Shown here: in pieces, positions 1-37,502 of the stretch
Layout: each line of letters opens with the position of its first letter
How positions within the stretch are numbered: the stretch's first letter is position 1
Assembly (NCBI GenBank): GCA_021774995.1
Contig: JAJFIM010000064.1
Coordinates: forward strand, 1-37,502
Length of the DNA: 37,502 bases
Direction of reading: 5' to 3'
Source of the DNA: Alphaproteobacteria bacterium
GTDB lineage: Bacteria; Pseudomonadota; Alphaproteobacteria; SMXP01
The notes under the pieces: generated by a model
Seen by the model: only the letters and a program-made list of their open reading frames with translations
Databases searched by the model: none
Told to the model about the DNA's origin: nothing
Program-made: the position numbers and the translations under genes

Positions 1-598
1 TGTTGTTAAATCGCCATTCGCACTCCTTCAAAAATAGCGGAAAATGCGCGGCAGGAATACCATTAAATTTCCGCATGTGCCGCTTGGCCTGGTTCCAGAA
101 ATTCTCGATTCCATTGATATGATTATGCTTGTTTGCAAACAGTTTGGAGTGATTAATCCGGTAGTGCTTAAACGCGGAAACATCGAGCACATTATAGCCG
201 CGCCAGCAATCTGAATAGACGATGCTGTCGGGCTGAATTTTCTCGCGAATAATCGGCAGCAACGTCTTGCTGGCAGCATCGGGAATGATCTGTGTGTAAA
301 CCTTGCCGCCACGTTTGAGGATTCCAAATACAGGGACTTTACCTGCGGCCCCGCGTCCGCGTTTGCCTTTTCTGGTGCCGCCAAAATAACTTTCATCAAC
401 TTCAAACTCACCGGAAAGCAGTGCCTCATTTTTGCATTCAAGGGCGATTATTTCTCTCAGACGGTGAAAATAATACGCCGCCGTTGTCTTGTTTACATTG
501 ACCAGATTCGCCGCCGTACGAGCCGTTGATCCCGACACAAAATGTTCGATTAATCGGTCTTGTTTGTATGTGCTTAAACGGCTTTTGCGCATGTCCAT
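1..598 (-). CDS. IS1595-family (IS1016-like) DDE transposase, C-terminus truncated by the window edge
   Basis: My own translation of the minus frame starting at ATG 598-596 gives MDMRKSRLSTYKQDRLIEHFVSGSTARTAANLVNVNKTTAAYYFHRLREIIALECKNEALLSGEFEVDESYFGGTRKGKRGRGAAGKVPVFGILKRGGKVYTQIIPDAASKTLLPIIREKIQPDSIVYSDCWRGYNVLDVSAFKHYRINHSKLFANKHNHINGIENFWNQAKRHMRKFNGIPAAHFPLFLKECEWRFNN. The frame stays open to position 1. It closely matches the IS1016/IS1595 transposase pattern as I remember it. It is absent from the ORF track because it has no in-window stop. Confidence 0.85.
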   Translation of the reverse strand, partial: MDMRKSRLSTYKQDRLIEHFVSGSTARTAANLVNVNKTTAAYYFHRLREIIALECKNEALLSGEFEVDESYFGGTRKGKRGRGAAGKVPVFGILKRGGKVYTQIIPDAASKTLLPIIREKIQPDSIVYSDCWRGYNVLDVSAFKHYRINHSKLFANKHNHINGIENFWNQAKRHMRKFNGIPAAHFPLFLKECEWRFNN

Positions 599-633
599 AG
601 TGATAACCTCTCTCGGTTATCTAGGACAGCCCC
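1..633 (-). mobile_element. Partial IS1595-family insertion sequence (IS1016-like group); one terminus is inside the window and the rest lies beyond position 1
   Basis: Carries the transposase ORF below. The terminal sequence GGGGCTGTCCTAGATAACCGAGAGAGG (reverse complement of 607-633) ends exactly where the flanking + frame becomes DUF2924-like (634). The second inverted repeat is outside the window, so the end is inferred. Confidence 0.7.
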
Positions 634-779
634 AAGTAAAATATTTGAGGGGTGTTTATGAGTATGGCGGAAACAGCTATAACAGCCTCACCGAAGTGGC
701 CCAGCATATCACAGGAACGCAATGTTCCGGTCCCAGCTTTTTCAGCCGTAAGGTCAAAATGTATTTTTCTGAAAAGTAA
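634..779 (+). pseudogene. C-terminal remnant of a DUF2924-family gene truncated by the IS insertion
   Basis: VKYLRGVYEYGGNSYNSLTEVAQHITGTQCSGPSFFSRKVKMYFSEK aligns with the C-terminus of the intact paralog at 2862-3440 (VQCMETCYIYKDRYFDSLTEVAQFITGTQCSGPSFFKRKTEIVMDY). The similarity starts immediately after the IS terminus. Confidence 0.6.
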
Positions 780-780
780 T

Positions 781-1371
781 CTAACTCAAGATCATGGTTC
801 TAAATGTTAGTGAAAGTCTACGTTCACGCGGGATTTTAATACCGCTGACCATATCTGATTTTCTGGCCGGAATGGCATGTGTCCAATCATAACGGGAAGA
901 ACCGGAAATAACGGCAAGGCTGCGTGGTTCCAGATAATATTCCCGCCTTTCTTTCCCTTTATCAAATTGCATCATAACGCTGGAGGCAAGACTGATAATA
1001 GCAATGGTATCGCCAAAACACGGTACGCAATCAACATGGGCAGAAATGCCTTGCCCGGGCATATATTCATTGACGATAAGCTGTTCCGGCTTTTTAGAAA
1101 AAATATTATCTCGTGCTAAACGATCAGATAAAGCATTTACCCATTCCGGCAATGGCCCCAGATAAGAATCCGGTGTTAGCGCCCGCGCCGTGTAATCATA
1201 TCTGTATCCGTAATGCTGCACTCGTCGTTTAAGGTCGTGAATCCAAGGCTCTTCATCTATAGAAGTAAGAAGCTCTTGCTCTTCTTCCGCGTCAATAAAA
1301 TCGGGCACATAACTCAGCCCCGGAATATCGGGAAGAGCTTCTTCCTCCGGTAACAAATCCAATTGCATCAT
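781..1371 (-). CDS. AlkB-like 2OG/Fe(II)-dependent dioxygenase
   Basis: HxD motif (ISAHVDCVP), distal His (DWTHAIP) and the C-terminal RLSLTFR motif typical of AlkB. The start at MMQLDLL overlaps the upstream stop (ATGA, 1368-1371); the longer 219-aa track ORF extends into the upstream gene. Confidence 0.8.
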   Translation of the reverse strand: MMQLDLLPEEEALPDIPGLSYVPDFIDAEEEQELLTSIDEEPWIHDLKRRVQHYGYRYDYTARALTPDSYLGPLPEWVNALSDRLARDNIFSKKPEQLIVNEYMPGQGISAHVDCVPCFGDTIAIISLASSVMMQFDKGKERREYYLEPRSLAVISGSSRYDWTHAIPARKSDMVSGIKIPRERRLSLTFRTMILS

Positions 1372-1820
1372 AAATGGATAATCTCCAAAGGCTGATCCCA
1401 TTCGCTTTGTAAATGTTCTGCCAGCAAACGGCGGTGGCAATTCTCCTGCGTTTTACAGGCGCACAAAAAACAGGCACCATTCACTTCCTCCGGTGATAAA
1501 ATATTGGCAATATTGCGGTGGTTAATGAGCTGGATATATTGAATTTCATATTCACCCCAGCTTATTTTATTGTCTTTATAAGCTTTAAGAATCTCCGTAG
1601 AGGGTGCCAACTCACTGCGGTATTCGTAATCCGCCCCGACCAATTCTTTCACGAAATACGGTAAATCCTTTTTCTTCGCAAACCCTGAAAGTTGTGACCC
1701 CGCCCAAAGACGTGTGTCGATAATTTTTCTTACACCAGCCTGTTTTAAGCGTTCAAAAAAATGCTCCGCACTGGAGCCTGTAAAACCGATGGTGAATATT
1801 TTAATAGCTTGATTAGTCAT
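1368..1820 (-). CDS. DUF488 domain protein
   Basis: The N-terminus IKIFTIGFTGSSAEHFFERLKQAGVRKIIDTR and the C-terminus FLCACKTQENCHRRLLAEHL fit the DUF488 pattern (TIGHS...LxDVR...C.E....CHR). The start at MTNQ (1820) overlaps the upstream gene by 8 nt. Confidence 0.75.
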   Translation of the reverse strand: MTNQAIKIFTIGFTGSSAEHFFERLKQAGVRKIIDTRLWAGSQLSGFAKKKDLPYFVKELVGADYEYRSELAPSTEILKAYKDNKISWGEYEIQYIQLINHRNIANILSPEEVNGACFLCACKTQENCHRRLLAEHLQSEWDQPLEIIHL

Positions 1821-2517
1821 TATAGAAAAATACGCCATTGCACATTAAATAACAATTACTGTCTTTATAAACATAAGGTTTTGCCAAGCCAACGCGAACA
1901 TGTGCTTTTTTACCACTATCTTGCATCTCTTCATTAAAGCTATCAAAATCCTTAGAAGACATGGGGTCAAGAACATCCCGTAGATATTTACATGTCACGC
2001 GCAAATCATACTCAGAGGAATCGTGATCAAGGAGATTAACACGCAGTTTTCCATCTTTTTTGAAAAACTCAACATTCTGCGCCGGAAGAATAACACCTCC
2101 CAGTGAGGGGCATTTTGTTTTGAACGGTACGTATGACTTTTGCTTGAGTTTACCATCAAATGCATCCATTACCGTTTTGGATGTAGCTCGCCTAAGATCT
2201 TTAACCAAAATACTAGGATCATCATAATGGCGAGTAACTGTAAAATCATCACCAATTATTGTGTCTTCCGTTTTGTGCGGATAATTTCGCCCGCCTTCTT
2301 TAGAAAGCACATTTACATTTAATGATGCATATTTACCAATTTTTTTGAGATCTTTATTGCTCCAATGATGACCGTTAATCATAAGACGCTTCATTTGAGA
2401 TGTGGATGGACACCACCCGGCGACACAAAATGTATCTTTCATATAAGTGATATCGGATGTGATGACATTGATTTGATAAGGATCATCCGACGATCCCCTT
2501 CCTTTAAAACCGGACAT
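1813..2517 (-). CDS. Hypothetical protein (234 aa), first gene of the three-gene cassette with DUF488 and AlkB
   Basis: Long ORF with an AAGGAG ribosome-binding site 8 nt upstream of ATG 2517. It is overlapped with the DUF488 gene. I recognise no catalytic motif. Confidence 0.6.
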   Translation of the reverse strand: MSGFKGRGSSDDPYQINVITSDITYMKDTFCVAGWCPSTSQMKRLMINGHHWSNKDLKKIGKYASLNVNVLSKEGGRNYPHKTEDTIIGDDFTVTRHYDDPSILVKDLRRATSKTVMDAFDGKLKQKSYVPFKTKCPSLGGVILPAQNVEFFKKDGKLRVNLLDHDSSEYDLRVTCKYLRDVLDPMSSKDFDSFNEEMQDSGKKAHVRVGLAKPYVYKDSNCYLMCNGVFFYND

Positions 2518-2542
2518 GGTTAAAACTCCTTGCTTTGCGCAT

Positions 2543-2567
2543 AAAAAAAGCAGCCCTACAGGCCGCT
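2543..2567 (-). terminator. Intrinsic-terminator-like hairpin plus U7 (minus-strand sense), only about 26 nt upstream of the cassette start codon
   Basis: On the minus strand: AGCGGCC-tgtag-GGCTGCT followed by TTTTTTT. One pair is G.U only in the minus-sense RNA (A.C in plus sense), which supports minus-strand function. Confidence 0.4.
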
Positions 2568-2585
2568 TGGTTAAATTTCAGACAT

Positions 2586-2614
2586 AAAAAAACACCGCAG
2601 ACGTATCTGTGGTG
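2586..2614 (-). terminator. Second hairpin plus U7 (minus-strand sense) in the same leader/intergenic region
   Basis: CACCACAGA-tacg-TCTGCGGTG followed by TTTTTTT on the minus strand. The central pair is C.A in minus sense (G.U in plus sense), so the stem is 4+4 bp in minus sense. Confidence 0.35.
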
Positions 2615-2804
2615 CTTAATGTTGAATATATTCCTATATTGTGCTCAAAAAGTCAAGGAAAATGTCTTTTTATCTTTTCGATTATTCGGGGTGTGGTCTT
2701 TTTAATCAAACCAACCATTCTTAGACTTCTATCATATTGTTATAGAATAGTTAAGCATAGGATGTTTATTTGGCGTTATTCATTTTAAACAATGAGGGAA
2801 ACGG

Positions 2805-2843
2805 AAAAATAAAGGCCGCTCCAGCATCGCCAAAGCAGCCTTT
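2805..2843 (-). terminator. Probable rho-independent terminator of the DUF2924 gene
   Basis: Arms AAAGGCTGCT and AGCGGCCTTT form a 10-bp stem that includes one G.U pair in minus sense. The stem is followed by ATTTTT and starts about 19 nt downstream of the stop at 2862. Confidence 0.5.
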
Positions 2844-2861
2844 TATTAACTCAAATTTTAC

Positions 2862-3440
2862 TCAGTAATCCATAACAATCTCTGTTTTACGCTTAAAAAA
2901 TGATGGCCCTGAGCATTGTGTTCCGGTTATGAATTGAGCCACTTCTGTCAGGCTGTCAAAATATCGATCTTTATAAATGTAGCAAGTTTCCATACACTGC
3001 ACCCTATGGTTTTTTCGTTTGTAGTTACGGATAAGCCATATGCCGCGTGGCAGCTCTATTTTGTCACCTTGCCGCGCGGTTTGAAGAAGTCTATGGGCAT
3101 ACTCATGCGGCAGTTCGTTTTTGAGTTCTTTCCAAACTTTTTCAGGTGCATTTTGGTCAACATAAATACGTTTCGTTAAAGTCAGGATCAAATCTTCCCG
3201 TGTCATGATATCAGGGCACATTTCATAAAATCGTCTTTTGTATTCACTCTTGAGATCAGTTGTAGAGCTGAATTGTAATCGGGCAAATTGTCTGATCATA
3301 AAGACGTCAACTTCCTCGTTTGGCATCTTTTGATCATCCATCACGATAAGAGCCATGAGGCTCCCCCAAGCTTTGGGAACAGAGACTTGGACAGTATCTG
3401 GCATTTTGTTTTCGTGCGCGCATTTTGTAAGTGTGGTCAT
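2862..3440 (-). CDS. DUF2924-family protein (family usually partnered with large serine recombinases)
   Basis: The C-terminal LPRGIWLIRNYKRKNHRVQCMETCYIYKDRYFDSLTEVAQFITGTQCSGPSFFKRK matches the DUF2924 hallmark (L.pGt.L.R.w.G....V.v...Gf.y.g..y.SLSa.A..ITGt.wnGp.FF). I prefer the start at MTTLTKC (3440) over the 3509 track start. Confidence 0.65.
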   Translation of the reverse strand: MTTLTKCAHENKMPDTVQVSVPKAWGSLMALIVMDDQKMPNEEVDVFMIRQFARLQFSSTTDLKSEYKRRFYEMCPDIMTREDLILTLTKRIYVDQNAPEKVWKELKNELPHEYAHRLLQTARQGDKIELPRGIWLIRNYKRKNHRVQCMETCYIYKDRYFDSLTEVAQFITGTQCSGPSFFKRKTEIVMDY

Positions 3441-3985
3441 ACTTAATTCCTTTCTGAGTGCATTGTTTTTCTGGCAAAAAACCAGAGATAAATTTGAGCG
3501 GTATGCCACTTTCCGTACATAAACGCGTTCAGCATTTTTATCCAGTTAAGTAACTGATACTGCTTAATTTCCTTCAATTTCGGGATTGTTTTTGCAATCA
3601 ACACCAACAGAAGAAAACTTGCCCTTGATTTGCTGGTACAAGATCGGATGATGAAATGACGAAGGGGAATGAAAAAAAATCAATGAACCATGTTGCGAAC
3701 TTTTCTAAGCACTAAAAAACCTGCCTTGGGGGCTGGCTACAGATTGAAATGTTCACTTAATTCTTTTGATTATAATTTGGGGGTGTAGTGAGGTGCAGCT
3801 TTCTAACTTATCAAATATATCCCAACATATTGATTTAGAATAGAGAAAAATCATGGTCTAAAAATATAGGGGTTTTTGTTAGTACGCCAGTTCGAGTCCC
3901 AATCTGCTGTGATAGTTACTTCGAAACGGAAGATTGAATATTTGTAGAAACGCTCCAGAAAAAAGTTTATTATTCTCCAAATTAG

Positions 3986-4061
3986 CAAACTATAAGTTTG
4001 TTAATTAAGATTAAAACAAACCAAAAGCTTGACTTTGTTTATTTTAGACGCTATAAACAAA
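3986..4061 (+). promoter_or_regulatory. Two inverted-repeat elements upstream of and abutting the abiEi start; candidate autoregulatory operator
   Basis: CAAAC-TATAA-GTTTG palindrome at 3986-4000. TTTGTTTAT (4034-4042) and ATAAACAAA (4053-4061) are separated by 10 nt and end 2 nt before ATG 4064. Both share the AAACAAA/TTTGTTT core. Confidence 0.3.
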
Positions 4062-4063
4062 CT

Positions 4064-4846
4064 ATGAGTTTAGATAATGGGCTAAAAATAAACAAACTAT
4101 TGAAAGACTGGCCCATGGGGACAGTTTACCTGTCGTCATGGCTCGCCAACAATGGCATATCAAGCCAACTTTTAAACCGTTACAAAAAAAGCAGATGGCT
4201 GGAATCTATAGGAACTGGAGCAGTCATACGCTCCGGTGACGATGTTGATTATCATGGAGGGATCTATGCTCTGCAAACTCAAGCCAAATTATCAGTACAT
4301 GTTGGCGGTCGTACCGCCCTAGCTCTACATGGAAGAGCGCATTACATAGATATGGCGGCGGGGCGCGCTGTTCTGTTCGGTGCAAAAAAGGAAAGTCTTC
4401 CCACCTGGTTTAAACAAAAAAATTGGGATGCCAGCGTAGAATATTATACGACATCATTTTTGCCTGCTGATACGGGGCTTGTTGATTTAGAAAGAAAAAA
4501 CTTCTCTGTCAAAGTTTCTTCTCCTGCGCGCGCAATATTGGAATGTTTGTACCTCGCACCCAAGCATCAGGAATTGTTTGAATGTTATGAGCTCATGGAA
4601 GGGTTAAATAATTTAAGACCAAAATCCGTACAAGAGTTGCTGGAAAATTGCTCTTCGATAAAAGTAAAAAGACTATTCCTGTACATGGCCGAAAAACTGA
4701 AACATCCATGGCTAGATTTTGCTGATTTGTCTAAGGTAGATTTAGGATCAGGAAAACGTAGCCTCGTCAAAAACGGCGTGTATATAGATAAATACAAAAT
4801 CACAGTACCGAAAGAATTTGAGAAGAATGAAAAACCCGGATTATAA
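4064..4846 (+). CDS. abiEi: AbiEi-family (AbiEi_3-like) type IV toxin-antitoxin antitoxin / transcriptional regulator
   Basis: The N-terminus KINKLLKDWPMGTVYLSSWLANNGISSQLLNRYKKSRWLESIGTGAVIRSGDDVDYHGGIYALQ matches the AbiEi_3 N-terminal winged-helix pattern I know. I prefer the start at MSLDNG (4064) over the TTG at 3998. Confidence 0.75.
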   Translation: MSLDNGLKINKLLKDWPMGTVYLSSWLANNGISSQLLNRYKKSRWLESIGTGAVIRSGDDVDYHGGIYALQTQAKLSVHVGGRTALALHGRAHYIDMAAGRAVLFGAKKESLPTWFKQKNWDASVEYYTTSFLPADTGLVDLERKNFSVKVSSPARAILECLYLAPKHQELFECYELMEGLNNLRPKSVQELLENCSSIKVKRLFLYMAEKLKHPWLDFADLSKVDLGSGKRSLVKNGVYIDKYKITVPKEFEKNEKPGL

Positions 4847-4874
4847 AGAACAGGTTCGCCTTCTACTGGATGTT
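4827..4874 (+). pseudogene. N-terminal stub (about 16 codons) of an AbiEii-type nucleotidyltransferase toxin gene
   Basis: MKNPDYKEQVRLLLDVL starts 20 nt inside the abiEi 3' end, the usual abiEi/abiEii overlap. It resembles AbiEii N-termini (..Y..QV.LLL.VLP...FALKGGTA). The similarity is lost at about 4872, exactly where the convergent hipA stop (4875) lies. Confidence 0.4.
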
Positions 4875-6098
4875 TTAATACCCCTCCTTCAAAGGAACAT
4901 CTCTCATGTGTTGGTCTATTATGGATTGGATAGGTTCAGGCAAAGCATAGTGCGCTTTGTTTTCTGCCCAAATTGCGCGCGTTTTAACAGCTGTTTCACG
5001 CGCTGTGTCGATAACAAGCTTTTTCGGTAGCCCCGCCTTTTCCGCCAGCTTTTCAAAAAGTGGCAAGTCGCAATGCATCATATCTTTTGTTTTAAGCAGT
5101 TTCAGGGCCAGCGTATCGCCGGGAATATAAGGCACCGTTGAAACCATATCATAAACCGGTGCGAGCTCCGGAGTGCGGCCATCGCGGTATATAAATGACC
5201 AGTTCTTCAAATGCATGTCACCGTTTCCGGTTAGAACCGTATAAGCTAGGCGAGCGATATAATCGCGCAGGCCTTCTTCTCCAGTCAAAGTCCAGACCAT
5301 TTTTGCGATATTTTGGAAGCTCACGCCTTCATATTTATTATCAGGGAAAATGCTATAGACTTGTGCAAAATCCTCGATATGGATGCGCGCGCCATTTTCT
5401 GCGCGATCAAAGCGCTTTACGGCTAGAGCCTGAGCACCGCGCAGTTTGCCAAAATCAGGAAGGTTCTCAATATCGGATAGAGCCACTAGTTTGATCTCCG
5501 GCACATTCATGCCAATAAGCCCCGCCATATGCATCATGGCATATTCATTTTCCGGGACATTGTCGTGTGTAGGAGATGGCAATTTGACAATCCAGTCTCC
5601 GCCCATACCGCTGGCCGGAATAGTTAGCCCTCCATGCCTTCCCATCAGCGCCGAGAATTTTAGCTGCACACCCGCCAGAGAAAAGCGCAAAGCTTGCTGT
5701 GTCTCTTGCTTTTCATCCTGATATTCTGAGCGCGGATTTTTGACAGGCAGAGAGGATCCTTGCGCAGGTTTGGCAATTACGCCGCCCGGTAAATCTTCGC
5801 CCAAAAGATAAAGCAGGGCAAATTCACTGCCTGGCTTAATGCCGCCACGCTCTGCAAGATAATCCCGCAAATGACCTTCAGGAAGCATATTGGAAAAAAA
5901 CGGCGGAGCTTTAACGCTGTAAGCTTTCGTATCTGTAAGGAGGCTACCGTCAGCTGAAAAATAAGACTGGCTTAAAACTGGGCGGTTCGGATCATTGATA
6001 TAGGCTTCGTCGAAAGTGAACAAAATCCGCCCATCGGGCAGCTGCGTTAAAAGCCCAGCGCGCTGTTCATTCAGGAAAATATCAAGCGAAGCTGTCAT
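4875..6098 (-). CDS. hipA: HipA-family serine/threonine kinase toxin (type II TA)
   Basis: Has the N-terminal HipA coupling domain (LDIFLNEQRAGLLTQLPDGRILFTFDEAY). Also has SLAGVQLKFS, DWIVKLPS, the catalytic loop GNGDMHLKNWSF, and IEDFAQV. Confidence 0.9.
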   Translation of the reverse strand: MTASLDIFLNEQRAGLLTQLPDGRILFTFDEAYINDPNRPVLSQSYFSADGSLLTDTKAYSVKAPPFFSNMLPEGHLRDYLAERGGIKPGSEFALLYLLGEDLPGGVIAKPAQGSSLPVKNPRSEYQDEKQETQQALRFSLAGVQLKFSALMGRHGGLTIPASGMGGDWIVKLPSPTHDNVPENEYAMMHMAGLIGMNVPEIKLVALSDIENLPDFGKLRGAQALAVKRFDRAENGARIHIEDFAQVYSIFPDNKYEGVSFQNIAKMVWTLTGEEGLRDYIARLAYTVLTGNGDMHLKNWSFIYRDGRTPELAPVYDMVSTVPYIPGDTLALKLLKTKDMMHCDLPLFEKLAEKAGLPKKLVIDTARETAVKTRAIWAENKAHYALPEPIQSIIDQHMRDVPLKEGY

Positions 6099-6388
6099 GA
6101 CAATTCCTCTGTATCACTGTCGGGTTGCCAAGTTGGCCTTGATATTTCGTCTCCGTCTCCCGATAGAATAGACCGGACAGCAGGCGTTAAACTGCGAGGA
6201 ACAAGCATTGGCTCCAGATCCAAAAGCCGTGCCATTTCCAAAAAACTGGAAAGGCGTATATCAATTTTCCCGGCCTCAATCTGCGAAATATGGCTCTGTG
6301 GCAGACCCATCCTAGCGCCTAGAGCACCTTGCGTGAGGCCTTTGGTTTTGCGCGCTGCGTAGAGTTTTTTTATAATATCTTCCATCAT
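6095..6388 (-). CDS. hipB: HipB-like XRE-family HTH antitoxin
   Basis: The XRE helix-turn-helix LTQGALGARMGLPQSHISQIEAGK is present. There is a 4-nt overlap with hipA (6095-6098). The start is at the tandem ATGs at 6388/6385. Confidence 0.75.
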   Translation of the reverse strand: MMEDIIKKLYAARKTKGLTQGALGARMGLPQSHISQIEAGKIDIRLSSFLEMARLLDLEPMLVPRSLTPAVRSILSGDGDEISRPTWQPDSDTEELS

Positions 6389-6444
6389 TTTTATATGATA
6401 CCACATATATCTAAGAAATAAAATATGTTATAGCATATAAAAAT

Positions 6445-6993
6445 TCACTCTTCACCCAGCCATTCTTTGACAGCTTTCTCTGCTTCTTCCAGCATTTTAT
6501 CGATGGATTTATGTCTTGTGCCGCCTTCAAAGACAACACCGCCTTCATCAATAACGCGGATCATGGATGTGCTGTAACCATCCCGGCCAATCTCGATAGT
6601 CCCATCGTGAATCCAGTTCGCAAGATTGGGATAGGCTTTTGCAAATAAATCCGGCTCTTGTTTCTTGCGCTTTTCGCCGCCTTTTTTTATGGCAGGCGTA
6701 TCAATCAAAAGTAAACCAGTCGCCACAGCATGCTTGCAAAACCCCCAGCTATTCATAGCCGGGCAAGTGCAATCAGCTTCTATCGCTCCTTCATTCGATA
6801 CGGAAAAATCAACTCTGTAAGGGTGCGTCCCCCTGACTTCTGCGGCGGCTTCATAGGGCTCATGGAACAGCAAATCCACAAGGCTTTGCCCGTAATAATT
6901 TGCACCGCGCTCATAAATTTTATCTCCTGCCATATCACGAAGCCTGTCTTTGGATAGCATAGAGCGCAGAGTTTTCTTAGTTGATTTCGTCAT
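6445..6993 (-). CDS. SWIM zinc-finger domain protein
   Basis: The CxC...CxH signature is CTCPAMNSWGFCKHAVA. There is an ATGA overlap with the upstream ORF (6990-6993). Confidence 0.7.
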   Translation of the reverse strand: MTKSTKKTLRSMLSKDRLRDMAGDKIYERGANYYGQSLVDLLFHEPYEAAAEVRGTHPYRVDFSVSNEGAIEADCTCPAMNSWGFCKHAVATGLLLIDTPAIKKGGEKRKKQEPDLFAKAYPNLANWIHDGTIEIGRDGYSTSMIRVIDEGGVVFEGGTRHKSIDKMLEEAEKAVKEWLGEE

Positions 6994-7316
6994 TTCACTA
7001 TCTTTTGCGCTTTAAATTCTGACTCATCAGCATCCCAAAACTCAATGGATCCGCTCAAGGCATCAGTACTGCCCTCATCAAGCTCAACCCAGCCTTCGCC
7101 GCGAACTTCATCCCCCTCGCTGTCGCCCTCCCATTTAAAATGGACAATATTTTCCCCATGACCACAGCTCATAAAGCCGTTCACAACGCCAAACATAAAC
7201 TCACCGTGCCCGGCATCATCAAATGAAATAAAACCAGGCTCCACCAGATCAATATAATCTGAGTCCCATAATTCCATTTCTGTGATTTTCCATTTTCCTA
7301 TGAAGTTTTTATTCAT
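6990..7316 (-). CDS. Small acidic hypothetical protein (108 aa)
   Basis: ORF translationally coupled to the SWIM gene. It has beta-rich repetitive W/G/E/D content and no recognised motif. Confidence 0.5.
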   Translation of the reverse strand: MNKNFIGKWKITEMELWDSDYIDLVEPGFISFDDAGHGEFMFGVVNGFMSCGHGENIVHFKWEGDSEGDEVRGEGWVELDEGSTDALSGSIEFWDADESEFKAQKIVK

Positions 7317-7341
7317 TCAATCTAATCCTTAGCCCAGTATA

Positions 7342-8112
7342 TCAAACCTCAATCTCTTTGCCATTTTCATCAAACCCAGCGCATTCGAAGCCACCGCGTC
7401 TATCAGGATAACCGAGTTGGTTTGAAATAATCCGGGTTTTGCCGATGTTCTGATCGTCACACTCATGGGTGTGACCGTAAATCCAGAGATCAGGCTGATA
7501 TTTTTCGATCATCTCAACCATGTCGAGGGAATTGAAGCCTGGCATTAACGGGCTGTTTCCGTATTGGGTATTTGGATTGATGACAGGCGCATGATGGGAA
7601 ATCACCACACGCGGTCCAACCAGATCCTGTTCAAACCAGGAAGATAGCCGATCCTTAAACATTTGATGGAGGACTATGGCGTCTTCCGGCTGGAAAACGC
7701 TGCCGTCCGCATTGCGGATTAATTGGAAGTCGTTCATCTGGTGCCGGATAACGTTCATAGCGTTTATATCGCCGTCGTTAAAATTCGTCCACATGGCGCC
7801 GCCGAAAAAATGTACGTCCTCGATGCTGACCGCTTCGTCTTGCAGGAACGTCACATTTTTATGATGATCGCTGGTCCATTTTCGGAAAGCTTCGTCCTCT
7901 TCATCCATGGGGGATCGGGTGTAATATTCATGATTTCCGGCAACATAGAGAACCGGCTTGCCCCAGCCTTGCAGCAAGCGGTCCAGCGGGCTGAAATCCT
8001 GAAACGTAATGATATCGCCCGCTAGCACCAAAAGATCGGCGTCCGTGTCTTCCGGTAATTGGAAGTGCGCGCCGAATTCCAGATGTAAATCGCTGTAAAT
8101 CAATAGTTTCAT
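7342..8112 (-). CDS. Calcineurin-like metallophosphoesterase
   Basis: The ordered motifs are YSDLHLE (DxH), LAGDI (GD), AGNHEYY (GNHE), ISHHAP (HH) and YGHTHE (GHTH). I prefer the start at MKLLIYS (8112). Confidence 0.8.
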   Translation of the reverse strand: MKLLIYSDLHLEFGAHFQLPEDTDADLLVLAGDIITFQDFSPLDRLLQGWGKPVLYVAGNHEYYTRSPMDEEDEAFRKWTSDHHKNVTFLQDEAVSIEDVHFFGGAMWTNFNDGDINAMNVIRHQMNDFQLIRNADGSVFQPEDAIVLHQMFKDRLSSWFEQDLVGPRVVISHHAPVINPNTQYGNSPLMPGFNSLDMVEMIEKYQPDLWIYGHTHECDDQNIGKTRIISNQLGYPDRRGGFECAGFDENGKEIEV

Positions 8113-8219
8113 AGTTTTACCAATGCTCAATAATTCCGTAACGTCCAGTCTTTTTTGAACTCTTGCAGCAGATTTTACTACACCGCTCTAAAGCAATAAT
8201 AGAGATGCTTTTTCTGCAA

Positions 8220-8795
8220 TCACAACGCTGCATAATATTCATCCCGTCCCGTTCCGACTCGACAAAGCAGCCCGCATTTTAACAATCCATCTATATCCCG
8301 ATATGCTGTGGCGCGTCCGACGCCAAAAACATAGACGAGATCATGTGCTTGCAATTTATCGCCTTGTTTGATTTTCGCATAAAACCATAACTGCCTGAGC
8401 GTCAATTTTTGCATTTTTTTGAGCAGGACGTCCGAACTTTCTGTCTCAAAAATGAGACACGATATGTCAAAACTGCTGTTATCTCTGCCCTGTTTTTCGG
8501 CCTGGTTTTGTGCCTGAATAAGCTGCGCCAAATCGCCGCGCCCGACCTTGTCCAGAAACCATTCTATGAGGCGTGGCGATGCTTTGGTGAGATGTATGAA
8601 GTTCCCTAAACCCGGTGCTCTCTGGGCATCATACCAGTTTCGGATAGCATGGTGAGATGCATCGGTTTTACGCTCAATGCGTTTTATGGCTGCACCGGAA
8701 TCCTGATAATCCTGACGCAGGATTTCGGCAATTTCACGGGCAAGTTTTTCTTCTGATTTTAGTGAGTCAAATGACTCGTTTTGGATTGGTGACAT
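8220..8795 (-). CDS. Hypothetical protein with a probable C-terminal winged-helix DNA-binding domain
   Basis: GGAG ribosome-binding site 7 nt upstream of ATG 8795. The C-terminus LQAHDLVYVFGVGRATAYRDIDGLLKCGLLCRVG is wHTH-like. Confidence 0.5.
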   Translation of the reverse strand: MSPIQNESFDSLKSEEKLAREIAEILRQDYQDSGAAIKRIERKTDASHHAIRNWYDAQRAPGLGNFIHLTKASPRLIEWFLDKVGRGDLAQLIQAQNQAEKQGRDNSSFDISCLIFETESSDVLLKKMQKLTLRQLWFYAKIKQGDKLQAHDLVYVFGVGRATAYRDIDGLLKCGLLCRVGTGRDEYYAAL

Positions 8796-8917
8796 ATTTG
8801 CACTCCTTTCTTTATGATGGAAAAAGAAGCAGTTATGCACCGGCCCGGGTATTTTTACTTTGGGGTCACTTTCGGTATTTGGAATAAATTAACGGCGGCA
8901 AGACGGGATGATTATAA

Positions 8918-10489
8918 ATGTACAAGGATCACAATCAGGGACATAAGGAGCATGCCTTATCGGGCAAAAAAGCTGCCATATATTTACGCATGTCTGATGA
9001 CAGGCAGGAATGCTCGACCGAGATTCAGGAAAAAATCATCCGTGCCTATGCCGATAAAAACGATATTGAAATCGTCCGTATCTATACGGATGAAGGCAAA
9101 AGCGGCGTTGTTATCAAAGGCCGCCAATCTTTTCAAAAACTGATCCATAATGTTCAGGCTGAAAAACAGGAATTCGGTTTCGAACTGCTGCTCGTCTACG
9201 ATATTTCCCGCTGGGGGCGGTTTCAATACACCGATGAAAGCGCACACTATGAATATGTCTGCCGCATGGCCGGTATCAGGGTGGAATACGTGGATGAGCC
9301 GTTTGAAAACGATGGCAGTCCCGCCTCGGAAATTCTGAAAGCATATGGGCGTTTTTCTGCCGGAGAATACAGCCGCAAACTGTCCGTAAAAGTTTTTAAC
9401 GGTCAGTGTCACCATATCGGGCGCGGGTTCCGGCAAGGCGGCCCGGCAGGGTTTGGCTTGCGCCGCATGCTGATTGATGAAAACGGCAATGAAAAAGGCC
9501 TTCTGAAAATGGGTGAGCATAAAAGCATCACCACCGACCGTGTCATTCTGGTGCCGGGACCGGAAGAAGAAATCGCAATCGTACACCGGATCTATGAAAT
9601 GTTCGTCGATGAGAACCGGAGTGAAAGCGAGATCGCCGCCGACCTCAACCGCAAGGAGATTTTAACGGATTTCGGACGACCCTGGACGCGCGCCAGCGTT
9701 CACCAGATTTTGATCAACGAAAAATATATCGGCACCAACGTGTTCAATCGCCGTTCTTTCAAGCTTAAGGAAAAGCGCGTCAACAACCCCGAAGAAGAAT
9801 GGATCAAAAAGGAAGACGCTTTTCAGGCCATCGTTAAACCCAGCTATTTTTACAACGCGCAGGGTATTATCCGCGCGCGCAACCGGAAATATTCGAACGA
9901 AGAAATGCTGGACAAGCTCCGTACTCTGCGTGAGCGGCAGGGCTGGCTGTCGGGGTTCCTGATCGATGAAAACGAAAACATGCCCTCCAGCGGAGCCTAT
10001 GCCTCCCGCTTCGGCAGTCTTTATGACGCCTACAAACTGATCGGCTACACGCCCACCCGCGACATGCGCTATATAGAGGACAATCGCCATATCCGCAAAC
10101 TTCATCCCGGCATTTGTGAAGGGGTTATTCGCCGGATACAGGATCTGGGCGGATGGGTGCACCGTGAAGTTACGTCGGACTTGATCGTGGTGAATGATGA
10201 GGTGAAAGTCTCGATTGTCATCTCACGCTGCCATCAGACTAAAGCCGGAAGTAACCGCTGGAAGGTCAGGCTTGATGCCGGGCTGGAACCGGACATCACC
10301 ATTGTCGTGCGCATGGATCCGGCCAACGAACACCCACTCGATTATTATATCCTCCCCGCCATTGATATCGAAGATCCAAAGCTGCGTCTGGCTGACAATA
10401 ACGGCTTGGCGCTGGATTGCTACCGCTTTGACGAGCTGGAGGATTTTTTCTCTTTAACCCGCCGCATCACCATACAGGAGGCCGCATAA
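8918..10489 (+). CDS. Large serine recombinase (resolvase/invertase catalytic domain plus recombinase and Zn-ribbon extension)
   Basis: Catalytic motif AAIYLRMSDDRQ. Also has EIQE...YTDEGKSG and VYDISRWGRF. The long C-terminal extension is typical of large serine recombinases. Confidence 0.9.
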   Translation: MYKDHNQGHKEHALSGKKAAIYLRMSDDRQECSTEIQEKIIRAYADKNDIEIVRIYTDEGKSGVVIKGRQSFQKLIHNVQAEKQEFGFELLLVYDISRWGRFQYTDESAHYEYVCRMAGIRVEYVDEPFENDGSPASEILKAYGRFSAGEYSRKLSVKVFNGQCHHIGRGFRQGGPAGFGLRRMLIDENGNEKGLLKMGEHKSITTDRVILVPGPEEEIAIVHRIYEMFVDENRSESEIAADLNRKEILTDFGRPWTRASVHQILINEKYIGTNVFNRRSFKLKEKRVNNPEEEWIKKEDAFQAIVKPSYFYNAQGIIRARNRKYSNEEMLDKLRTLRERQGWLSGFLIDENENMPSSGAYASRFGSLYDAYKLIGYTPTRDMRYIEDNRHIRKLHPGICEGVIRRIQDLGGWVHREVTSDLIVVNDEVKVSIVISRCHQTKAGSNRWKVRLDAGLEPDITIVVRMDPANEHPLDYYILPAIDIEDPKLRLADNNGLALDCYRFDELEDFFSLTRRITIQEAA

Positions 10490-11385
10490 TGAACAGTAAA
10501 TACGACATCCAGATGATCCCGATTGATCAAATCACCGTTATTAACTCGCGGGAACGCAGCGAAAAAAGCTTTCAGGCCGTCAAAGGCAATATTGAAAGCG
10601 TGGGCCTGAAAAAGCCTGTGACCGTGCGCCCGTCCGATGACGGTAACGGTTATGATCTGGTCTGCGGCGAAGGCCGCTTGAAATCTTTCATTGCTTTGGG
10701 GCAGAAGACCATTCCGGCTATCGTCCGCCAAGACCTGTCGAAAGAAGATGCCTACGTTATGAGCCTGGTGGAAAACATGGCGCGTCGACATCACACGGCA
10801 TTGGATTTGATGAAAGGTATAGAGTTGCTAAAAAGCCAAGGATACGATGTGGCGGACATATCCCGCAAAACGGGTCTGGGTGAGTCCTATGTCTATTATA
10901 TTCTGGCGTTGCTGGAAAAAGGTGAAGAGCGGTTAATCACTGCTGTCGAAAAAGGTCAAATTCCTTTAAGCATCGCTGTAAAAATCGCTGCCGCGCCTGG
11001 TGAAGAACAAAAAGCCCTGCAGGAAGCATATGAAAAAGAGGGTTTGCGGGGCAACAGATTCGTCGCGGCCCAGCGCCTGATTGAAAAACGCCGTACACTC
11101 GGCAAAGGCATGAGGTCTGCCGGTAACATACGAAAAAACAAGGACGGCGAGACCTTGTCTGCGCGGCAGATGGTACAAAAATTCAAAACCGAAATGGACA
11201 GGATGCGCTCACTTGTAGAAAAAGCTCACAAGACAGAGGCAACGCTGATGATCGTTGTTGAATCCTTTTACAATCTTTTGCAAGACGAGAATTTCAAGAC
11301 GCTCCTGCGTGCGGAAAATTTAAATACCATGCCGGAAACTCTGTCTGACATGATCGCGCAGCGGGAGGGCAGCCATGTCAGATGA
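10489..11385 (+). CDS. ParB/Srx-fold N-terminal domain protein
   Basis: IPIDQITVINSRERSEKSFQAVKGNIESVGLKKPVTVRP...VCGEGRLKSFIALG, followed by the HTH ISRKTGLGESYVYYIL. The start overlaps the recombinase stop (TAATG at 10487-10491). Confidence 0.8.
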   Translation: MNSKYDIQMIPIDQITVINSRERSEKSFQAVKGNIESVGLKKPVTVRPSDDGNGYDLVCGEGRLKSFIALGQKTIPAIVRQDLSKEDAYVMSLVENMARRHHTALDLMKGIELLKSQGYDVADISRKTGLGESYVYYILALLEKGEERLITAVEKGQIPLSIAVKIAAAPGEEQKALQEAYEKEGLRGNRFVAAQRLIEKRRTLGKGMRSAGNIRKNKDGETLSARQMVQKFKTEMDRMRSLVEKAHKTEATLMIVVESFYNLLQDENFKTLLRAENLNTMPETLSDMIAQREGSHVR

Positions 11386-12301
11386 TATAATCAGCGGTTT
11401 TGAAGGCGAAATGCTCACACTTGATCTGGATCGGATCGTTCCGCTTAAAATGCTTAAAAAATCCAATCTGGAAAGCCAGAAATTCAAACAAATCATCTCA
11501 TCGATCAAGGAGGTAGGCATTATAGAGCCGCTGGTGGTGAGCCGCCAGCCAGGTAAGGATTCCGCCAAATCCAGACGCTATATACTTCTGGACGGCCATA
11601 TGCGCCTGGAAGCCCTGAAACAGATGGGGGAAACAAGCACGCTCTGCCTTGTCTCAACCGACGACGAGGCTTTTACCTACAATAAATATATCAGCCGCCA
11701 GCCTCCGATTCAGGAACACAAGATGATTGAGACCATGGTCAAAGACGGTGTACCGGAGGAAAAAATCGCCAGAGCACTCAACATCAATGTTAAAAGCATC
11801 GTCCTCAAACGTAAGATGCTGGACGGCATTTGCAAAGAAGCGGTCAAGCTACTGGAAGACAAGATGATGGCTGCCACCGTCTTTCAATATCTGAAGAAAA
11901 TGAAGCCCGCCCGCCAGATAGAATGCGCCATGCTGATGGTCGATATGAATGATTTTACCGTGCGTTACGCACAGGCTTTGTTCGAAAGCACCAGGGATGA
12001 CGAGCTTGTAAAGCCGGAAAAACCCAAAGCGGCAAAAGGCCTGAGCGCGGAAAAACGGATACGTATGCAGGATGAGTTGGACAAGCTGGGGCGAGAATAC
12101 AAACTTATCAAAGACGACCGTGGTCAGAAAAATCTCATTCTGCAATTTACGAAAAACTATCTGGGGCGATTGCTGGATAACGCCCGTGTTGCGCGTTTTT
12201 TAGAGCAGAACCACCCCGATATTCTGGAGGAGTTTCAAAAAATCGCCGATATGACATCCCTGAAAGGCGGTAATACGCAATCGGACCAGACATCAGGCTG
12301 A
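11375..12301 (+). CDS. Second ParB-fold protein (RepB C-terminal-like)
   Basis: LDLDRIVPLK...KQIISSIKEVGIIEPLVVSR...ILLDGHMRLEALKQMG, plus the HTH EEKIARALNINVKSI. There is an 11-nt overlap with the preceding gene. Confidence 0.75.
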   Translation: MSDDIISGFEGEMLTLDLDRIVPLKMLKKSNLESQKFKQIISSIKEVGIIEPLVVSRQPGKDSAKSRRYILLDGHMRLEALKQMGETSTLCLVSTDDEAFTYNKYISRQPPIQEHKMIETMVKDGVPEEKIARALNINVKSIVLKRKMLDGICKEAVKLLEDKMMAATVFQYLKKMKPARQIECAMLMVDMNDFTVRYAQALFESTRDDELVKPEKPKAAKGLSAEKRIRMQDELDKLGREYKLIKDDRGQKNLILQFTKNYLGRLLDNARVARFLEQNHPDILEEFQKIADMTSLKGGNTQSDQTSG

Positions 12302-12639
12302 AGCGGGCGGCGCGGTTTTTCAAAAGGGATGGATTCAAGCCGCGACCGCCATTCGAGAGGCGACAAGGAGACCGGGATCCTTTCACGTGCGAGCCGTGAC
12401 AAGCGCCGGGACCGTGGGAGAAGCCGTCCGGCCAAGGCCGGACATGGAGCGAGCACGGTGGCAGGAATGGCGGCGACCCCGTTCGGAGCCTGCCAAGGCT
12501 GGACCGCCATATTGCCCAGCCGACCGGTCTTGTCAATCCGGGCAACCAGGCAAAAGCGCGCACCGGCATGCCGGATAGCTTCAGATCCATATGCCGGTGC
12601 GCCGTTAGAAAAATATAGGCAAATCATAGTCATCGCCTC
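12302..12639. other. GC-rich (about 65%), hairpin-dense tract with no convincing ORF; candidate structured RNA or recombination site
   Basis: Sampled 60-mers reach about 67% GC against an AT-rich neighbourhood. Perfect hairpin GTCCGGCC-AA-GGCCGGAC at 12426-12443. Helices GGCAGG (12460-12465)/CCTGCC (12489-12494) and ATGGCGG (12467-12473)/CCGCCAT (12504-12510) cross each other. There is a 12-bp stem at 12558-12602. All ORFs here are Arg/Pro/Ala-rich and low complexity. Confidence 0.3.
12551..12602 (-). terminator. Long hairpin, possible terminator of the small minus-strand gene
   Basis: Arms GCGCACCGGCAT (12558-12569) and ATGCCGGTGCGC (12591-12602) are perfectly complementary. An inner GGAT/ATCC extension is present. 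In minus sense the stem is followed by GCTTTTGCC (a short U run). Confidence 0.35.
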
Positions 12640-12867
12640 CTACCAGTAATATTCATGCGGTTTATGGTTCCCCAGCGGCCATGCAATATTGTCAGGATCG
12701 TCACCTTTCAGAATACGGTGACAGTGCCTTGCATTTTTGCGGCGTTTGGGCCTGTTCATAAACAGGTTCACCCACCATCCTGGGGTGGATGCCATTGTTT
12801 GGTGCCCATCTCGGAAGGTCTTCCCCTTCCGGAGTTCGTATGGGTCACGCCTGTAAGTACGCGACAT
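12640..12867 (-). CDS. Small basic hypothetical protein (75 aa)
   Basis: AGGAGA ribosome-binding site upstream of ATG 12867. The product is MSRTYRRDPYELRKGKTFRDGHQ...RPKRRKNARHCHRILKG...HEYYW. The 105-aa track ORF has an unsupported N-terminal extension. Confidence 0.5.
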   Translation of the reverse strand: MSRTYRRDPYELRKGKTFRDGHQTMASTPGWWVNLFMNRPKRRKNARHCHRILKGDDPDNIAWPLGNHKPHEYYW

Positions 12868-13119
12868 TGTTTTTCTCCTAAGTAAGTTGGTACTTAGAAG
12901 AGCGCGCCTTTTCGGGGAGAATGAGGGGAAGAACAGGCGAACAAAAGCACCCGGCAAGCGCTAACCGCTCCCGACTGATACGTCCCAATACTGTTTAAAA
13001 TAAAATTGTCAGTTGCCATCACCGTAACTCAACCAGCCGAAATATTCAAATTTGTCTTCAAACTTTCCTTGTGTTTGAGCGCTTTTTCTACTTTTTTATG
13101 GTTTTTCAAGTTCTTATTC

Positions 13120-13148
13120 TTGCAGTTAGAGTCTTCTTCCTTTATTTT
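13120..13148 (+). promoter_or_regulatory. Candidate sigma70-type promoter for the defence operon
   Basis: TTGCAG (13120-13125), a 17-nt spacer, then TATTTT (13143-13148), about 30 nt upstream of the HTH start. This is a by-eye match in a T-rich region. Confidence 0.25.
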
Positions 13149-13178
13149 CTCAACCATTACTGTTTTATCCGAAGGATT

Positions 13179-13373
13179 ATGATGACGGACGATCCAGAAA
13201 TTATGACGATTCGTGAGGTGGCGGAATATCTGCGCCTGACAGAAAAAACAGCTTATAGGTTTGCTCTAGAAGGCAAGATACCTGGTTTTAAAGTTGGTGC
13301 GGCGTGGCGTTTTAGAAGAGATGAGATTGTTACATGGACGAAATCTCAGAACAGGAACAAATCAGTGGCATAA
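13179..13373 (+). CDS. Small HTH_17 / excisionase-family (MerR-like) DNA-binding protein; probable operon regulator
   Basis: MTIREVAEYLRLTEKTAYRFALEGKIPGFKVGAAWRFRRDEIVTW is the canonical excisionase-family HTH. GAAGGA ribosome-binding site at 13171-13176, with tandem ATGs at 13179/13182. The stop lies 15 nt before the helicase gene. Confidence 0.7.
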   Translation: MMTDDPEIMTIREVAEYLRLTEKTAYRFALEGKIPGFKVGAAWRFRRDEIVTWTKSQNRNKSVA

Positions 13374-13388
13374 TAGAAAGGCTCCAAA

Positions 13389-16300
13389 ATGAACGTTTTC
13401 GATTTAGATAAATCGCTACTGCAGGACTACGAGAGATTCGCCCGCTCTTTCACACGGATAAAAGCAGAAGACATCAAAACCCAAGTAGACGAACTTTATG
13501 CAAGCAATCGTTTCTGGCCTGAGCCATTAATCACTATCAACCCTCATTATGAGCGCGGCAGCAGTGTTACAGATCTAGTCTCACAAGGTTTATTACATCC
13601 GGATACTGCAAAAATCTTTCAAATCGATGATAACCCGATCATTCTTCACAGACACCAAACACAAGCTGTATCAAAAGCATGTGCAAAAAATAGTTTTGTT
13701 GTCACAACAGGAACAGGATCGGGTAAATCCCTCTGCTTTTTTGTGCCCATTGTAGATCAAGCAGTAAGAGCAAGATCTGAAGGACAGGAACAAAAAACAA
13801 GAGCCATCATTGTGTACCCGATGAACGCCTTGGCAAATAGCCAACTGAAAGAAATCGAAAAATTTATTGAGCAATCGGGCCTTCCTGAACATTTAAAACC
13901 TTCTTTTGCTCGATATACAGGCCAGGAGAGTACGGAAGAGCGTGAACGTATTATGAAATCAAAGCCAGATATTTTGCTAACAAACTTCATGATGCTTGAG
14001 CTTTTGATGACTCGTCAGAATAAGCTGGATAGCACCGTAATTAATAACGCTAAAGATTTAGATTTTATTGTGCTTGATGAATTACACACTTATAGGGGGC
14101 GACAAGGTGCTGATGTTGCAATGCTTGTTAGAAGGCTCAAAGATCGCCTATGCCGGGATAAAGAACCTATTTGCATCGGAACATCCGCAACTATGGCAAG
14201 CGAGGGAGATACAGCAGAAACTGTAGCCGAAGTGGCCTCTAAGCTTTTTGGAGCATCAATAGGCTCAGACGCAGTCATTGATGAAAGCCTGCAAAGAGCA
14301 ACCAACCCGGAACTCACGCTAAAGGTAATCAAGAAAGATTTGCCCCTTGTTATTGATGAAGAAATCCCAGAGAAAATAAGTGACGCCACCCTACAAAATC
14401 ATCCGCTGGCAATATGGATTGAACTGGAAATAGGCCTTTCAGACCAGCAAAAATTAAAGCGACGGACACCTGTTACCCTCGACGATGCTGCCAAACGCCT
14501 CTCGAAAGAAATAAATTGTAATGAAGTACGGTGCCGAGAACAGCTGGAGAAAATACTTACTCTTATGAATATGCCTGAGGTTGACAGGGGTGGTAAAAAC
14601 GAAAGAGCCTTTATGGCATTTAAGCTTCATCAATTTATTTCCGGAGCTGGCCATGTTTACGCAACATTAAAAAGCAAAGGGCATCGAAAAATCACTTTAG
14701 AGGGGCAACGTTTTGACCCGGAAAACACTAATTCCAGGCTTTATCCGTCATTTTTCTGTAGAAATTGTGGCCAAGAATATCACCCTGTAACCTTATCTCA
14801 AGAAAGCGGCATTGACAGATTTATCCCAAGAGGAATAGACGAAACCCCCTTGGATGATGAGAATACGGGGGATATTGCTGGATATTTGATGCCAGAACCT
14901 GAAAATGACCCAGAATTTGTTTTCACCGCCTCACCCGATGACGAGTCTTTTCCTGAAGAATGGATTGAGCAAGGACCAAAAGGATCCAGAGTTCGCAAGG
15001 AGAAAAAGAAATTTATTCCTCTCCAGTATAATGTGGAAGCTAATGGAGAACCTTCTTCTGTTGGTATTAGAGCTTGGTTTTTACCTGGAAAATTCCGTTT
15101 TTGCCTGTGTTGCAAAGATCAACCTGCCGGTCAAACAAGAGAAAGGAATAAGCTTGCGGGATTGTCTGCTGAAGGTCGTAGTTCTGCAACAACGCTTCTT
15201 GTCTCAAGTGCGTTGCGATGGATGAATAAAAATAAAGATATCCCAGAAGATAAGAGAAAATTACTTTGTTTTACAGATAATCGACAAGACGCGGCATTAC
15301 AAGCTGGAAACTTTAATGACTTCTTATTTGTATCTTTGCTTAGAGCAGCTACCTTTGCTGCGGTAAAACAAGCTGGCGAGAAAGGCCTAGCCGAAGATGA
15401 GTTCGGCGCACAAATTCAAAAAGCACTCGGCTTTAATGCCGAAAATATTAATCGGCGTCGAGAATGGATGCAGGACTCTGAAATTAAGGGTGTTGGTATT
15501 TATGATGCGGAAAGAATTTTGTCTCGTGTTCTCTCCTACCGTGTATGGACAGATCAGAAACGTGGATGGAGATATACAAACCCTAATTTAGAACAGTTGG
15601 GTCTTGTCACTGCAAAATATGTTGGGATCGATGATATTGCATCTGATCAAGAATTTCTTTCAAATCTCAATGTACAAGGCTTTCAGTTAGAGCCTAGTTT
15701 ATTAAAAGAAGTTTTAGGTATTGTGCTTGATACCCTCCGCAAAGGCCTTGCAGTAACAACAGACTCATTGAACAGAACAAATACAGATACCATTTCACAA
15801 AGTTCACGACAACTTTTGAGAGAGCCATGGAGTATATCTCAAAATGAAATTCCGAGTATTGCTTCTTATTTGATTATTGATGCTCCGAGAAGAGATGAAT
15901 CAGGGCTGAGAGGCGAGTATCTGATCGTGAGAGGAGGACCAAGAAGCGCGCTAGGGAAAAAACTAAACAAAGAAAAATATTGGGGAAGAAGATTAACCGG
16001 CGAGGAATATAAGGTATTGATCGATAACTTGCTTCGTGTTGCATCTGAATATCAATTGGTACGTCGTGTATCCACACCATTTGATGTAGATGGTTGGCAG
16101 TTATCCGCAAATGCCATCAGGCTTATTCACGAAGAATCCGCCACCGAGGAAAAAAACAAATATTTTATTGATCTTTATAAATCTCTGTCAGACATTTTGA
16201 TTAATGGCGGTGATGGTATTTTTGGCATTGAAGGTCGAGAACATACGGCTCAAGTAGATCAAGAAAGAAGAGAATGGAGAGAATGGCGCTTTAGATGGAA

Positions 16301-18569
16301 TGACGATGATCGTCAAAAAATCGAAGAAAATAAAAATATAATGCGCCAGTCCAGTGAACCAACAGTCTTTTTACCAGCTCTTTTTTGTTCTCCAACTATG
16401 GAGCTTGGCGTTGATATTTCTGCTCTTAATACAGTTTACTTAAGAAATGTCCCACCTACACCCGCAAATTATGCCCAACGCTCTGGGCGGGCGGGCAGAT
16501 CGGGACAAGCAGCACTGATTGTAACTTATTGTGCAGCCCAAGGGCCACATGATCAATATTACTTCTCTAAACCTGCTGCAATGGTAAGCGGAGTTGTTTG
16601 TCCCCCTGCCTTGGATTTAACAAATAGAGATCTAGTAGAAGCGCATCTTCATGCTGTATGGCTTGCAGAGTCTAGAGAAGATCTTGCCAATGATATCCCC
16701 CATGTGCTGGATTTGAATGAGGAAAGCCTCCCAGTTCAAAAAGAACTTTTTGATGGCCTGTCCACCGGTAGTCTAAATGAGCGATCTCGGATTTCAATGA
16801 AAAGAGTTTTACTCAGCATTACAGATGAATTAGAAAAATTTAACCCGGCATGGGCAAAAGATACGAATGCCTTTGTAGAAAGTGTTGCTGATAATGCGGT
16901 ACAGAACTTTTCTAAAGCTTTTGATAGGTGGAGAGATTTATACAAAGGGGCACGTGCTCAGCTTATAGAGGCAAATAGAAAATCTGAAATGCACGGTTTG
17001 AGTGCGAAAGATAGAAAAGAAGCAAAAATTCAACAAGCTCAAGCAAATGAACAAATAACACTTTTGGAGCGCGGCAATAGCAGCGGTGGTTCCGATTTTT
17101 ATACATATAGATACCTTGCTACAGAAGGTTTTTTACCCGGCTATAATTTCCCCCGTTTACCATTATACGCTTACGTCCCTGCAGTAGGTTTTGGAAACTC
17201 CAAAGCATCCTATCTTCAAAGAGCACGGTTTTTAGCGATTGCAGAATTTGGTCCGGGTAGTCTTATTTATCACGAAGGAAGAGCTTACCGTGTTGTGAAA
17301 GCCAAGCTACCCCCTGGTATAAAAACAGAGGACGGCGGACGCATTGCCACAAATAGCATATACATATGTGATGATTGTGGTGCTGCACATGATAAAGAAG
17401 TGGAAACTTGTTACGCTTGTGGAGCAAGCCTCGCGGGAATACATCCCATAAGAAATGTTTTAAGAATTGATAACGTTGAAACAAAGCCAGCAGAACGTAT
17501 TACGGCGAACGAGGAAGACAGACAAAGGCAAGGATATGATATCCAGACTGTTTTTGCCTGGCCGAACAGAGATGGTGTAGTAGATGTTTGTACCTCTGTT
17601 GCATATGACTCTGAAGGGCCTGTAGTAAGGCTTGATTATGCTCCAGGAACCACAATCAGTAGAATTAACAAGGGCCTTAAACGTCGAAAAGAAAAGAGCA
17701 TCATGGGTTTCGGCATAGATCCATCAACCGGATGGTGGAAAGGTGGATTAGAAAATGCCGAAGAGCAAGAAACACCCGAAGGCGCGGTGACACAAAGAAT
17801 TGTTCCCATTGTTCAGGACAATAAGAACGCCGCACTTCTAAGGCTTCCGACCAAATCGTTATCTGAATCTTCTATGGCAACGCTCCAGCACGCGCTAGTA
17901 CGCGGGCTTGAATTGGTTTTCCAACTTGAAGAAGGTGAAACACTTGCTGAACCTGTTCCGTCAAACGAGAATAGAAGTGCAATTCTTTTCTATGAGGCAA
18001 CAGAGGGTGGCGCGGGCGTTTTAGGAAGATTATTAAGTCAACCTGATACTCTTGCAAATGTTGCAAGAACAGCGCTCGAGTTAATGCACTATAAAAATAT
18101 TGATAAGGCAGCAAAAACTGGAGATGTAATTTTACTGGAAGAGGAGAAAAATGCTCAATGCGTCAAAGGGTGTTACAGATGCCTTTTATCATACTACAAC
18201 CAGCCAGATCATGAACATATTGACAGAACAGACAATGATGTTCTGCAGTTATTGCTTAAAATGGCAGATAGCTGTGTAAAAGAGGAAAATAAATTTACAA
18301 ACACGCTATCCACTAATGAAAAAAACGACTGGCATGTGGCCATAAAAAATTGGGAAATTCCAAGCCCTGATGCAGAACCGCTAAAGTTAGATAAAATGAC
18401 GTTTACACTGGTTTGGAGGCCTTTTTTGACAGTTGCCGTCACAGATTCTGTAGAAAAGGAGCAAAAAGAAAAAATTGAAGCTTTGGGCTTCACTGTCATA
18501 GAACTCCCATCTTCTCCCGGATCTACTCCTCCTAAGAATTTATCAAAAACACTCGGGGTTGCTGCATGA
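13389..18569 (+). CDS. 1726-aa DEAD/DEAH-box helicase fused to a DUF1998 (MrfA-type Zn-binding) domain; DrmA+DrmB-like fusion / DruE-like
   Basis: Walker A is TTGTGSGKS (about 13707). Motif II is LDELHTYRGRQGADV, motif III is GTSATM, and motif VI is AQRSGRAGRSGQ (about 16480). The DUF1998 hallmarks are EGFLPGYNFPRLPL (about 17130), the Cys cluster CDDCGAAHDKEVETCYACG (17367-17420), and the terminal CVKGCYRCL (18159-18182). Confidence 0.9.
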   Translation: MNVFDLDKSLLQDYERFARSFTRIKAEDIKTQVDELYASNRFWPEPLITINPHYERGSSVTDLVSQGLLHPDTAKIFQIDDNPIILHRHQTQAVSKACAKNSFVVTTGTGSGKSLCFFVPIVDQAVRARSEGQEQKTRAIIVYPMNALANSQLKEIEKFIEQSGLPEHLKPSFARYTGQESTEERERIMKSKPDILLTNFMMLELLMTRQNKLDSTVINNAKDLDFIVLDELHTYRGRQGADVAMLVRRLKDRLCRDKEPICIGTSATMASEGDTAETVAEVASKLFGASIGSDAVIDESLQRATNPELTLKVIKKDLPLVIDEEIPEKISDATLQNHPLAIWIELEIGLSDQQKLKRRTPVTLDDAAKRLSKEINCNEVRCREQLEKILTLMNMPEVDRGGKNERAFMAFKLHQFISGAGHVYATLKSKGHRKITLEGQRFDPENTNSRLYPSFFCRNCGQEYHPVTLSQESGIDRFIPRGIDETPLDDENTGDIAGYLMPEPENDPEFVFTASPDDESFPEEWIEQGPKGSRVRKEKKKFIPLQYNVEANGEPSSVGIRAWFLPGKFRFCLCCKDQPAGQTRERNKLAGLSAEGRSSATTLLVSSALRWMNKNKDIPEDKRKLLCFTDNRQDAALQAGNFNDFLFVSLLRAATFAAVKQAGEKGLAEDEFGAQIQKALGFNAENINRRREWMQDSEIKGVGIYDAERILSRVLSYRVWTDQKRGWRYTNPNLEQLGLVTAKYVGIDDIASDQEFLSNLNVQGFQLEPSLLKEVLGIVLDTLRKGLAVTTDSLNRTNTDTISQSSRQLLREPWSISQNEIPSIASYLIIDAPRRDESGLRGEYLIVRGGPRSALGKKLNKEKYWGRRLTGEEYKVLIDNLLRVASEYQLVRRVSTPFDVDGWQLSANAIRLIHEESATEEKNKYFIDLYKSLSDILINGGDGIFGIEGREHTAQVDQERREWREWRFRWNDDDRQKIEENKNIMRQSSEPTVFLPALFCSPTMELGVDISALNTVYLRNVPPTPANYAQRSGRAGRSGQAALIVTYCAAQGPHDQYYFSKPAAMVSGVVCPPALDLTNRDLVEAHLHAVWLAESREDLANDIPHVLDLNEESLPVQKELFDGLSTGSLNERSRISMKRVLLSITDELEKFNPAWAKDTNAFVESVADNAVQNFSKAFDRWRDLYKGARAQLIEANRKSEMHGLSAKDRKEAKIQQAQANEQITLLERGNSSGGSDFYTYRYLATEGFLPGYNFPRLPLYAYVPAVGFGNSKASYLQRARFLAIAEFGPGSLIYHEGRAYRVVKAKLPPGIKTEDGGRIATNSIYICDDCGAAHDKEVETCYACGASLAGIHPIRNVLRIDNVETKPAERITANEEDRQRQGYDIQTVFAWPNRDGVVDVCTSVAYDSEGPVVRLDYAPGTTISRINKGLKRRKEKSIMGFGIDPSTGWWKGGLENAEEQETPEGAVTQRIVPIVQDNKNAALLRLPTKSLSESSMATLQHALVRGLELVFQLEEGETLAEPVPSNENRSAILFYEATEGGAGVLGRLLSQPDTLANVARTALELMHYKNIDKAAKTGDVILLEEEKNAQCVKGCYRCLLSYYNQPDHEHIDRTDNDVLQLLLKMADSCVKEENKFTNTLSTNEKNDWHVAIKNWEIPSPDAEPLKLDKMTFTLVWRPFLTVAVTDSVEKEQKEKIEALGFTVIELPSSPGSTPPKNLSKTLGVAA

Positions 18570-21331
18570 GCCTTTCTATATCACCAGGAGATCTTGTAAC
18601 CGCACGTGGTAGGGAATGGATAGCCCTCCCTTCACCAGAAAACGATTGTTTGTTTCTACGTCCCTTATCAGGTAGTGAGGAAGACTCTCAATATATAGCT
18701 CCTGATTTAGAACGTGAGCCTGTTCGGCTAGCTAGGTTTTATTTACCATCTAAAGAAGAGATTTCATCACAAGACGGCGCAAGATTATTATCAGAAGCTT
18801 TGAAATTGTCATTGCAGCGCGGTGCAGGACCTTTCCGCTCAGCTGGTAGGCTGTCTTTCGACCCCAGAGCCTACCAGTTAGTGCCATTATTAATGGCTCT
18901 TCGGTTGGCCACTGTCCGATTACTGATTGCTGATGACGTGGGGATTGGAAAAACCATAGAAGCTGGTTTAATCCTAAGGGAGTTTATAGATAGAGGGGAG
19001 ATTGATCGTTTCTCCGTTTTATGCCCTCCACATCTTGTTGAGCAATGGAGTGACGAGTTAAAATTAAAATTTGATATCGATGCCGTTTCTGTCACATCTA
19101 GTTCCGCAGCGAAACTTGAGAGATCATTATTGGATTCCCAATCACTCTTTGATGCTTATCCATATACCATTGTAAGCCTAGATTACATCAAGGCAGATAA
19201 ACGTCGAGACAATTTCGCAAGAGCTTGCCCGAAATTCGTAATTGTGGATGAAGCTCATGCATGTGTTGGTACGCATAAGGGCAAGCAGCAAAGATTTGAG
19301 CTGCTTAAACGCCTTACAGCGGATGAAGAGCGGCACATGATCCTTCTTACTGCCACACCTCATAGCGGTGATGAGTCTGCTTTTGATCGCTTACTAAGCT
19401 TACTTAATGAAACCTTTGCCGGTCATTCCCTTGAGGATGAAAATTCTCGTATCCAACTGTCACGCCATTTTGTTCAGAGACGGCGCATTGATATTGTCGG
19501 ACGTGAGTGGGGGGAAGAAAACACATTCCCTAAGCACGAAACAACTGAAAACACCTATTCTCTAAATAACGAGCATCGTAATTTTCATGAAGCTATCTTG
19601 GACTACTGCTTAGAAATTGTTGAAAAAGCAGGACAAGATCAGAGGAAAAGACGTTTAGCATTCTGGGGGACGTTAGCATTAATGCGTTGTGTTGGATCTT
19701 CTCCCGCTTCTGCATTGAGTGCTTTGCGTAACAGAATTTCAGTTAATCCTGATAGCCTCGAAGAGCAAATTTTTGATGATGACGCAGACGAAAATGATGC
19801 GGCAGATGTAGAACCTTCCTCTGGGTTCTCTGGAGATTCACAACTGCAGTCATTGATTACACAAGCTGAACTTTTGACAAAATCTAGTGACCCTAAATTG
19901 GAAGAGACTATTAAAGTTCTTAAGCCTCTGATTAAAGAAAAGGCCAATCCGGTGATTTTTTGCCGTTATATAGCGACTGCTCACCATGTCGCAAAAGGGT
20001 TAAGAAAAATATTTCCAAAACTTCGCATTGAAGTAGTGACAGGCGAACTCGCCTCTGAAGAACGACGAAGGCGGGTTGAAGATATGGCAAAATCAGATCA
20101 GAGGCTATTGGTCGCAACAGACTGTCTGTCCGAAGGTATCAATTTGCAAGATTTGTTCGATACAGTCTTGCATTACGACCTTTCTTGGAATCCTACACGT
20201 CATCAACAACGGGAAGGACGTGTTGACCGTTTTGGACAAACTGCACCACTTGTTAGATCAGTTTTGCTTTATTCTCCCGATAGTGCAATTGACGGTGCTG
20301 TTCTTGATGTGATTTTAAGAAAAGCCGAAGCAATCCGCAAAGCAACTGGTGTAACAGTACCCTTACCGGAAGAGCGTGGTGCTATAACCAATGCTCTGAT
20401 GAAGGCAGTATTACTTCGTAAAAGTGATAAACTTCAATATGAGCTTGACCTTTTTGACGACTATCAAAAGGTAGAGGCTCGCTGGAGAGATGCAGAAGAA
20501 GGCGAGAAGCGTTCGCGCACACGTTTTGCCCAGAATGCCATTAAACCGGAAGAAGTAGCCCCGGAATGGAAAAGATGGAAAAAACTTCTGGGTACATCAG
20601 AAGAAGTTGAGCGTTTCATAATGCGCTCAATGAGTCGATTTGATGCTGCTCTGGAGCCTTCAAAAAACTATACATATTTAGCTCATCTTGAGGCACTTCC
20701 CTCTGCTCTTGTTGAAAGACTGGAAAATAGAAATCTGCGAGGATCAATCAACGTAGCTTTTACTGAAGACCGCACTCCATCAGGAGCCAAGATTATTGGA
20801 CGAAACCATCCATTAACCAGCATTTTGGCAGAGTCCCTTTTTGAAGGAGCACTTGACCCTATTTCAAGTCCGCTTGACCCTCTTGGGCGTATGGGAGCAT
20901 GGACGACCGCTGACGTACAATCAATGACAACATTAGCACTTCTCCGCCTACGCTATAAACTGACTGTTCATGGTCGAAAAGAGCGCGTCCTTCTTGTCGA
21001 AGAAGCTGAAGCTCTTGCTTTCGAAGGGCTGTCCGACCAGCCTATATTAACAGGAGAGCAAGCCAGAAACCTTTTGGAACATAAGGCTGCAGGTAATATT
21101 ACGGACACAGCCAGAGATCGTCTTTTACAGCAAGCACATGAGCGCATTTCTCAAGCTTTAGACAACAGCATTTCTGTTTATGCTCAAGAGCGTGCTGTCC
21201 TGCTAGAAAAAGAACATGGGCGTGTACGTGATTGCTATCCATCCCATATAACAGCGCCAAAGGTCAGTGTTGAGGTTGTCTTGCCAGCGGATATCGTGGG
21301 CATTTTTGTTTTAGTTCCGGCGGGGGTGTAG
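18566..21331 (+). CDS. SNF2-family helicase (DrmD-like)
   Basis: ADDVGIGKTIEAG (motif I), IVDEAHAC (motif II), LLTATPHSG (motif III), LVATDCLSEGINLQ, and HQQREGRVDRFGQ (motif VI). There is an ATGA overlap with the upstream gene. Confidence 0.9.
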   Translation: MSLSISPGDLVTARGREWIALPSPENDCLFLRPLSGSEEDSQYIAPDLEREPVRLARFYLPSKEEISSQDGARLLSEALKLSLQRGAGPFRSAGRLSFDPRAYQLVPLLMALRLATVRLLIADDVGIGKTIEAGLILREFIDRGEIDRFSVLCPPHLVEQWSDELKLKFDIDAVSVTSSSAAKLERSLLDSQSLFDAYPYTIVSLDYIKADKRRDNFARACPKFVIVDEAHACVGTHKGKQQRFELLKRLTADEERHMILLTATPHSGDESAFDRLLSLLNETFAGHSLEDENSRIQLSRHFVQRRRIDIVGREWGEENTFPKHETTENTYSLNNEHRNFHEAILDYCLEIVEKAGQDQRKRRLAFWGTLALMRCVGSSPASALSALRNRISVNPDSLEEQIFDDDADENDAADVEPSSGFSGDSQLQSLITQAELLTKSSDPKLEETIKVLKPLIKEKANPVIFCRYIATAHHVAKGLRKIFPKLRIEVVTGELASEERRRRVEDMAKSDQRLLVATDCLSEGINLQDLFDTVLHYDLSWNPTRHQQREGRVDRFGQTAPLVRSVLLYSPDSAIDGAVLDVILRKAEAIRKATGVTVPLPEERGAITNALMKAVLLRKSDKLQYELDLFDDYQKVEARWRDAEEGEKRSRTRFAQNAIKPEEVAPEWKRWKKLLGTSEEVERFIMRSMSRFDAALEPSKNYTYLAHLEALPSALVERLENRNLRGSINVAFTEDRTPSGAKIIGRNHPLTSILAESLFEGALDPISSPLDPLGRMGAWTTADVQSMTTLALLRLRYKLTVHGRKERVLLVEEAEALAFEGLSDQPILTGEQARNLLEHKAAGNITDTARDRLLQQAHERISQALDNSISVYAQERAVLLEKEHGRVRDCYPSHITAPKVSVEVVLPADIVGIFVLVPAGV

Positions 21332-21334
21332 ATC

Positions 21335-24300
21335 ATGGCAAAAATTCGTAAATCCTCTTCCATCATTTTCGACTCCCTGACACTGGAAGGTAGCCTGATT
21401 GCCCCGGCCATGCTGGAACGCATTGCTGCTCGTGAAGCCGGAGAGCAGAGCGAAACGGCCTATAGCATCCCCAAAGGGCTGACCTTGCGTGATGAAATTG
21501 CCCGCTATTTCCGCATCGGCCAAGCCCTGTTTGATGAACTTAATAAATCAGACGAACCCACTACAGCAGCAACAATCAGCTTCACAGAAAACCTTTTGCG
21601 CGATATTTTCGCTTTTCAAGACATTAAACATACAAGCACTCGCACGCTGGATGAGCACAACTATGCTGTCACGCTGGAAGCACTTGATGGTCGTGTGCCG
21701 GTTGTGATTGTTCCTCCATCAGATGCTCTTGATCGTGCCAGTGATCACTTGCCAACGGATGGTCGCAAACGCTCTGCTGCGACCGCTATCCAAGATTGGT
21801 TAAATGCGGATGAAGATTCGTTATGGGGCTTCTGCTGTAACGGCGATCGTCTACGTCTTGTTCGTGACAACGCTAGCCTGACTCGTCCGGCTTATATTGA
21901 GGCCGATCTGCGCCAGATTTTTGAAAACGATAATTTTGCTGACTTTACAGCTCTATGGCTCTTGATTCATGTCAGTCGTTTTGGGCTAAAAGATTCCTCC
22001 GTTTCCGATTGCGCACTTGAACGTTGGAAAGAATCCGGTAGCAAAGAAGGCGTTGCTGCCCGTGATCGTCTGCGGGACGGAGTACAGGAGGCTCTTCTTG
22101 CTCTTGGAAACGGTTTTCTGGCGCACACTCAAAATGATGATTTACGGCAGAAAATTGAAAATGGCGAACTTCCGCTACAAGACTTCTTTACCCAGCTTTT
22201 ACGCCTTGTTTACCGTATGATCTTTTTACTGGCCGCAGAGGATCGCAATCTCCTTCACACACCAAATGCAGTTATTGCTGTTCGTAAGCTCTACCAGGCC
22301 GGTTATTCCCTTGATAATTTACGGAAACAATCTATTCGCCGTGCTGCCTGGGATCGTCACTATGATAAATGGGAAGGTCTACTGATTGTTTTTGCCGCTC
22401 TGGCAAATGGAGAAGAACGCCTCGGCCTCCCTGCACTCAGCGGATTATTCGCAAGCGATACAACGCCTGATCTGGATCAAGCACACTTATCCAACAAATC
22501 ACTGATGGAGGCCATTTACCGTTTAGCCTGGTTGAAAGAAGACCACCGTCTAACTCCAGTTAATTGGCGGGATATGGAGACAGAAGAATTAGGTTCTGTC
22601 TATGAAAGCTTGCTGGAGCTAACCCCGCGTCTAAACGGTGATGGCTGGCGTTTTTTCTTTGCAGAGGGAGCAGAAACAAAAGGAAATGCTCGCAAGACCA
22701 CTGGTAGCTATTATACGCCTGACTCGTTGGTACAGGCCTTACTCGACTCTACGCTTGATCCCGTTTTGGATCGGGTAGAGCGGGAAAGCGAAAATCCAGA
22801 GAAAGCGTTGCTCTCTCTTTCTGTTATTGATCCGGCCTGTGGTTCCGGCCACTTCCTGTTGGCTGCGGCGCGGCGGATTGCCAGCCGGGTGGCGCGTTTA
22901 CGCGCTGGCGGTGTAGCCTCAGCGGAAGATTATCGCCATGCCCTGCGCGATGCCGTGCGCAACTGCGTTTACGGTGTGGATCGTAATCCGATGGCGGTAG
23001 AGCTAACCAAAGTCGCACTTTGGATTGAAACCGTTGAACCGGGCAAGCCGCTCGGTTTTCTCGATGCCAATATTCGCTGCGGTGATGCACTGCTCGGCGT
23101 ATTTGATCTGGAAACCCTGCGCGAAGGTATTCCCGATGCGGCTTATAAACCGCTGACCGGTGATGATAAACCCACAGCAAGAGATTACGCCAAGCGTAAC
23201 AAGGCAGAAAAAGGGGGGCAAGGCACTCTTGATTTTTCCAGAGGAAAATCCGCACTGCCGCCACCGCCACCACTGGCAAAAGCAGCCAAACACCTCCGAA
23301 ATCTGCCCGAGGACAGCGTTAAACAAATTTCCGAAAAGAAACAAAAATTCGTAGCGGCACAAAATGATCCCCAGCGACAAAAATGGCGCGTGGCAGCAGA
23401 TATGCTTGTCGCTGCCTTTCTGGCCAAGAAAACAAAAGATGACCCGCCAGACAAAATATCATCTACCATTCCCACCACGGCGCATATGTGGCAACAACTC
23501 ACAGATGGTTGTTCTCATGGTCCTTTGCTGAACAAAGTACAAGATCTAGCCAGTAAAGCCCGCGCTTTCCACTGGCCGCTTGAATTTCCGGAAATCACGG
23601 AACGTGGTGGTTTCGATGTTGTGCTCGGAAACCCGCCGTGGGAACGCATAAAATTACAAGAGCAAGAGTTCTTTGCTTCTCGTGACACAGAAATCGCAAA
23701 GGCTCCTAACGCTGCCGCCCGGAGAAAATTAATTTCTGCATTGGCACAGGCCATGCACGGATCCCGTGAACGATCTTTGTTTGATGAATTTGAAGAAGCC
23801 AAACGTCTGGCTGAAGCTGCCTCTCTTTTTTCGCGTGAAAGTGGACGTTATCCGTTTACGGGACAAGGAGATGTTAATACATATGCTCTCTTCGCCGAGC
23901 ACTTTAAGAACATGATCAGCCTACATGGACAAGCTGGAGTGATTGTTCCGACAGGCATTTCTACAGATTCTACAACTGCACCTTTTTTTGCCTCCTTAGT
24001 AAAAGAAAAACAGTTGGTTAGATTGATTGATTTTGAAAATCGCGAGAAAATTTTCCCTGCTATTGATAGTCGTATAAAATTTTGTCTACTTACTATGGGG
24101 AATAATGTGGAGAAAGCCGCTTTCTCTTTCTTTTTAACAAATCCTTTGCAAATGTCTGAGGAAGAACGACAATTTACTCTGTCTCCAGAACAAATTGTTA
24201 ATATCAATCCCAACACTAAAACTGCCGCCATATTTCGTTCTCGTAGAGATGCGGAACTAGCTTCCAAAATCTATAGTTCCTTTCCTATTTTGTTTAAGGA

Positions 24301-25789
24301 AAATAATAAACATGACGGTAATTTATGGAGTATATCTTTTATGACTATGTTTCATATGTCTGGAGATAGCGATCTGTTTTATACAGCCAATCAATTAACG
24401 AGAAAGGACTTTAAAAGTATTGGTATTAACTGGGTTCTAGGACAGGAAAATTATGTGCCTTTATATGAAGGAAAAATGGTTCATTTATATGATCATAGAT
24501 TCAGCACCTTTGAGAATTACACACAACGGCCGCCTAAAGGAGCTAGTTTGCCTAACCCCAATAGTGAACAGCTCTCAAATCCCAATTATGCAGTTGCTCC
24601 TTGGTATTGGGTTGAAAAAGATCACGTTGAAAACAAGCTCTCTAATTATGATAAGAATTGGCTTTTGGGGTTCAGAGATTCTACAAATGCTACAAATGAA
24701 AGAAGTCTTATAGTTTGCGTTATTCCCAAAGTTGGATTAAATCACAAATTTCCAATTATTATTTCGCCATATCCATCAAAAACTCTTTGCTGCCTGTATG
24801 CTAATTTGGCATCAATTATTCTTGATTATATTGTTCGCCTTAAATTAGGTGGAACATCAATGACATATCATTACGTCAAGCAGTTTCCAATACTTCCTCC
24901 TTCCACTTACACAAATACTGCTCTCGACTTTATCGTTCCGCGCGTGCTGGAGCTAACCTATACCAGTCACGCGATGGAACCTTTTGCCCGTGATTTGGGT
25001 TATGATGGGCAGCCATTTGCTTGGGATGAAGAGCGCCGTGCTCTACTGCGGGCGGAACTAGATGCTTGGTATGCCAATGCCTACGGTTTGACCCGTGATG
25101 AGCTACGCTATATCCTTGATCCTGCTGATATCATGGGAGAGGACTACCCATCTGAAACCTTCCGCGTCCTTAAGAATAAGGAAATCAAGGAATACGGTGA
25201 ATACCGCACAAGCCGCCTCGTACTAGAGGCTTGGGACAGGATGTATGAGGAAGAGATTCAAATACCCGTACAACAAATCTCTGCAAATGCATGGGCAACA
25301 CCGCCCGCTGTGCTGCCTCAAAACATCGCCATGTTTGCCATTATGGATATTATGCACACAATGGGACAGAACGTACCGGAGCAAAAAGCCCGCCTGGCGG
25401 CTCTCTTAGCGCGAAAACCAGCACTGGCGCTTCCCTTCATGGATGATACACAAAAAGCGGAATGGCAGCGTGTGGTTGGTCAGGAAGCTCAACCTTTGCC
25501 CGATAATGTTGTTCCGATTACCGACTTTCAGAATAATCAGGGCGCAGACCATGCCTGGGGCGAAGCAATGCGTCAGCTTGAAGGTTCAGGCGCACTGATC
25601 CGGCAAAACGGCATCTGGTCGACGGGAGTACAACCTGGCTCCTCGGGACAGGGCTGGATGGAAAGCCGCGTGCAAGAAATAATAGACATTGTTGATAACA
25701 TCGATGATATCCAAGCCGCATACGACAATATAATCATCTTATTCCTGCAGGAGGTCCACAATGGTGCGGCAAGGCGAGCTGTTTCCTAG
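21335..25789 (+). CDS. 1484-aa gamma-class N6-adenine DNA methyltransferase (Eco57I/DrmMI-like)
   Basis: GSYYTPDSLV, motif I VIDPACGSGHFLLAAARRI, VYGVDRNPMAVELTKVALW, and motif IV VVLGNPPWERIK. There are large N- and C-terminal extensions. The gap to the SNF2 gene is 3 nt. Confidence 0.9.
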   Translation: MAKIRKSSSIIFDSLTLEGSLIAPAMLERIAAREAGEQSETAYSIPKGLTLRDEIARYFRIGQALFDELNKSDEPTTAATISFTENLLRDIFAFQDIKHTSTRTLDEHNYAVTLEALDGRVPVVIVPPSDALDRASDHLPTDGRKRSAATAIQDWLNADEDSLWGFCCNGDRLRLVRDNASLTRPAYIEADLRQIFENDNFADFTALWLLIHVSRFGLKDSSVSDCALERWKESGSKEGVAARDRLRDGVQEALLALGNGFLAHTQNDDLRQKIENGELPLQDFFTQLLRLVYRMIFLLAAEDRNLLHTPNAVIAVRKLYQAGYSLDNLRKQSIRRAAWDRHYDKWEGLLIVFAALANGEERLGLPALSGLFASDTTPDLDQAHLSNKSLMEAIYRLAWLKEDHRLTPVNWRDMETEELGSVYESLLELTPRLNGDGWRFFFAEGAETKGNARKTTGSYYTPDSLVQALLDSTLDPVLDRVERESENPEKALLSLSVIDPACGSGHFLLAAARRIASRVARLRAGGVASAEDYRHALRDAVRNCVYGVDRNPMAVELTKVALWIETVEPGKPLGFLDANIRCGDALLGVFDLETLREGIPDAAYKPLTGDDKPTARDYAKRNKAEKGGQGTLDFSRGKSALPPPPPLAKAAKHLRNLPEDSVKQISEKKQKFVAAQNDPQRQKWRVAADMLVAAFLAKKTKDDPPDKISSTIPTTAHMWQQLTDGCSHGPLLNKVQDLASKARAFHWPLEFPEITERGGFDVVLGNPPWERIKLQEQEFFASRDTEIAKAPNAAARRKLISALAQAMHGSRERSLFDEFEEAKRLAEAASLFSRESGRYPFTGQGDVNTYALFAEHFKNMISLHGQAGVIVPTGISTDSTTAPFFASLVKEKQLVRLIDFENREKIFPAIDSRIKFCLLTMGNNVEKAAFSFFLTNPLQMSEEERQFTLSPEQIVNINPNTKTAAIFRSRRDAELASKIYSSFPILFKENNKHDGNLWSISFMTMFHMSGDSDLFYTANQLTRKDFKSIGINWVLGQENYVPLYEGKMVHLYDHRFSTFENYTQRPPKGASLPNPNSEQLSNPNYAVAPWYWVEKDHVENKLSNYDKNWLLGFRDSTNATNERSLIVCVIPKVGLNHKFPIIISPYPSKTLCCLYANLASIILDYIVRLKLGGTSMTYHYVKQFPILPPSTYTNTALDFIVPRVLELTYTSHAMEPFARDLGYDGQPFAWDEERRALLRAELDAWYANAYGLTRDELRYILDPADIMGEDYPSETFRVLKNKEIKEYGEYRTSRLVLEAWDRMYEEEIQIPVQQISANAWATPPAVLPQNIAMFAIMDIMHTMGQNVPEQKARLAALLARKPALALPFMDDTQKAEWQRVVGQEAQPLPDNVVPITDFQNNQGADHAWGEAMRQLEGSGALIRQNGIWSTGVQPGSSGQGWMESRVQEIIDIVDNIDDIQAAYDNIIILFLQEVHNGAARRAVS

Positions 25790-27734
25790 TCCCGTAGAAA
25801 CGATCACGGTGGATGCAGCGCGCAGTGAGCCGCGCTTATGGATTCGCAGGCTCGTTATCTGGGAAACGCCTGAGAAAATTCTGCAAGATATTTCGTTGCG
25901 CCGGGGCCTCAATATCGTTTATTCCCCGGATCCCGGAACACAGGCGGCCATACTGGGGCAAAAAGGCGGGAGCGGTCACGGGGTTGGAAAAACATTGCTT
26001 TGCCGTTTTCTGCGTTATTGCCTTGGTGAAGATACATTTGCGCACGATGATCTGCGGCGGGATATTCAGAGCAAATTTCCCGAAGGTCTGGTTGGCGCTG
26101 AAGTTATGGTTAAAGGTCAATTATGGTCGGTTATCCGCCCCATTGGTGCAACCAGAAAACATATTGCCCAGCCAGATATAGCGCTTGGAGATCTGCTCAC
26201 GAGTCAGGACGACAATGCTGATATTGCGCTCTATTTCAGTGCGCTCAATGACTTGATTGCCGATACTGTGGATCATAACATTCCGGGCAGCCATGAATGG
26301 AAACGCTGGATTTTTGCGCTGGCCTGGCTTAGCCGGGATCAGGAAAGCCGTTTTTCAAATCTATTGGACTGGCGCCATCCTGATGCCGATACGCGCTCTC
26401 CCGTCCGGGATACCTCCGTAGACCAGAGAAACATTATTATTCGCTCTTTTCTTAACATTATGACCGATGAGGAATTAACGGCTCAGGGACAAAGGGACGC
26501 TCTTTCCCAGAAGAAAAGTGACCTGACCCAGAATATCAGTCATCTCAAACACAGCACTCAGGGTCTTTCAGGTGAAGTTGCCTCTGGTTTGGGACAGGCA
26601 GAACAATCGGGCGTGGAGCCTCTGGAAGCTGATGTGCTTTTGAAAGTGGCACAAGAAAATCTTAATGCAACAGATAACACACCTGCTGACGGTACGTTAA
26701 AAACAGCCATTGCCGGTAAACGCGAAGAGCTTGAAGCACTGGTATCGCAAAAAGCCCTGCTTACAAAGAAACAGGAGGAATTTGATGGTCTGATTGCTAT
26801 TCAAGAAGATCATATTGGGGTTCTGAAAGGTGAAAAGGCAAACCTGGATGCTAACGCCATTAAAGCCCGGCTAGGAGAAGTTTGCCCCGTCTGTAGCGTT
26901 CCCATTGATGAAGCGCTGGCGGAAGGCTGTGGGCTTTCACATGTATTGCCGGATAAAGATAAGGTCGAACAGGATGCCAGTCAGGTTGAAACAAAAATTA
27001 CAGTCTGTAAACAGGCAATCACCAACTATCAGCAGCATAAAAAAAATAATGATACAGCGTTACAAAACCTTGAAATTCAAATTCAGGATACACGTCAACA
27101 AATAGAAAATCTTGAAGGCCGTGCAAATCAGGAGCGTAAAGACCAAAGGCAAAAGTGGTTCATAGCCAAATCTCTTCACCTTCAAGCAGAAAAACTTGTA
27201 AAAGAATTGGAGCAATTGAAGGTCGATGAAGCAGAATTGCAGGACGTACCTGAAAAAGAACAGCAATTGCGTGAAACCTTACAAAATCTACGTTCAAAAC
27301 ATTCAGAAATCATGACACGTATGCAGGAACTTTTCGTATATGTCTGCCAAGGATTCCTCGGAGATAAAGAAGCAAAGCTGGAACTCACTGGCAAAGGTAT
27401 TCAAGCCACAGTAACCACCGGAGGAACCGCTATGGAAACCGTAAAAGTTATAGCTTTTGATCTGGCAACAATGTTTATGAGCCTTGAAGGAAGGAGCTTT
27501 TTACCCTCTTTTCTTATTCATGACAGTCCCCGTGAAGGTGATTTGGGAGAATCAATCTATCACCGCCTCTTCAATTTTATGGCGGACATGGAGGGGTTAA
27601 AAGAAGAGCCTTTATTCCAATATATTGTTACGACAACATCTGCTCCCCCGGAAAAATTCGTAAAGGATCCCTATCTCGTTTTACAACTTGATGGGCAGGA
27701 AGATGAAAACCGCCTGCTAAAAACCAGCCTTTAG
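25761..27734 (+). CDS. Rad50/SbcC-like SMC-fold ABC ATPase with a long coiled coil and a CPVC zinc-hook-like motif
   Basis: AGGAGG ribosome-binding site 7 nt before ATG 25761. The N-terminal head is RLWIRRLVIWE...LRRGLNIVYS with the P-loop GGSGHGVGKT. Residues about 230-520 are heptad-rich, with CPVC (26883-26894) at the midpoint. The C-terminal head has the Walker B/D-loop SFLIHDSPREGDL. Confidence 0.7.
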   Translation: MVRQGELFPSPVETITVDAARSEPRLWIRRLVIWETPEKILQDISLRRGLNIVYSPDPGTQAAILGQKGGSGHGVGKTLLCRFLRYCLGEDTFAHDDLRRDIQSKFPEGLVGAEVMVKGQLWSVIRPIGATRKHIAQPDIALGDLLTSQDDNADIALYFSALNDLIADTVDHNIPGSHEWKRWIFALAWLSRDQESRFSNLLDWRHPDADTRSPVRDTSVDQRNIIIRSFLNIMTDEELTAQGQRDALSQKKSDLTQNISHLKHSTQGLSGEVASGLGQAEQSGVEPLEADVLLKVAQENLNATDNTPADGTLKTAIAGKREELEALVSQKALLTKKQEEFDGLIAIQEDHIGVLKGEKANLDANAIKARLGEVCPVCSVPIDEALAEGCGLSHVLPDKDKVEQDASQVETKITVCKQAITNYQQHKKNNDTALQNLEIQIQDTRQQIENLEGRANQERKDQRQKWFIAKSLHLQAEKLVKELEQLKVDEAELQDVPEKEQQLRETLQNLRSKHSEIMTRMQELFVYVCQGFLGDKEAKLELTGKGIQATVTTGGTAMETVKVIAFDLATMFMSLEGRSFLPSFLIHDSPREGDLGESIYHRLFNFMADMEGLKEEPLFQYIVTTTSAPPEKFVKDPYLVLQLDGQEDENRLLKTSL

Positions 27735-27754
27735 TGCAAATTAAGGTACAGAAA

Positions 27755-28486
27755 ATGAACATTCAAAACCCACCCAGTGCAGTGATTTCTATTGAAGCGC
27801 AGAAAGCCGCATTTGATAACGGTTATCGAATTGAACATGATATTCGTGATGGCTGGCTACATTATCGTTCAGCCACTGTATCAGATGAAATTGCAATCTC
27901 AGGATCTTCTGATCACGGGCCATGGCACTTAAATATTACCCATGAGGGCGCACAGCAAGAATTAGGATCATCTACTTTTAGTTTCGATAGGCTGGCCGAT
28001 TTGTATAGCACACTTGATAAAGTTTACCGCCTAAGTGCCAGCTTGCCTGATGTTCCATTACAACGCTTTCAAGAGGAACAGGCAAAGCTTCCTAAAACAA
28101 CAGAGGCTGAGAGACTGGTTATTCAGCGTGTTGGGCAGAACCTTTTCCGTGAGGCACTGCTTACCTATTGGCACGAAAGGTGCCCTCTTACCGGTATTAC
28201 GGACACAACTCTTTTGCGTGCATCTCACATTGTATCATGGGCCGAGTGTGAGTCCGACGCTCAAAGATTGGATGTACATAACGGTCTTTTATTATCCGCC
28301 TTGTGGGATGCGGCATTTGATAAAGGACTTGTTAGTTTTAACAATGATGGATCGGTACTGGTATCCCCTAATCTAAGCAGAGAGGCGAGATGTTCTCTTG
28401 ATATTGAAAAAGCTCCAAGACTTACCGATTTAACCGAAGAACACCATAAAAATCTTGATGCTCACCGTAAGAAAAACGATTTTTGA
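27755..28486 (+). CDS. HNH (HNH_2-type) endonuclease with an uncharacterised N-terminal domain
   Basis: QRVGQNLFREALLTYWHERCPLTGITDTTLLRASHIVSWAEC...DVHNGLLLSALWDAAFDKGLVSF is the PF13391-type HNH pattern. The start is either ATG 27755 (AAGG upstream) or GTG 27734, which overlaps the ATPase stop. Confidence 0.75.
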   Translation: MNIQNPPSAVISIEAQKAAFDNGYRIEHDIRDGWLHYRSATVSDEIAISGSSDHGPWHLNITHEGAQQELGSSTFSFDRLADLYSTLDKVYRLSASLPDVPLQRFQEEQAKLPKTTEAERLVIQRVGQNLFREALLTYWHERCPLTGITDTTLLRASHIVSWAECESDAQRLDVHNGLLLSALWDAAFDKGLVSFNNDGSVLVSPNLSREARCSLDIEKAPRLTDLTEEHHKNLDAHRKKNDF

Positions 28487-28571
28487 ATATTCTGCTATTT
28501 TCCATTTTCTTGTAAAATTAGAGAATTTTGGTAGGATCACCTGAAATAATACGAATTGAGAAAAATAGATA

Positions 28572-29564
28572 ATGACAAAAAACTTAGGTAAACTTGAACG
28601 TGTGGATCTACGCAATGTGTGGGAGACGGAAGACCGTGATTTTACGCCTTGGCTGGCGCAGGAAGAACATTTGCAGATCCTGGCAAATACAATCGGCATG
28701 GATTTGGAGCTGGAGGCTCAGGAGAAGGATGTCGGGCCATTCCGCGCAGATATTTTATGCAAGAACATCGATGACGATTCATGGGTGTTGGTTGAAAACC
28801 AGATTGAGAAAACAGATCATCGCCATCTCGGTCAGCTCATCACTTATGCTTCTGGTTTACAGGCGGTTACGATTGTCTGGATTGCATCAAATTTTACTGA
28901 GGAACATCGCGCTGCTTTAGACTGGCTCAATAAGATTACTGACGATCATTTCCGCTTTTTTGGCTTGGAGTTAGAGTTATGGCGTATTAACGACTCACCA
29001 CCAGCACCTAAATTCAACGTGATTTCAAAGCCGAATAACTGGAGTAAATCTATATCTCAGGCAGCAAAACGTATCAGTGAGCAGGCCACTACAGAAACCA
29101 CCGAGTTGCAGTATCGTTACTGGCAAAAATTGCTTGATTTCATGCGTGATAATGGAACGCAGCTTCGGCTTCAAAAGCCCATGCCACAGCACTGGCAAAC
29201 ATTCGCTATTGGTCGAAGTCACTTTCACATGGCAGCCTTGCTCAATACCAGAGAGGGGCGTATAGCGGTGGAGCTGTGCATCACGGATCCAAATAACGCA
29301 AAAACGTTTTATAAGCTTCTTGAAACGGACAAAGAAAAAATCGAGGGAGAGATTGGCGCAGAGCTAGATTGGAAAGAGCTGCCAGAAAAAACATCATCGA
29401 AAGTTCTTCTATACAAAGAAGCTGATCCAACCAATGAGGAGGATTGGAAAAATCAGCACAGTTGGATGAAGGAAAAATTAGAGACCTTTAATAAAGTTTT
29501 CAGACAAAGGGTTCGTAAACTAGATCTAGCTGATTGGAGCAGCGATGAAGAAGAAGTCGCCTAA
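28572..29564 (+). CDS. PD-(D/E)xK-like N-terminal nuclease fold plus DUF4268 domain protein
   Basis: GPFRADILCKNIDDDSWVLVENQIEKTDHRHLGQLITYASG is the characteristic N-terminal block of DUF4268-family proteins. The C-terminal half has WQTFAIGRSHFHMAALL...GRIAVELCI. Confidence 0.65.
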   Translation: MTKNLGKLERVDLRNVWETEDRDFTPWLAQEEHLQILANTIGMDLELEAQEKDVGPFRADILCKNIDDDSWVLVENQIEKTDHRHLGQLITYASGLQAVTIVWIASNFTEEHRAALDWLNKITDDHFRFFGLELELWRINDSPPAPKFNVISKPNNWSKSISQAAKRISEQATTETTELQYRYWQKLLDFMRDNGTQLRLQKPMPQHWQTFAIGRSHFHMAALLNTREGRIAVELCITDPNNAKTFYKLLETDKEKIEGEIGAELDWKELPEKTSSKVLLYKEADPTNEEDWKNQHSWMKEKLETFNKVFRQRVRKLDLADWSSDEEEVA

Positions 29565-29857
29565 TTGGCTTCAAGAGTAGCAATCACCTTCAGTTTTTTG
29601 CCGCCGTATTCAAAGCTGCCCCACCACTGTTCCTGGCCGTTTACGTTGCGGCGTTCCAGCATCAGGGTAAAGCGGTCGATGCCGCGTTCTTTTGCTGTGG
29701 CGTAGTCTTCCAGCGCAAACCATGCTTTTCTGGCCAATGTGGTGGCGGTGCGTTTGACGGTGTAGTCAAAGGCGGCCAGCAATGCTTCGATCTCGGCATC
29801 TGTGCATTTTTCGCTTTGGATGTCCTCGACCATTCCTTTGTAAAATAACTTGCTCAT
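29561..29857 (-). CDS. Hypothetical protein (98 aa)
   Basis: ORF with its start at MSKLFYKG. It overlaps the DUF4268 gene convergently by 4 nt. No motif recognised. Confidence 0.4.
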   Translation of the reverse strand: MSKLFYKGMVEDIQSEKCTDAEIEALLAAFDYTVKRTATTLARKAWFALEDYATAKERGIDRFTLMLERRNVNGQEQWWGSFEYGGKKLKVIATLEAN

Positions 29858-29982
29858 GTGCTTATCTCCTTGTTTTTGCATCGTTTTGTTAATAACAGTA
29901 ACGCTTCATTCGGCATGATTATCAAGTCAATAAGCTGATACTTATCAATGAGTTACGATTATTTATACGGACAAAAATCCTT

Positions 29983-30510
29983 TTAGAATATCCATTCATA
30001 TGTTCGATCGCTGCCTATGATTTCGATGTAATCATTCAGGTCGGAGGGCGCAGAAATTGGAACGTAAGAATCTCCTGCCATATCGAAAAACAGAATACTT
30101 GGCGGCAAGCCGTAAATATCTGGTCTGCGCAAACGTATTTGTATTTTTGTCAAAGAAGCCAGCGGCGTTGGGAATTTAAACCATGCCTTCAAACTTGAGC
30201 TTCCCGTATCGCTCCAATGTGGATTGCTAGTGCCAGGCCACAGCGAAACCCATTGTGTAATATTGCCGTTATAATCGCTATCCGTGTTGTATTCACCAGA
30301 CGCCAAATCACTAAACCCCGTTATGATTTGCTGAGCAGGATTGGACGCAGCCATGGATTCCACGATGTCGGCGACATCTCCATAAATGGCAATTTTTGTT
30401 GGACCGATCCAATTGGTCGTATAGTTAAAATCAATCAAAAGCCCGTCAAGAACCGCGCTTTTTGCCTTATGTTTTGTATGAGCCATAAATTGGCCGGGTG
30501 ATAAAAGCAT
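29983..30510 (-). CDS. Hypothetical phage-associated protein (175 aa)
   Basis: ATG 30510 overlaps the upstream stop (TAATG), which suggests coupling to the lysis cassette. No motif recognised. Confidence 0.5.
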   Translation of the reverse strand: MLLSPGQFMAHTKHKAKSAVLDGLLIDFNYTTNWIGPTKIAIYGDVADIVESMAASNPAQQIITGFSDLASGEYNTDSDYNGNITQWVSLWPGTSNPHWSDTGSSSLKAWFKFPTPLASLTKIQIRLRRPDIYGLPPSILFFDMAGDSYVPISAPSDLNDYIEIIGSDRTYEWIF

Positions 30511-30776
30511 TACTGATCCTGTGTTATTTGCTGAAGAGCGTAATTGATAGATTTTAGCTTGGATTTGCAGTCCTTATGGGCGAACCAGAGCTTGGTGTAG
30601 TTCTCGGCGATATCGCGCTGGGTCATGTCATCGCCGGGATAGTCTGGGGCGGGTGCGCAGGACTGCAAGCTGGCTGGAATTTCCGGTTTAATCACTTTTA
30701 TTTGTGTCTGGGGTGCGCCCGTACAAGCGCTCAACAGTATCGCGCAGCACAGGGGCAACAGGGCCGTTTTGTTCAT
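30510..30776 (-). CDS. Outer-membrane lipoprotein, probable o-spanin (Rz1-like)
   Basis: Signal peptide plus lipobox: MNKTALLPLCCAILLSAC. The gene starts inside the 3' end of the i-spanin-like gene (30688-30776) in another frame. Confidence 0.6.
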   Translation of the reverse strand: MNKTALLPLCCAILLSACTGAPQTQIKVIKPEIPASLQSCAPAPDYPGDDMTQRDIAENYTKLWFAHKDCKSKLKSINYALQQITQDQ

Positions 30777-31056
30777 CGCTTGCTCCTTCTATCCGGCCTA
30801 GCAGCCGTTCTTGGGTTTTGGTTCGTTCGATCTCACGGTTTTTCTCTTCCTCCAATGCCTGGATTTTGGCTTTGGTATCGGCTTGCAGCACAGAAAGGCT
30901 TTCTTCATAGGAGACAATGCTGGCCTGTGAAACCGCCAACTTCCCTTTGAGTGTCGTGATGTGCTGGCCTTGCCATGTGATCCAGCCAAGAAAAGCAGCC
31001 ATAGCCAGAAAACCTCCGATCACCCGCCAGTATTTAAGTATGAGTGTCCAGATCAT
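30688..31056 (-). CDS. Probable i-spanin (Rz-like): N-terminal TM helix plus coiled coil
   Basis: TM segment WRVIGGFLAMAAFLGWITW, followed by the coiled-coil-like LQADTKAKIQALEEEKNREIERTK. There is an ATGA overlap with the upstream holin-like gene. Confidence 0.6.
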   Translation of the reverse strand: MIWTLILKYWRVIGGFLAMAAFLGWITWQGQHITTLKGKLAVSQASIVSYEESLSVLQADTKAKIQALEEEKNREIERTKTQERLLGRIEGASDEQNGPVAPVLRDTVERLYGRTPDTNKSD

Positions 31057-31298
31057 GATTTGTCCCTCTTGGCTTCAGAGTTTCCGTTTTTATGGGCGGC
31101 GTACAGATAGGCACCGATGGGGCCACTCCCCAAAATGCCGATATAGGTCAGGATGGCTTTCAAAAGCCCGATGTCCGCTCCAGCGATAATGTGATAGGCC
31201 ACGATCAAATTTGGCAGGATTAAAAAAGCATAAATGGAAACCCAAAACGCCAGCGCGCGCCGCACTTTCATGGGATCATCTTTATCGGGAGCAATCAT
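31053..31298 (-). CDS. Holin-like small membrane protein (two predicted TM helices)
   Basis: MIAPDKDDPMKVRRALAFWVSIYAFLILPNLIVAYHII...LKAILTYIGILGSGPIGAYLYAA with a charged C-terminus. There is an ATGA overlap with the upstream gene, and the upstream part of the track ORF overlaps that gene. Confidence 0.5.
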   Translation of the reverse strand: MIAPDKDDPMKVRRALAFWVSIYAFLILPNLIVAYHIIAGADIGLLKAILTYIGILGSGPIGAYLYAAHKNGNSEAKRDKS

Positions 31299-31777
31299 GA
31301 TAAACCCCCAGCGTAAATATCCATGACGGGGCGGGATTTTTGCAAGAATCCTTCCACCGTCCCAGCGCCCAGATGCGTGTTGTAATATTTCTTCCAATAT
31401 TCAGCCATGCTTTGCCAGTCGCCCGCTTCCGGCAATGGCTCTTTAAAGCGCAGATAAAAAATTCGGCACATGGCGGCGGCATAAAACAGATTGCCGTGTA
31501 GCTGCTCGTGCAAATCCATATCCCGCATGATCAAGCCCTTCAGGTCATTTAGAAGATGTGGCTTGCGGCTTAAATATCGCTCCCATATATCGTCATGGGT
31601 GACAGGCTCCATCTGAAAGAAACTCCGCGCGGGACCGCGTCCAATTTGCTGGATGAAGGATAGATTGCTTTCTGCCATGGCGGTGGCCATGACGAGCTGT
31701 TCGGCGGCCAGCGAATATAAATTGATATGCCCCAGCGCAGGCACCACGACATAATCGTGGAAATTACGAATATCCAT
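31295..31777 (-). CDS. Probable endolysin (lytic-transglycosylase-like)
   Basis: AMAESNL...GRGPARSFFQMEP resembles the SLT catalytic E-S ... G-(L/F)-(M/F)-Q arrangement. It sits between holin-like and spanin genes. Confidence 0.5.
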   Translation of the reverse strand: MDIRNFHDYVVVPALGHINLYSLAAEQLVMATAMAESNLSFIQQIGRGPARSFFQMEPVTHDDIWERYLSRKPHLLNDLKGLIMRDMDLHEQLHGNLFYAAAMCRIFYLRFKEPLPEAGDWQSMAEYWKKYYNTHLGAGTVEGFLQKSRPVMDIYAGGLS

Positions 31778-32043
31778 TATTGATTTCCCCTTTTGCGTAA
31801 ATAATGAATGTCACTGCGCATGTCCGTGATTTGTGTTTTGATGATTGCCAGATCCTCGCGCATTTCACCAACGACCCTGCGACCTGTGACATCATTATTG
31901 ACCTGCTGCTCAAGCGATTTGATTTTTTGTTCGACAACGCTCATATGCAATGTGACCCACGCCACAAGCTTTATAAGCGCTGTAATAACGGCCACGCTGT
32001 GGGCAGCAATGCCAAATAACAAACCCCATTCTACTGGTGTCAT
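31777..32043 (-). CDS. Small TM plus coiled-coil protein (holin or lysis regulator-like)
   Basis: AGGAGA ribosome-binding site 7 nt before ATG 32043. The product is MTPVEWGLLFGIAAHSVAVITALIKLVAWV followed by a coiled coil. The TAATG junction couples it to the downstream gene. Confidence 0.5.
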   Translation of the reverse strand: MTPVEWGLLFGIAAHSVAVITALIKLVAWVTLHMSVVEQKIKSLEQQVNNDVTGRRVVGEMREDLAIIKTQITDMRSDIHYLRKRGNQ

Positions 32044-32065
32044 TTTTATTCTCCTGTTTTGGTTT

Positions 32066-33694
32066 TCAGTATTTTGAAAGCACAACCCACTGCCCACCAT
32101 CCGAATAGATGGTGATAGCTGCAAAGTGAGATGTGAGATTCCAGATTTGTGCGTCCGGGCCGCCGGATCCACCGGCCATTTGGATTTTGACAATATTGCT
32201 GGACGGATCGATTTTCTTGATGGTGCAGACTCGCCCCTGCGCTTGATTGGCGGCGGGAATTTCAAAGATGATTTGCCCGGTGAAGGCCGATACCAGATAC
32301 ACGCGGTTGAGCATATCTGCCTGAAACGTTCCCGATGGCGCGGCGGCGTTATCGATAAAACGGCTGGGGCGCGGCATGCGGTTGTCTTGTGTTACCCACC
32401 AGGTTGCGCCGTTTGAGAGCAAAGTTACAGTGTCATATTGCTGGAGTAATGTGAGCGTCCGGTTATCCGGCCCAGCGCCGTTATTTTCTTTCACATTGAT
32501 AGGGTTATCGCGCAAATCCGCTTTTTTCAGCGTTACCCAGCGCCCGGTTGCATCTCCGGCATTGGGCAGGATTAAATCATAGGAACGATTAAACGAGCTG
32601 AGCAGGTAAAAAGTATGCTCTAGATCAATATTGATATCACCACTGCTACCAGCGGCAGGGTCGATATAGGTCGTGCCGCGCGTCATGCCATCCACATGAA
32701 CGTCCGTGACATAAACGTCTTTCAGGAAATTTTTCTTGGGATATCCCGCATCATAAGCCTGATATTCACCCTGCAGAGTTGGGTCCCAGATTGCCGCACC
32801 GCCTGTGGCAGAAAACAGCCGGATGATCGTATTATCCAACGAACCATTATCAATACGAATGCCGGGTGCAAGGCCGAGGCTTTCAGCGTAGAAATTCGTA
32901 ATGATATTACTGCGCGCACCAAAGCCCAGCCGGAAACAAGCCTGCGCGGTGACATCAACATTGGCTTCACAATCAACAAAAGAATTATTGAACTGACCCG
33001 TAGAGATGAAAAAGCCGGATCCTGACATCGGCGCCGACAGTGAATAAACCCGTACATCGTAGAATTTATTCGCGTTGGGCGAATCCCCGAAGGTTTCAGG
33101 ATCATTCCAGTCATCAGGCGTGGTGGTGAGCAGAACACCGTCTATTTTAGGCCGCGCAACCAGAACACGGCTGATATTATTCCAGTAGCATGGCTTGTTT
33201 GTATCGTTCCACCCATCCAGCGTCACACCGATCTGCGCGTCCCAGATTGTGACATTCTCTACAATGTTTTTAACGCACGGGCTGACTTTTCCAGCCATGA
33301 AGATGGCAGAAGCACCGCCCACAATCCGTACGTTACGAAGCTGTGAATAGCCCTCCACAAATTCCACGGCATTGAAATTAGCTGAATAAGGTGGGGCTAG
33401 GCTTTCATTAAGAGGCCCGTCCTGTGCCTGTATCACAGACATATCGCCGTACCCGATCAGGCTCATGCCGTAATTTAAAACAATAGGCGCGGTGATCCAA
33501 TAATTGCCTGCCGATAAAATGCATATTTTGTTTTCTTGCAGGCACTGATTGATCGCCACCGTATCATCATTTAAGCCATCGCCCAGCGCACCGTAATCCT
33601 CTGGCCTTGGCGCTTCCCGCGCAGCCAGATATTGGCGCAAATCTAGCTTCGAGACACCTTGTCCCGGTATAAGAATTTCATCTATTTTTGGCAT
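32066..33694 (-). CDS. Tailspike / depolymerase with a pectate-lyase-superfamily right-handed beta-helix
   Basis: The N-terminal PEDYGALGDGLNDDTVAINQCL is the Pectate_lyase_3 signature. Repetitive beta-helix-like N/G/V/I-rich rungs follow. Confidence 0.7.
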   Translation of the reverse strand: MPKIDEILIPGQGVSKLDLRQYLAAREAPRPEDYGALGDGLNDDTVAINQCLQENKICILSAGNYWITAPIVLNYGMSLIGYGDMSVIQAQDGPLNESLAPPYSANFNAVEFVEGYSQLRNVRIVGGASAIFMAGKVSPCVKNIVENVTIWDAQIGVTLDGWNDTNKPCYWNNISRVLVARPKIDGVLLTTTPDDWNDPETFGDSPNANKFYDVRVYSLSAPMSGSGFFISTGQFNNSFVDCEANVDVTAQACFRLGFGARSNIITNFYAESLGLAPGIRIDNGSLDNTIIRLFSATGGAAIWDPTLQGEYQAYDAGYPKKNFLKDVYVTDVHVDGMTRGTTYIDPAAGSSGDINIDLEHTFYLLSSFNRSYDLILPNAGDATGRWVTLKKADLRDNPINVKENNGAGPDNRTLTLLQQYDTVTLLSNGATWWVTQDNRMPRPSRFIDNAAAPSGTFQADMLNRVYLVSAFTGQIIFEIPAANQAQGRVCTIKKIDPSSNIVKIQMAGGSGGPDAQIWNLTSHFAAITIYSDGGQWVVLSKY

Positions 33695-33697
33695 GGA

Positions 33698-35008
33698 TTA
33701 TAGCTCTGCACTGGCGAGGACAACGCCGCCTGCACCTCTTTGGATGTGGAAACGTCCGGATGTAAGACCGGAAAATAAAGCGATGTCAGCGCGTCCATTA
33801 TTGGCGTTATTTTCGTGAATAGTGCCGATATTGGCGGCGCTTTGTGTGAAGTCTGCTGTGTAGCCATCCGTGAAAGCCAGCGCGGCATCAAGCTCATAGG
33901 ATGGTGCGGCTCTCATATTGGGGTGATTGAACACCACTTGCATATTGCTGGCGGAATTGGCCACAGCCACAAGTCCGGTGACAGGCCGCAAATACCTCGA
34001 AACCAGCTTTTCTTCCAGTGACACAGGCCGTACCATAAAGGGGCGTTTTGCGGTGCCGATGGAAAGCTGCTCCTGTCCGAGATACGTATCCTTCGTGGTG
34101 ATCGCGCCGCAATCAACCTTGACCTCAATCTCAATCCCGTTGCGGCAATCGCCCATATCGGCAATGGCCAGATCGATATCTGAATTGCTGTCATTGGCCA
34201 CAGATATCGTTCCCGTGGCTATCTGAGTGGTGGTCGTAAAATCATCCAGCGCATCGGCTTTGCGCACAGTGATAATGAAATCAACATTGGCACCGTGATC
34301 GTGATAAACCCGCGCGGAATAATAAGCAGCGGCGTTGTAAAATTTCCATGCATCTTTGGTCTCAATCCGGCGGCGAAACAGGATGGCTCCGGCTCCGGTG
34401 AGTGTGGCGTTTTCAACGAATGTCGCGTGCCCGCTCTCGCTCAAAGTAAAAGAGGATGTCACCCGTTTGATTGTGCCTGCCGTAACCGCTCCTTCGGCCT
34501 TAACCGAAAGCAGATCAATGGGGGCTTTATCCCAACTCGTGCCCAGCGTTTGATCTCCGCGATGGGAGACACGTCCACAGCCATTGATAATGGCATTTTC
34601 CAATCCGTGCAGGGGAATATCGTTGATGTCACCGTAATTGCCACTGGTCGCCACCGTTGCTAAATCACCTGGCTGAGTTGCTGTATCAGCTTTTGTGCCT
34701 TGCGCAGCAGTAGCAAAGTCGGCTGTTTCATTATAGGCTGCGCTGCCGACATCGGCGGGTTGTAGAGCCGTGTCTGCCAGCGCCCCTTGTGCTGCCGTAG
34801 CAAAATCCCCGACATTGGATGCCGCCGCCGTTCCCGCATCGACAATATCGGCCAAAACATGCGTATGCACCGCATCGGCTAGCCCATTTCTGATATCATC
34901 CGGTGTGGCGCGGCGTGTGGCTCCACCTTGCACGATGGGAATGTCTTCATCACCAACTAAAGGCGTGACAGCCGAGGGCAGCTCGGAGATTTTTTTGGTT
35001 GTAGTCAT
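33698..35008 (-). CDS. Phage tail fibre protein
   Basis: The N-terminal ISELPSAVTPLVGDEDIPIVQGG is typical of tail fibres. The repeated motif is DFATAAQG(A/T)(L/K)ADTA(L/T)QP. It lies between the host-specificity gene and the tailspike gene. Confidence 0.7.
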   Translation of the reverse strand: MTTTKKISELPSAVTPLVGDEDIPIVQGGATRRATPDDIRNGLADAVHTHVLADIVDAGTAAASNVGDFATAAQGALADTALQPADVGSAAYNETADFATAAQGTKADTATQPGDLATVATSGNYGDINDIPLHGLENAIINGCGRVSHRGDQTLGTSWDKAPIDLLSVKAEGAVTAGTIKRVTSSFTLSESGHATFVENATLTGAGAILFRRRIETKDAWKFYNAAAYYSARVYHDHGANVDFIITVRKADALDDFTTTTQIATGTISVANDSNSDIDLAIADMGDCRNGIEIEVKVDCGAITTKDTYLGQEQLSIGTAKRPFMVRPVSLEEKLVSRYLRPVTGLVAVANSASNMQVVFNHPNMRAAPSYELDAALAFTDGYTADFTQSAANIGTIHENNANNGRADIALFSGLTSGRFHIQRGAGGVVLASAEL

Positions 35009-35029
35009 GGTGTTTCCTTTTCTTTGGAT

Positions 35030-36844
35030 TTATTCAAGGACGAGAACAACGGTCTGGTTTCCGGTGGTGGTGGCCTGGACTGGCCCTGCAAAACTGGATT
35101 TGTTGCCGTAGCGATCGACGGCGCGTAGCCAGTAATAGCGAACCTCGTTTCCGGCCAGAAGATTGCGGGTAAACGAATTGTCGTAAACTTCTAAAATACG
35201 GGCGGCATCGATTTCCGGCGTGGGCGTATCAGTGGTTTTTTCAAAGATCTCGACATAACGAAAATCACTCTCCGTAATGGCATCCCAGCTAATCGTAATA
35301 AAATCATCACCAGCGGTGGCCGTAACATTATTCGGCTCATGCGGCGGTACGGACTGATTATTTGGCACCACGACTTGCGGGGCATCGCCGATAGATTTCA
35401 AATCAGATTGCACGAAAGCATAAACACTGGATCCGTCTTCCTCGAAAGTAAGGTCTACGCCCATATCCTCAACCATCTGCCAATTGCTAATTCGGCACGG
35501 CAGACCGTTAATCCCAAAGCGCGGCAGATCGACAGCGATTGTGTTGCCTGCCGCGACCTGAAACCCGGCCAGATTGGCGGGGTATTGAATCTGGCGTTGT
35601 CTGCGCACTTGCTCCAGCGCAATTTTGGCAATGCGCTGCGCCATGGTGTGTGAAGTCGTGAACGAAAAATCCAGCGTTGAGAAAATCTCCTCGCCTTTGT
35701 CCTCCGTCACGTAAACAACAGAGGTCACGGCGGGGTAATCCGTGGATTGCCAGTTATGCGTTGGTGAAACGAACGCGCCTTTCACGCCGTTAAAGAGCTG
35801 CCGTTTAGAACGGTGCGGACGCATAATCACGGCATCACGCAGGAAGCTCTCGTCAAAGGTTTTAAGCGGCGGGCTATAAGCTCCGACTTGAAGATGCCAT
35901 TTCCCGCCCGTATGAACCAAAAACCCAGCGCAGGATCCCAGCATATTCTCCAAAATATCACGTGGATTATCGGTCAGATCGACAACGCCGTTGCAGGTGT
36001 AGCGCTTTTCTGTGCCGTCCAGCGTTGCTACCACTTCATCACAGATATTAGCGGCGGCAATGAAAGAGTTTACATCCACTTCATCAATACTGGCTCCCAG
36101 CCCTATGTCGGAAATCAGATAATCCAGAACACATAAAGCCGCGTTATCCGACCAAACCGTAAGGGTTGTGCGCGGATCATAAACCTTGCGCCCTTTTACA
36201 ATTGCCGAGATATTCGGTGTGCCGCCAGCATAGGCTTTTTCATCATAGCGCAGCTGCGTATGGATATAAGCCAGATCCCGCAAGCGGTGCGCCGCCGTCC
36301 ACTGCCCACCGGAATTATCAATCAATACCTGGTCGGCGCTCTGGTCAACATCTCCCAGATGTTTATAGATGCTGGCATAAACCGTGCTGTCTCGTTTGTA
36401 AGGCTCGGCGGTGGCATCGCCGTTCCCATCCAGCGCCACAACCTCGTCATTAAAGAGAATATCACCGATGGATTCAACTTCATGTGCCGCCAGCACAATC
36501 ACCCAATGCAGCATATCCAGCTTGGTATCGCTCGCGCTGACGGGGCGGCTGTGCGTAAACACAAGCGGACCGGAAACACGTACTTCGCCATAGATAATGC
36601 GGTGCGCCGTAATCGGCTGGTTGACCATTTCCGTACGGCCACGGCTTCCATTGGCAATCGAAGTGACGGACGGTGCGGCAAATTTTGGTTGCTTGGGCTT
36701 GGGCGCAAAAAGCGGAGCCGTGAATGACACCACAGCAGAGCCGACCACGCCCCCAACAATCGCGCCGATAATGCCGCCGCCGACAACGCCGCTGACAAAA
36801 TTGGATGCCACCGCGCCAAGGACAACAGGAATAACCTGGGGCAT
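35030..36844 (-). CDS. Phage host-specificity / central tail protein (RcGTA g15-like, Phage-tail_3 domain, C-terminal FN3-like)
   Basis: Gly-rich hydrophobic N-terminus MPQVIPVVLGAVASNFVSGVVGGGIIGAIVGG. The conserved core is RIIYGEVRVSGPLVF...AHRLRDLAY. The start overlaps the g14-like stop (TAATG). Confidence 0.8.
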   Translation of the reverse strand: MPQVIPVVLGAVASNFVSGVVGGGIIGAIVGGVVGSAVVSFTAPLFAPKPKQPKFAAPSVTSIANGSRGRTEMVNQPITAHRIIYGEVRVSGPLVFTHSRPVSASDTKLDMLHWVIVLAAHEVESIGDILFNDEVVALDGNGDATAEPYKRDSTVYASIYKHLGDVDQSADQVLIDNSGGQWTAAHRLRDLAYIHTQLRYDEKAYAGGTPNISAIVKGRKVYDPRTTLTVWSDNAALCVLDYLISDIGLGASIDEVDVNSFIAAANICDEVVATLDGTEKRYTCNGVVDLTDNPRDILENMLGSCAGFLVHTGGKWHLQVGAYSPPLKTFDESFLRDAVIMRPHRSKRQLFNGVKGAFVSPTHNWQSTDYPAVTSVVYVTEDKGEEIFSTLDFSFTTSHTMAQRIAKIALEQVRRQRQIQYPANLAGFQVAAGNTIAVDLPRFGINGLPCRISNWQMVEDMGVDLTFEEDGSSVYAFVQSDLKSIGDAPQVVVPNNQSVPPHEPNNVTATAGDDFITISWDAITESDFRYVEIFEKTTDTPTPEIDAARILEVYDNSFTRNLLAGNEVRYYWLRAVDRYGNKSSFAGPVQATTTGNQTVVLVLE

Positions 36845-37266
36845 TATCCAATCCTCCATGCGCGAACAGCTTGAAGAACGGGAAACCCCAGAAGACCGTC
36901 TTGCCCCGGCGCAAAGATATGCTCTCCGGCCACAATGCCCAGCGTATCGCCGCGCCCAATATCAAACAGACAAACATCCCCGCGCTGCGCAGTAAGTGAT
37001 GGTATTTCAGGGATTCCGTTCTTTTTGGCTATGGCTTCAGCGATCCCAGCCACGCCTCCATATTTCTTGAGCAAGCGCAGAGCTTCCGCTTTGGTTTTGT
37101 AGCTTCGGTAATCGCCAGCAAGATCAACGCCCGTCATGATCTCTACGCAATGGGCGGCGAAGAGACAGCAATCATTTTTACCCCATACAAAGGGCTGTTT
37201 TCGCGCAGCATCAATCTTTCCGGCCAGAAGCTCCGGCCAGTTTGGTAGTCGTTTAATCTCTGCCAT
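36844..37266 (-). CDS. Phage cell-wall peptidase-like protein (RcGTA g14-like, NlpC/P60-related)
   Basis: PFVWGKNDCCLFAAHCVEIMTG...GDVCLF matches the g14-like family pattern (W.G..DC..F.A...). It sits in conserved synteny between the g13-like and g15-like genes. Confidence 0.7.
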   Translation of the reverse strand: MAEIKRLPNWPELLAGKIDAARKQPFVWGKNDCCLFAAHCVEIMTGVDLAGDYRSYKTKAEALRLLKKYGGVAGIAEAIAKKNGIPEIPSLTAQRGDVCLFDIGRGDTLGIVAGEHIFAPGQDGLLGFPVLQAVRAWRIG

Positions 37267-37269
37267 GAT

Positions 37270-37502
37270 TTACTCCGGTGCTCTGCCCCAGACGATTTGT
37301 TTGTCTTGCATGCTCGGCACGTATTCCAAGCCTTTATCGCCGGGGAAGCGGGATTGTTGATCTGCGTCTGTGTAGCGTTTCGTGCGCGGACGCTCTAAAT
37401 CGCGCAAGCGGCTTTCGGCGGTGAGCGTTACTGTGGCTGTCTCGCCGTCATCCAGAATTTCTACCGTGTCCATGCGCCCGTCAAAGATCAGCACCGGATC
37501 CA
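37270..37502 (-). CDS. C-terminal part of a DUF2163 (BR0599/RcGTA g13-like) distal tail protein; N-terminus beyond the window
   Basis: The frame stays open to the window end (..DPVLIFDGRMDTVEILDDGETATVTLTAESRLRDLERPRTKRYTDADQQ). Position and sequence fit the g13-like family. Confidence 0.65.
   Translation of the reverse strand, partial: DPVLIFDGRMDTVEILDDGETATVTLTAESRLRDLERPRTKRYTDADQQSRFPGDKGLEYVPSMQDKQIVWGRAPE

Follow-up and report, generated by a model that had tools for sequence, protein, structure and literature searches.

A probable five-gene ARMADA Type I defence locus with a separable HNH nuclease and a methyltransferase-coupled ATPase

To which family of anti-phage systems does a tightly packed operon belong that joins two helicases and a DNA methyltransferase to a Rad50-like ATPase and an HNH nuclease, and what do its last two genes contribute? 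The question arises from positions 13,179-28,486 of a 37,502-nt stretch of DNA (hereafter the window) from an Alphaproteobacteria bacterium (SMXP01; GCA_021774995.1, contig JAJFIM010000064.1). A sequence-only reading had proposed a variant of class 1 DISARM with fused DrmA and DrmB, in which the ATPase and the HNH nuclease take the place of the PLD nuclease DrmC as a single ATP-gated effector. Here, we argue that the locus is probably a mobile-element-borne, five-gene anti-phage system of ARMADA Type I, whose HNH nuclease is a separable part and whose ATPase is tied to the methyltransferase (MTase).

Operon layout and family membership

An open reading frame check of the window finds six plus-strand genes packed as one unit (table 1), and a base-by-base check found every junction as first described. 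A 15-nt gap separates the HTH gene from the helicase gene, which shares an ATGA overlap with the SNF2 gene at 18566-18569; the MTase gene follows after 3 nt (ATC) and overlaps the ATPase gene by 29 nt, with an AGGAGG at 25749. The HNH gene begins either at a GTG that overlaps the ATPase stop or, after a 20-nt gap, at an ATG. Among the profiles that had been suggested for HMM searches, DUF1998/MZB, SNF2 and HNH_2 were matched and DUF2326 remained weak.

Table 1. Features of the operon, in window coordinates
Feature	Position	Strand	Description
HTH	13071/13179-13373	+	HTH_17 (Pfam)
Helicase	13389-18569	+	1726 aa; DEAD + Helicase_C + MZB/DUF1998 in a single polypeptide (Pfam)
Degenerate Vsr/DUF559-type nuclease domain (predicted), helicase C-terminus	18213-18566	+	hhalign to intact tails
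SNF2 helicase	18566-21331	+	921 aa; SNF2-rel_dom + Helicase_C (Pfam)
MTase	21335-25789	+	1484 aa; Eco57I/N6_Mtase (Pfam)
MTase core part	21335-25201	+	ArmB-like, PglX/Type IIG-like N6-adenine DNA methyltransferase
MTase C-terminal extension	25202-25789	+	about aa 1300-1484
ATPase	25761-27734	+	657 aa; DUF2326 weak, under Pfam cutoff
HNH	27734/27755-28486	+	250/243 aa; HNH_2 (Pfam)

The first gene is physically part of this unit without being a conserved member of it. By its profiles it is a small excisionase/MAD1-like DNA-binding protein (HTH_17, 1.4e-14; NCBIfam "excise" domain, 44.8 bits for a cutoff of 28.8; MAD1, 70.8 bits, under the cutoff of 80), and ATG 13179 is its plausible start, because initiation at the alternative GTG 13071 would add a leader that is hydrophobic and has no homology. 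Of 70 related loci anchored on the helicase, just one has an HTH homolog upstream of that gene, so the conserved unit is one of five genes, from the helicase to the HNH nuclease; no other conserved family was found upstream of the helicase among the related loci. The HTH gene is thus a local addition, and would be either a regulator or a mobile-element gene. The five-gene module itself is seen again amid differing flanking contexts.

The large helicase carries DEAD (88-271), Helicase_C (977-1039) and MZB (1499-1599) domains, the motifs GSGKS110 and DELH230, and CxxC pairs at 457, 572, 1327, 1341 and 1595, and it is 36-68% identical to its counterparts in about 150 related loci. Its best PADLOC match is DruE (1e-90, versus 4e-16 for DrmA), which bears out the earlier view of a DruE-like single chain with helicase and DUF1998. 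On this profile evidence it is an ArmC-like YprA-family protein with a fused OB-CON-DUF1998 (MZB) region, the signature protein of ARMADA Type I. The SNF2 protein, with intact GIGKT126 and DEAH228 motifs, matches the PADLOC DpdE model PDLC02853 over its full length (7.5e-194) and DrmD less well (2e-73), and both NCBIfam counterparts fall short of their cutoffs (DrmD, 279 bits for 610; DpdE, 190 bits for 500); we class it, by similarity, as an ArmA-like, BrxHII/RapA-like helicase. Across loci its identity to the window follows that of the large helicase closely (rho 0.96). The MTase matches Eco57I (1.6e-21) and N6_Mtase (2.8e-10) in Pfam and DrmMI (3.7e-74) and REase_MTase_IIG in PADLOC, and retains motif I (VIDPACGSG497) and motif IV (NPPW766).

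ARMADA Type I was named as a relative of DISARM by Bell et al. 2025 (bioRxiv, PMC12458937), who defined it as a family because its YprA helicase is Druantia-like and its SNF2 and MTase proteins are DISARM-like. Its clade groups with Druantia rather than with DISARM/Dpd, and it is described, in the text and supplements of that preprint, as having three genes, the helicase ending in a predicted active Vsr nuclease; experiments were confined to Type II, and Type I is known from sequence (PMC12458937). Three loci homologous to ours (L021, L050 and L056) lie on contigs entered in Table S1 of that work as "ARMADA Type I helicase", the Planktothrix entry BBD57063.1 is the helicase homolog of a fourth (L084), and the Mesorhizobium AR02 entry CP080530 carries the ATPase. 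The core trio therefore belongs, as judged from these homologies, to the ARMADA Type I clade, with which it shares the gene order (YprA helicase with OB-CON-DUF1998, BrxHII/RapA-like SNF2, PglX-like N6-adenine MTase) and carriage on mobile elements.

The DISARM label was thus right about a related, methylation-associated operon and wrong about the family. DISARM class 1 (DrmD, DrmMI, DrmA, DrmB, DrmC) does have a related SNF2 protein, a large N6-adenine MTase, a DUF1998-associated helicase and, presumably, methylation-based discrimination of self from non-self; the SNF2 and MTase genes are common to both families (PMC12458937), and PADLOC does report DrmD, DrmMI and DrmA matches. However, in DISARM helicase and DUF1998 are separate genes, the helicase is of another clade and DrmC is a PLD nuclease, whereas here every NCBIfam DISARM equivalog scores far under its cutoff, DruE outmatches DrmA by about 75 orders of magnitude, and the homologous loci are classed as ARMADA Type I in a clade with Druantia (PMC12458937). 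A PLD nuclease gene, whose lack had been remarked on from the start, is found neither in the window's operon nor in any related locus examined. A DISARM class 1 variant with fused DrmA-DrmB and a replaced DrmC is consequently a very improbable reading.

The other relatives differ in instructive ways. Druantia, especially Type III (DruHE), resembles the window in DruE, a YprA helicase with a C-terminally fused nuclease; but those nuclease domains are of the PLD type, SNF2 and PglX-type MTase proteins are lacking in Druantia, and the window lacks the partners DruH, DruA-D, DruM, DruF and DruG. ARMADA Type II (ArmABCD; E. coli NCTC 12900 and EDL933) has the three core protein families, and the window conserves the Walker and NPPW motifs on which Type II defence depends; its order, however, is SNF2-MTase-YprA, and its fourth gene, ArmD, is a RelE-GajB/UvrD-like helicase rather than an SMC-like ATPase or an HNH nuclease. 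A search of 5,426 E. coli genomes gave no match.

A separate HNH nuclease and a degenerate Vsr domain

In contrast to the described Type I form, the window combines a degenerate Vsr domain with a separate HNH nuclease. In hhalign the family of helicase tails of the window's kind aligns with intact Vsr-type tails over 114 columns (98% probability, E 1e-12), the catalytic PDF aligning to l.W and the VDGPPH motif being lost along with a 10-residue deletion. An intact tail (locus L001) passes the Pfam DUF559 cutoff (21.3 bits for 20.6), whereas that of the window matches nothing. The domain is therefore still recognisable as Vsr/DUF559-type, degenerate and predicted to be catalytically dead.

The HNH protein, first called from its sequence, was upheld as a nuclease by HNH_2 (8.4e-11), by the PADLOC HNH model PDLC04132 (3e-29) and by the invariant residues H165, N183, D192 and D196, of which H165 and N183 make up an intact catalytic motif; it looks catalytically competent. 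Its occurrence mirrors the state of the helicase tail: HNH is present in all 43 loci whose helicase is without the Vsr motif and absent from 23 of the 24 in which the motif is retained (38/38 and 18/18 in the ATPase-anchored set; 5/5 and 5/6 in an independent SNF2-anchored plasmid set), these loci being phylogenetically non-independent, so that a single ancestral event, or a few, may account for the complementarity. The HNH nuclease would accordingly stand in for the helicase's own C-terminal nuclease and not, as had been supposed, for PLD DrmC.

Nor do the ATPase and the HNH nuclease form the single effector that had been envisaged. At least 18 loci have the ATPase but no HNH, and in two loci without ATPase (L088 and L089) HNH lies directly 3' of the MTase gene; since each is found without the other, the pair is not a unit, and the two are separable modules. 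The identity of HNH to the window co-varies with that of SNF2 (rho 0.60) and not with that of the ATPase (rho 0.19).

The nuclease could instead be an independent Type IV, modification-dependent enzyme that provides a second line against phages whose DNA is modified. A profile of its family matches the HNH domain of VcaM4I, a modification-dependent EVE-HNH enzyme (E 1e-22), NCBIfam gives a weak match to a PT-DNA-binding restriction endonuclease, and the distinct N-terminal domain (1-96), modelled at pLDDT >90 next to a low-confidence HNH core, is a possible reader. But that domain has no significant structural match and resembles none of the known readers, EVE, SRA and SBD included, while the start of the HNH gene overlaps the end of the preceding gene, be it ATPase or MTase, and its co-variation with the core and its complementarity to an intact Vsr motif both tie it to the operon. 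We judge such independence unlikely. Even as a Vsr replacement, membership of a family used by modification-dependent enzymes means that the nuclease could target modified rather than unmethylated DNA.

A methyltransferase-coupled ATPase

The ATPase matches LmuB over its full length in PADLOC (3.6e-25). Its AlphaFold2 model (pLDDT 83) has a split ABC head and a long antiparallel coiled coil with its apex at about 357-398, and the leading Foldseek matches are YydD (5e-16) and LmuB (4e-14 to 6e-11), followed by Rad50, SMC, JetC and MukB. The predicted structure thus confirms a Rad50/SMC-fold ABC ATPase, nearest to Lamassu LmuB and Bacillus subtilis YydD. The P-loop/RDQ/GG/HDSPRE motifs are intact, and GHGxGK(T/S) (72-78), Q194, C375, C378, C390, GG554-555, D588 and E592 are invariant. 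The zinc hook proposed earlier is upheld in part: an invariant CPxC stands at the coiled-coil apex, with a third invariant cysteine 11 residues further on, and the putative zinc site may form between two chains, as in Rad50, or within one.

Relatives of this ATPase are encoded in 395 species-representative genomes, and the suggested neighbourhood survey, which linked HNH to the loss of Vsr, linked the ATPase to the MTase. An ARMADA MTase lies directly upstream in 76 of 80 ATPase-anchored loci, from Acidobacteriota, Alpha-, Beta- and Gammaproteobacteria, Myxococcota, Spirochaetia, Latescibacterota, Binatia and others; all those with enough DNA also carry SNF2 and helicase in unchanged order. 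In 78/78 loci the ATPase gene starts before the MTase gene has ended, the overlap being 17 or 29 nt. Orphan ATPases account for only 2 of the 80 loci, and no alternative partner was found. The ATPase is therefore tightly and widely linked to the MTase, and not to the nuclease, within what is a minority form (about 8 of 73 helicase-bearing plasmids).

The MTase differs from that of described Type I systems by an additional C-terminal domain, whose end the ATPase gene overlaps. Alignments reach window residue 1422 or beyond in 78/78 loci with ATPase (one locus counted twice) and end at 1299-1353 in the 10 loci without, so that an extension of about 150 aa is present in all of the former and in none of the latter (0/10). 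In locus L005 it is a stand-alone 293-aa ORF immediately before the ATPase gene. Its identity to the window tracks that of the ATPase (rho 0.34, p 0.002) and not that of the MTase core (rho -0.20), and in library matches it is always C-terminal, on Eco57I-type MTases or HsdS-like proteins. It has no relatives in Pfam, PADLOC or the PDB, and no resemblance to LmuC, to SbcD or to another known domain could be detected. From its co-occurrence, gene overlap and co-variation we propose that it is a docking or adaptor domain.

Might the ATPase then be a sensor from a separate system, Lamassu- or Septu-like, that acts alone with the HNH effector beside a three-gene ARMADA Type I, for instance by abortive infection? 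The resemblance to LmuB in profile and fold, an evolutionary history that differs from that of the core, and the existence of ABC/SMC-ATPase and HNH pairs as defence modules (Septu; type I-A retrons, PMC12475279) or as OLD-ABC and HNH dyads accompanying BREX (PMC12839542) all speak for this, as do small systems embedded in such operons (HEC-03 in A. soli, Phd/VapC in At. caldus). Septu (PtuA ABC ATPase, PtuB HNH) and the BREX-adjacent dyads likewise place an ABC-type ATPase gene before an HNH gene in a defence context; their ATPase, however, is of the OLD/AAA_15 type, whereas that of the window is a Rad50/SMC/LmuB-type protein with its long coiled coil, and here neither gene depends on the presence of the other. 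Likeness to Lamassu (LmuA-LmuB-LmuC) and its SbcCD/Rad50-Mre11 ancestor extends to the apical CxxC, as in "CxxC SMCs", to a partner domain encoded immediately 5' of the ATPase, as are LmuC and the SbcD C-terminal domain (PMC12663957), and to an associated nuclease. But the partner here is a domain fused to an MTase, the ATPase is found both with HNH and without it, and Lamassu works through abortive infection, unlike ARMADA II, whose defence is direct and non-abortive. The window's operon gives no PADLOC profile match to LmuA, LmuC, PtuA or PtuB. The separability of the pair, the near-constant MTase linkage with its specific extension, and an HNH presence that follows the state of the helicase's nuclease domain make two independent systems improbable.

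A stronger competitor, though still a doubtful one, is that the ATPase belongs to the modification arm and not to that of restriction, as a cofactor that clamps or scans DNA and so helps the very large MTase to locate or process its target sites, comparable to the SMC-like DndD of phosphorothioation, and that HNH is the sole added effector. The ATPase is coupled to the MTase and to neither kind of nuclease, is present with a Vsr domain in cis or an HNH in trans alike, and the extension domain is invariably placed after the target-recognition region of an MTase or HsdS-like protein. Most ARMADA Type I systems, however, methylate without the ATPase, including all sampled Cyanobacteria, Deinococcota and Actinomycetota, and its nearest characterised relatives (LmuB, Rad50/SbcC) sense DNA ends and gate nucleases and have no role in modification (PMC12663957). 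The MTase is, moreover, itself thought to be part of restriction: mutation of NPPW abolishes ARMADA II defence (Bell et al. 2025, PMC12458937), so that coupling to the MTase does not tell the two arms apart.

A working model of the five-gene system

We return to the reading that we prefer, a five-gene ARMADA Type I system, whose steps are predicted from parallels with DISARM, ARMADA II, Druantia III and Lamassu. The MTase would mark host DNA as self, and the two translocases would act on invading DNA that is unmethylated, or on single-stranded intermediates of its replication. Such DNA would be cut, in lieu of the lost Vsr domain, by the HNH nuclease, which its N-terminal domain would bring to the complex. 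The ATPase may dock on the MTase extension, much as LmuB does on LmuC or SbcC on the SbcD C-terminal domain.

The claim of novelty survives for the exact arrangement, of which we found no description in the texts examined, the core trio having already been named; the ATPase, HNH nuclease, degenerate Vsr and MTase extension are absent from the text and supplements of PMC12458937, whose Figure 1 may draw extra genes. The five-gene ATPase/HNH form is thus an undescribed variant of ARMADA Type I, in which the ATPase would recognise DNA ends or replication structures in an ATP-dependent way and so license or focus the response.

Layout of the operon and kinship of its core genes

The six consecutive ORFs that the sequence-only reading had placed on the + strand at 13179-28486 are all present, and every one of their junctions was confirmed at the base level (table below). 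Pfam assigns HTH_17 to the first ORF, DEAD, Helicase_C and MZB/DUF1998 to the helicase, SNF2 to the third, Eco57I/N6_Mtase to the methyltransferase (MTase) and HNH_2 to the last, with a weak match to DUF2326 in the ATPase; the catalytic motifs are kept in all five enzymes. The G+C content of the operon (0.40-0.45) is below that of its flanks (about 0.50). Its DNA has no match in E. coli complete genomes, and a promoter/terminator scan across it gave counts no higher than the shuffled expectation. The six genes are indeed packed as one unit, but the HTH gene is not part of the conserved form: of 70 metagenomic loci anchored on the helicase, one has a homolog upstream, and none of the other small upstream families is conserved among these 70. 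Hence, the conserved unit starts at the helicase and comprises five genes.

Junctions within the operon and features of its surroundings
Feature	Position	Strand	Details
AbiEi antitoxin-like gene	3998-4846		no obvious AbiEii
HipA kinase toxin	4875-6098	-	small ORF after it
Large serine recombinase, then two ParB/RepB-like genes	8918-12301	+	just upstream of operon
HTH/helicase junction		+	15-nt gap
Helicase/SNF2 junction	18566-18569	+	ATGA stop/start overlap
SNF2/MTase junction		+	3-nt gap
MTase/ATPase junction		+	29-nt ORF overlap, AGGAGG at 25749
ATPase/HNH junction		+	HNH start GTG 27734 (overlaps ATPase stop) or ATG 27755
DUF4268 protein	28572-29564	+	85 nt downstream of HNH; PADLOC PDC-S11, full length, E 2e-130
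Prophage late region	29983-37266	-	Rz1-like LysC, pectate-lyase-like tail fibre/spike, DUF6950

The relatives of the individual genes are scattered over several named defence systems. In PADLOC, the helicase matches DruE at 1e-90 versus only 4e-16 for DrmA; the SNF2 protein matches the DpdE model PDLC02853 over its full length (7.5e-194) and DrmD at 2e-73; the MTase matches DrmMI (4e-74) and the ATPase matches LmuB over its full length (PDLC03859, 3.6e-25). All NCBIfam equivalogs fall under their curated cutoffs (DrmD 278.6 bits versus 610, DpdE 190 versus 500, DpdJ 87 versus 800). Because these cutoffs are missed and the PADLOC hits are split among systems, the operon is not canonical DISARM and does not belong to Dpd or Druantia either. 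[quoted passage not shown] 2025, PMC12458937). The window's gene order of YprA, SNF2 and MTase is exactly the one given for ARMADA Type I (PMC12458937), and it is repeated in at least 55 related loci. The NPPW and GxG motifs are present in the window genes, and the helicase core and MZB/DUF1998 lie in a single 1726-aa ORF, in line with the one polypeptide of helicase core and OB-CON-DUF1998 in Type I. The Type I helicases also carry a BrxA-like insert after RecA1, a beta-barrel zinc-binding module and a MarR-like insert in RecA2; the CxxC motifs read from the window helicase at 457 and 572 fit the zinc-binding module. Direct support for this affinity comes from the helicase, which over almost all its length shares 36-53% identity with helicases from contigs in Table S1 of Bell et al.: Planktothrix BBD57063.1 (the helicase homolog of locus L084), three contigs with ATPase-bearing loci (L050, S. 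stutzeri TS44; L056, R. multihospitium; L021, A. rudongensis) and Mesorhizobium AR02 (CP080530), which bears an ATPase homolog too. Since homologous loci are listed there as ARMADA Type I, the core trio is, by identity to these loci, domains and gene order, ARMADA Type I. The earlier description of the trio as DISARM-like, with a DruE-like fusion of DrmA and DrmB, was thus an apt reading of a family that has meanwhile received its own name; the observation is confirmed and its interpretation holds in part. Defence experiments on ARMADA cover Type II only, Type I being the more widespread type (PMC12458937).

Several other memberships were considered and rejected. In DISARM class 1, DrmA and DrmB (DUF1998) are separate genes, whereas the window has one fused ORF; this fusion, the scores for DrmD and DrmA, and the lack of DrmC speak against it. 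Druantia is contradicted by DruE-like hits that cover parts of the helicase only and by the lack of matches to the partners DruH, DruABCD or DruM/F/G (a marginal DruC match in PADLOC, 1e-3, falls on the coiled coil of the ATPase). For Dpd, besides the low NCBIfam scores, the window has no 7-deazaguanine insertion genes (dpdA-C). Hma is a three-gene operon of helicase, m5C MTase and ATPase (PMC8565338); the window MTase is of the N6A/Eco57I type, the HmaA match is weak (2e-54, ranked fourth), HmaB and HmaC are not matched and Hma has no YprA helicase. The BREX-related "BR" systems with OLD-ABC and HNH dyads are centred on DUF499 and use another ATPase family, and for Septu (PtuA, an AAA_15/21 ABC ATPase, with the HNH protein PtuB) neither the ATPase nor the HNH protein of the window has a PtuA or PtuB profile match at E <= 0.01. 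As catalogues split the operon into DruE, DpdE/DrmD, DrmMI and LmuB pieces, such loci are easily mislabelled. Two likely sources of mis-annotation are the PADLOC "DpdE" model, which matches the ARMADA SNF2 protein end to end though Dpd genes are absent, and PGAP, which calls the ATPase "chromosome segregation protein SMC" (locus L081).

The setting of the operon is one of mobile and defence genes: AbiEi, HipA, a large serine recombinase and two ParB/RepB-like genes upstream, and a PDC-S11/DUF4268 gene followed by prophage lysis and tail genes downstream. A SWIM-like protein and a calcineurin-like phosphoesterase are also encoded within 3998-8840. The recombinase and the two ParB/RepB-like genes recur upstream of an ARMADA helicase in the metagenomic locus L143 (100-3346; 51%, 42% and 39% identity), which suggests a family of integrative elements that have the ARMADA system as their cargo. 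In a Thermus locus (L087), too, the helicase follows a ParB-like gene. The DUF4268/PDC-S11 gene is next to none of about 90 related loci and is therefore regarded as a defence candidate of its own, made up of a single gene, in the same island. In the prophage region, several large ORFs have no Pfam match, and this flank has no nucleotide match in a collection of 50,697 phage records.

The helicase tail and the HNH nuclease

At their C-terminus, ARMADA Type I helicases carry a nuclease of the Vsr type (PD-(D/E)xK) that is predicted to be active, a feature given as typical and not as a strict definition (PMC12458937). When the C-termini of the helicases are aligned, two types of tail appear. In loci that lack the HNH gene, the tail ends in RPDF...(V/I)Y(V/I)DGPPH...GYxVIRF and passes the threshold of Pfam DUF559, a Vsr-like family; in the HNH-bearing loci, the window included, it is shorter and has neither PDF nor DGPPH. 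The window helicase has no DUF559 match in its tail, which is degenerate as a Vsr nuclease. The two tail families are nonetheless homologous (hhalign 98%, E 1e-12), with substitutions at the catalytic positions and a 10-residue deletion. The two nucleases are complementary in their occurrence. In the ATPase-anchored set, the Vsr motif is absent from all of the HNH-bearing loci (38/38) and present in all of those without HNH (18/18); a plasmid set anchored on SNF2 adds 5/5 further loci of the first kind and 5/6 of the second, if the Streptomyces variant PDLVF...VFVDLSDH is counted as a Vsr motif and with Chlorohelix ambiguous. Fisher's test gives a nominal p of 5e-15, but the loci are related and may go back to few independent events.

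The HNH gene is closely attached to the rest of the operon, its start overlapping or abutting the gene before it in 37 of 39 cases, and it directly follows the MTase where the ATPase is missing (Sphingomonas MM-1, At. caldus). By profile comparison (E 1e-22), its nuclease domain belongs to the same family as that of the EVE-HNH enzyme VcaM4I. The N-terminal 96 residues or so are confidently folded in the model and matched nothing in Pfam, PADLOC and PDB-sequence profiles or, with the full model, in Foldseek. We propose that the HNH protein replaces the helicase's own Vsr nuclease, which has decayed in exactly those loci that have the HNH gene. The HNH and ATPase genes had earlier been seen as standing in place of the PLD nuclease DrmC. 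There is indeed no PLD nuclease in the window, in 10 alternative downstream genes scanned or in 12 annotated plasmid loci; what the HNH protein stands in for, however, would be the tail of the helicase.

In the loci without HNH, the genes that follow (ImmA/IrrE-HTH, reverse transcriptase, UvrD-like helicase, SLFN/AlbA_2) were considered as components and rejected, as they belong to many small unrelated families; they are judged to be neighbouring defence genes. In an Acidobacteriaceae locus (L058, 11878-12720) the HNH gene appears frameshifted across its catalytic region, and may be a pseudogene or an assembly error. Small modules of the defence or toxin-antitoxin kind have been inserted into related ARMADA Type I operons. 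In At. caldus (L089) a Phd/VapC pair lies between SNF2 and MTase at 13791-14425, and in A. soli CP119212 (L083) a HEC-03A/HEC-03B pair occupies 16585-19682 between MTase and HNH; the NsnB-like ATPase of this pair was discarded as a relative of the window ATPase, since it belongs to an embedded HEC-03/NsnB-like system.

The ATPase and its coupling to the methyltransferase

The AlphaFold2 model of the ATPase (pLDDT 83) has a split ABC head and a long antiparallel coiled coil with its apex at about residues 357-398. The best Foldseek matches are to B. subtilis YydD (5e-16) and to four structures of Lamassu LmuB (4e-14 to 6e-11), with Rad50, SMC, JetC, MukB and RecN at lower ranks. The invariant residues include a P-loop GHGxGK(T/S), a Q-loop RDQ, a remnant GG signature, HDSPRE (Walker B and acidic residue) and DLG. 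The zinc hook that had been read from the sequence stands in a weakened form: the apex is zinc-hook-like, with an invariant CPxC, but has a third invariant Cys 11 residues further on, and a later His occurs in only 14 of 25 sequences. By its full-length PADLOC match and its predicted fold the ATPase is LmuB-like, yet a profile search of PDB sequences returned no LmuB. It does not follow that the operon is a Lamassu system, in which the effector LmuA binds LmuB through its C-terminal domain and LmuC is usually present; no LmuA or LmuC match was found for the HNH protein, the MTase extension or the neighbouring genes, and in at least 18 loci the ATPase has no downstream effector gene at all.

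The ATPase belongs to a large and almost wholly unannotated family. With one genome scanned per species, relatives turned up in 395 species; 80 loci were kept, in taxa including the Acidobacteriota, Alpha-, Beta- and Gammaproteobacteria, Myxococcota, Spirochaetia, Latescibacterota, Desulfuromonadia and Binatia. Wherever a locus has enough DNA upstream, tblastn with the window proteins found helicase, SNF2, MTase and ATPase collinear and co-oriented, except for an IS element inside the MTase (L053), a locus with only a C-terminal piece of the MTase (L005) and two orphan ATPases (L046, L080), near which no conserved alternative partner was found. The view that the ATPase and HNH form an independent neighbouring system is poorly supported. 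The ATPase is, by this conserved gene context, an integrated component of an ARMADA subtype. It is nevertheless a minority feature when the loci are anchored on SNF2 or the helicase (8 plasmid records with the ATPase versus 73 with the helicase), and it is absent from the Cyanobacteria, Deinococcota, Actinomycetota and Chloroflexota loci sampled in that way.

The coupling to the MTase is particularly close. The MTase stop and ATPase start overlap in 78/78 loci (a set that counts one locus twice, L014 being L081), mostly by 17 nt, and by 29 nt in the window's subgroup. In the same 78/78 loci the MTase alignment reaches window residue 1422 or beyond, versus an end at 1299-1353 in 10/10 ARMADA loci without the ATPase; an MTase extension of about 150 aa thus occurs only where the ATPase does. 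In L005 it is a separate 293-aa ORF directly before the ATPase. In a library of 1.8 billion proteins it is always at the extreme C-terminus, either of Eco57I-type MTases or of HsdS-like specificity proteins, and it has no significant relative by Pfam, PADLOC or PDB-sequence profile searches. The HsdS-like class, proteins of about 630 aa (P0326, P0341 and similar) with target-recognition domains (Methylase_S) ahead of the extension, suggests that in some forms a separate subunit carries the specificity part of the MTase.

The extension and the ATPase also appear to share a history of their own. Identity to the window co-varies among helicase, SNF2, MTase core and HNH (rho 0.96, 0.82 and 0.60), but not for the ATPase (rho -0.19); that of the extension goes with that of the ATPase (rho 0.34, p 0.002), but not with that of the MTase core to which it is joined (rho -0.20). 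For the extension and ATPase of the window the nearest loci are Acidobacterial, for its other genes they are another set. Exchange of an extension-ATPase cassette would produce both this co-variation and the differing nearest loci. The G+C content of the MTase gene is mosaic as well, falling to 0.36 at 24001-25000 from 0.48-0.51 before and rising to 0.52 at 25001-26000, where the extension and ATPase begin; this is consistent with a swap of the target-recognition region together with a recombination junction of the cassette. The loci of the closest relatives of the window ATPase (67-76% identity) have all five genes as well, at almost the same lengths, and one such locus adjoins Fic, relaxase and ArdA genes, which argues that the five-gene module moves as a unit between mobile elements. 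On plasmid pISP0 of Sphingomonas sp. MM-1 (L088, 1-5691), a RecB-like nuclease, an SbcD-like exonuclease and an SbcC-like "AAA family ATPase" directly precede the helicase on the same strand; HNH is present there and the LmuB-like ATPase absent, and the SbcCD-like genes may be a different supply of a Rad50-type module.

A proposed mechanism and its implications

The architecture, of which the sequence-only reading knew no description, was not found described in the literature searched. The text of Bell et al. mentions no SMC, ABC, Rad50 or Lamassu, and HNH and ATPase once each, both in references (PMC12458937); its supplements give helicases and domain annotations only; and neither the mBio paper on ARMADA II nor the 2026 Druantia preprints discuss Type I accessories. 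As far as these texts and supplements show, the five-gene form, with its degenerate Vsr, trans HNH, MTase extension and LmuB-like ATPase, is an undescribed variant, widespread (relatives in 395 species) but a minority within ARMADA Type I.

In the mechanism that we envisage, the MTase would mark self DNA, the YprA and SNF2 motors would engage invader DNA that lacks the modification, or its intermediates that contain ssDNA, in line with reports on DrmAB and DruE, and HNH would supply the cleavage for which other Type I systems have the Vsr domain. The analogy best supported for the ATPase is with LmuB and Rad50/SbcC, "CxxC SMCs" that recognise DNA ends and gate a nuclease; LmuC and the C-terminal domain of SbcD are encoded directly upstream of their partner ATPase (PMC12663957). 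Because the MTase extension holds this same position, it is proposed as the dock of the ATPase, which it would place on the MTase-centred complex, so that ends or replication structures would be recognised in an ATP-dependent way. As the main alternative, the ATPase would serve modification instead of restriction; its dedicated partner is the modification enzyme, while the analogous ATPases gate nucleases. A bolder reading is put forward with more doubt than confidence: the extension might be an LmuC/SbcD-CTD-like adaptor, by which a DNA-end sensor of the Rad50/LmuB type would be physically tethered to a methylation-based discrimination complex, with an exchangeable nuclease module.

The window locus and its roughly 400 relatives define an ARMADA subtype with two testable features. 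The natural nuclease swap speaks for DNA cleavage as an output of ARMADA that is both essential and modular, and names the effector. The ATPase, for its part, is hard-wired to the MTase by a gene overlap and a dedicated domain, a coupling that points to a mechanistic link between methylation-based systems (DISARM, BREX, ARMADA) and SMC-based ones (Lamassu, Wadjet, SbcCD). If the adaptor proposal were true, two principles of recognition would be joined, one asking whether the DNA is unmethylated and the other whether it has free ends or aberrant replication structures, and downstream of that decision the two nuclease modules, cis Vsr and trans HNH, could be freely swapped for each other. This would then be the first SMC-family sensor built into a restriction-modification-like system through its modification enzyme.

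Follow-up and report, generated by a model that had tools for sequence, protein, structure and literature searches.

A hook-bearing LmuB-like ATPase as candidate fourth gene of an ARMADA Type I operon

Lamassu systems sense DNA ends, and the modules that bind their ATPase LmuB are encoded just before LmuB. LmuB is composed of an ABC head, a coiled coil and a zinc hook, and the hook is required for defence (bioRxiv 10.1101/2025.03.14.643221; PMC12663957). The Walker B motif of short LmuB has been reported as hhhhD[Q/S/T/E] (PMC12663957). Type I ARMADA was described as a system of three genes (Bell et al. 2025, bioRxiv 10.1101/2025.09.15.676423), and the main text of that paper and the supplements consulted mention neither an SMC, ABC, LmuB or DUF2326 ATPase nor an HNH gene. 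ARMADA Type II (ArmABCD) carries an essential fourth NTPase gene, ArmD, at the 3' end of its operon and has been found to work directly and non-abortively. Here we analyze an operon in the window (the whole stretch of 37,502 nucleotides under study) in which an ABC ATPase gene and an HNH nuclease gene follow two helicase genes and a methyltransferase gene. For coordinates see Table 1.

Table 1. Features of the operon, in positions of the window; aa numbers refer to the respective protein.
Feature	Positions	Strand	Basis
Small HTH ORF directly upstream of the operon, 100 aa from GTG	13071..13373	+	HTH by eye
YprA-like helicase, 1726 aa	13389..18569	+	Pfam, PADLOC
BrxHII/RapA-like SNF2 helicase, 921 aa (ArmA/DrmD-like component)	18566..21331	+	Pfam SNF2-rel_dom, Helicase_C
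PglX-like N6-adenine DNA methyltransferase, 1484 aa (ArmB/DrmMI-like)	21335..25789	+	Pfam, PADLOC
Methyltransferase C-terminal extension, ~185 aa, aa 1299-1484	25229..25786	+	tblastn, alignment
LmuB-like (short-Lamassu-type, Rad50/SbcC-superfamily) ABC ATPase, 657 aa	25761..27734	+	ORF, PADLOC, AF2, Foldseek
ATPase Walker A GHGVGKT, aa 72-78	25974..25994	+	motif position
ATPase ascending coiled-coil arm, aa 236-356	26466..26828	+	DSSP on AF2 model
ATPase zinc-hook-like apex motif CPVCSVPIDEALAEGCGLSH, aa 375-394	26883..26942	+	family alignment
ATPase descending coiled-coil arm, aa 399-533	26955..27359	+	one continuous helix, AF2 model
ATPase C-terminal head half, signature-like TTGGTAME and Walker B/D-loop	27414..27536	+	
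HNH_2 nuclease, 250 aa (GTG) or 243 aa (ATG at 27755)	27734..28486	+	ORF, Pfam

The operon core

Judged by its sequence, the operon is of ARMADA Type I, with a YprA helicase, an SNF2 helicase and a PglX-like methyltransferase. The YprA-like helicase combines DEAD, Helicase_C and MZB/DUF1998 domains in one polypeptide, a DruE-like arrangement that resembles a fusion of DrmA and DrmB (Pfam DEAD 1.5e-27, Helicase_C, MZB 7.5e-8; PADLOC DruE profiles 1e-90). A Pfam search found no C-terminal Vsr nuclease in it, and in nearly all loci its homologue opens the operon. The SNF2 helicase is matched in PADLOC by DpdE (PDLC02853, 7.5e-194), DrmD (2.4e-73) and BrxHII (1e-51). The methyltransferase is matched by Pfam Eco57I (1.6e-21) and N6_Mtase and by the PADLOC DrmMI (3.7e-74) and type IIG profiles; its NPPW motif lies at aa 766-769 (nt 23630-23641), and a TRD-like variable region (aa 900-1298) is uncorrelated with every other part of the operon. 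The likely real start of the small upstream ORF is an ATG at 13179 or 13182, which leaves about 63 aa. Its segment IREVAEYLRLTEKTAYRFALEGKIPGFKVG looks excisionase/AlpA/MerR-like by eye, and the product may be a regulator. HTH_17 genes were also seen near the homologous operon of locus L086.

The original prediction had taken the surroundings of the ATPase for a DISARM-like operon and the embedding as unusual. DISARM class 1 indeed has a DEAD/DUF1998 helicase module, a DrmD-like SNF2 helicase and a DrmMI-like adenine methyltransferase, and it presumably also targets unmethylated DNA. Here, however, helicase and DUF1998 are fused in one protein, the PLD nuclease DrmC is absent, and the NCBIfam DISARM equivalogs score far under their cut-offs (DrmD 278.6 bits versus 610; DrmA 14 versus 999), for which reasons DISARM was rejected. 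The ARMADA authors themselves class homologous operons as Type I: the YprA genes of CP080530, CP140866 and CP143888 appear in their list as 'ARMADA Type I helicase'. CP080530 contains the full five-gene operon by annotation; in CP140866 and CP143888 homologues of the ATPase, the SNF2 helicase and the HNH nuclease occur at the expected spacing. Nor is the embedding exceptional, as the same placement is the rule across the whole ATPase family.

Architecture and family of the ATPase

The 657-residue protein has the split ABC head that had been predicted, with both motifs where they were expected. GGSGHGVGKT occupies aa 69-78 (nt 25965-25994) and the Walker B/D-loop SFLIHDSPRE aa 583-592 (FLIHDSP, aa 584-590, nt 27510-27530). 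Conservation was counted across 83 distinct family members of 33-76% identity. Each of K77, G74 and G76 of Walker A is kept in 83/83 members, as is each of H587, D588, S589, P590 and E592; G555 of the signature-like TTGGTAME (aa 552-559) is kept in 81. The Walker B motif is of the type hhhhD-S and not hhhhD-E.

The two halves of the head are separated by an insert of about 298 residues (aa 236-533; about 290 had been estimated). In an AlphaFold2 model (pLDDT 85.7) it is predicted to form an antiparallel coiled coil with CPVC at its apex, in agreement with the earlier proposal. According to DSSP the ascending arm has two breaks (helices 236-276, 287-305 and 311-356). The apex (aa 357-398) is non-helical, has a lower pLDDT of 52-68 and contains CPVC at aa 375-378 (nt 26883-26894). 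Several Rad50 hooks have the same four residues, and the likeness to the Rad50 hook had been pointed out before. It stands as far as presence and conservation are concerned, but the conserved motif is larger than CxxC and has the consensus C-P-[IV]-C-x-V-P-I-D-x3-A-E-G-C-x-[LI]-S-H. The motif is not a chance occurrence, since C375 (83/83), C378 (82/83) and the third cysteine, C390 (82/83), are kept throughout the family. The usual fourth ligand, His394, is found in 63 of the 83 members, and Cys397 substitutes for it in 7 of the remaining 20. With three to four potential zinc ligands per protomer, inter-protomer zinc bridging of the Rad50 type is therefore not assured. The hook-bearing coiled coil had also been called unusual; a zinc hook is a normal feature of LmuB proteins, however, so that its presence here is not.

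The ATPase is a short-LmuB-type, SMC-like ABC ATPase of the Lamassu family, which is itself Rad50/SbcC-derived. The PADLOC LmuB profile PDLC03859 matches aa 28-640 with E = 3.6e-25. The best Foldseek matches of the model are YydD and LmuB chains (9a6c, 9uxh, 9hqu, 9hqx and 9nyg; LmuB chains at E = 1e-14 to 1e-9); Rad50 (3.5e-10) is weaker than most LmuB chains, and SMC and JetC folds rank behind YydD/LmuB. The Walker B 'HDS' and the single CxxC agree with published short LmuB. Pfam DUF2326 reaches 25.3 bits on the C-terminal part, under its cut-off of 28.7. A search of PDB sequences, with the single sequence or with a family profile, found no LmuB. The family comprises 701 cluster representatives at E <= 1e-30. 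In PGAP annotation, homologues carry the product name 'chromosome segregation protein SMC' or 'DUF2326 domain-containing protein'.

Of the two neighborhoods suggested originally, Septu-like or Lamassu-like, the PADLOC and Foldseek results uphold the second. Septu shares an ABC-type ATPase gene adjoining an HNH nuclease gene. However, the PADLOC profiles for PtuA and PtuB, a full-length match to which had been named as the outcome that would make this a known Septu system, gave no match at E <= 0.01, and in contrast to Septu the two genes here are not mutually dependent. We know of no long hooked coiled coil in PtuA. A Septu (PtuA/PtuB) pair was rejected on the missing profile matches and a PtuB fold match that is marginal (E = 0.02).

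Partners of the ATPase within the operon

The ATPase family is present in 395 reference species genomes and occurs exclusively in the ARMADA Type I operon, carried by plasmids, ICEs and islands. Of the 80 reference loci, 76 have the methyltransferase gene directly upstream, and two of the other four are truncated at a contig end. Only L051 and L085 lack a methyltransferase although sufficient upstream sequence is available; L005 and L010 retain no more than its C-terminal remnant. In the window the two reading frames overlap by exactly 29 nt, as had been predicted, these being the last 29 nt of the methyltransferase extension. All 82 scorable loci have overlapping frames (17 nt in 56, 29 nt in 13).

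The extension, whose conserved core spans about aa 1335-1484 (nt 25337-25786), was detected by tblastn in 82/89 ATPase-bearing loci versus 0/7 ATPase-less ARMADA-I-like loci, a small comparison set in which L088 and L089 are near-duplicates. The methyltransferase of L088 has 1293 aa and lacks the extension, and in L005 the extension is kept as an orphan 293-aa ORF ahead of the ATPase. Distances of extension and ATPase correlate with r = 0.92 (Pearson) and 0.90 (Spearman). The partial correlation is 0.85 for extension and ATPase given SNF2, and 0.005 for extension and SNF2 given the ATPase. The extension thus co-varies with the ATPase and not with the remainder of the methyltransferase. It has no match in Pfam, PADLOC or the PDB, and similarity to the LmuA C-terminal domain, LmuC or any solved structure was not detected. 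We propose that it is a putative docking domain for the ATPase, which is apparently attached to the operon through the methyltransferase tail. Physical adjacency could also produce the co-variation if recombination breakpoints lie upstream of the extension; protein contact would then not be needed.

The ATPase module is exchangeable between operon lineages, the Spearman correlation of SNF2 and ATPase distances being only 0.28-0.38. The window itself is a mosaic: its core is nearest the HNH-bearing group (SNF2 57-67% identity), while its extension (38-44%) and ATPase (43-44%) are nearest the acidobacterial type, which also has the 29-nt overlap found in the window. The ATPase is found on only about 8 of 70 plasmids that have an SNF2 homologue. 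Elsewhere its slot is filled by unrelated genes (a UvrD-like helicase, a HEC-03 ABC ATPase pair or an M78-like protein).

The HNH_2 nuclease follows the ATPase directly, as expected, with its GTG start overlapping the ATPase stop by one base; the 243-aa form from ATG 27755 is the one called in databases. Pfam HNH_2 covers aa 150-203 (domain nt 28181-28342), and the motifs 'ASHIV' (28220-28234) and 'VHNG' (28274-28285) are intact. The model (pLDDT 92.9) has an alpha/beta N-terminal domain (nt 27755-28093). Its approximately 115 residues, already noted as unassigned, match no family in the profile libraries, including Pfam EVE/PUA and reader-domain families. In the PDB, VcaM4I (6yex) matches the HNH part only (aa 122-218, E = 2.8e-15); Foldseek returned 6yex at 1.4e-7 and PtuB (8eea) at 0.02. 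The full-length family is conserved at 53-78% identity.

The HNH gene is present in 47 of the 80 reference loci; the other 33 have the ATPase without it, followed by heterogeneous genes separated by gaps. Conversely, L088, P. marcusii and Sphingomonas MM-1 carry HNH but no ATPase, as does M. extorquens AM1 to judge from homologue spacing in an unannotated record. Where both are present, the HNH start lies between -4 and +49 nt relative to the ATPase stop in 47/51 loci. Its distances correlate with those of SNF2 at r = 0.94 and with those of the ATPase at r = 0.70. HNH is thus an optional fifth gene that tracks the helicase core. Because each gene occurs alone, and HNH tracks SNF2 while the ATPase tracks the extension, the two are not an evolutionary unit, and the coupled pair of the original prediction dissolves, although its elements (a Rad50/SbcC-superfamily ATPase with split heads, antiparallel coiled coil and apical Cys motif, next to an HNH_2 nuclease) were borne out.

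Proposed role and comparison with known systems

The ATPase here belongs neither to a Lamassu system nor to a pair of the Septu kind. It is probably a fixed extra subunit of the operon, with the HNH nuclease as an optional partner of the operon core. With moderate confidence we regard the ATPase as the fourth, translationally coupled gene of an ARMADA Type I sub-type and as a DNA-engaging subunit tethered to the methyltransferase. It would dimerize via its Cys-rich apex, and the extension would tether it to the methyltransferase from the position that in Lamassu, immediately ahead of LmuB, is taken by the coding region of an LmuB-binding element, either the LmuA C-terminal domain or LmuC. The ATPase would engage DNA ends or replication intermediates in an ATP-dependent manner, as LmuB and Rad50 do. 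On unmethylated invader DNA this could couple sensing to the ARMADA helicase-nuclease machinery, and to HNH where present, so that a methylation-reading complex would take the role of the Lamassu effector.

We think it unlikely that ATPase and HNH are instead a self-sufficient two-gene sensor-effector of the Lamassu or Septu kind, which rides at the 3' end of the operon independently of the ARMADA proteins. Pairs of an ABC ATPase and a nuclease are a common defence design, the two genes here lie close together, and RM-like operons frequently harbor embedded defence genes, the model being HEC systems within Hma, BREX or DISARM. In A. soli the slot of the ATPase is occupied by a HEC-03 ABC ATPase pair and in Croceicoccus by a UvrD-like helicase, and exchange of the ATPase between operon lineages is also what a semi-autonomous module would do. 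Such a module is at odds, however, with the occurrence of either gene without the other, the closer co-variation of HNH with SNF2, the near-absence of the ATPase away from the methyltransferase with its overlapping frame and ATPase-specific extension, and the lack of any LmuA C-terminal domain, LmuC, PtuA or PtuB signal.

Rather improbable is a guard resembling PrrC, held inactive on the methyltransferase by the extension and monitoring the integrity of the ARMADA complex. Release by a phage anti-restriction protein would then trigger a back-up response, via HNH where present and possibly abortive. PrrC is a published precedent: in EcoprrI, a type Ic RM system, it is an ABC ATPase defence protein, and it is embedded almost exclusively in type I RM operons, much as our ATPase has an obligate tie to one RM-like partner and a dedicated, interface-like extension. 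PrrC has its own anticodon-nuclease domain and, to our knowledge, no coiled coil or hook. The ATPase resembles LmuB, which senses DNA ends, and carries no fused toxic domain; where HNH is missing, no conserved gene for a dedicated effector follows the ATPase directly, and ARMADA Type II was found to be direct and non-abortive.

We give little credence to a third possibility, in which HNH is a separate Type IV-like nuclease whose N-terminal domain reads modified bases and widens the range to phages with modified DNA, the ATPase being functionally unlinked. VcaM4I, an EVE-HNH enzyme, is the nearest solved relative of the HNH domain, and there are weak matches to TagI (Foldseek) and to an NCBIfam phosphorothioated-DNA restriction endonuclease. 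Both VcaM4I and TagI are modification-dependent and have the HNH_2 catalytic domain in common with the protein here, whose catalytic His and Asn motifs are conserved. Its alpha/beta domain at the N-terminus is kept with or without the ATPase, but it fits no reader-domain family. Enzymes of the VcaM4I/TagI type are stand-alone restriction enzymes, whereas HNH here belongs to a multi-gene operon. Its tight co-inheritance with the helicase core and its translational coupling to whichever gene precedes it indicate a core-linked role, and next to a methyltransferase a methyl-directed nuclease would have to recognize some other mark. That the ATPase is a housekeeping or MGE-maintenance repair protein of the SMC/SbcC type, as its fold, its PGAP name and ParB-like genes elsewhere in the window might suggest, is hardly credible and contradicted by the genomic contexts found. 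The protein has neither an Mre11/SbcD nor a kleisin partner, it has just 657 aa and no hinge, its family is confined to ARMADA Type I operons, and SMC and Rad50 equivalog models score it at 18-23 bits versus cut-offs of 567-729.

Among known proteins, Rad50/SbcC has the same split ABC head, antiparallel coiled coil and apical CxxC. The arms of our ATPase are much shorter, its Walker B has no catalytic Glu where one is usually found, each protomer has three invariant cysteines versus two in Rad50, and no Mre11/SbcD partner is encoded. The likeness to LmuB is closer. In both, the ABC head is interrupted by some 300 residues of antiparallel coiled coil with a CxxC zinc-hook motif at its apex; size (562-653 residues in solved LmuB chains) and Walker B type are alike, and LmuB gives the best profile and fold matches. 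The structures compared were Salmonella LmuACB (9hqu/9hqx), LmuABC-DNA (9nyg), type II Lamassu (9uxh) and B. subtilis YydD (9a6c), and structural alignments with them give only 13-18% identity. The hook here has one more invariant Cys, making three, and in most members a fourth ligand, and this ATPase family is found only in ARMADA Type I operons. In place of the Lamassu genes for LmuA (effector and C-terminal domain) and LmuC, the gene just upstream encodes the 1484-aa methyltransferase with its own unrelated C-terminal extension.

ARMADA Type II has the same three core activities plus a fourth NTPase gene at the 3' end, but its gene order is reversed, and its fourth gene codes not for an SMC-like ABC ATPase but for a GajB-like UvrD helicase that bears a RelE domain. 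In some relatives of Type I (Croceicoccus, L078 and L083) the corresponding slot is filled by a UvrD-like protein. With ARMADA Type I the operon shares the co-directional, overlapping order of YprA-like helicase, BrxHII/RapA-like SNF2 helicase and PglX-like methyltransferase (Bell et al. 2025, bioRxiv 10.1101/2025.09.15.676423); it differs by a conserved fourth gene for the ATPase, a fifth for HNH, and the extra C-terminal domain of the methyltransferase.

Structure and family of the ATPase

The ATPase gene encodes 657 amino acids with split heads, and all features that the original prediction had described for it were found where it had placed them, including the start of the gene 29 nt inside the methyltransferase reading frame. 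We modeled the protein with AlphaFold2 from an alignment of 117 sequences (pLDDT 85.7). The model comprises, in order, an N-terminal head half, an ascending helical arm (residues 236–356), a non-helical apex containing the CPVC motif (residues 357–398), a descending arm built up by a single continuous helix (residues 399–533) and a C-terminal head half. A coiled coil with CPVC at its apex, the absence of which had been named as the finding that would speak against the assignment, is thus predicted. Coordinates of all features are listed in the table below.

Features of the window and of related loci
Feature	Position (nt)	Strand	Size or residues	Assignment
Large serine recombinase, then two ParB/RepB-like genes	8918–12301	+		Resolvase + Recombinase domains
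Small HTH ORF	13071–13373	+		excisionase/AlpA/MerR-like by eye; likely start 13179 or 13182; 16 nt upstream of YprA
YprA-like helicase	13389–18569	+	1726 aa	DEAD + Helicase_C + MZB/DUF1998 in one protein; DruE-like
SNF2 helicase	18566–21331	+	921 aa	SNF2-rel_dom; DpdE, DrmD, BrxHII and RapA-like matches
PglX/DrmMI-like adenine methyltransferase	21335–25789	+	1484 aa	Eco57I/N6_Mtase, NPPW; PglX weak; DrmMI 3.7e-74
Methyltransferase region before the extension	24032–25228	+	aa 900–1298
Methyltransferase extension			aa 1299–1484
ATPase	25761–27734	+	657 aa	LmuB-like
GGSGHGVGKT		+	ATPase aa 69–78
CPVC	26883–26894	+	ATPase aa 375–378
Apex with putative zinc ligands	26883–26954	+		family alignment
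FLIHDSP		+	ATPase aa 584–590
HNH nuclease	from 27734 (GTG) or 27755 (ATG)		250 or 243 aa	HNH_2 (Pfam) at aa 150–203; ATG form is the database-called one
PDC-S11 protein, directly after HNH	28572–29564	+	330 aa	PADLOC candidate PDC-S11, full length, E = 2e-130; Pfam DUF4268, E = 6e-32
Phage-type genes	29983–36859	−
Overlapping small ORFs	30510–31056	−		candidate lysis genes
phrog_3108 protein	31295–31777	−
Tail-fibre/J-like protein	35030–36859	−		phrog_5616, 2e-87
L001, closest full operon	12856–21897			metagenome scaffold, 615 kb
L005/L010, operon remnant	9148–11995, 13182–15260			Acidobacteriaceae MAG contig_8165
L095, UvrD/GajB-like helicase	18323–21801		900–924 aa with L078, L083	Croceicoccus marinus pCME4A9II
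L096, HEC-03 pair	17793–20450			Acinetobacter soli pAS843-2

To classify the ATPase we searched profile and structure databases. The PADLOC profile LmuB PDLC03859 matched it at full length (residues 28–640 of 657, E = 3.6e-25), further LmuB matches were weaker, and PADLOC gave no PtuA match. Pfam DUF2326 matched the C-terminal head just under its cut-off. The SMC/Rad50 equivalog models scored about 20 bits against cut-offs of 567–729, and the Rad50 model NF003034 reached 22.8 bits (cut-off 700). Sequence searches of the PDB, with the single sequence or the 117-sequence profile, returned coiled-coil noise only. Of the searches against solved structures, that by fold with Foldseek was the informative one: the best hits of the model were YydD from B. 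subtilis (9a6c) and the LmuB chains 9uxh_F, 9hqu_A/B, 9hqx_B and 9nyg_B from solved Lamassu complexes (E from 2.7e-16 to 1e-10), followed by Rad50 (7zr1_D, 3.5e-10), a sixth LmuB entry (9ux7_A, 1.5e-9) and then SMC and JetC. The ATPase is homologous to LmuB and, by analogy, may also work in the LmuB manner. An exhaustive HMM search at E ≤ 1e-30 yielded 701 cluster representatives, almost all of them 640–675 residues long; among 50,697 phage genomes no homologue was found. Across 83 distinct relatives (33–76% identity), Lys77, Gln194, His587-Asp588-Ser589-Pro590 and Glu592 are invariant.

The apex is conserved in the same 83 relatives according to the motif C-P-[IV]-C-x-V-P-I-D-x3-A-E-G-C-x-[LI]-S-H, with Cys375 kept in all of them and Cys378 and a third cysteine, Cys390, in 82 each. 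Judging from this conservation, the cysteine motif is under selection. Two residues alternate as the putative fourth zinc ligand: 63 of the 83 proteins have His394, 7 of the other 20 have Cys397 instead, and 13 have neither. Each protomer therefore offers three or four possible zinc ligands, compared with two in a Rad50 half-site. In a Rad50-type hook the zinc ion is shared between two protomers, each of which provides one CxxC motif. The CxxC motif of the ATPase is likewise apical; the third cysteine and the fourth ligand are what distinguishes its family. Since the third cysteine is invariant or nearly so and a fourth ligand is frequent, an intramolecular zinc site is possible, and the alternation hints at a Cys3His or Cys4 site within one chain, unlike the classical shared Rad50 hook.

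LmuB has been described as an ABC head with a coiled coil and a zinc hook that is needed for defence (bioRxiv 10.1101/2025.03.14.643221), so the hook, originally regarded as unusual, is not. In short LmuB proteins the Walker B motif has the form hhhhD[Q/S/T/E], and the number of CxxC motifs ranges from none to two (PMC12663957). The FLIHDS stretch and the single CPVC of the ATPase agree with this description, and a hook is accordingly expected for the family.

Identity and surroundings of the operon

The operon had been called DISARM-like. DISARM class 1 contains separate DrmA and DrmB genes together with DrmC, whereas here the helicase and DUF1998 are fused, no gene for a DrmC PLD nuclease is present in the operon, and the DISARM equivalog models score far under their cut-offs. 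We therefore gave up this description. Bell et al. 2025 define ARMADA Type I by its gene order, with YprA first, a BrxHII-like helicase next and then a PglX-like methyltransferase. The window operon has this order, with a YprA-family helicase first and SNF2 before the methyltransferase, and its SNF2 helicase matches the BrxHI/BrxHII models at 5e-56 and 1e-51 (RapA, 7e-36). A Pfam search of the last 160 residues of YprA, where ARMADA Type I carries a Vsr-type nuclease domain, gave nothing significant, even at E ≤ 10. By those defining features that could be tested on the sequence, the operon is of ARMADA Type I. Under 'ARMADA Type I helicase', Table S1 of Bell et al. 2025 has the YprA genes of three records, CP080530 (Mesorhizobium sp. 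AR02), CP140866 (R. leguminosarum) and CP143888 (Agrobacterium); each of these records also carries SNF2, ATPase and HNH homologues, and CP080530 contains the complete five-gene operon according to its annotation. These listings indirectly support a place of the window YprA in the ARMADA Type I clade of the YprA phylogeny. Related operons among the fetched loci are 45–63% (YprA) and 46–68% (SNF2) identical to that of the window.

From its gene content the window as a whole is a mosaic mobile element. The recombinase and ParB/RepB-like genes upstream of the operon suggest that an integrative or plasmid-like element carries it. The small HTH ORF may regulate the operon; in the 770 nt before it (12302–13070) there is no ORF of ≥ 150 residues and nothing was identified. 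Scans for promoters and terminators around the operon ends gave counts at chance level, and the window contains no tRNA genes or Rfam families. The PDC-S11 protein looks like a separate single-gene defence candidate; its gene was found in none of 96 related loci, apart from a 12% fragment in L001. Of the phage-type genes on the opposite strand, the tail-fibre/J-like protein is nearest to Roseobacter phage tail proteins (about 40% identity), and the overlapping small ORFs, one of which has a lipoprotein-like signal (LLSAC), may form a spanin pair. In L001, where the ATPase is 67% identical, the operon adjoins Fic, a relaxase with a NikA-like protein, ArdA and a DUF559 helicase, and hence lies on a conjugative element. 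Other homologues are found on conjugative rhizobial plasmids.

Linkage of the ATPase to the methyltransferase

When one genome per species was scanned, 395 genomes proved to have ATPase relatives, and we fetched 80 loci. They span Acidobacteriota, Alpha-, Beta- and Gammaproteobacteria, Myxococcota, Spirochaetia and Nitrospira, among other groups. The gene immediately upstream of the ATPase on the same strand is the methyltransferase in 76 of the 80 loci, and two of the four exceptions end at contig ends; SNF2 helicase and YprA precede the methyltransferase wherever the flank is long enough. The two reading frames overlap in 82 of 82 scored loci (by 17 nt in 56, 29 nt in 13 and 4–32 nt in the remainder) and are separated by a gap in none. 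Among 72,556 plasmids, an SNF2 homologue was found on 70, a full-length ATPase on 8 and the HNH gene on 22.

An HNH gene follows the ATPase, as predicted, and its N-terminal part likewise stayed without assignment (nothing in Pfam at E ≤ 10). Of the 80 loci, 47 carry HNH; where both genes occur (51 loci), HNH starts −4 to +49 nt from the stop codon of the ATPase gene in 47. Such close spacing would suit an autonomous ATPase-HNH module embedded in the operon, as understood by Payne et al. 2024. The ATPase occurs without HNH in the other 33 loci, and HNH also without the ATPase, so the pair is not the unit it had been taken for, and we regard an autonomous module as unlikely. The ATPase is linked to the ARMADA operon rather than to HNH. 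The catalytic domain of HNH is nearest to VcaM4I, which would favour an independent, Type IV-like add-on; this reading we consider improbable.

The genes after the ATPase in the 33 loci without HNH are heterogeneous and gapped. A conserved replacement effector was rejected, because M78/HTH, UvrD, reverse transcriptase, Schlafen AlbA_2, glycosyltransferase and unknown genes occur there across gaps. ARMADA-I-like operons in which the LmuB-like ATPase is missing can end with the same HNH family: HNH directly follows the methyltransferase in Sphingomonas MM-1 pISP0 and, judged by homologue spacing in an unannotated record, on the M. extorquens AM1 megaplasmid. In other operons it is preceded by an M78-like 298-residue protein (L088), three small ORFs (P. 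marcusii pCP157_06), a UvrD/GajB-like protein of 900 residues (Croceicoccus) or a HEC-03 ABC ATPase pair (A. soli). The 298-residue ORF was considered as a detached methyltransferase C-terminus and rejected as unrelated. UvrD/GajB-like helicases between the methyltransferase (or ATPase) and HNH are also seen in two further loci, L078 and L083, a position resembling the ArmD slot of ARMADA Type II. The A. soli locus, an ARMADA-I-like operon, clearly shows a validated defence module inserted at the same place between methyltransferase and HNH: an AAA_15/AAA_21 ABC ATPase matches PADLOC HEC-03B (1e-63) and a 175-residue protein HEC-03A (8e-26). In the SNF2 tree, ATPase-less loci with HNH sit at separate places within the clade that has both, which points to repeated loss or replacement.

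The methyltransferase itself differs with the presence of the ATPase. In the ATPase-less locus L088 it aligns to residues 3–1298 of the window enzyme only. The remaining extension was detected by tblastn in 82 of 89 ATPase-bearing loci and in none of seven ATPase-less relatives, a small comparison set. The seven remaining ATPase loci comprise two that are contig-cut, two without any methyltransferase and three that have a stretch of comparable length which escaped detection. The extension is a conserved domain of about 150 residues with invariant Trp, Arg and Phe positions, and had no match in Pfam (E ≤ 10), PADLOC (E ≤ 10) or a PDB profile search. An orphan 293-residue ORF before the stranded ATPase of L005 corresponds to the methyltransferase C-terminal part that L088 lacks (E = 1.6e-38). 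This remnant (L005/L010) retains the extension and an intact ATPase without helicases, and adjoins an M78/HTH pair and a CBASS-like SMODS + patatin pair. A free-standing, LmuC-like form of the extension was rejected for want of a good example: all that a profile search returned were fragments cut by contig ends, one frameshifted assembly (L097) and one case at the start of a contig (L098).

Correlations of pairwise distances across loci are given in the following table.

Co-variation between operon components
Pair	Pearson	Spearman
SNF2 and methyltransferase N-terminus	0.95–0.97	0.86–0.92
SNF2 and HNH	0.94	0.81
SNF2 and ATPase	0.66–0.71	0.28–0.38
ATPase and HNH	0.70	0.41
Extension and ATPase	0.92	0.90
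Extension and adjacent methyltransferase region (aa 900–1298)	0.08	−0.07

The partial correlation of extension and ATPase given SNF2 is 0.85, and that of extension and SNF2 given the ATPase is 0.005. Adjacency by itself could yield the co-variation of extension and ATPase. In the window, the SNF2 helicase (57–67%) and the methyltransferase N-terminus (50–67%) are nearest to the HNH-bearing group, and the extension (38–44%) and the ATPase (43–44%) to the acidobacterial type, with which the window also shares the 29-nt overlap. The operon is, by these relationships, a mosaic. Co-variation and mosaic together indicate that the methyltransferase C-terminal domain and the ATPase form one evolutionary module, and that HNH goes with the core genes.

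Residues 900–1298 of the methyltransferase diverge without correlation to the rest of the operon (r = 0.08–0.30), and their flanks co-vary strongly. This is the pattern expected from target-recognition domain swapping.

Proposed role and relation to known systems

In Lamassu the elements that bind LmuB, the C-terminal domain of LmuA and LmuC, are encoded just before LmuB, as the SbcD C-terminal domain is before SbcC, and what LmuB senses are DNA ends and the replication origins of phages (PMC12663957); the effector occupies the N-terminus of LmuA (bioRxiv 10.1101/2025.03.14.643221; PMC12663957). Based on its position and co-variation, the extension is the best candidate for an ATPase-binding element. 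We propose the following mechanism. A hook-linked ATPase dimer would be tethered to the ARMADA methyltransferase via the extension. To a complex that discriminates by methylation, the dimer would contribute an ATP-dependent means of recognizing DNA ends or replication intermediates. Once these are recognized, the YprA and SNF2 helicase-nuclease machinery, together with HNH in operons that have it, would be licensed to attack. In a wider reading, ATPase and extension would constitute a Lamassu-style sensor with a whole RM-like machine as its 'effector', the extension being analogous to the LmuA C-terminal domain or LmuC, and restriction would occur only when methylation is absent and free DNA ends or replication intermediates are present. 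We put this wider reading forward tentatively, as a possibility drawn by analogy. Subsidiary to it, the Cys3-His/Cys4 apex would hold its zinc inside one protomer. Alternatively, the same attachment to the methyltransferase could reflect a PrrC-like guard of the methyltransferase complex, which seems to us rather unlikely.

The tethered-sensor mechanism offers a clean, testable interaction hypothesis and a concrete way into the question of what RM-like 'DISARM-family' systems sense in invaders besides the state of methylation. The range of uses known for LmuB-type sensors is extended past Lamassu. Annotation is corrected as well: PGAP names the ATPase 'chromosome segregation protein SMC', and its LmuB profile match could misfile it as a Lamassu component. 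The extension also provides a worked example of a putative interaction module spotted via discordant co-variation within one gene.

Among known systems, Septu was rejected for the ATPase and HNH pair, which had been likened to it: PADLOC matches at E ≤ 0.01 include neither PtuA nor PtuB, and by fold PtuB (8eea_G) appears at E = 0.02 only. The Rad50/SbcC repair complex has a nuclease partner, whereas no Mre11/SbcD phosphoesterase gene adjoins that of the ATPase and its similarity is below equivalog level. Of the suggested likeness to Lamassu, the LmuB-type coiled-coil ABC ATPase stands, by the PADLOC match, by Foldseek matches to LmuB chains at E = 1e-14 to 1e-9 and by the CxxC motif kept in 82 of 83 relatives. 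The LmuA profile matched no operon protein and not the extension, which was searched to E ≤ 10; unlike LmuA, the HNH protein has its nuclease domain at the C-terminus and is dispensable in 33 of the 80 loci. No PADLOC profile for LmuC matched in the operon, and the overlap of the methyltransferase and ATPase reading frames leaves no LmuC-type gene between them. Lacking LmuA and LmuC, the system is outside Lamassu.

We found no description of an SMC- or LmuB-like fourth ARMADA subunit in the literature searched, which covers ABC-ATPase classification in part. ARMADA was named in 2025 with experiments on Type II, whose fourth NTPase gene is essential (Bell et al. 2025). A sizeable branch of Type I has a fourth subunit of its own, from the Lamassu/Rad50 lineage, with a matching extra methyltransferase domain and an optional HNH; it covers 395 reference species in Acidobacteriota, Pseudomonadota, Myxococcota, Spirochaetia and other phyla. 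The association of the ATPase with ARMADA joins two defence logics and, if the ATPase does act as a Lamassu-style sensor, the system would be a hybrid of two that have hitherto been described apart.
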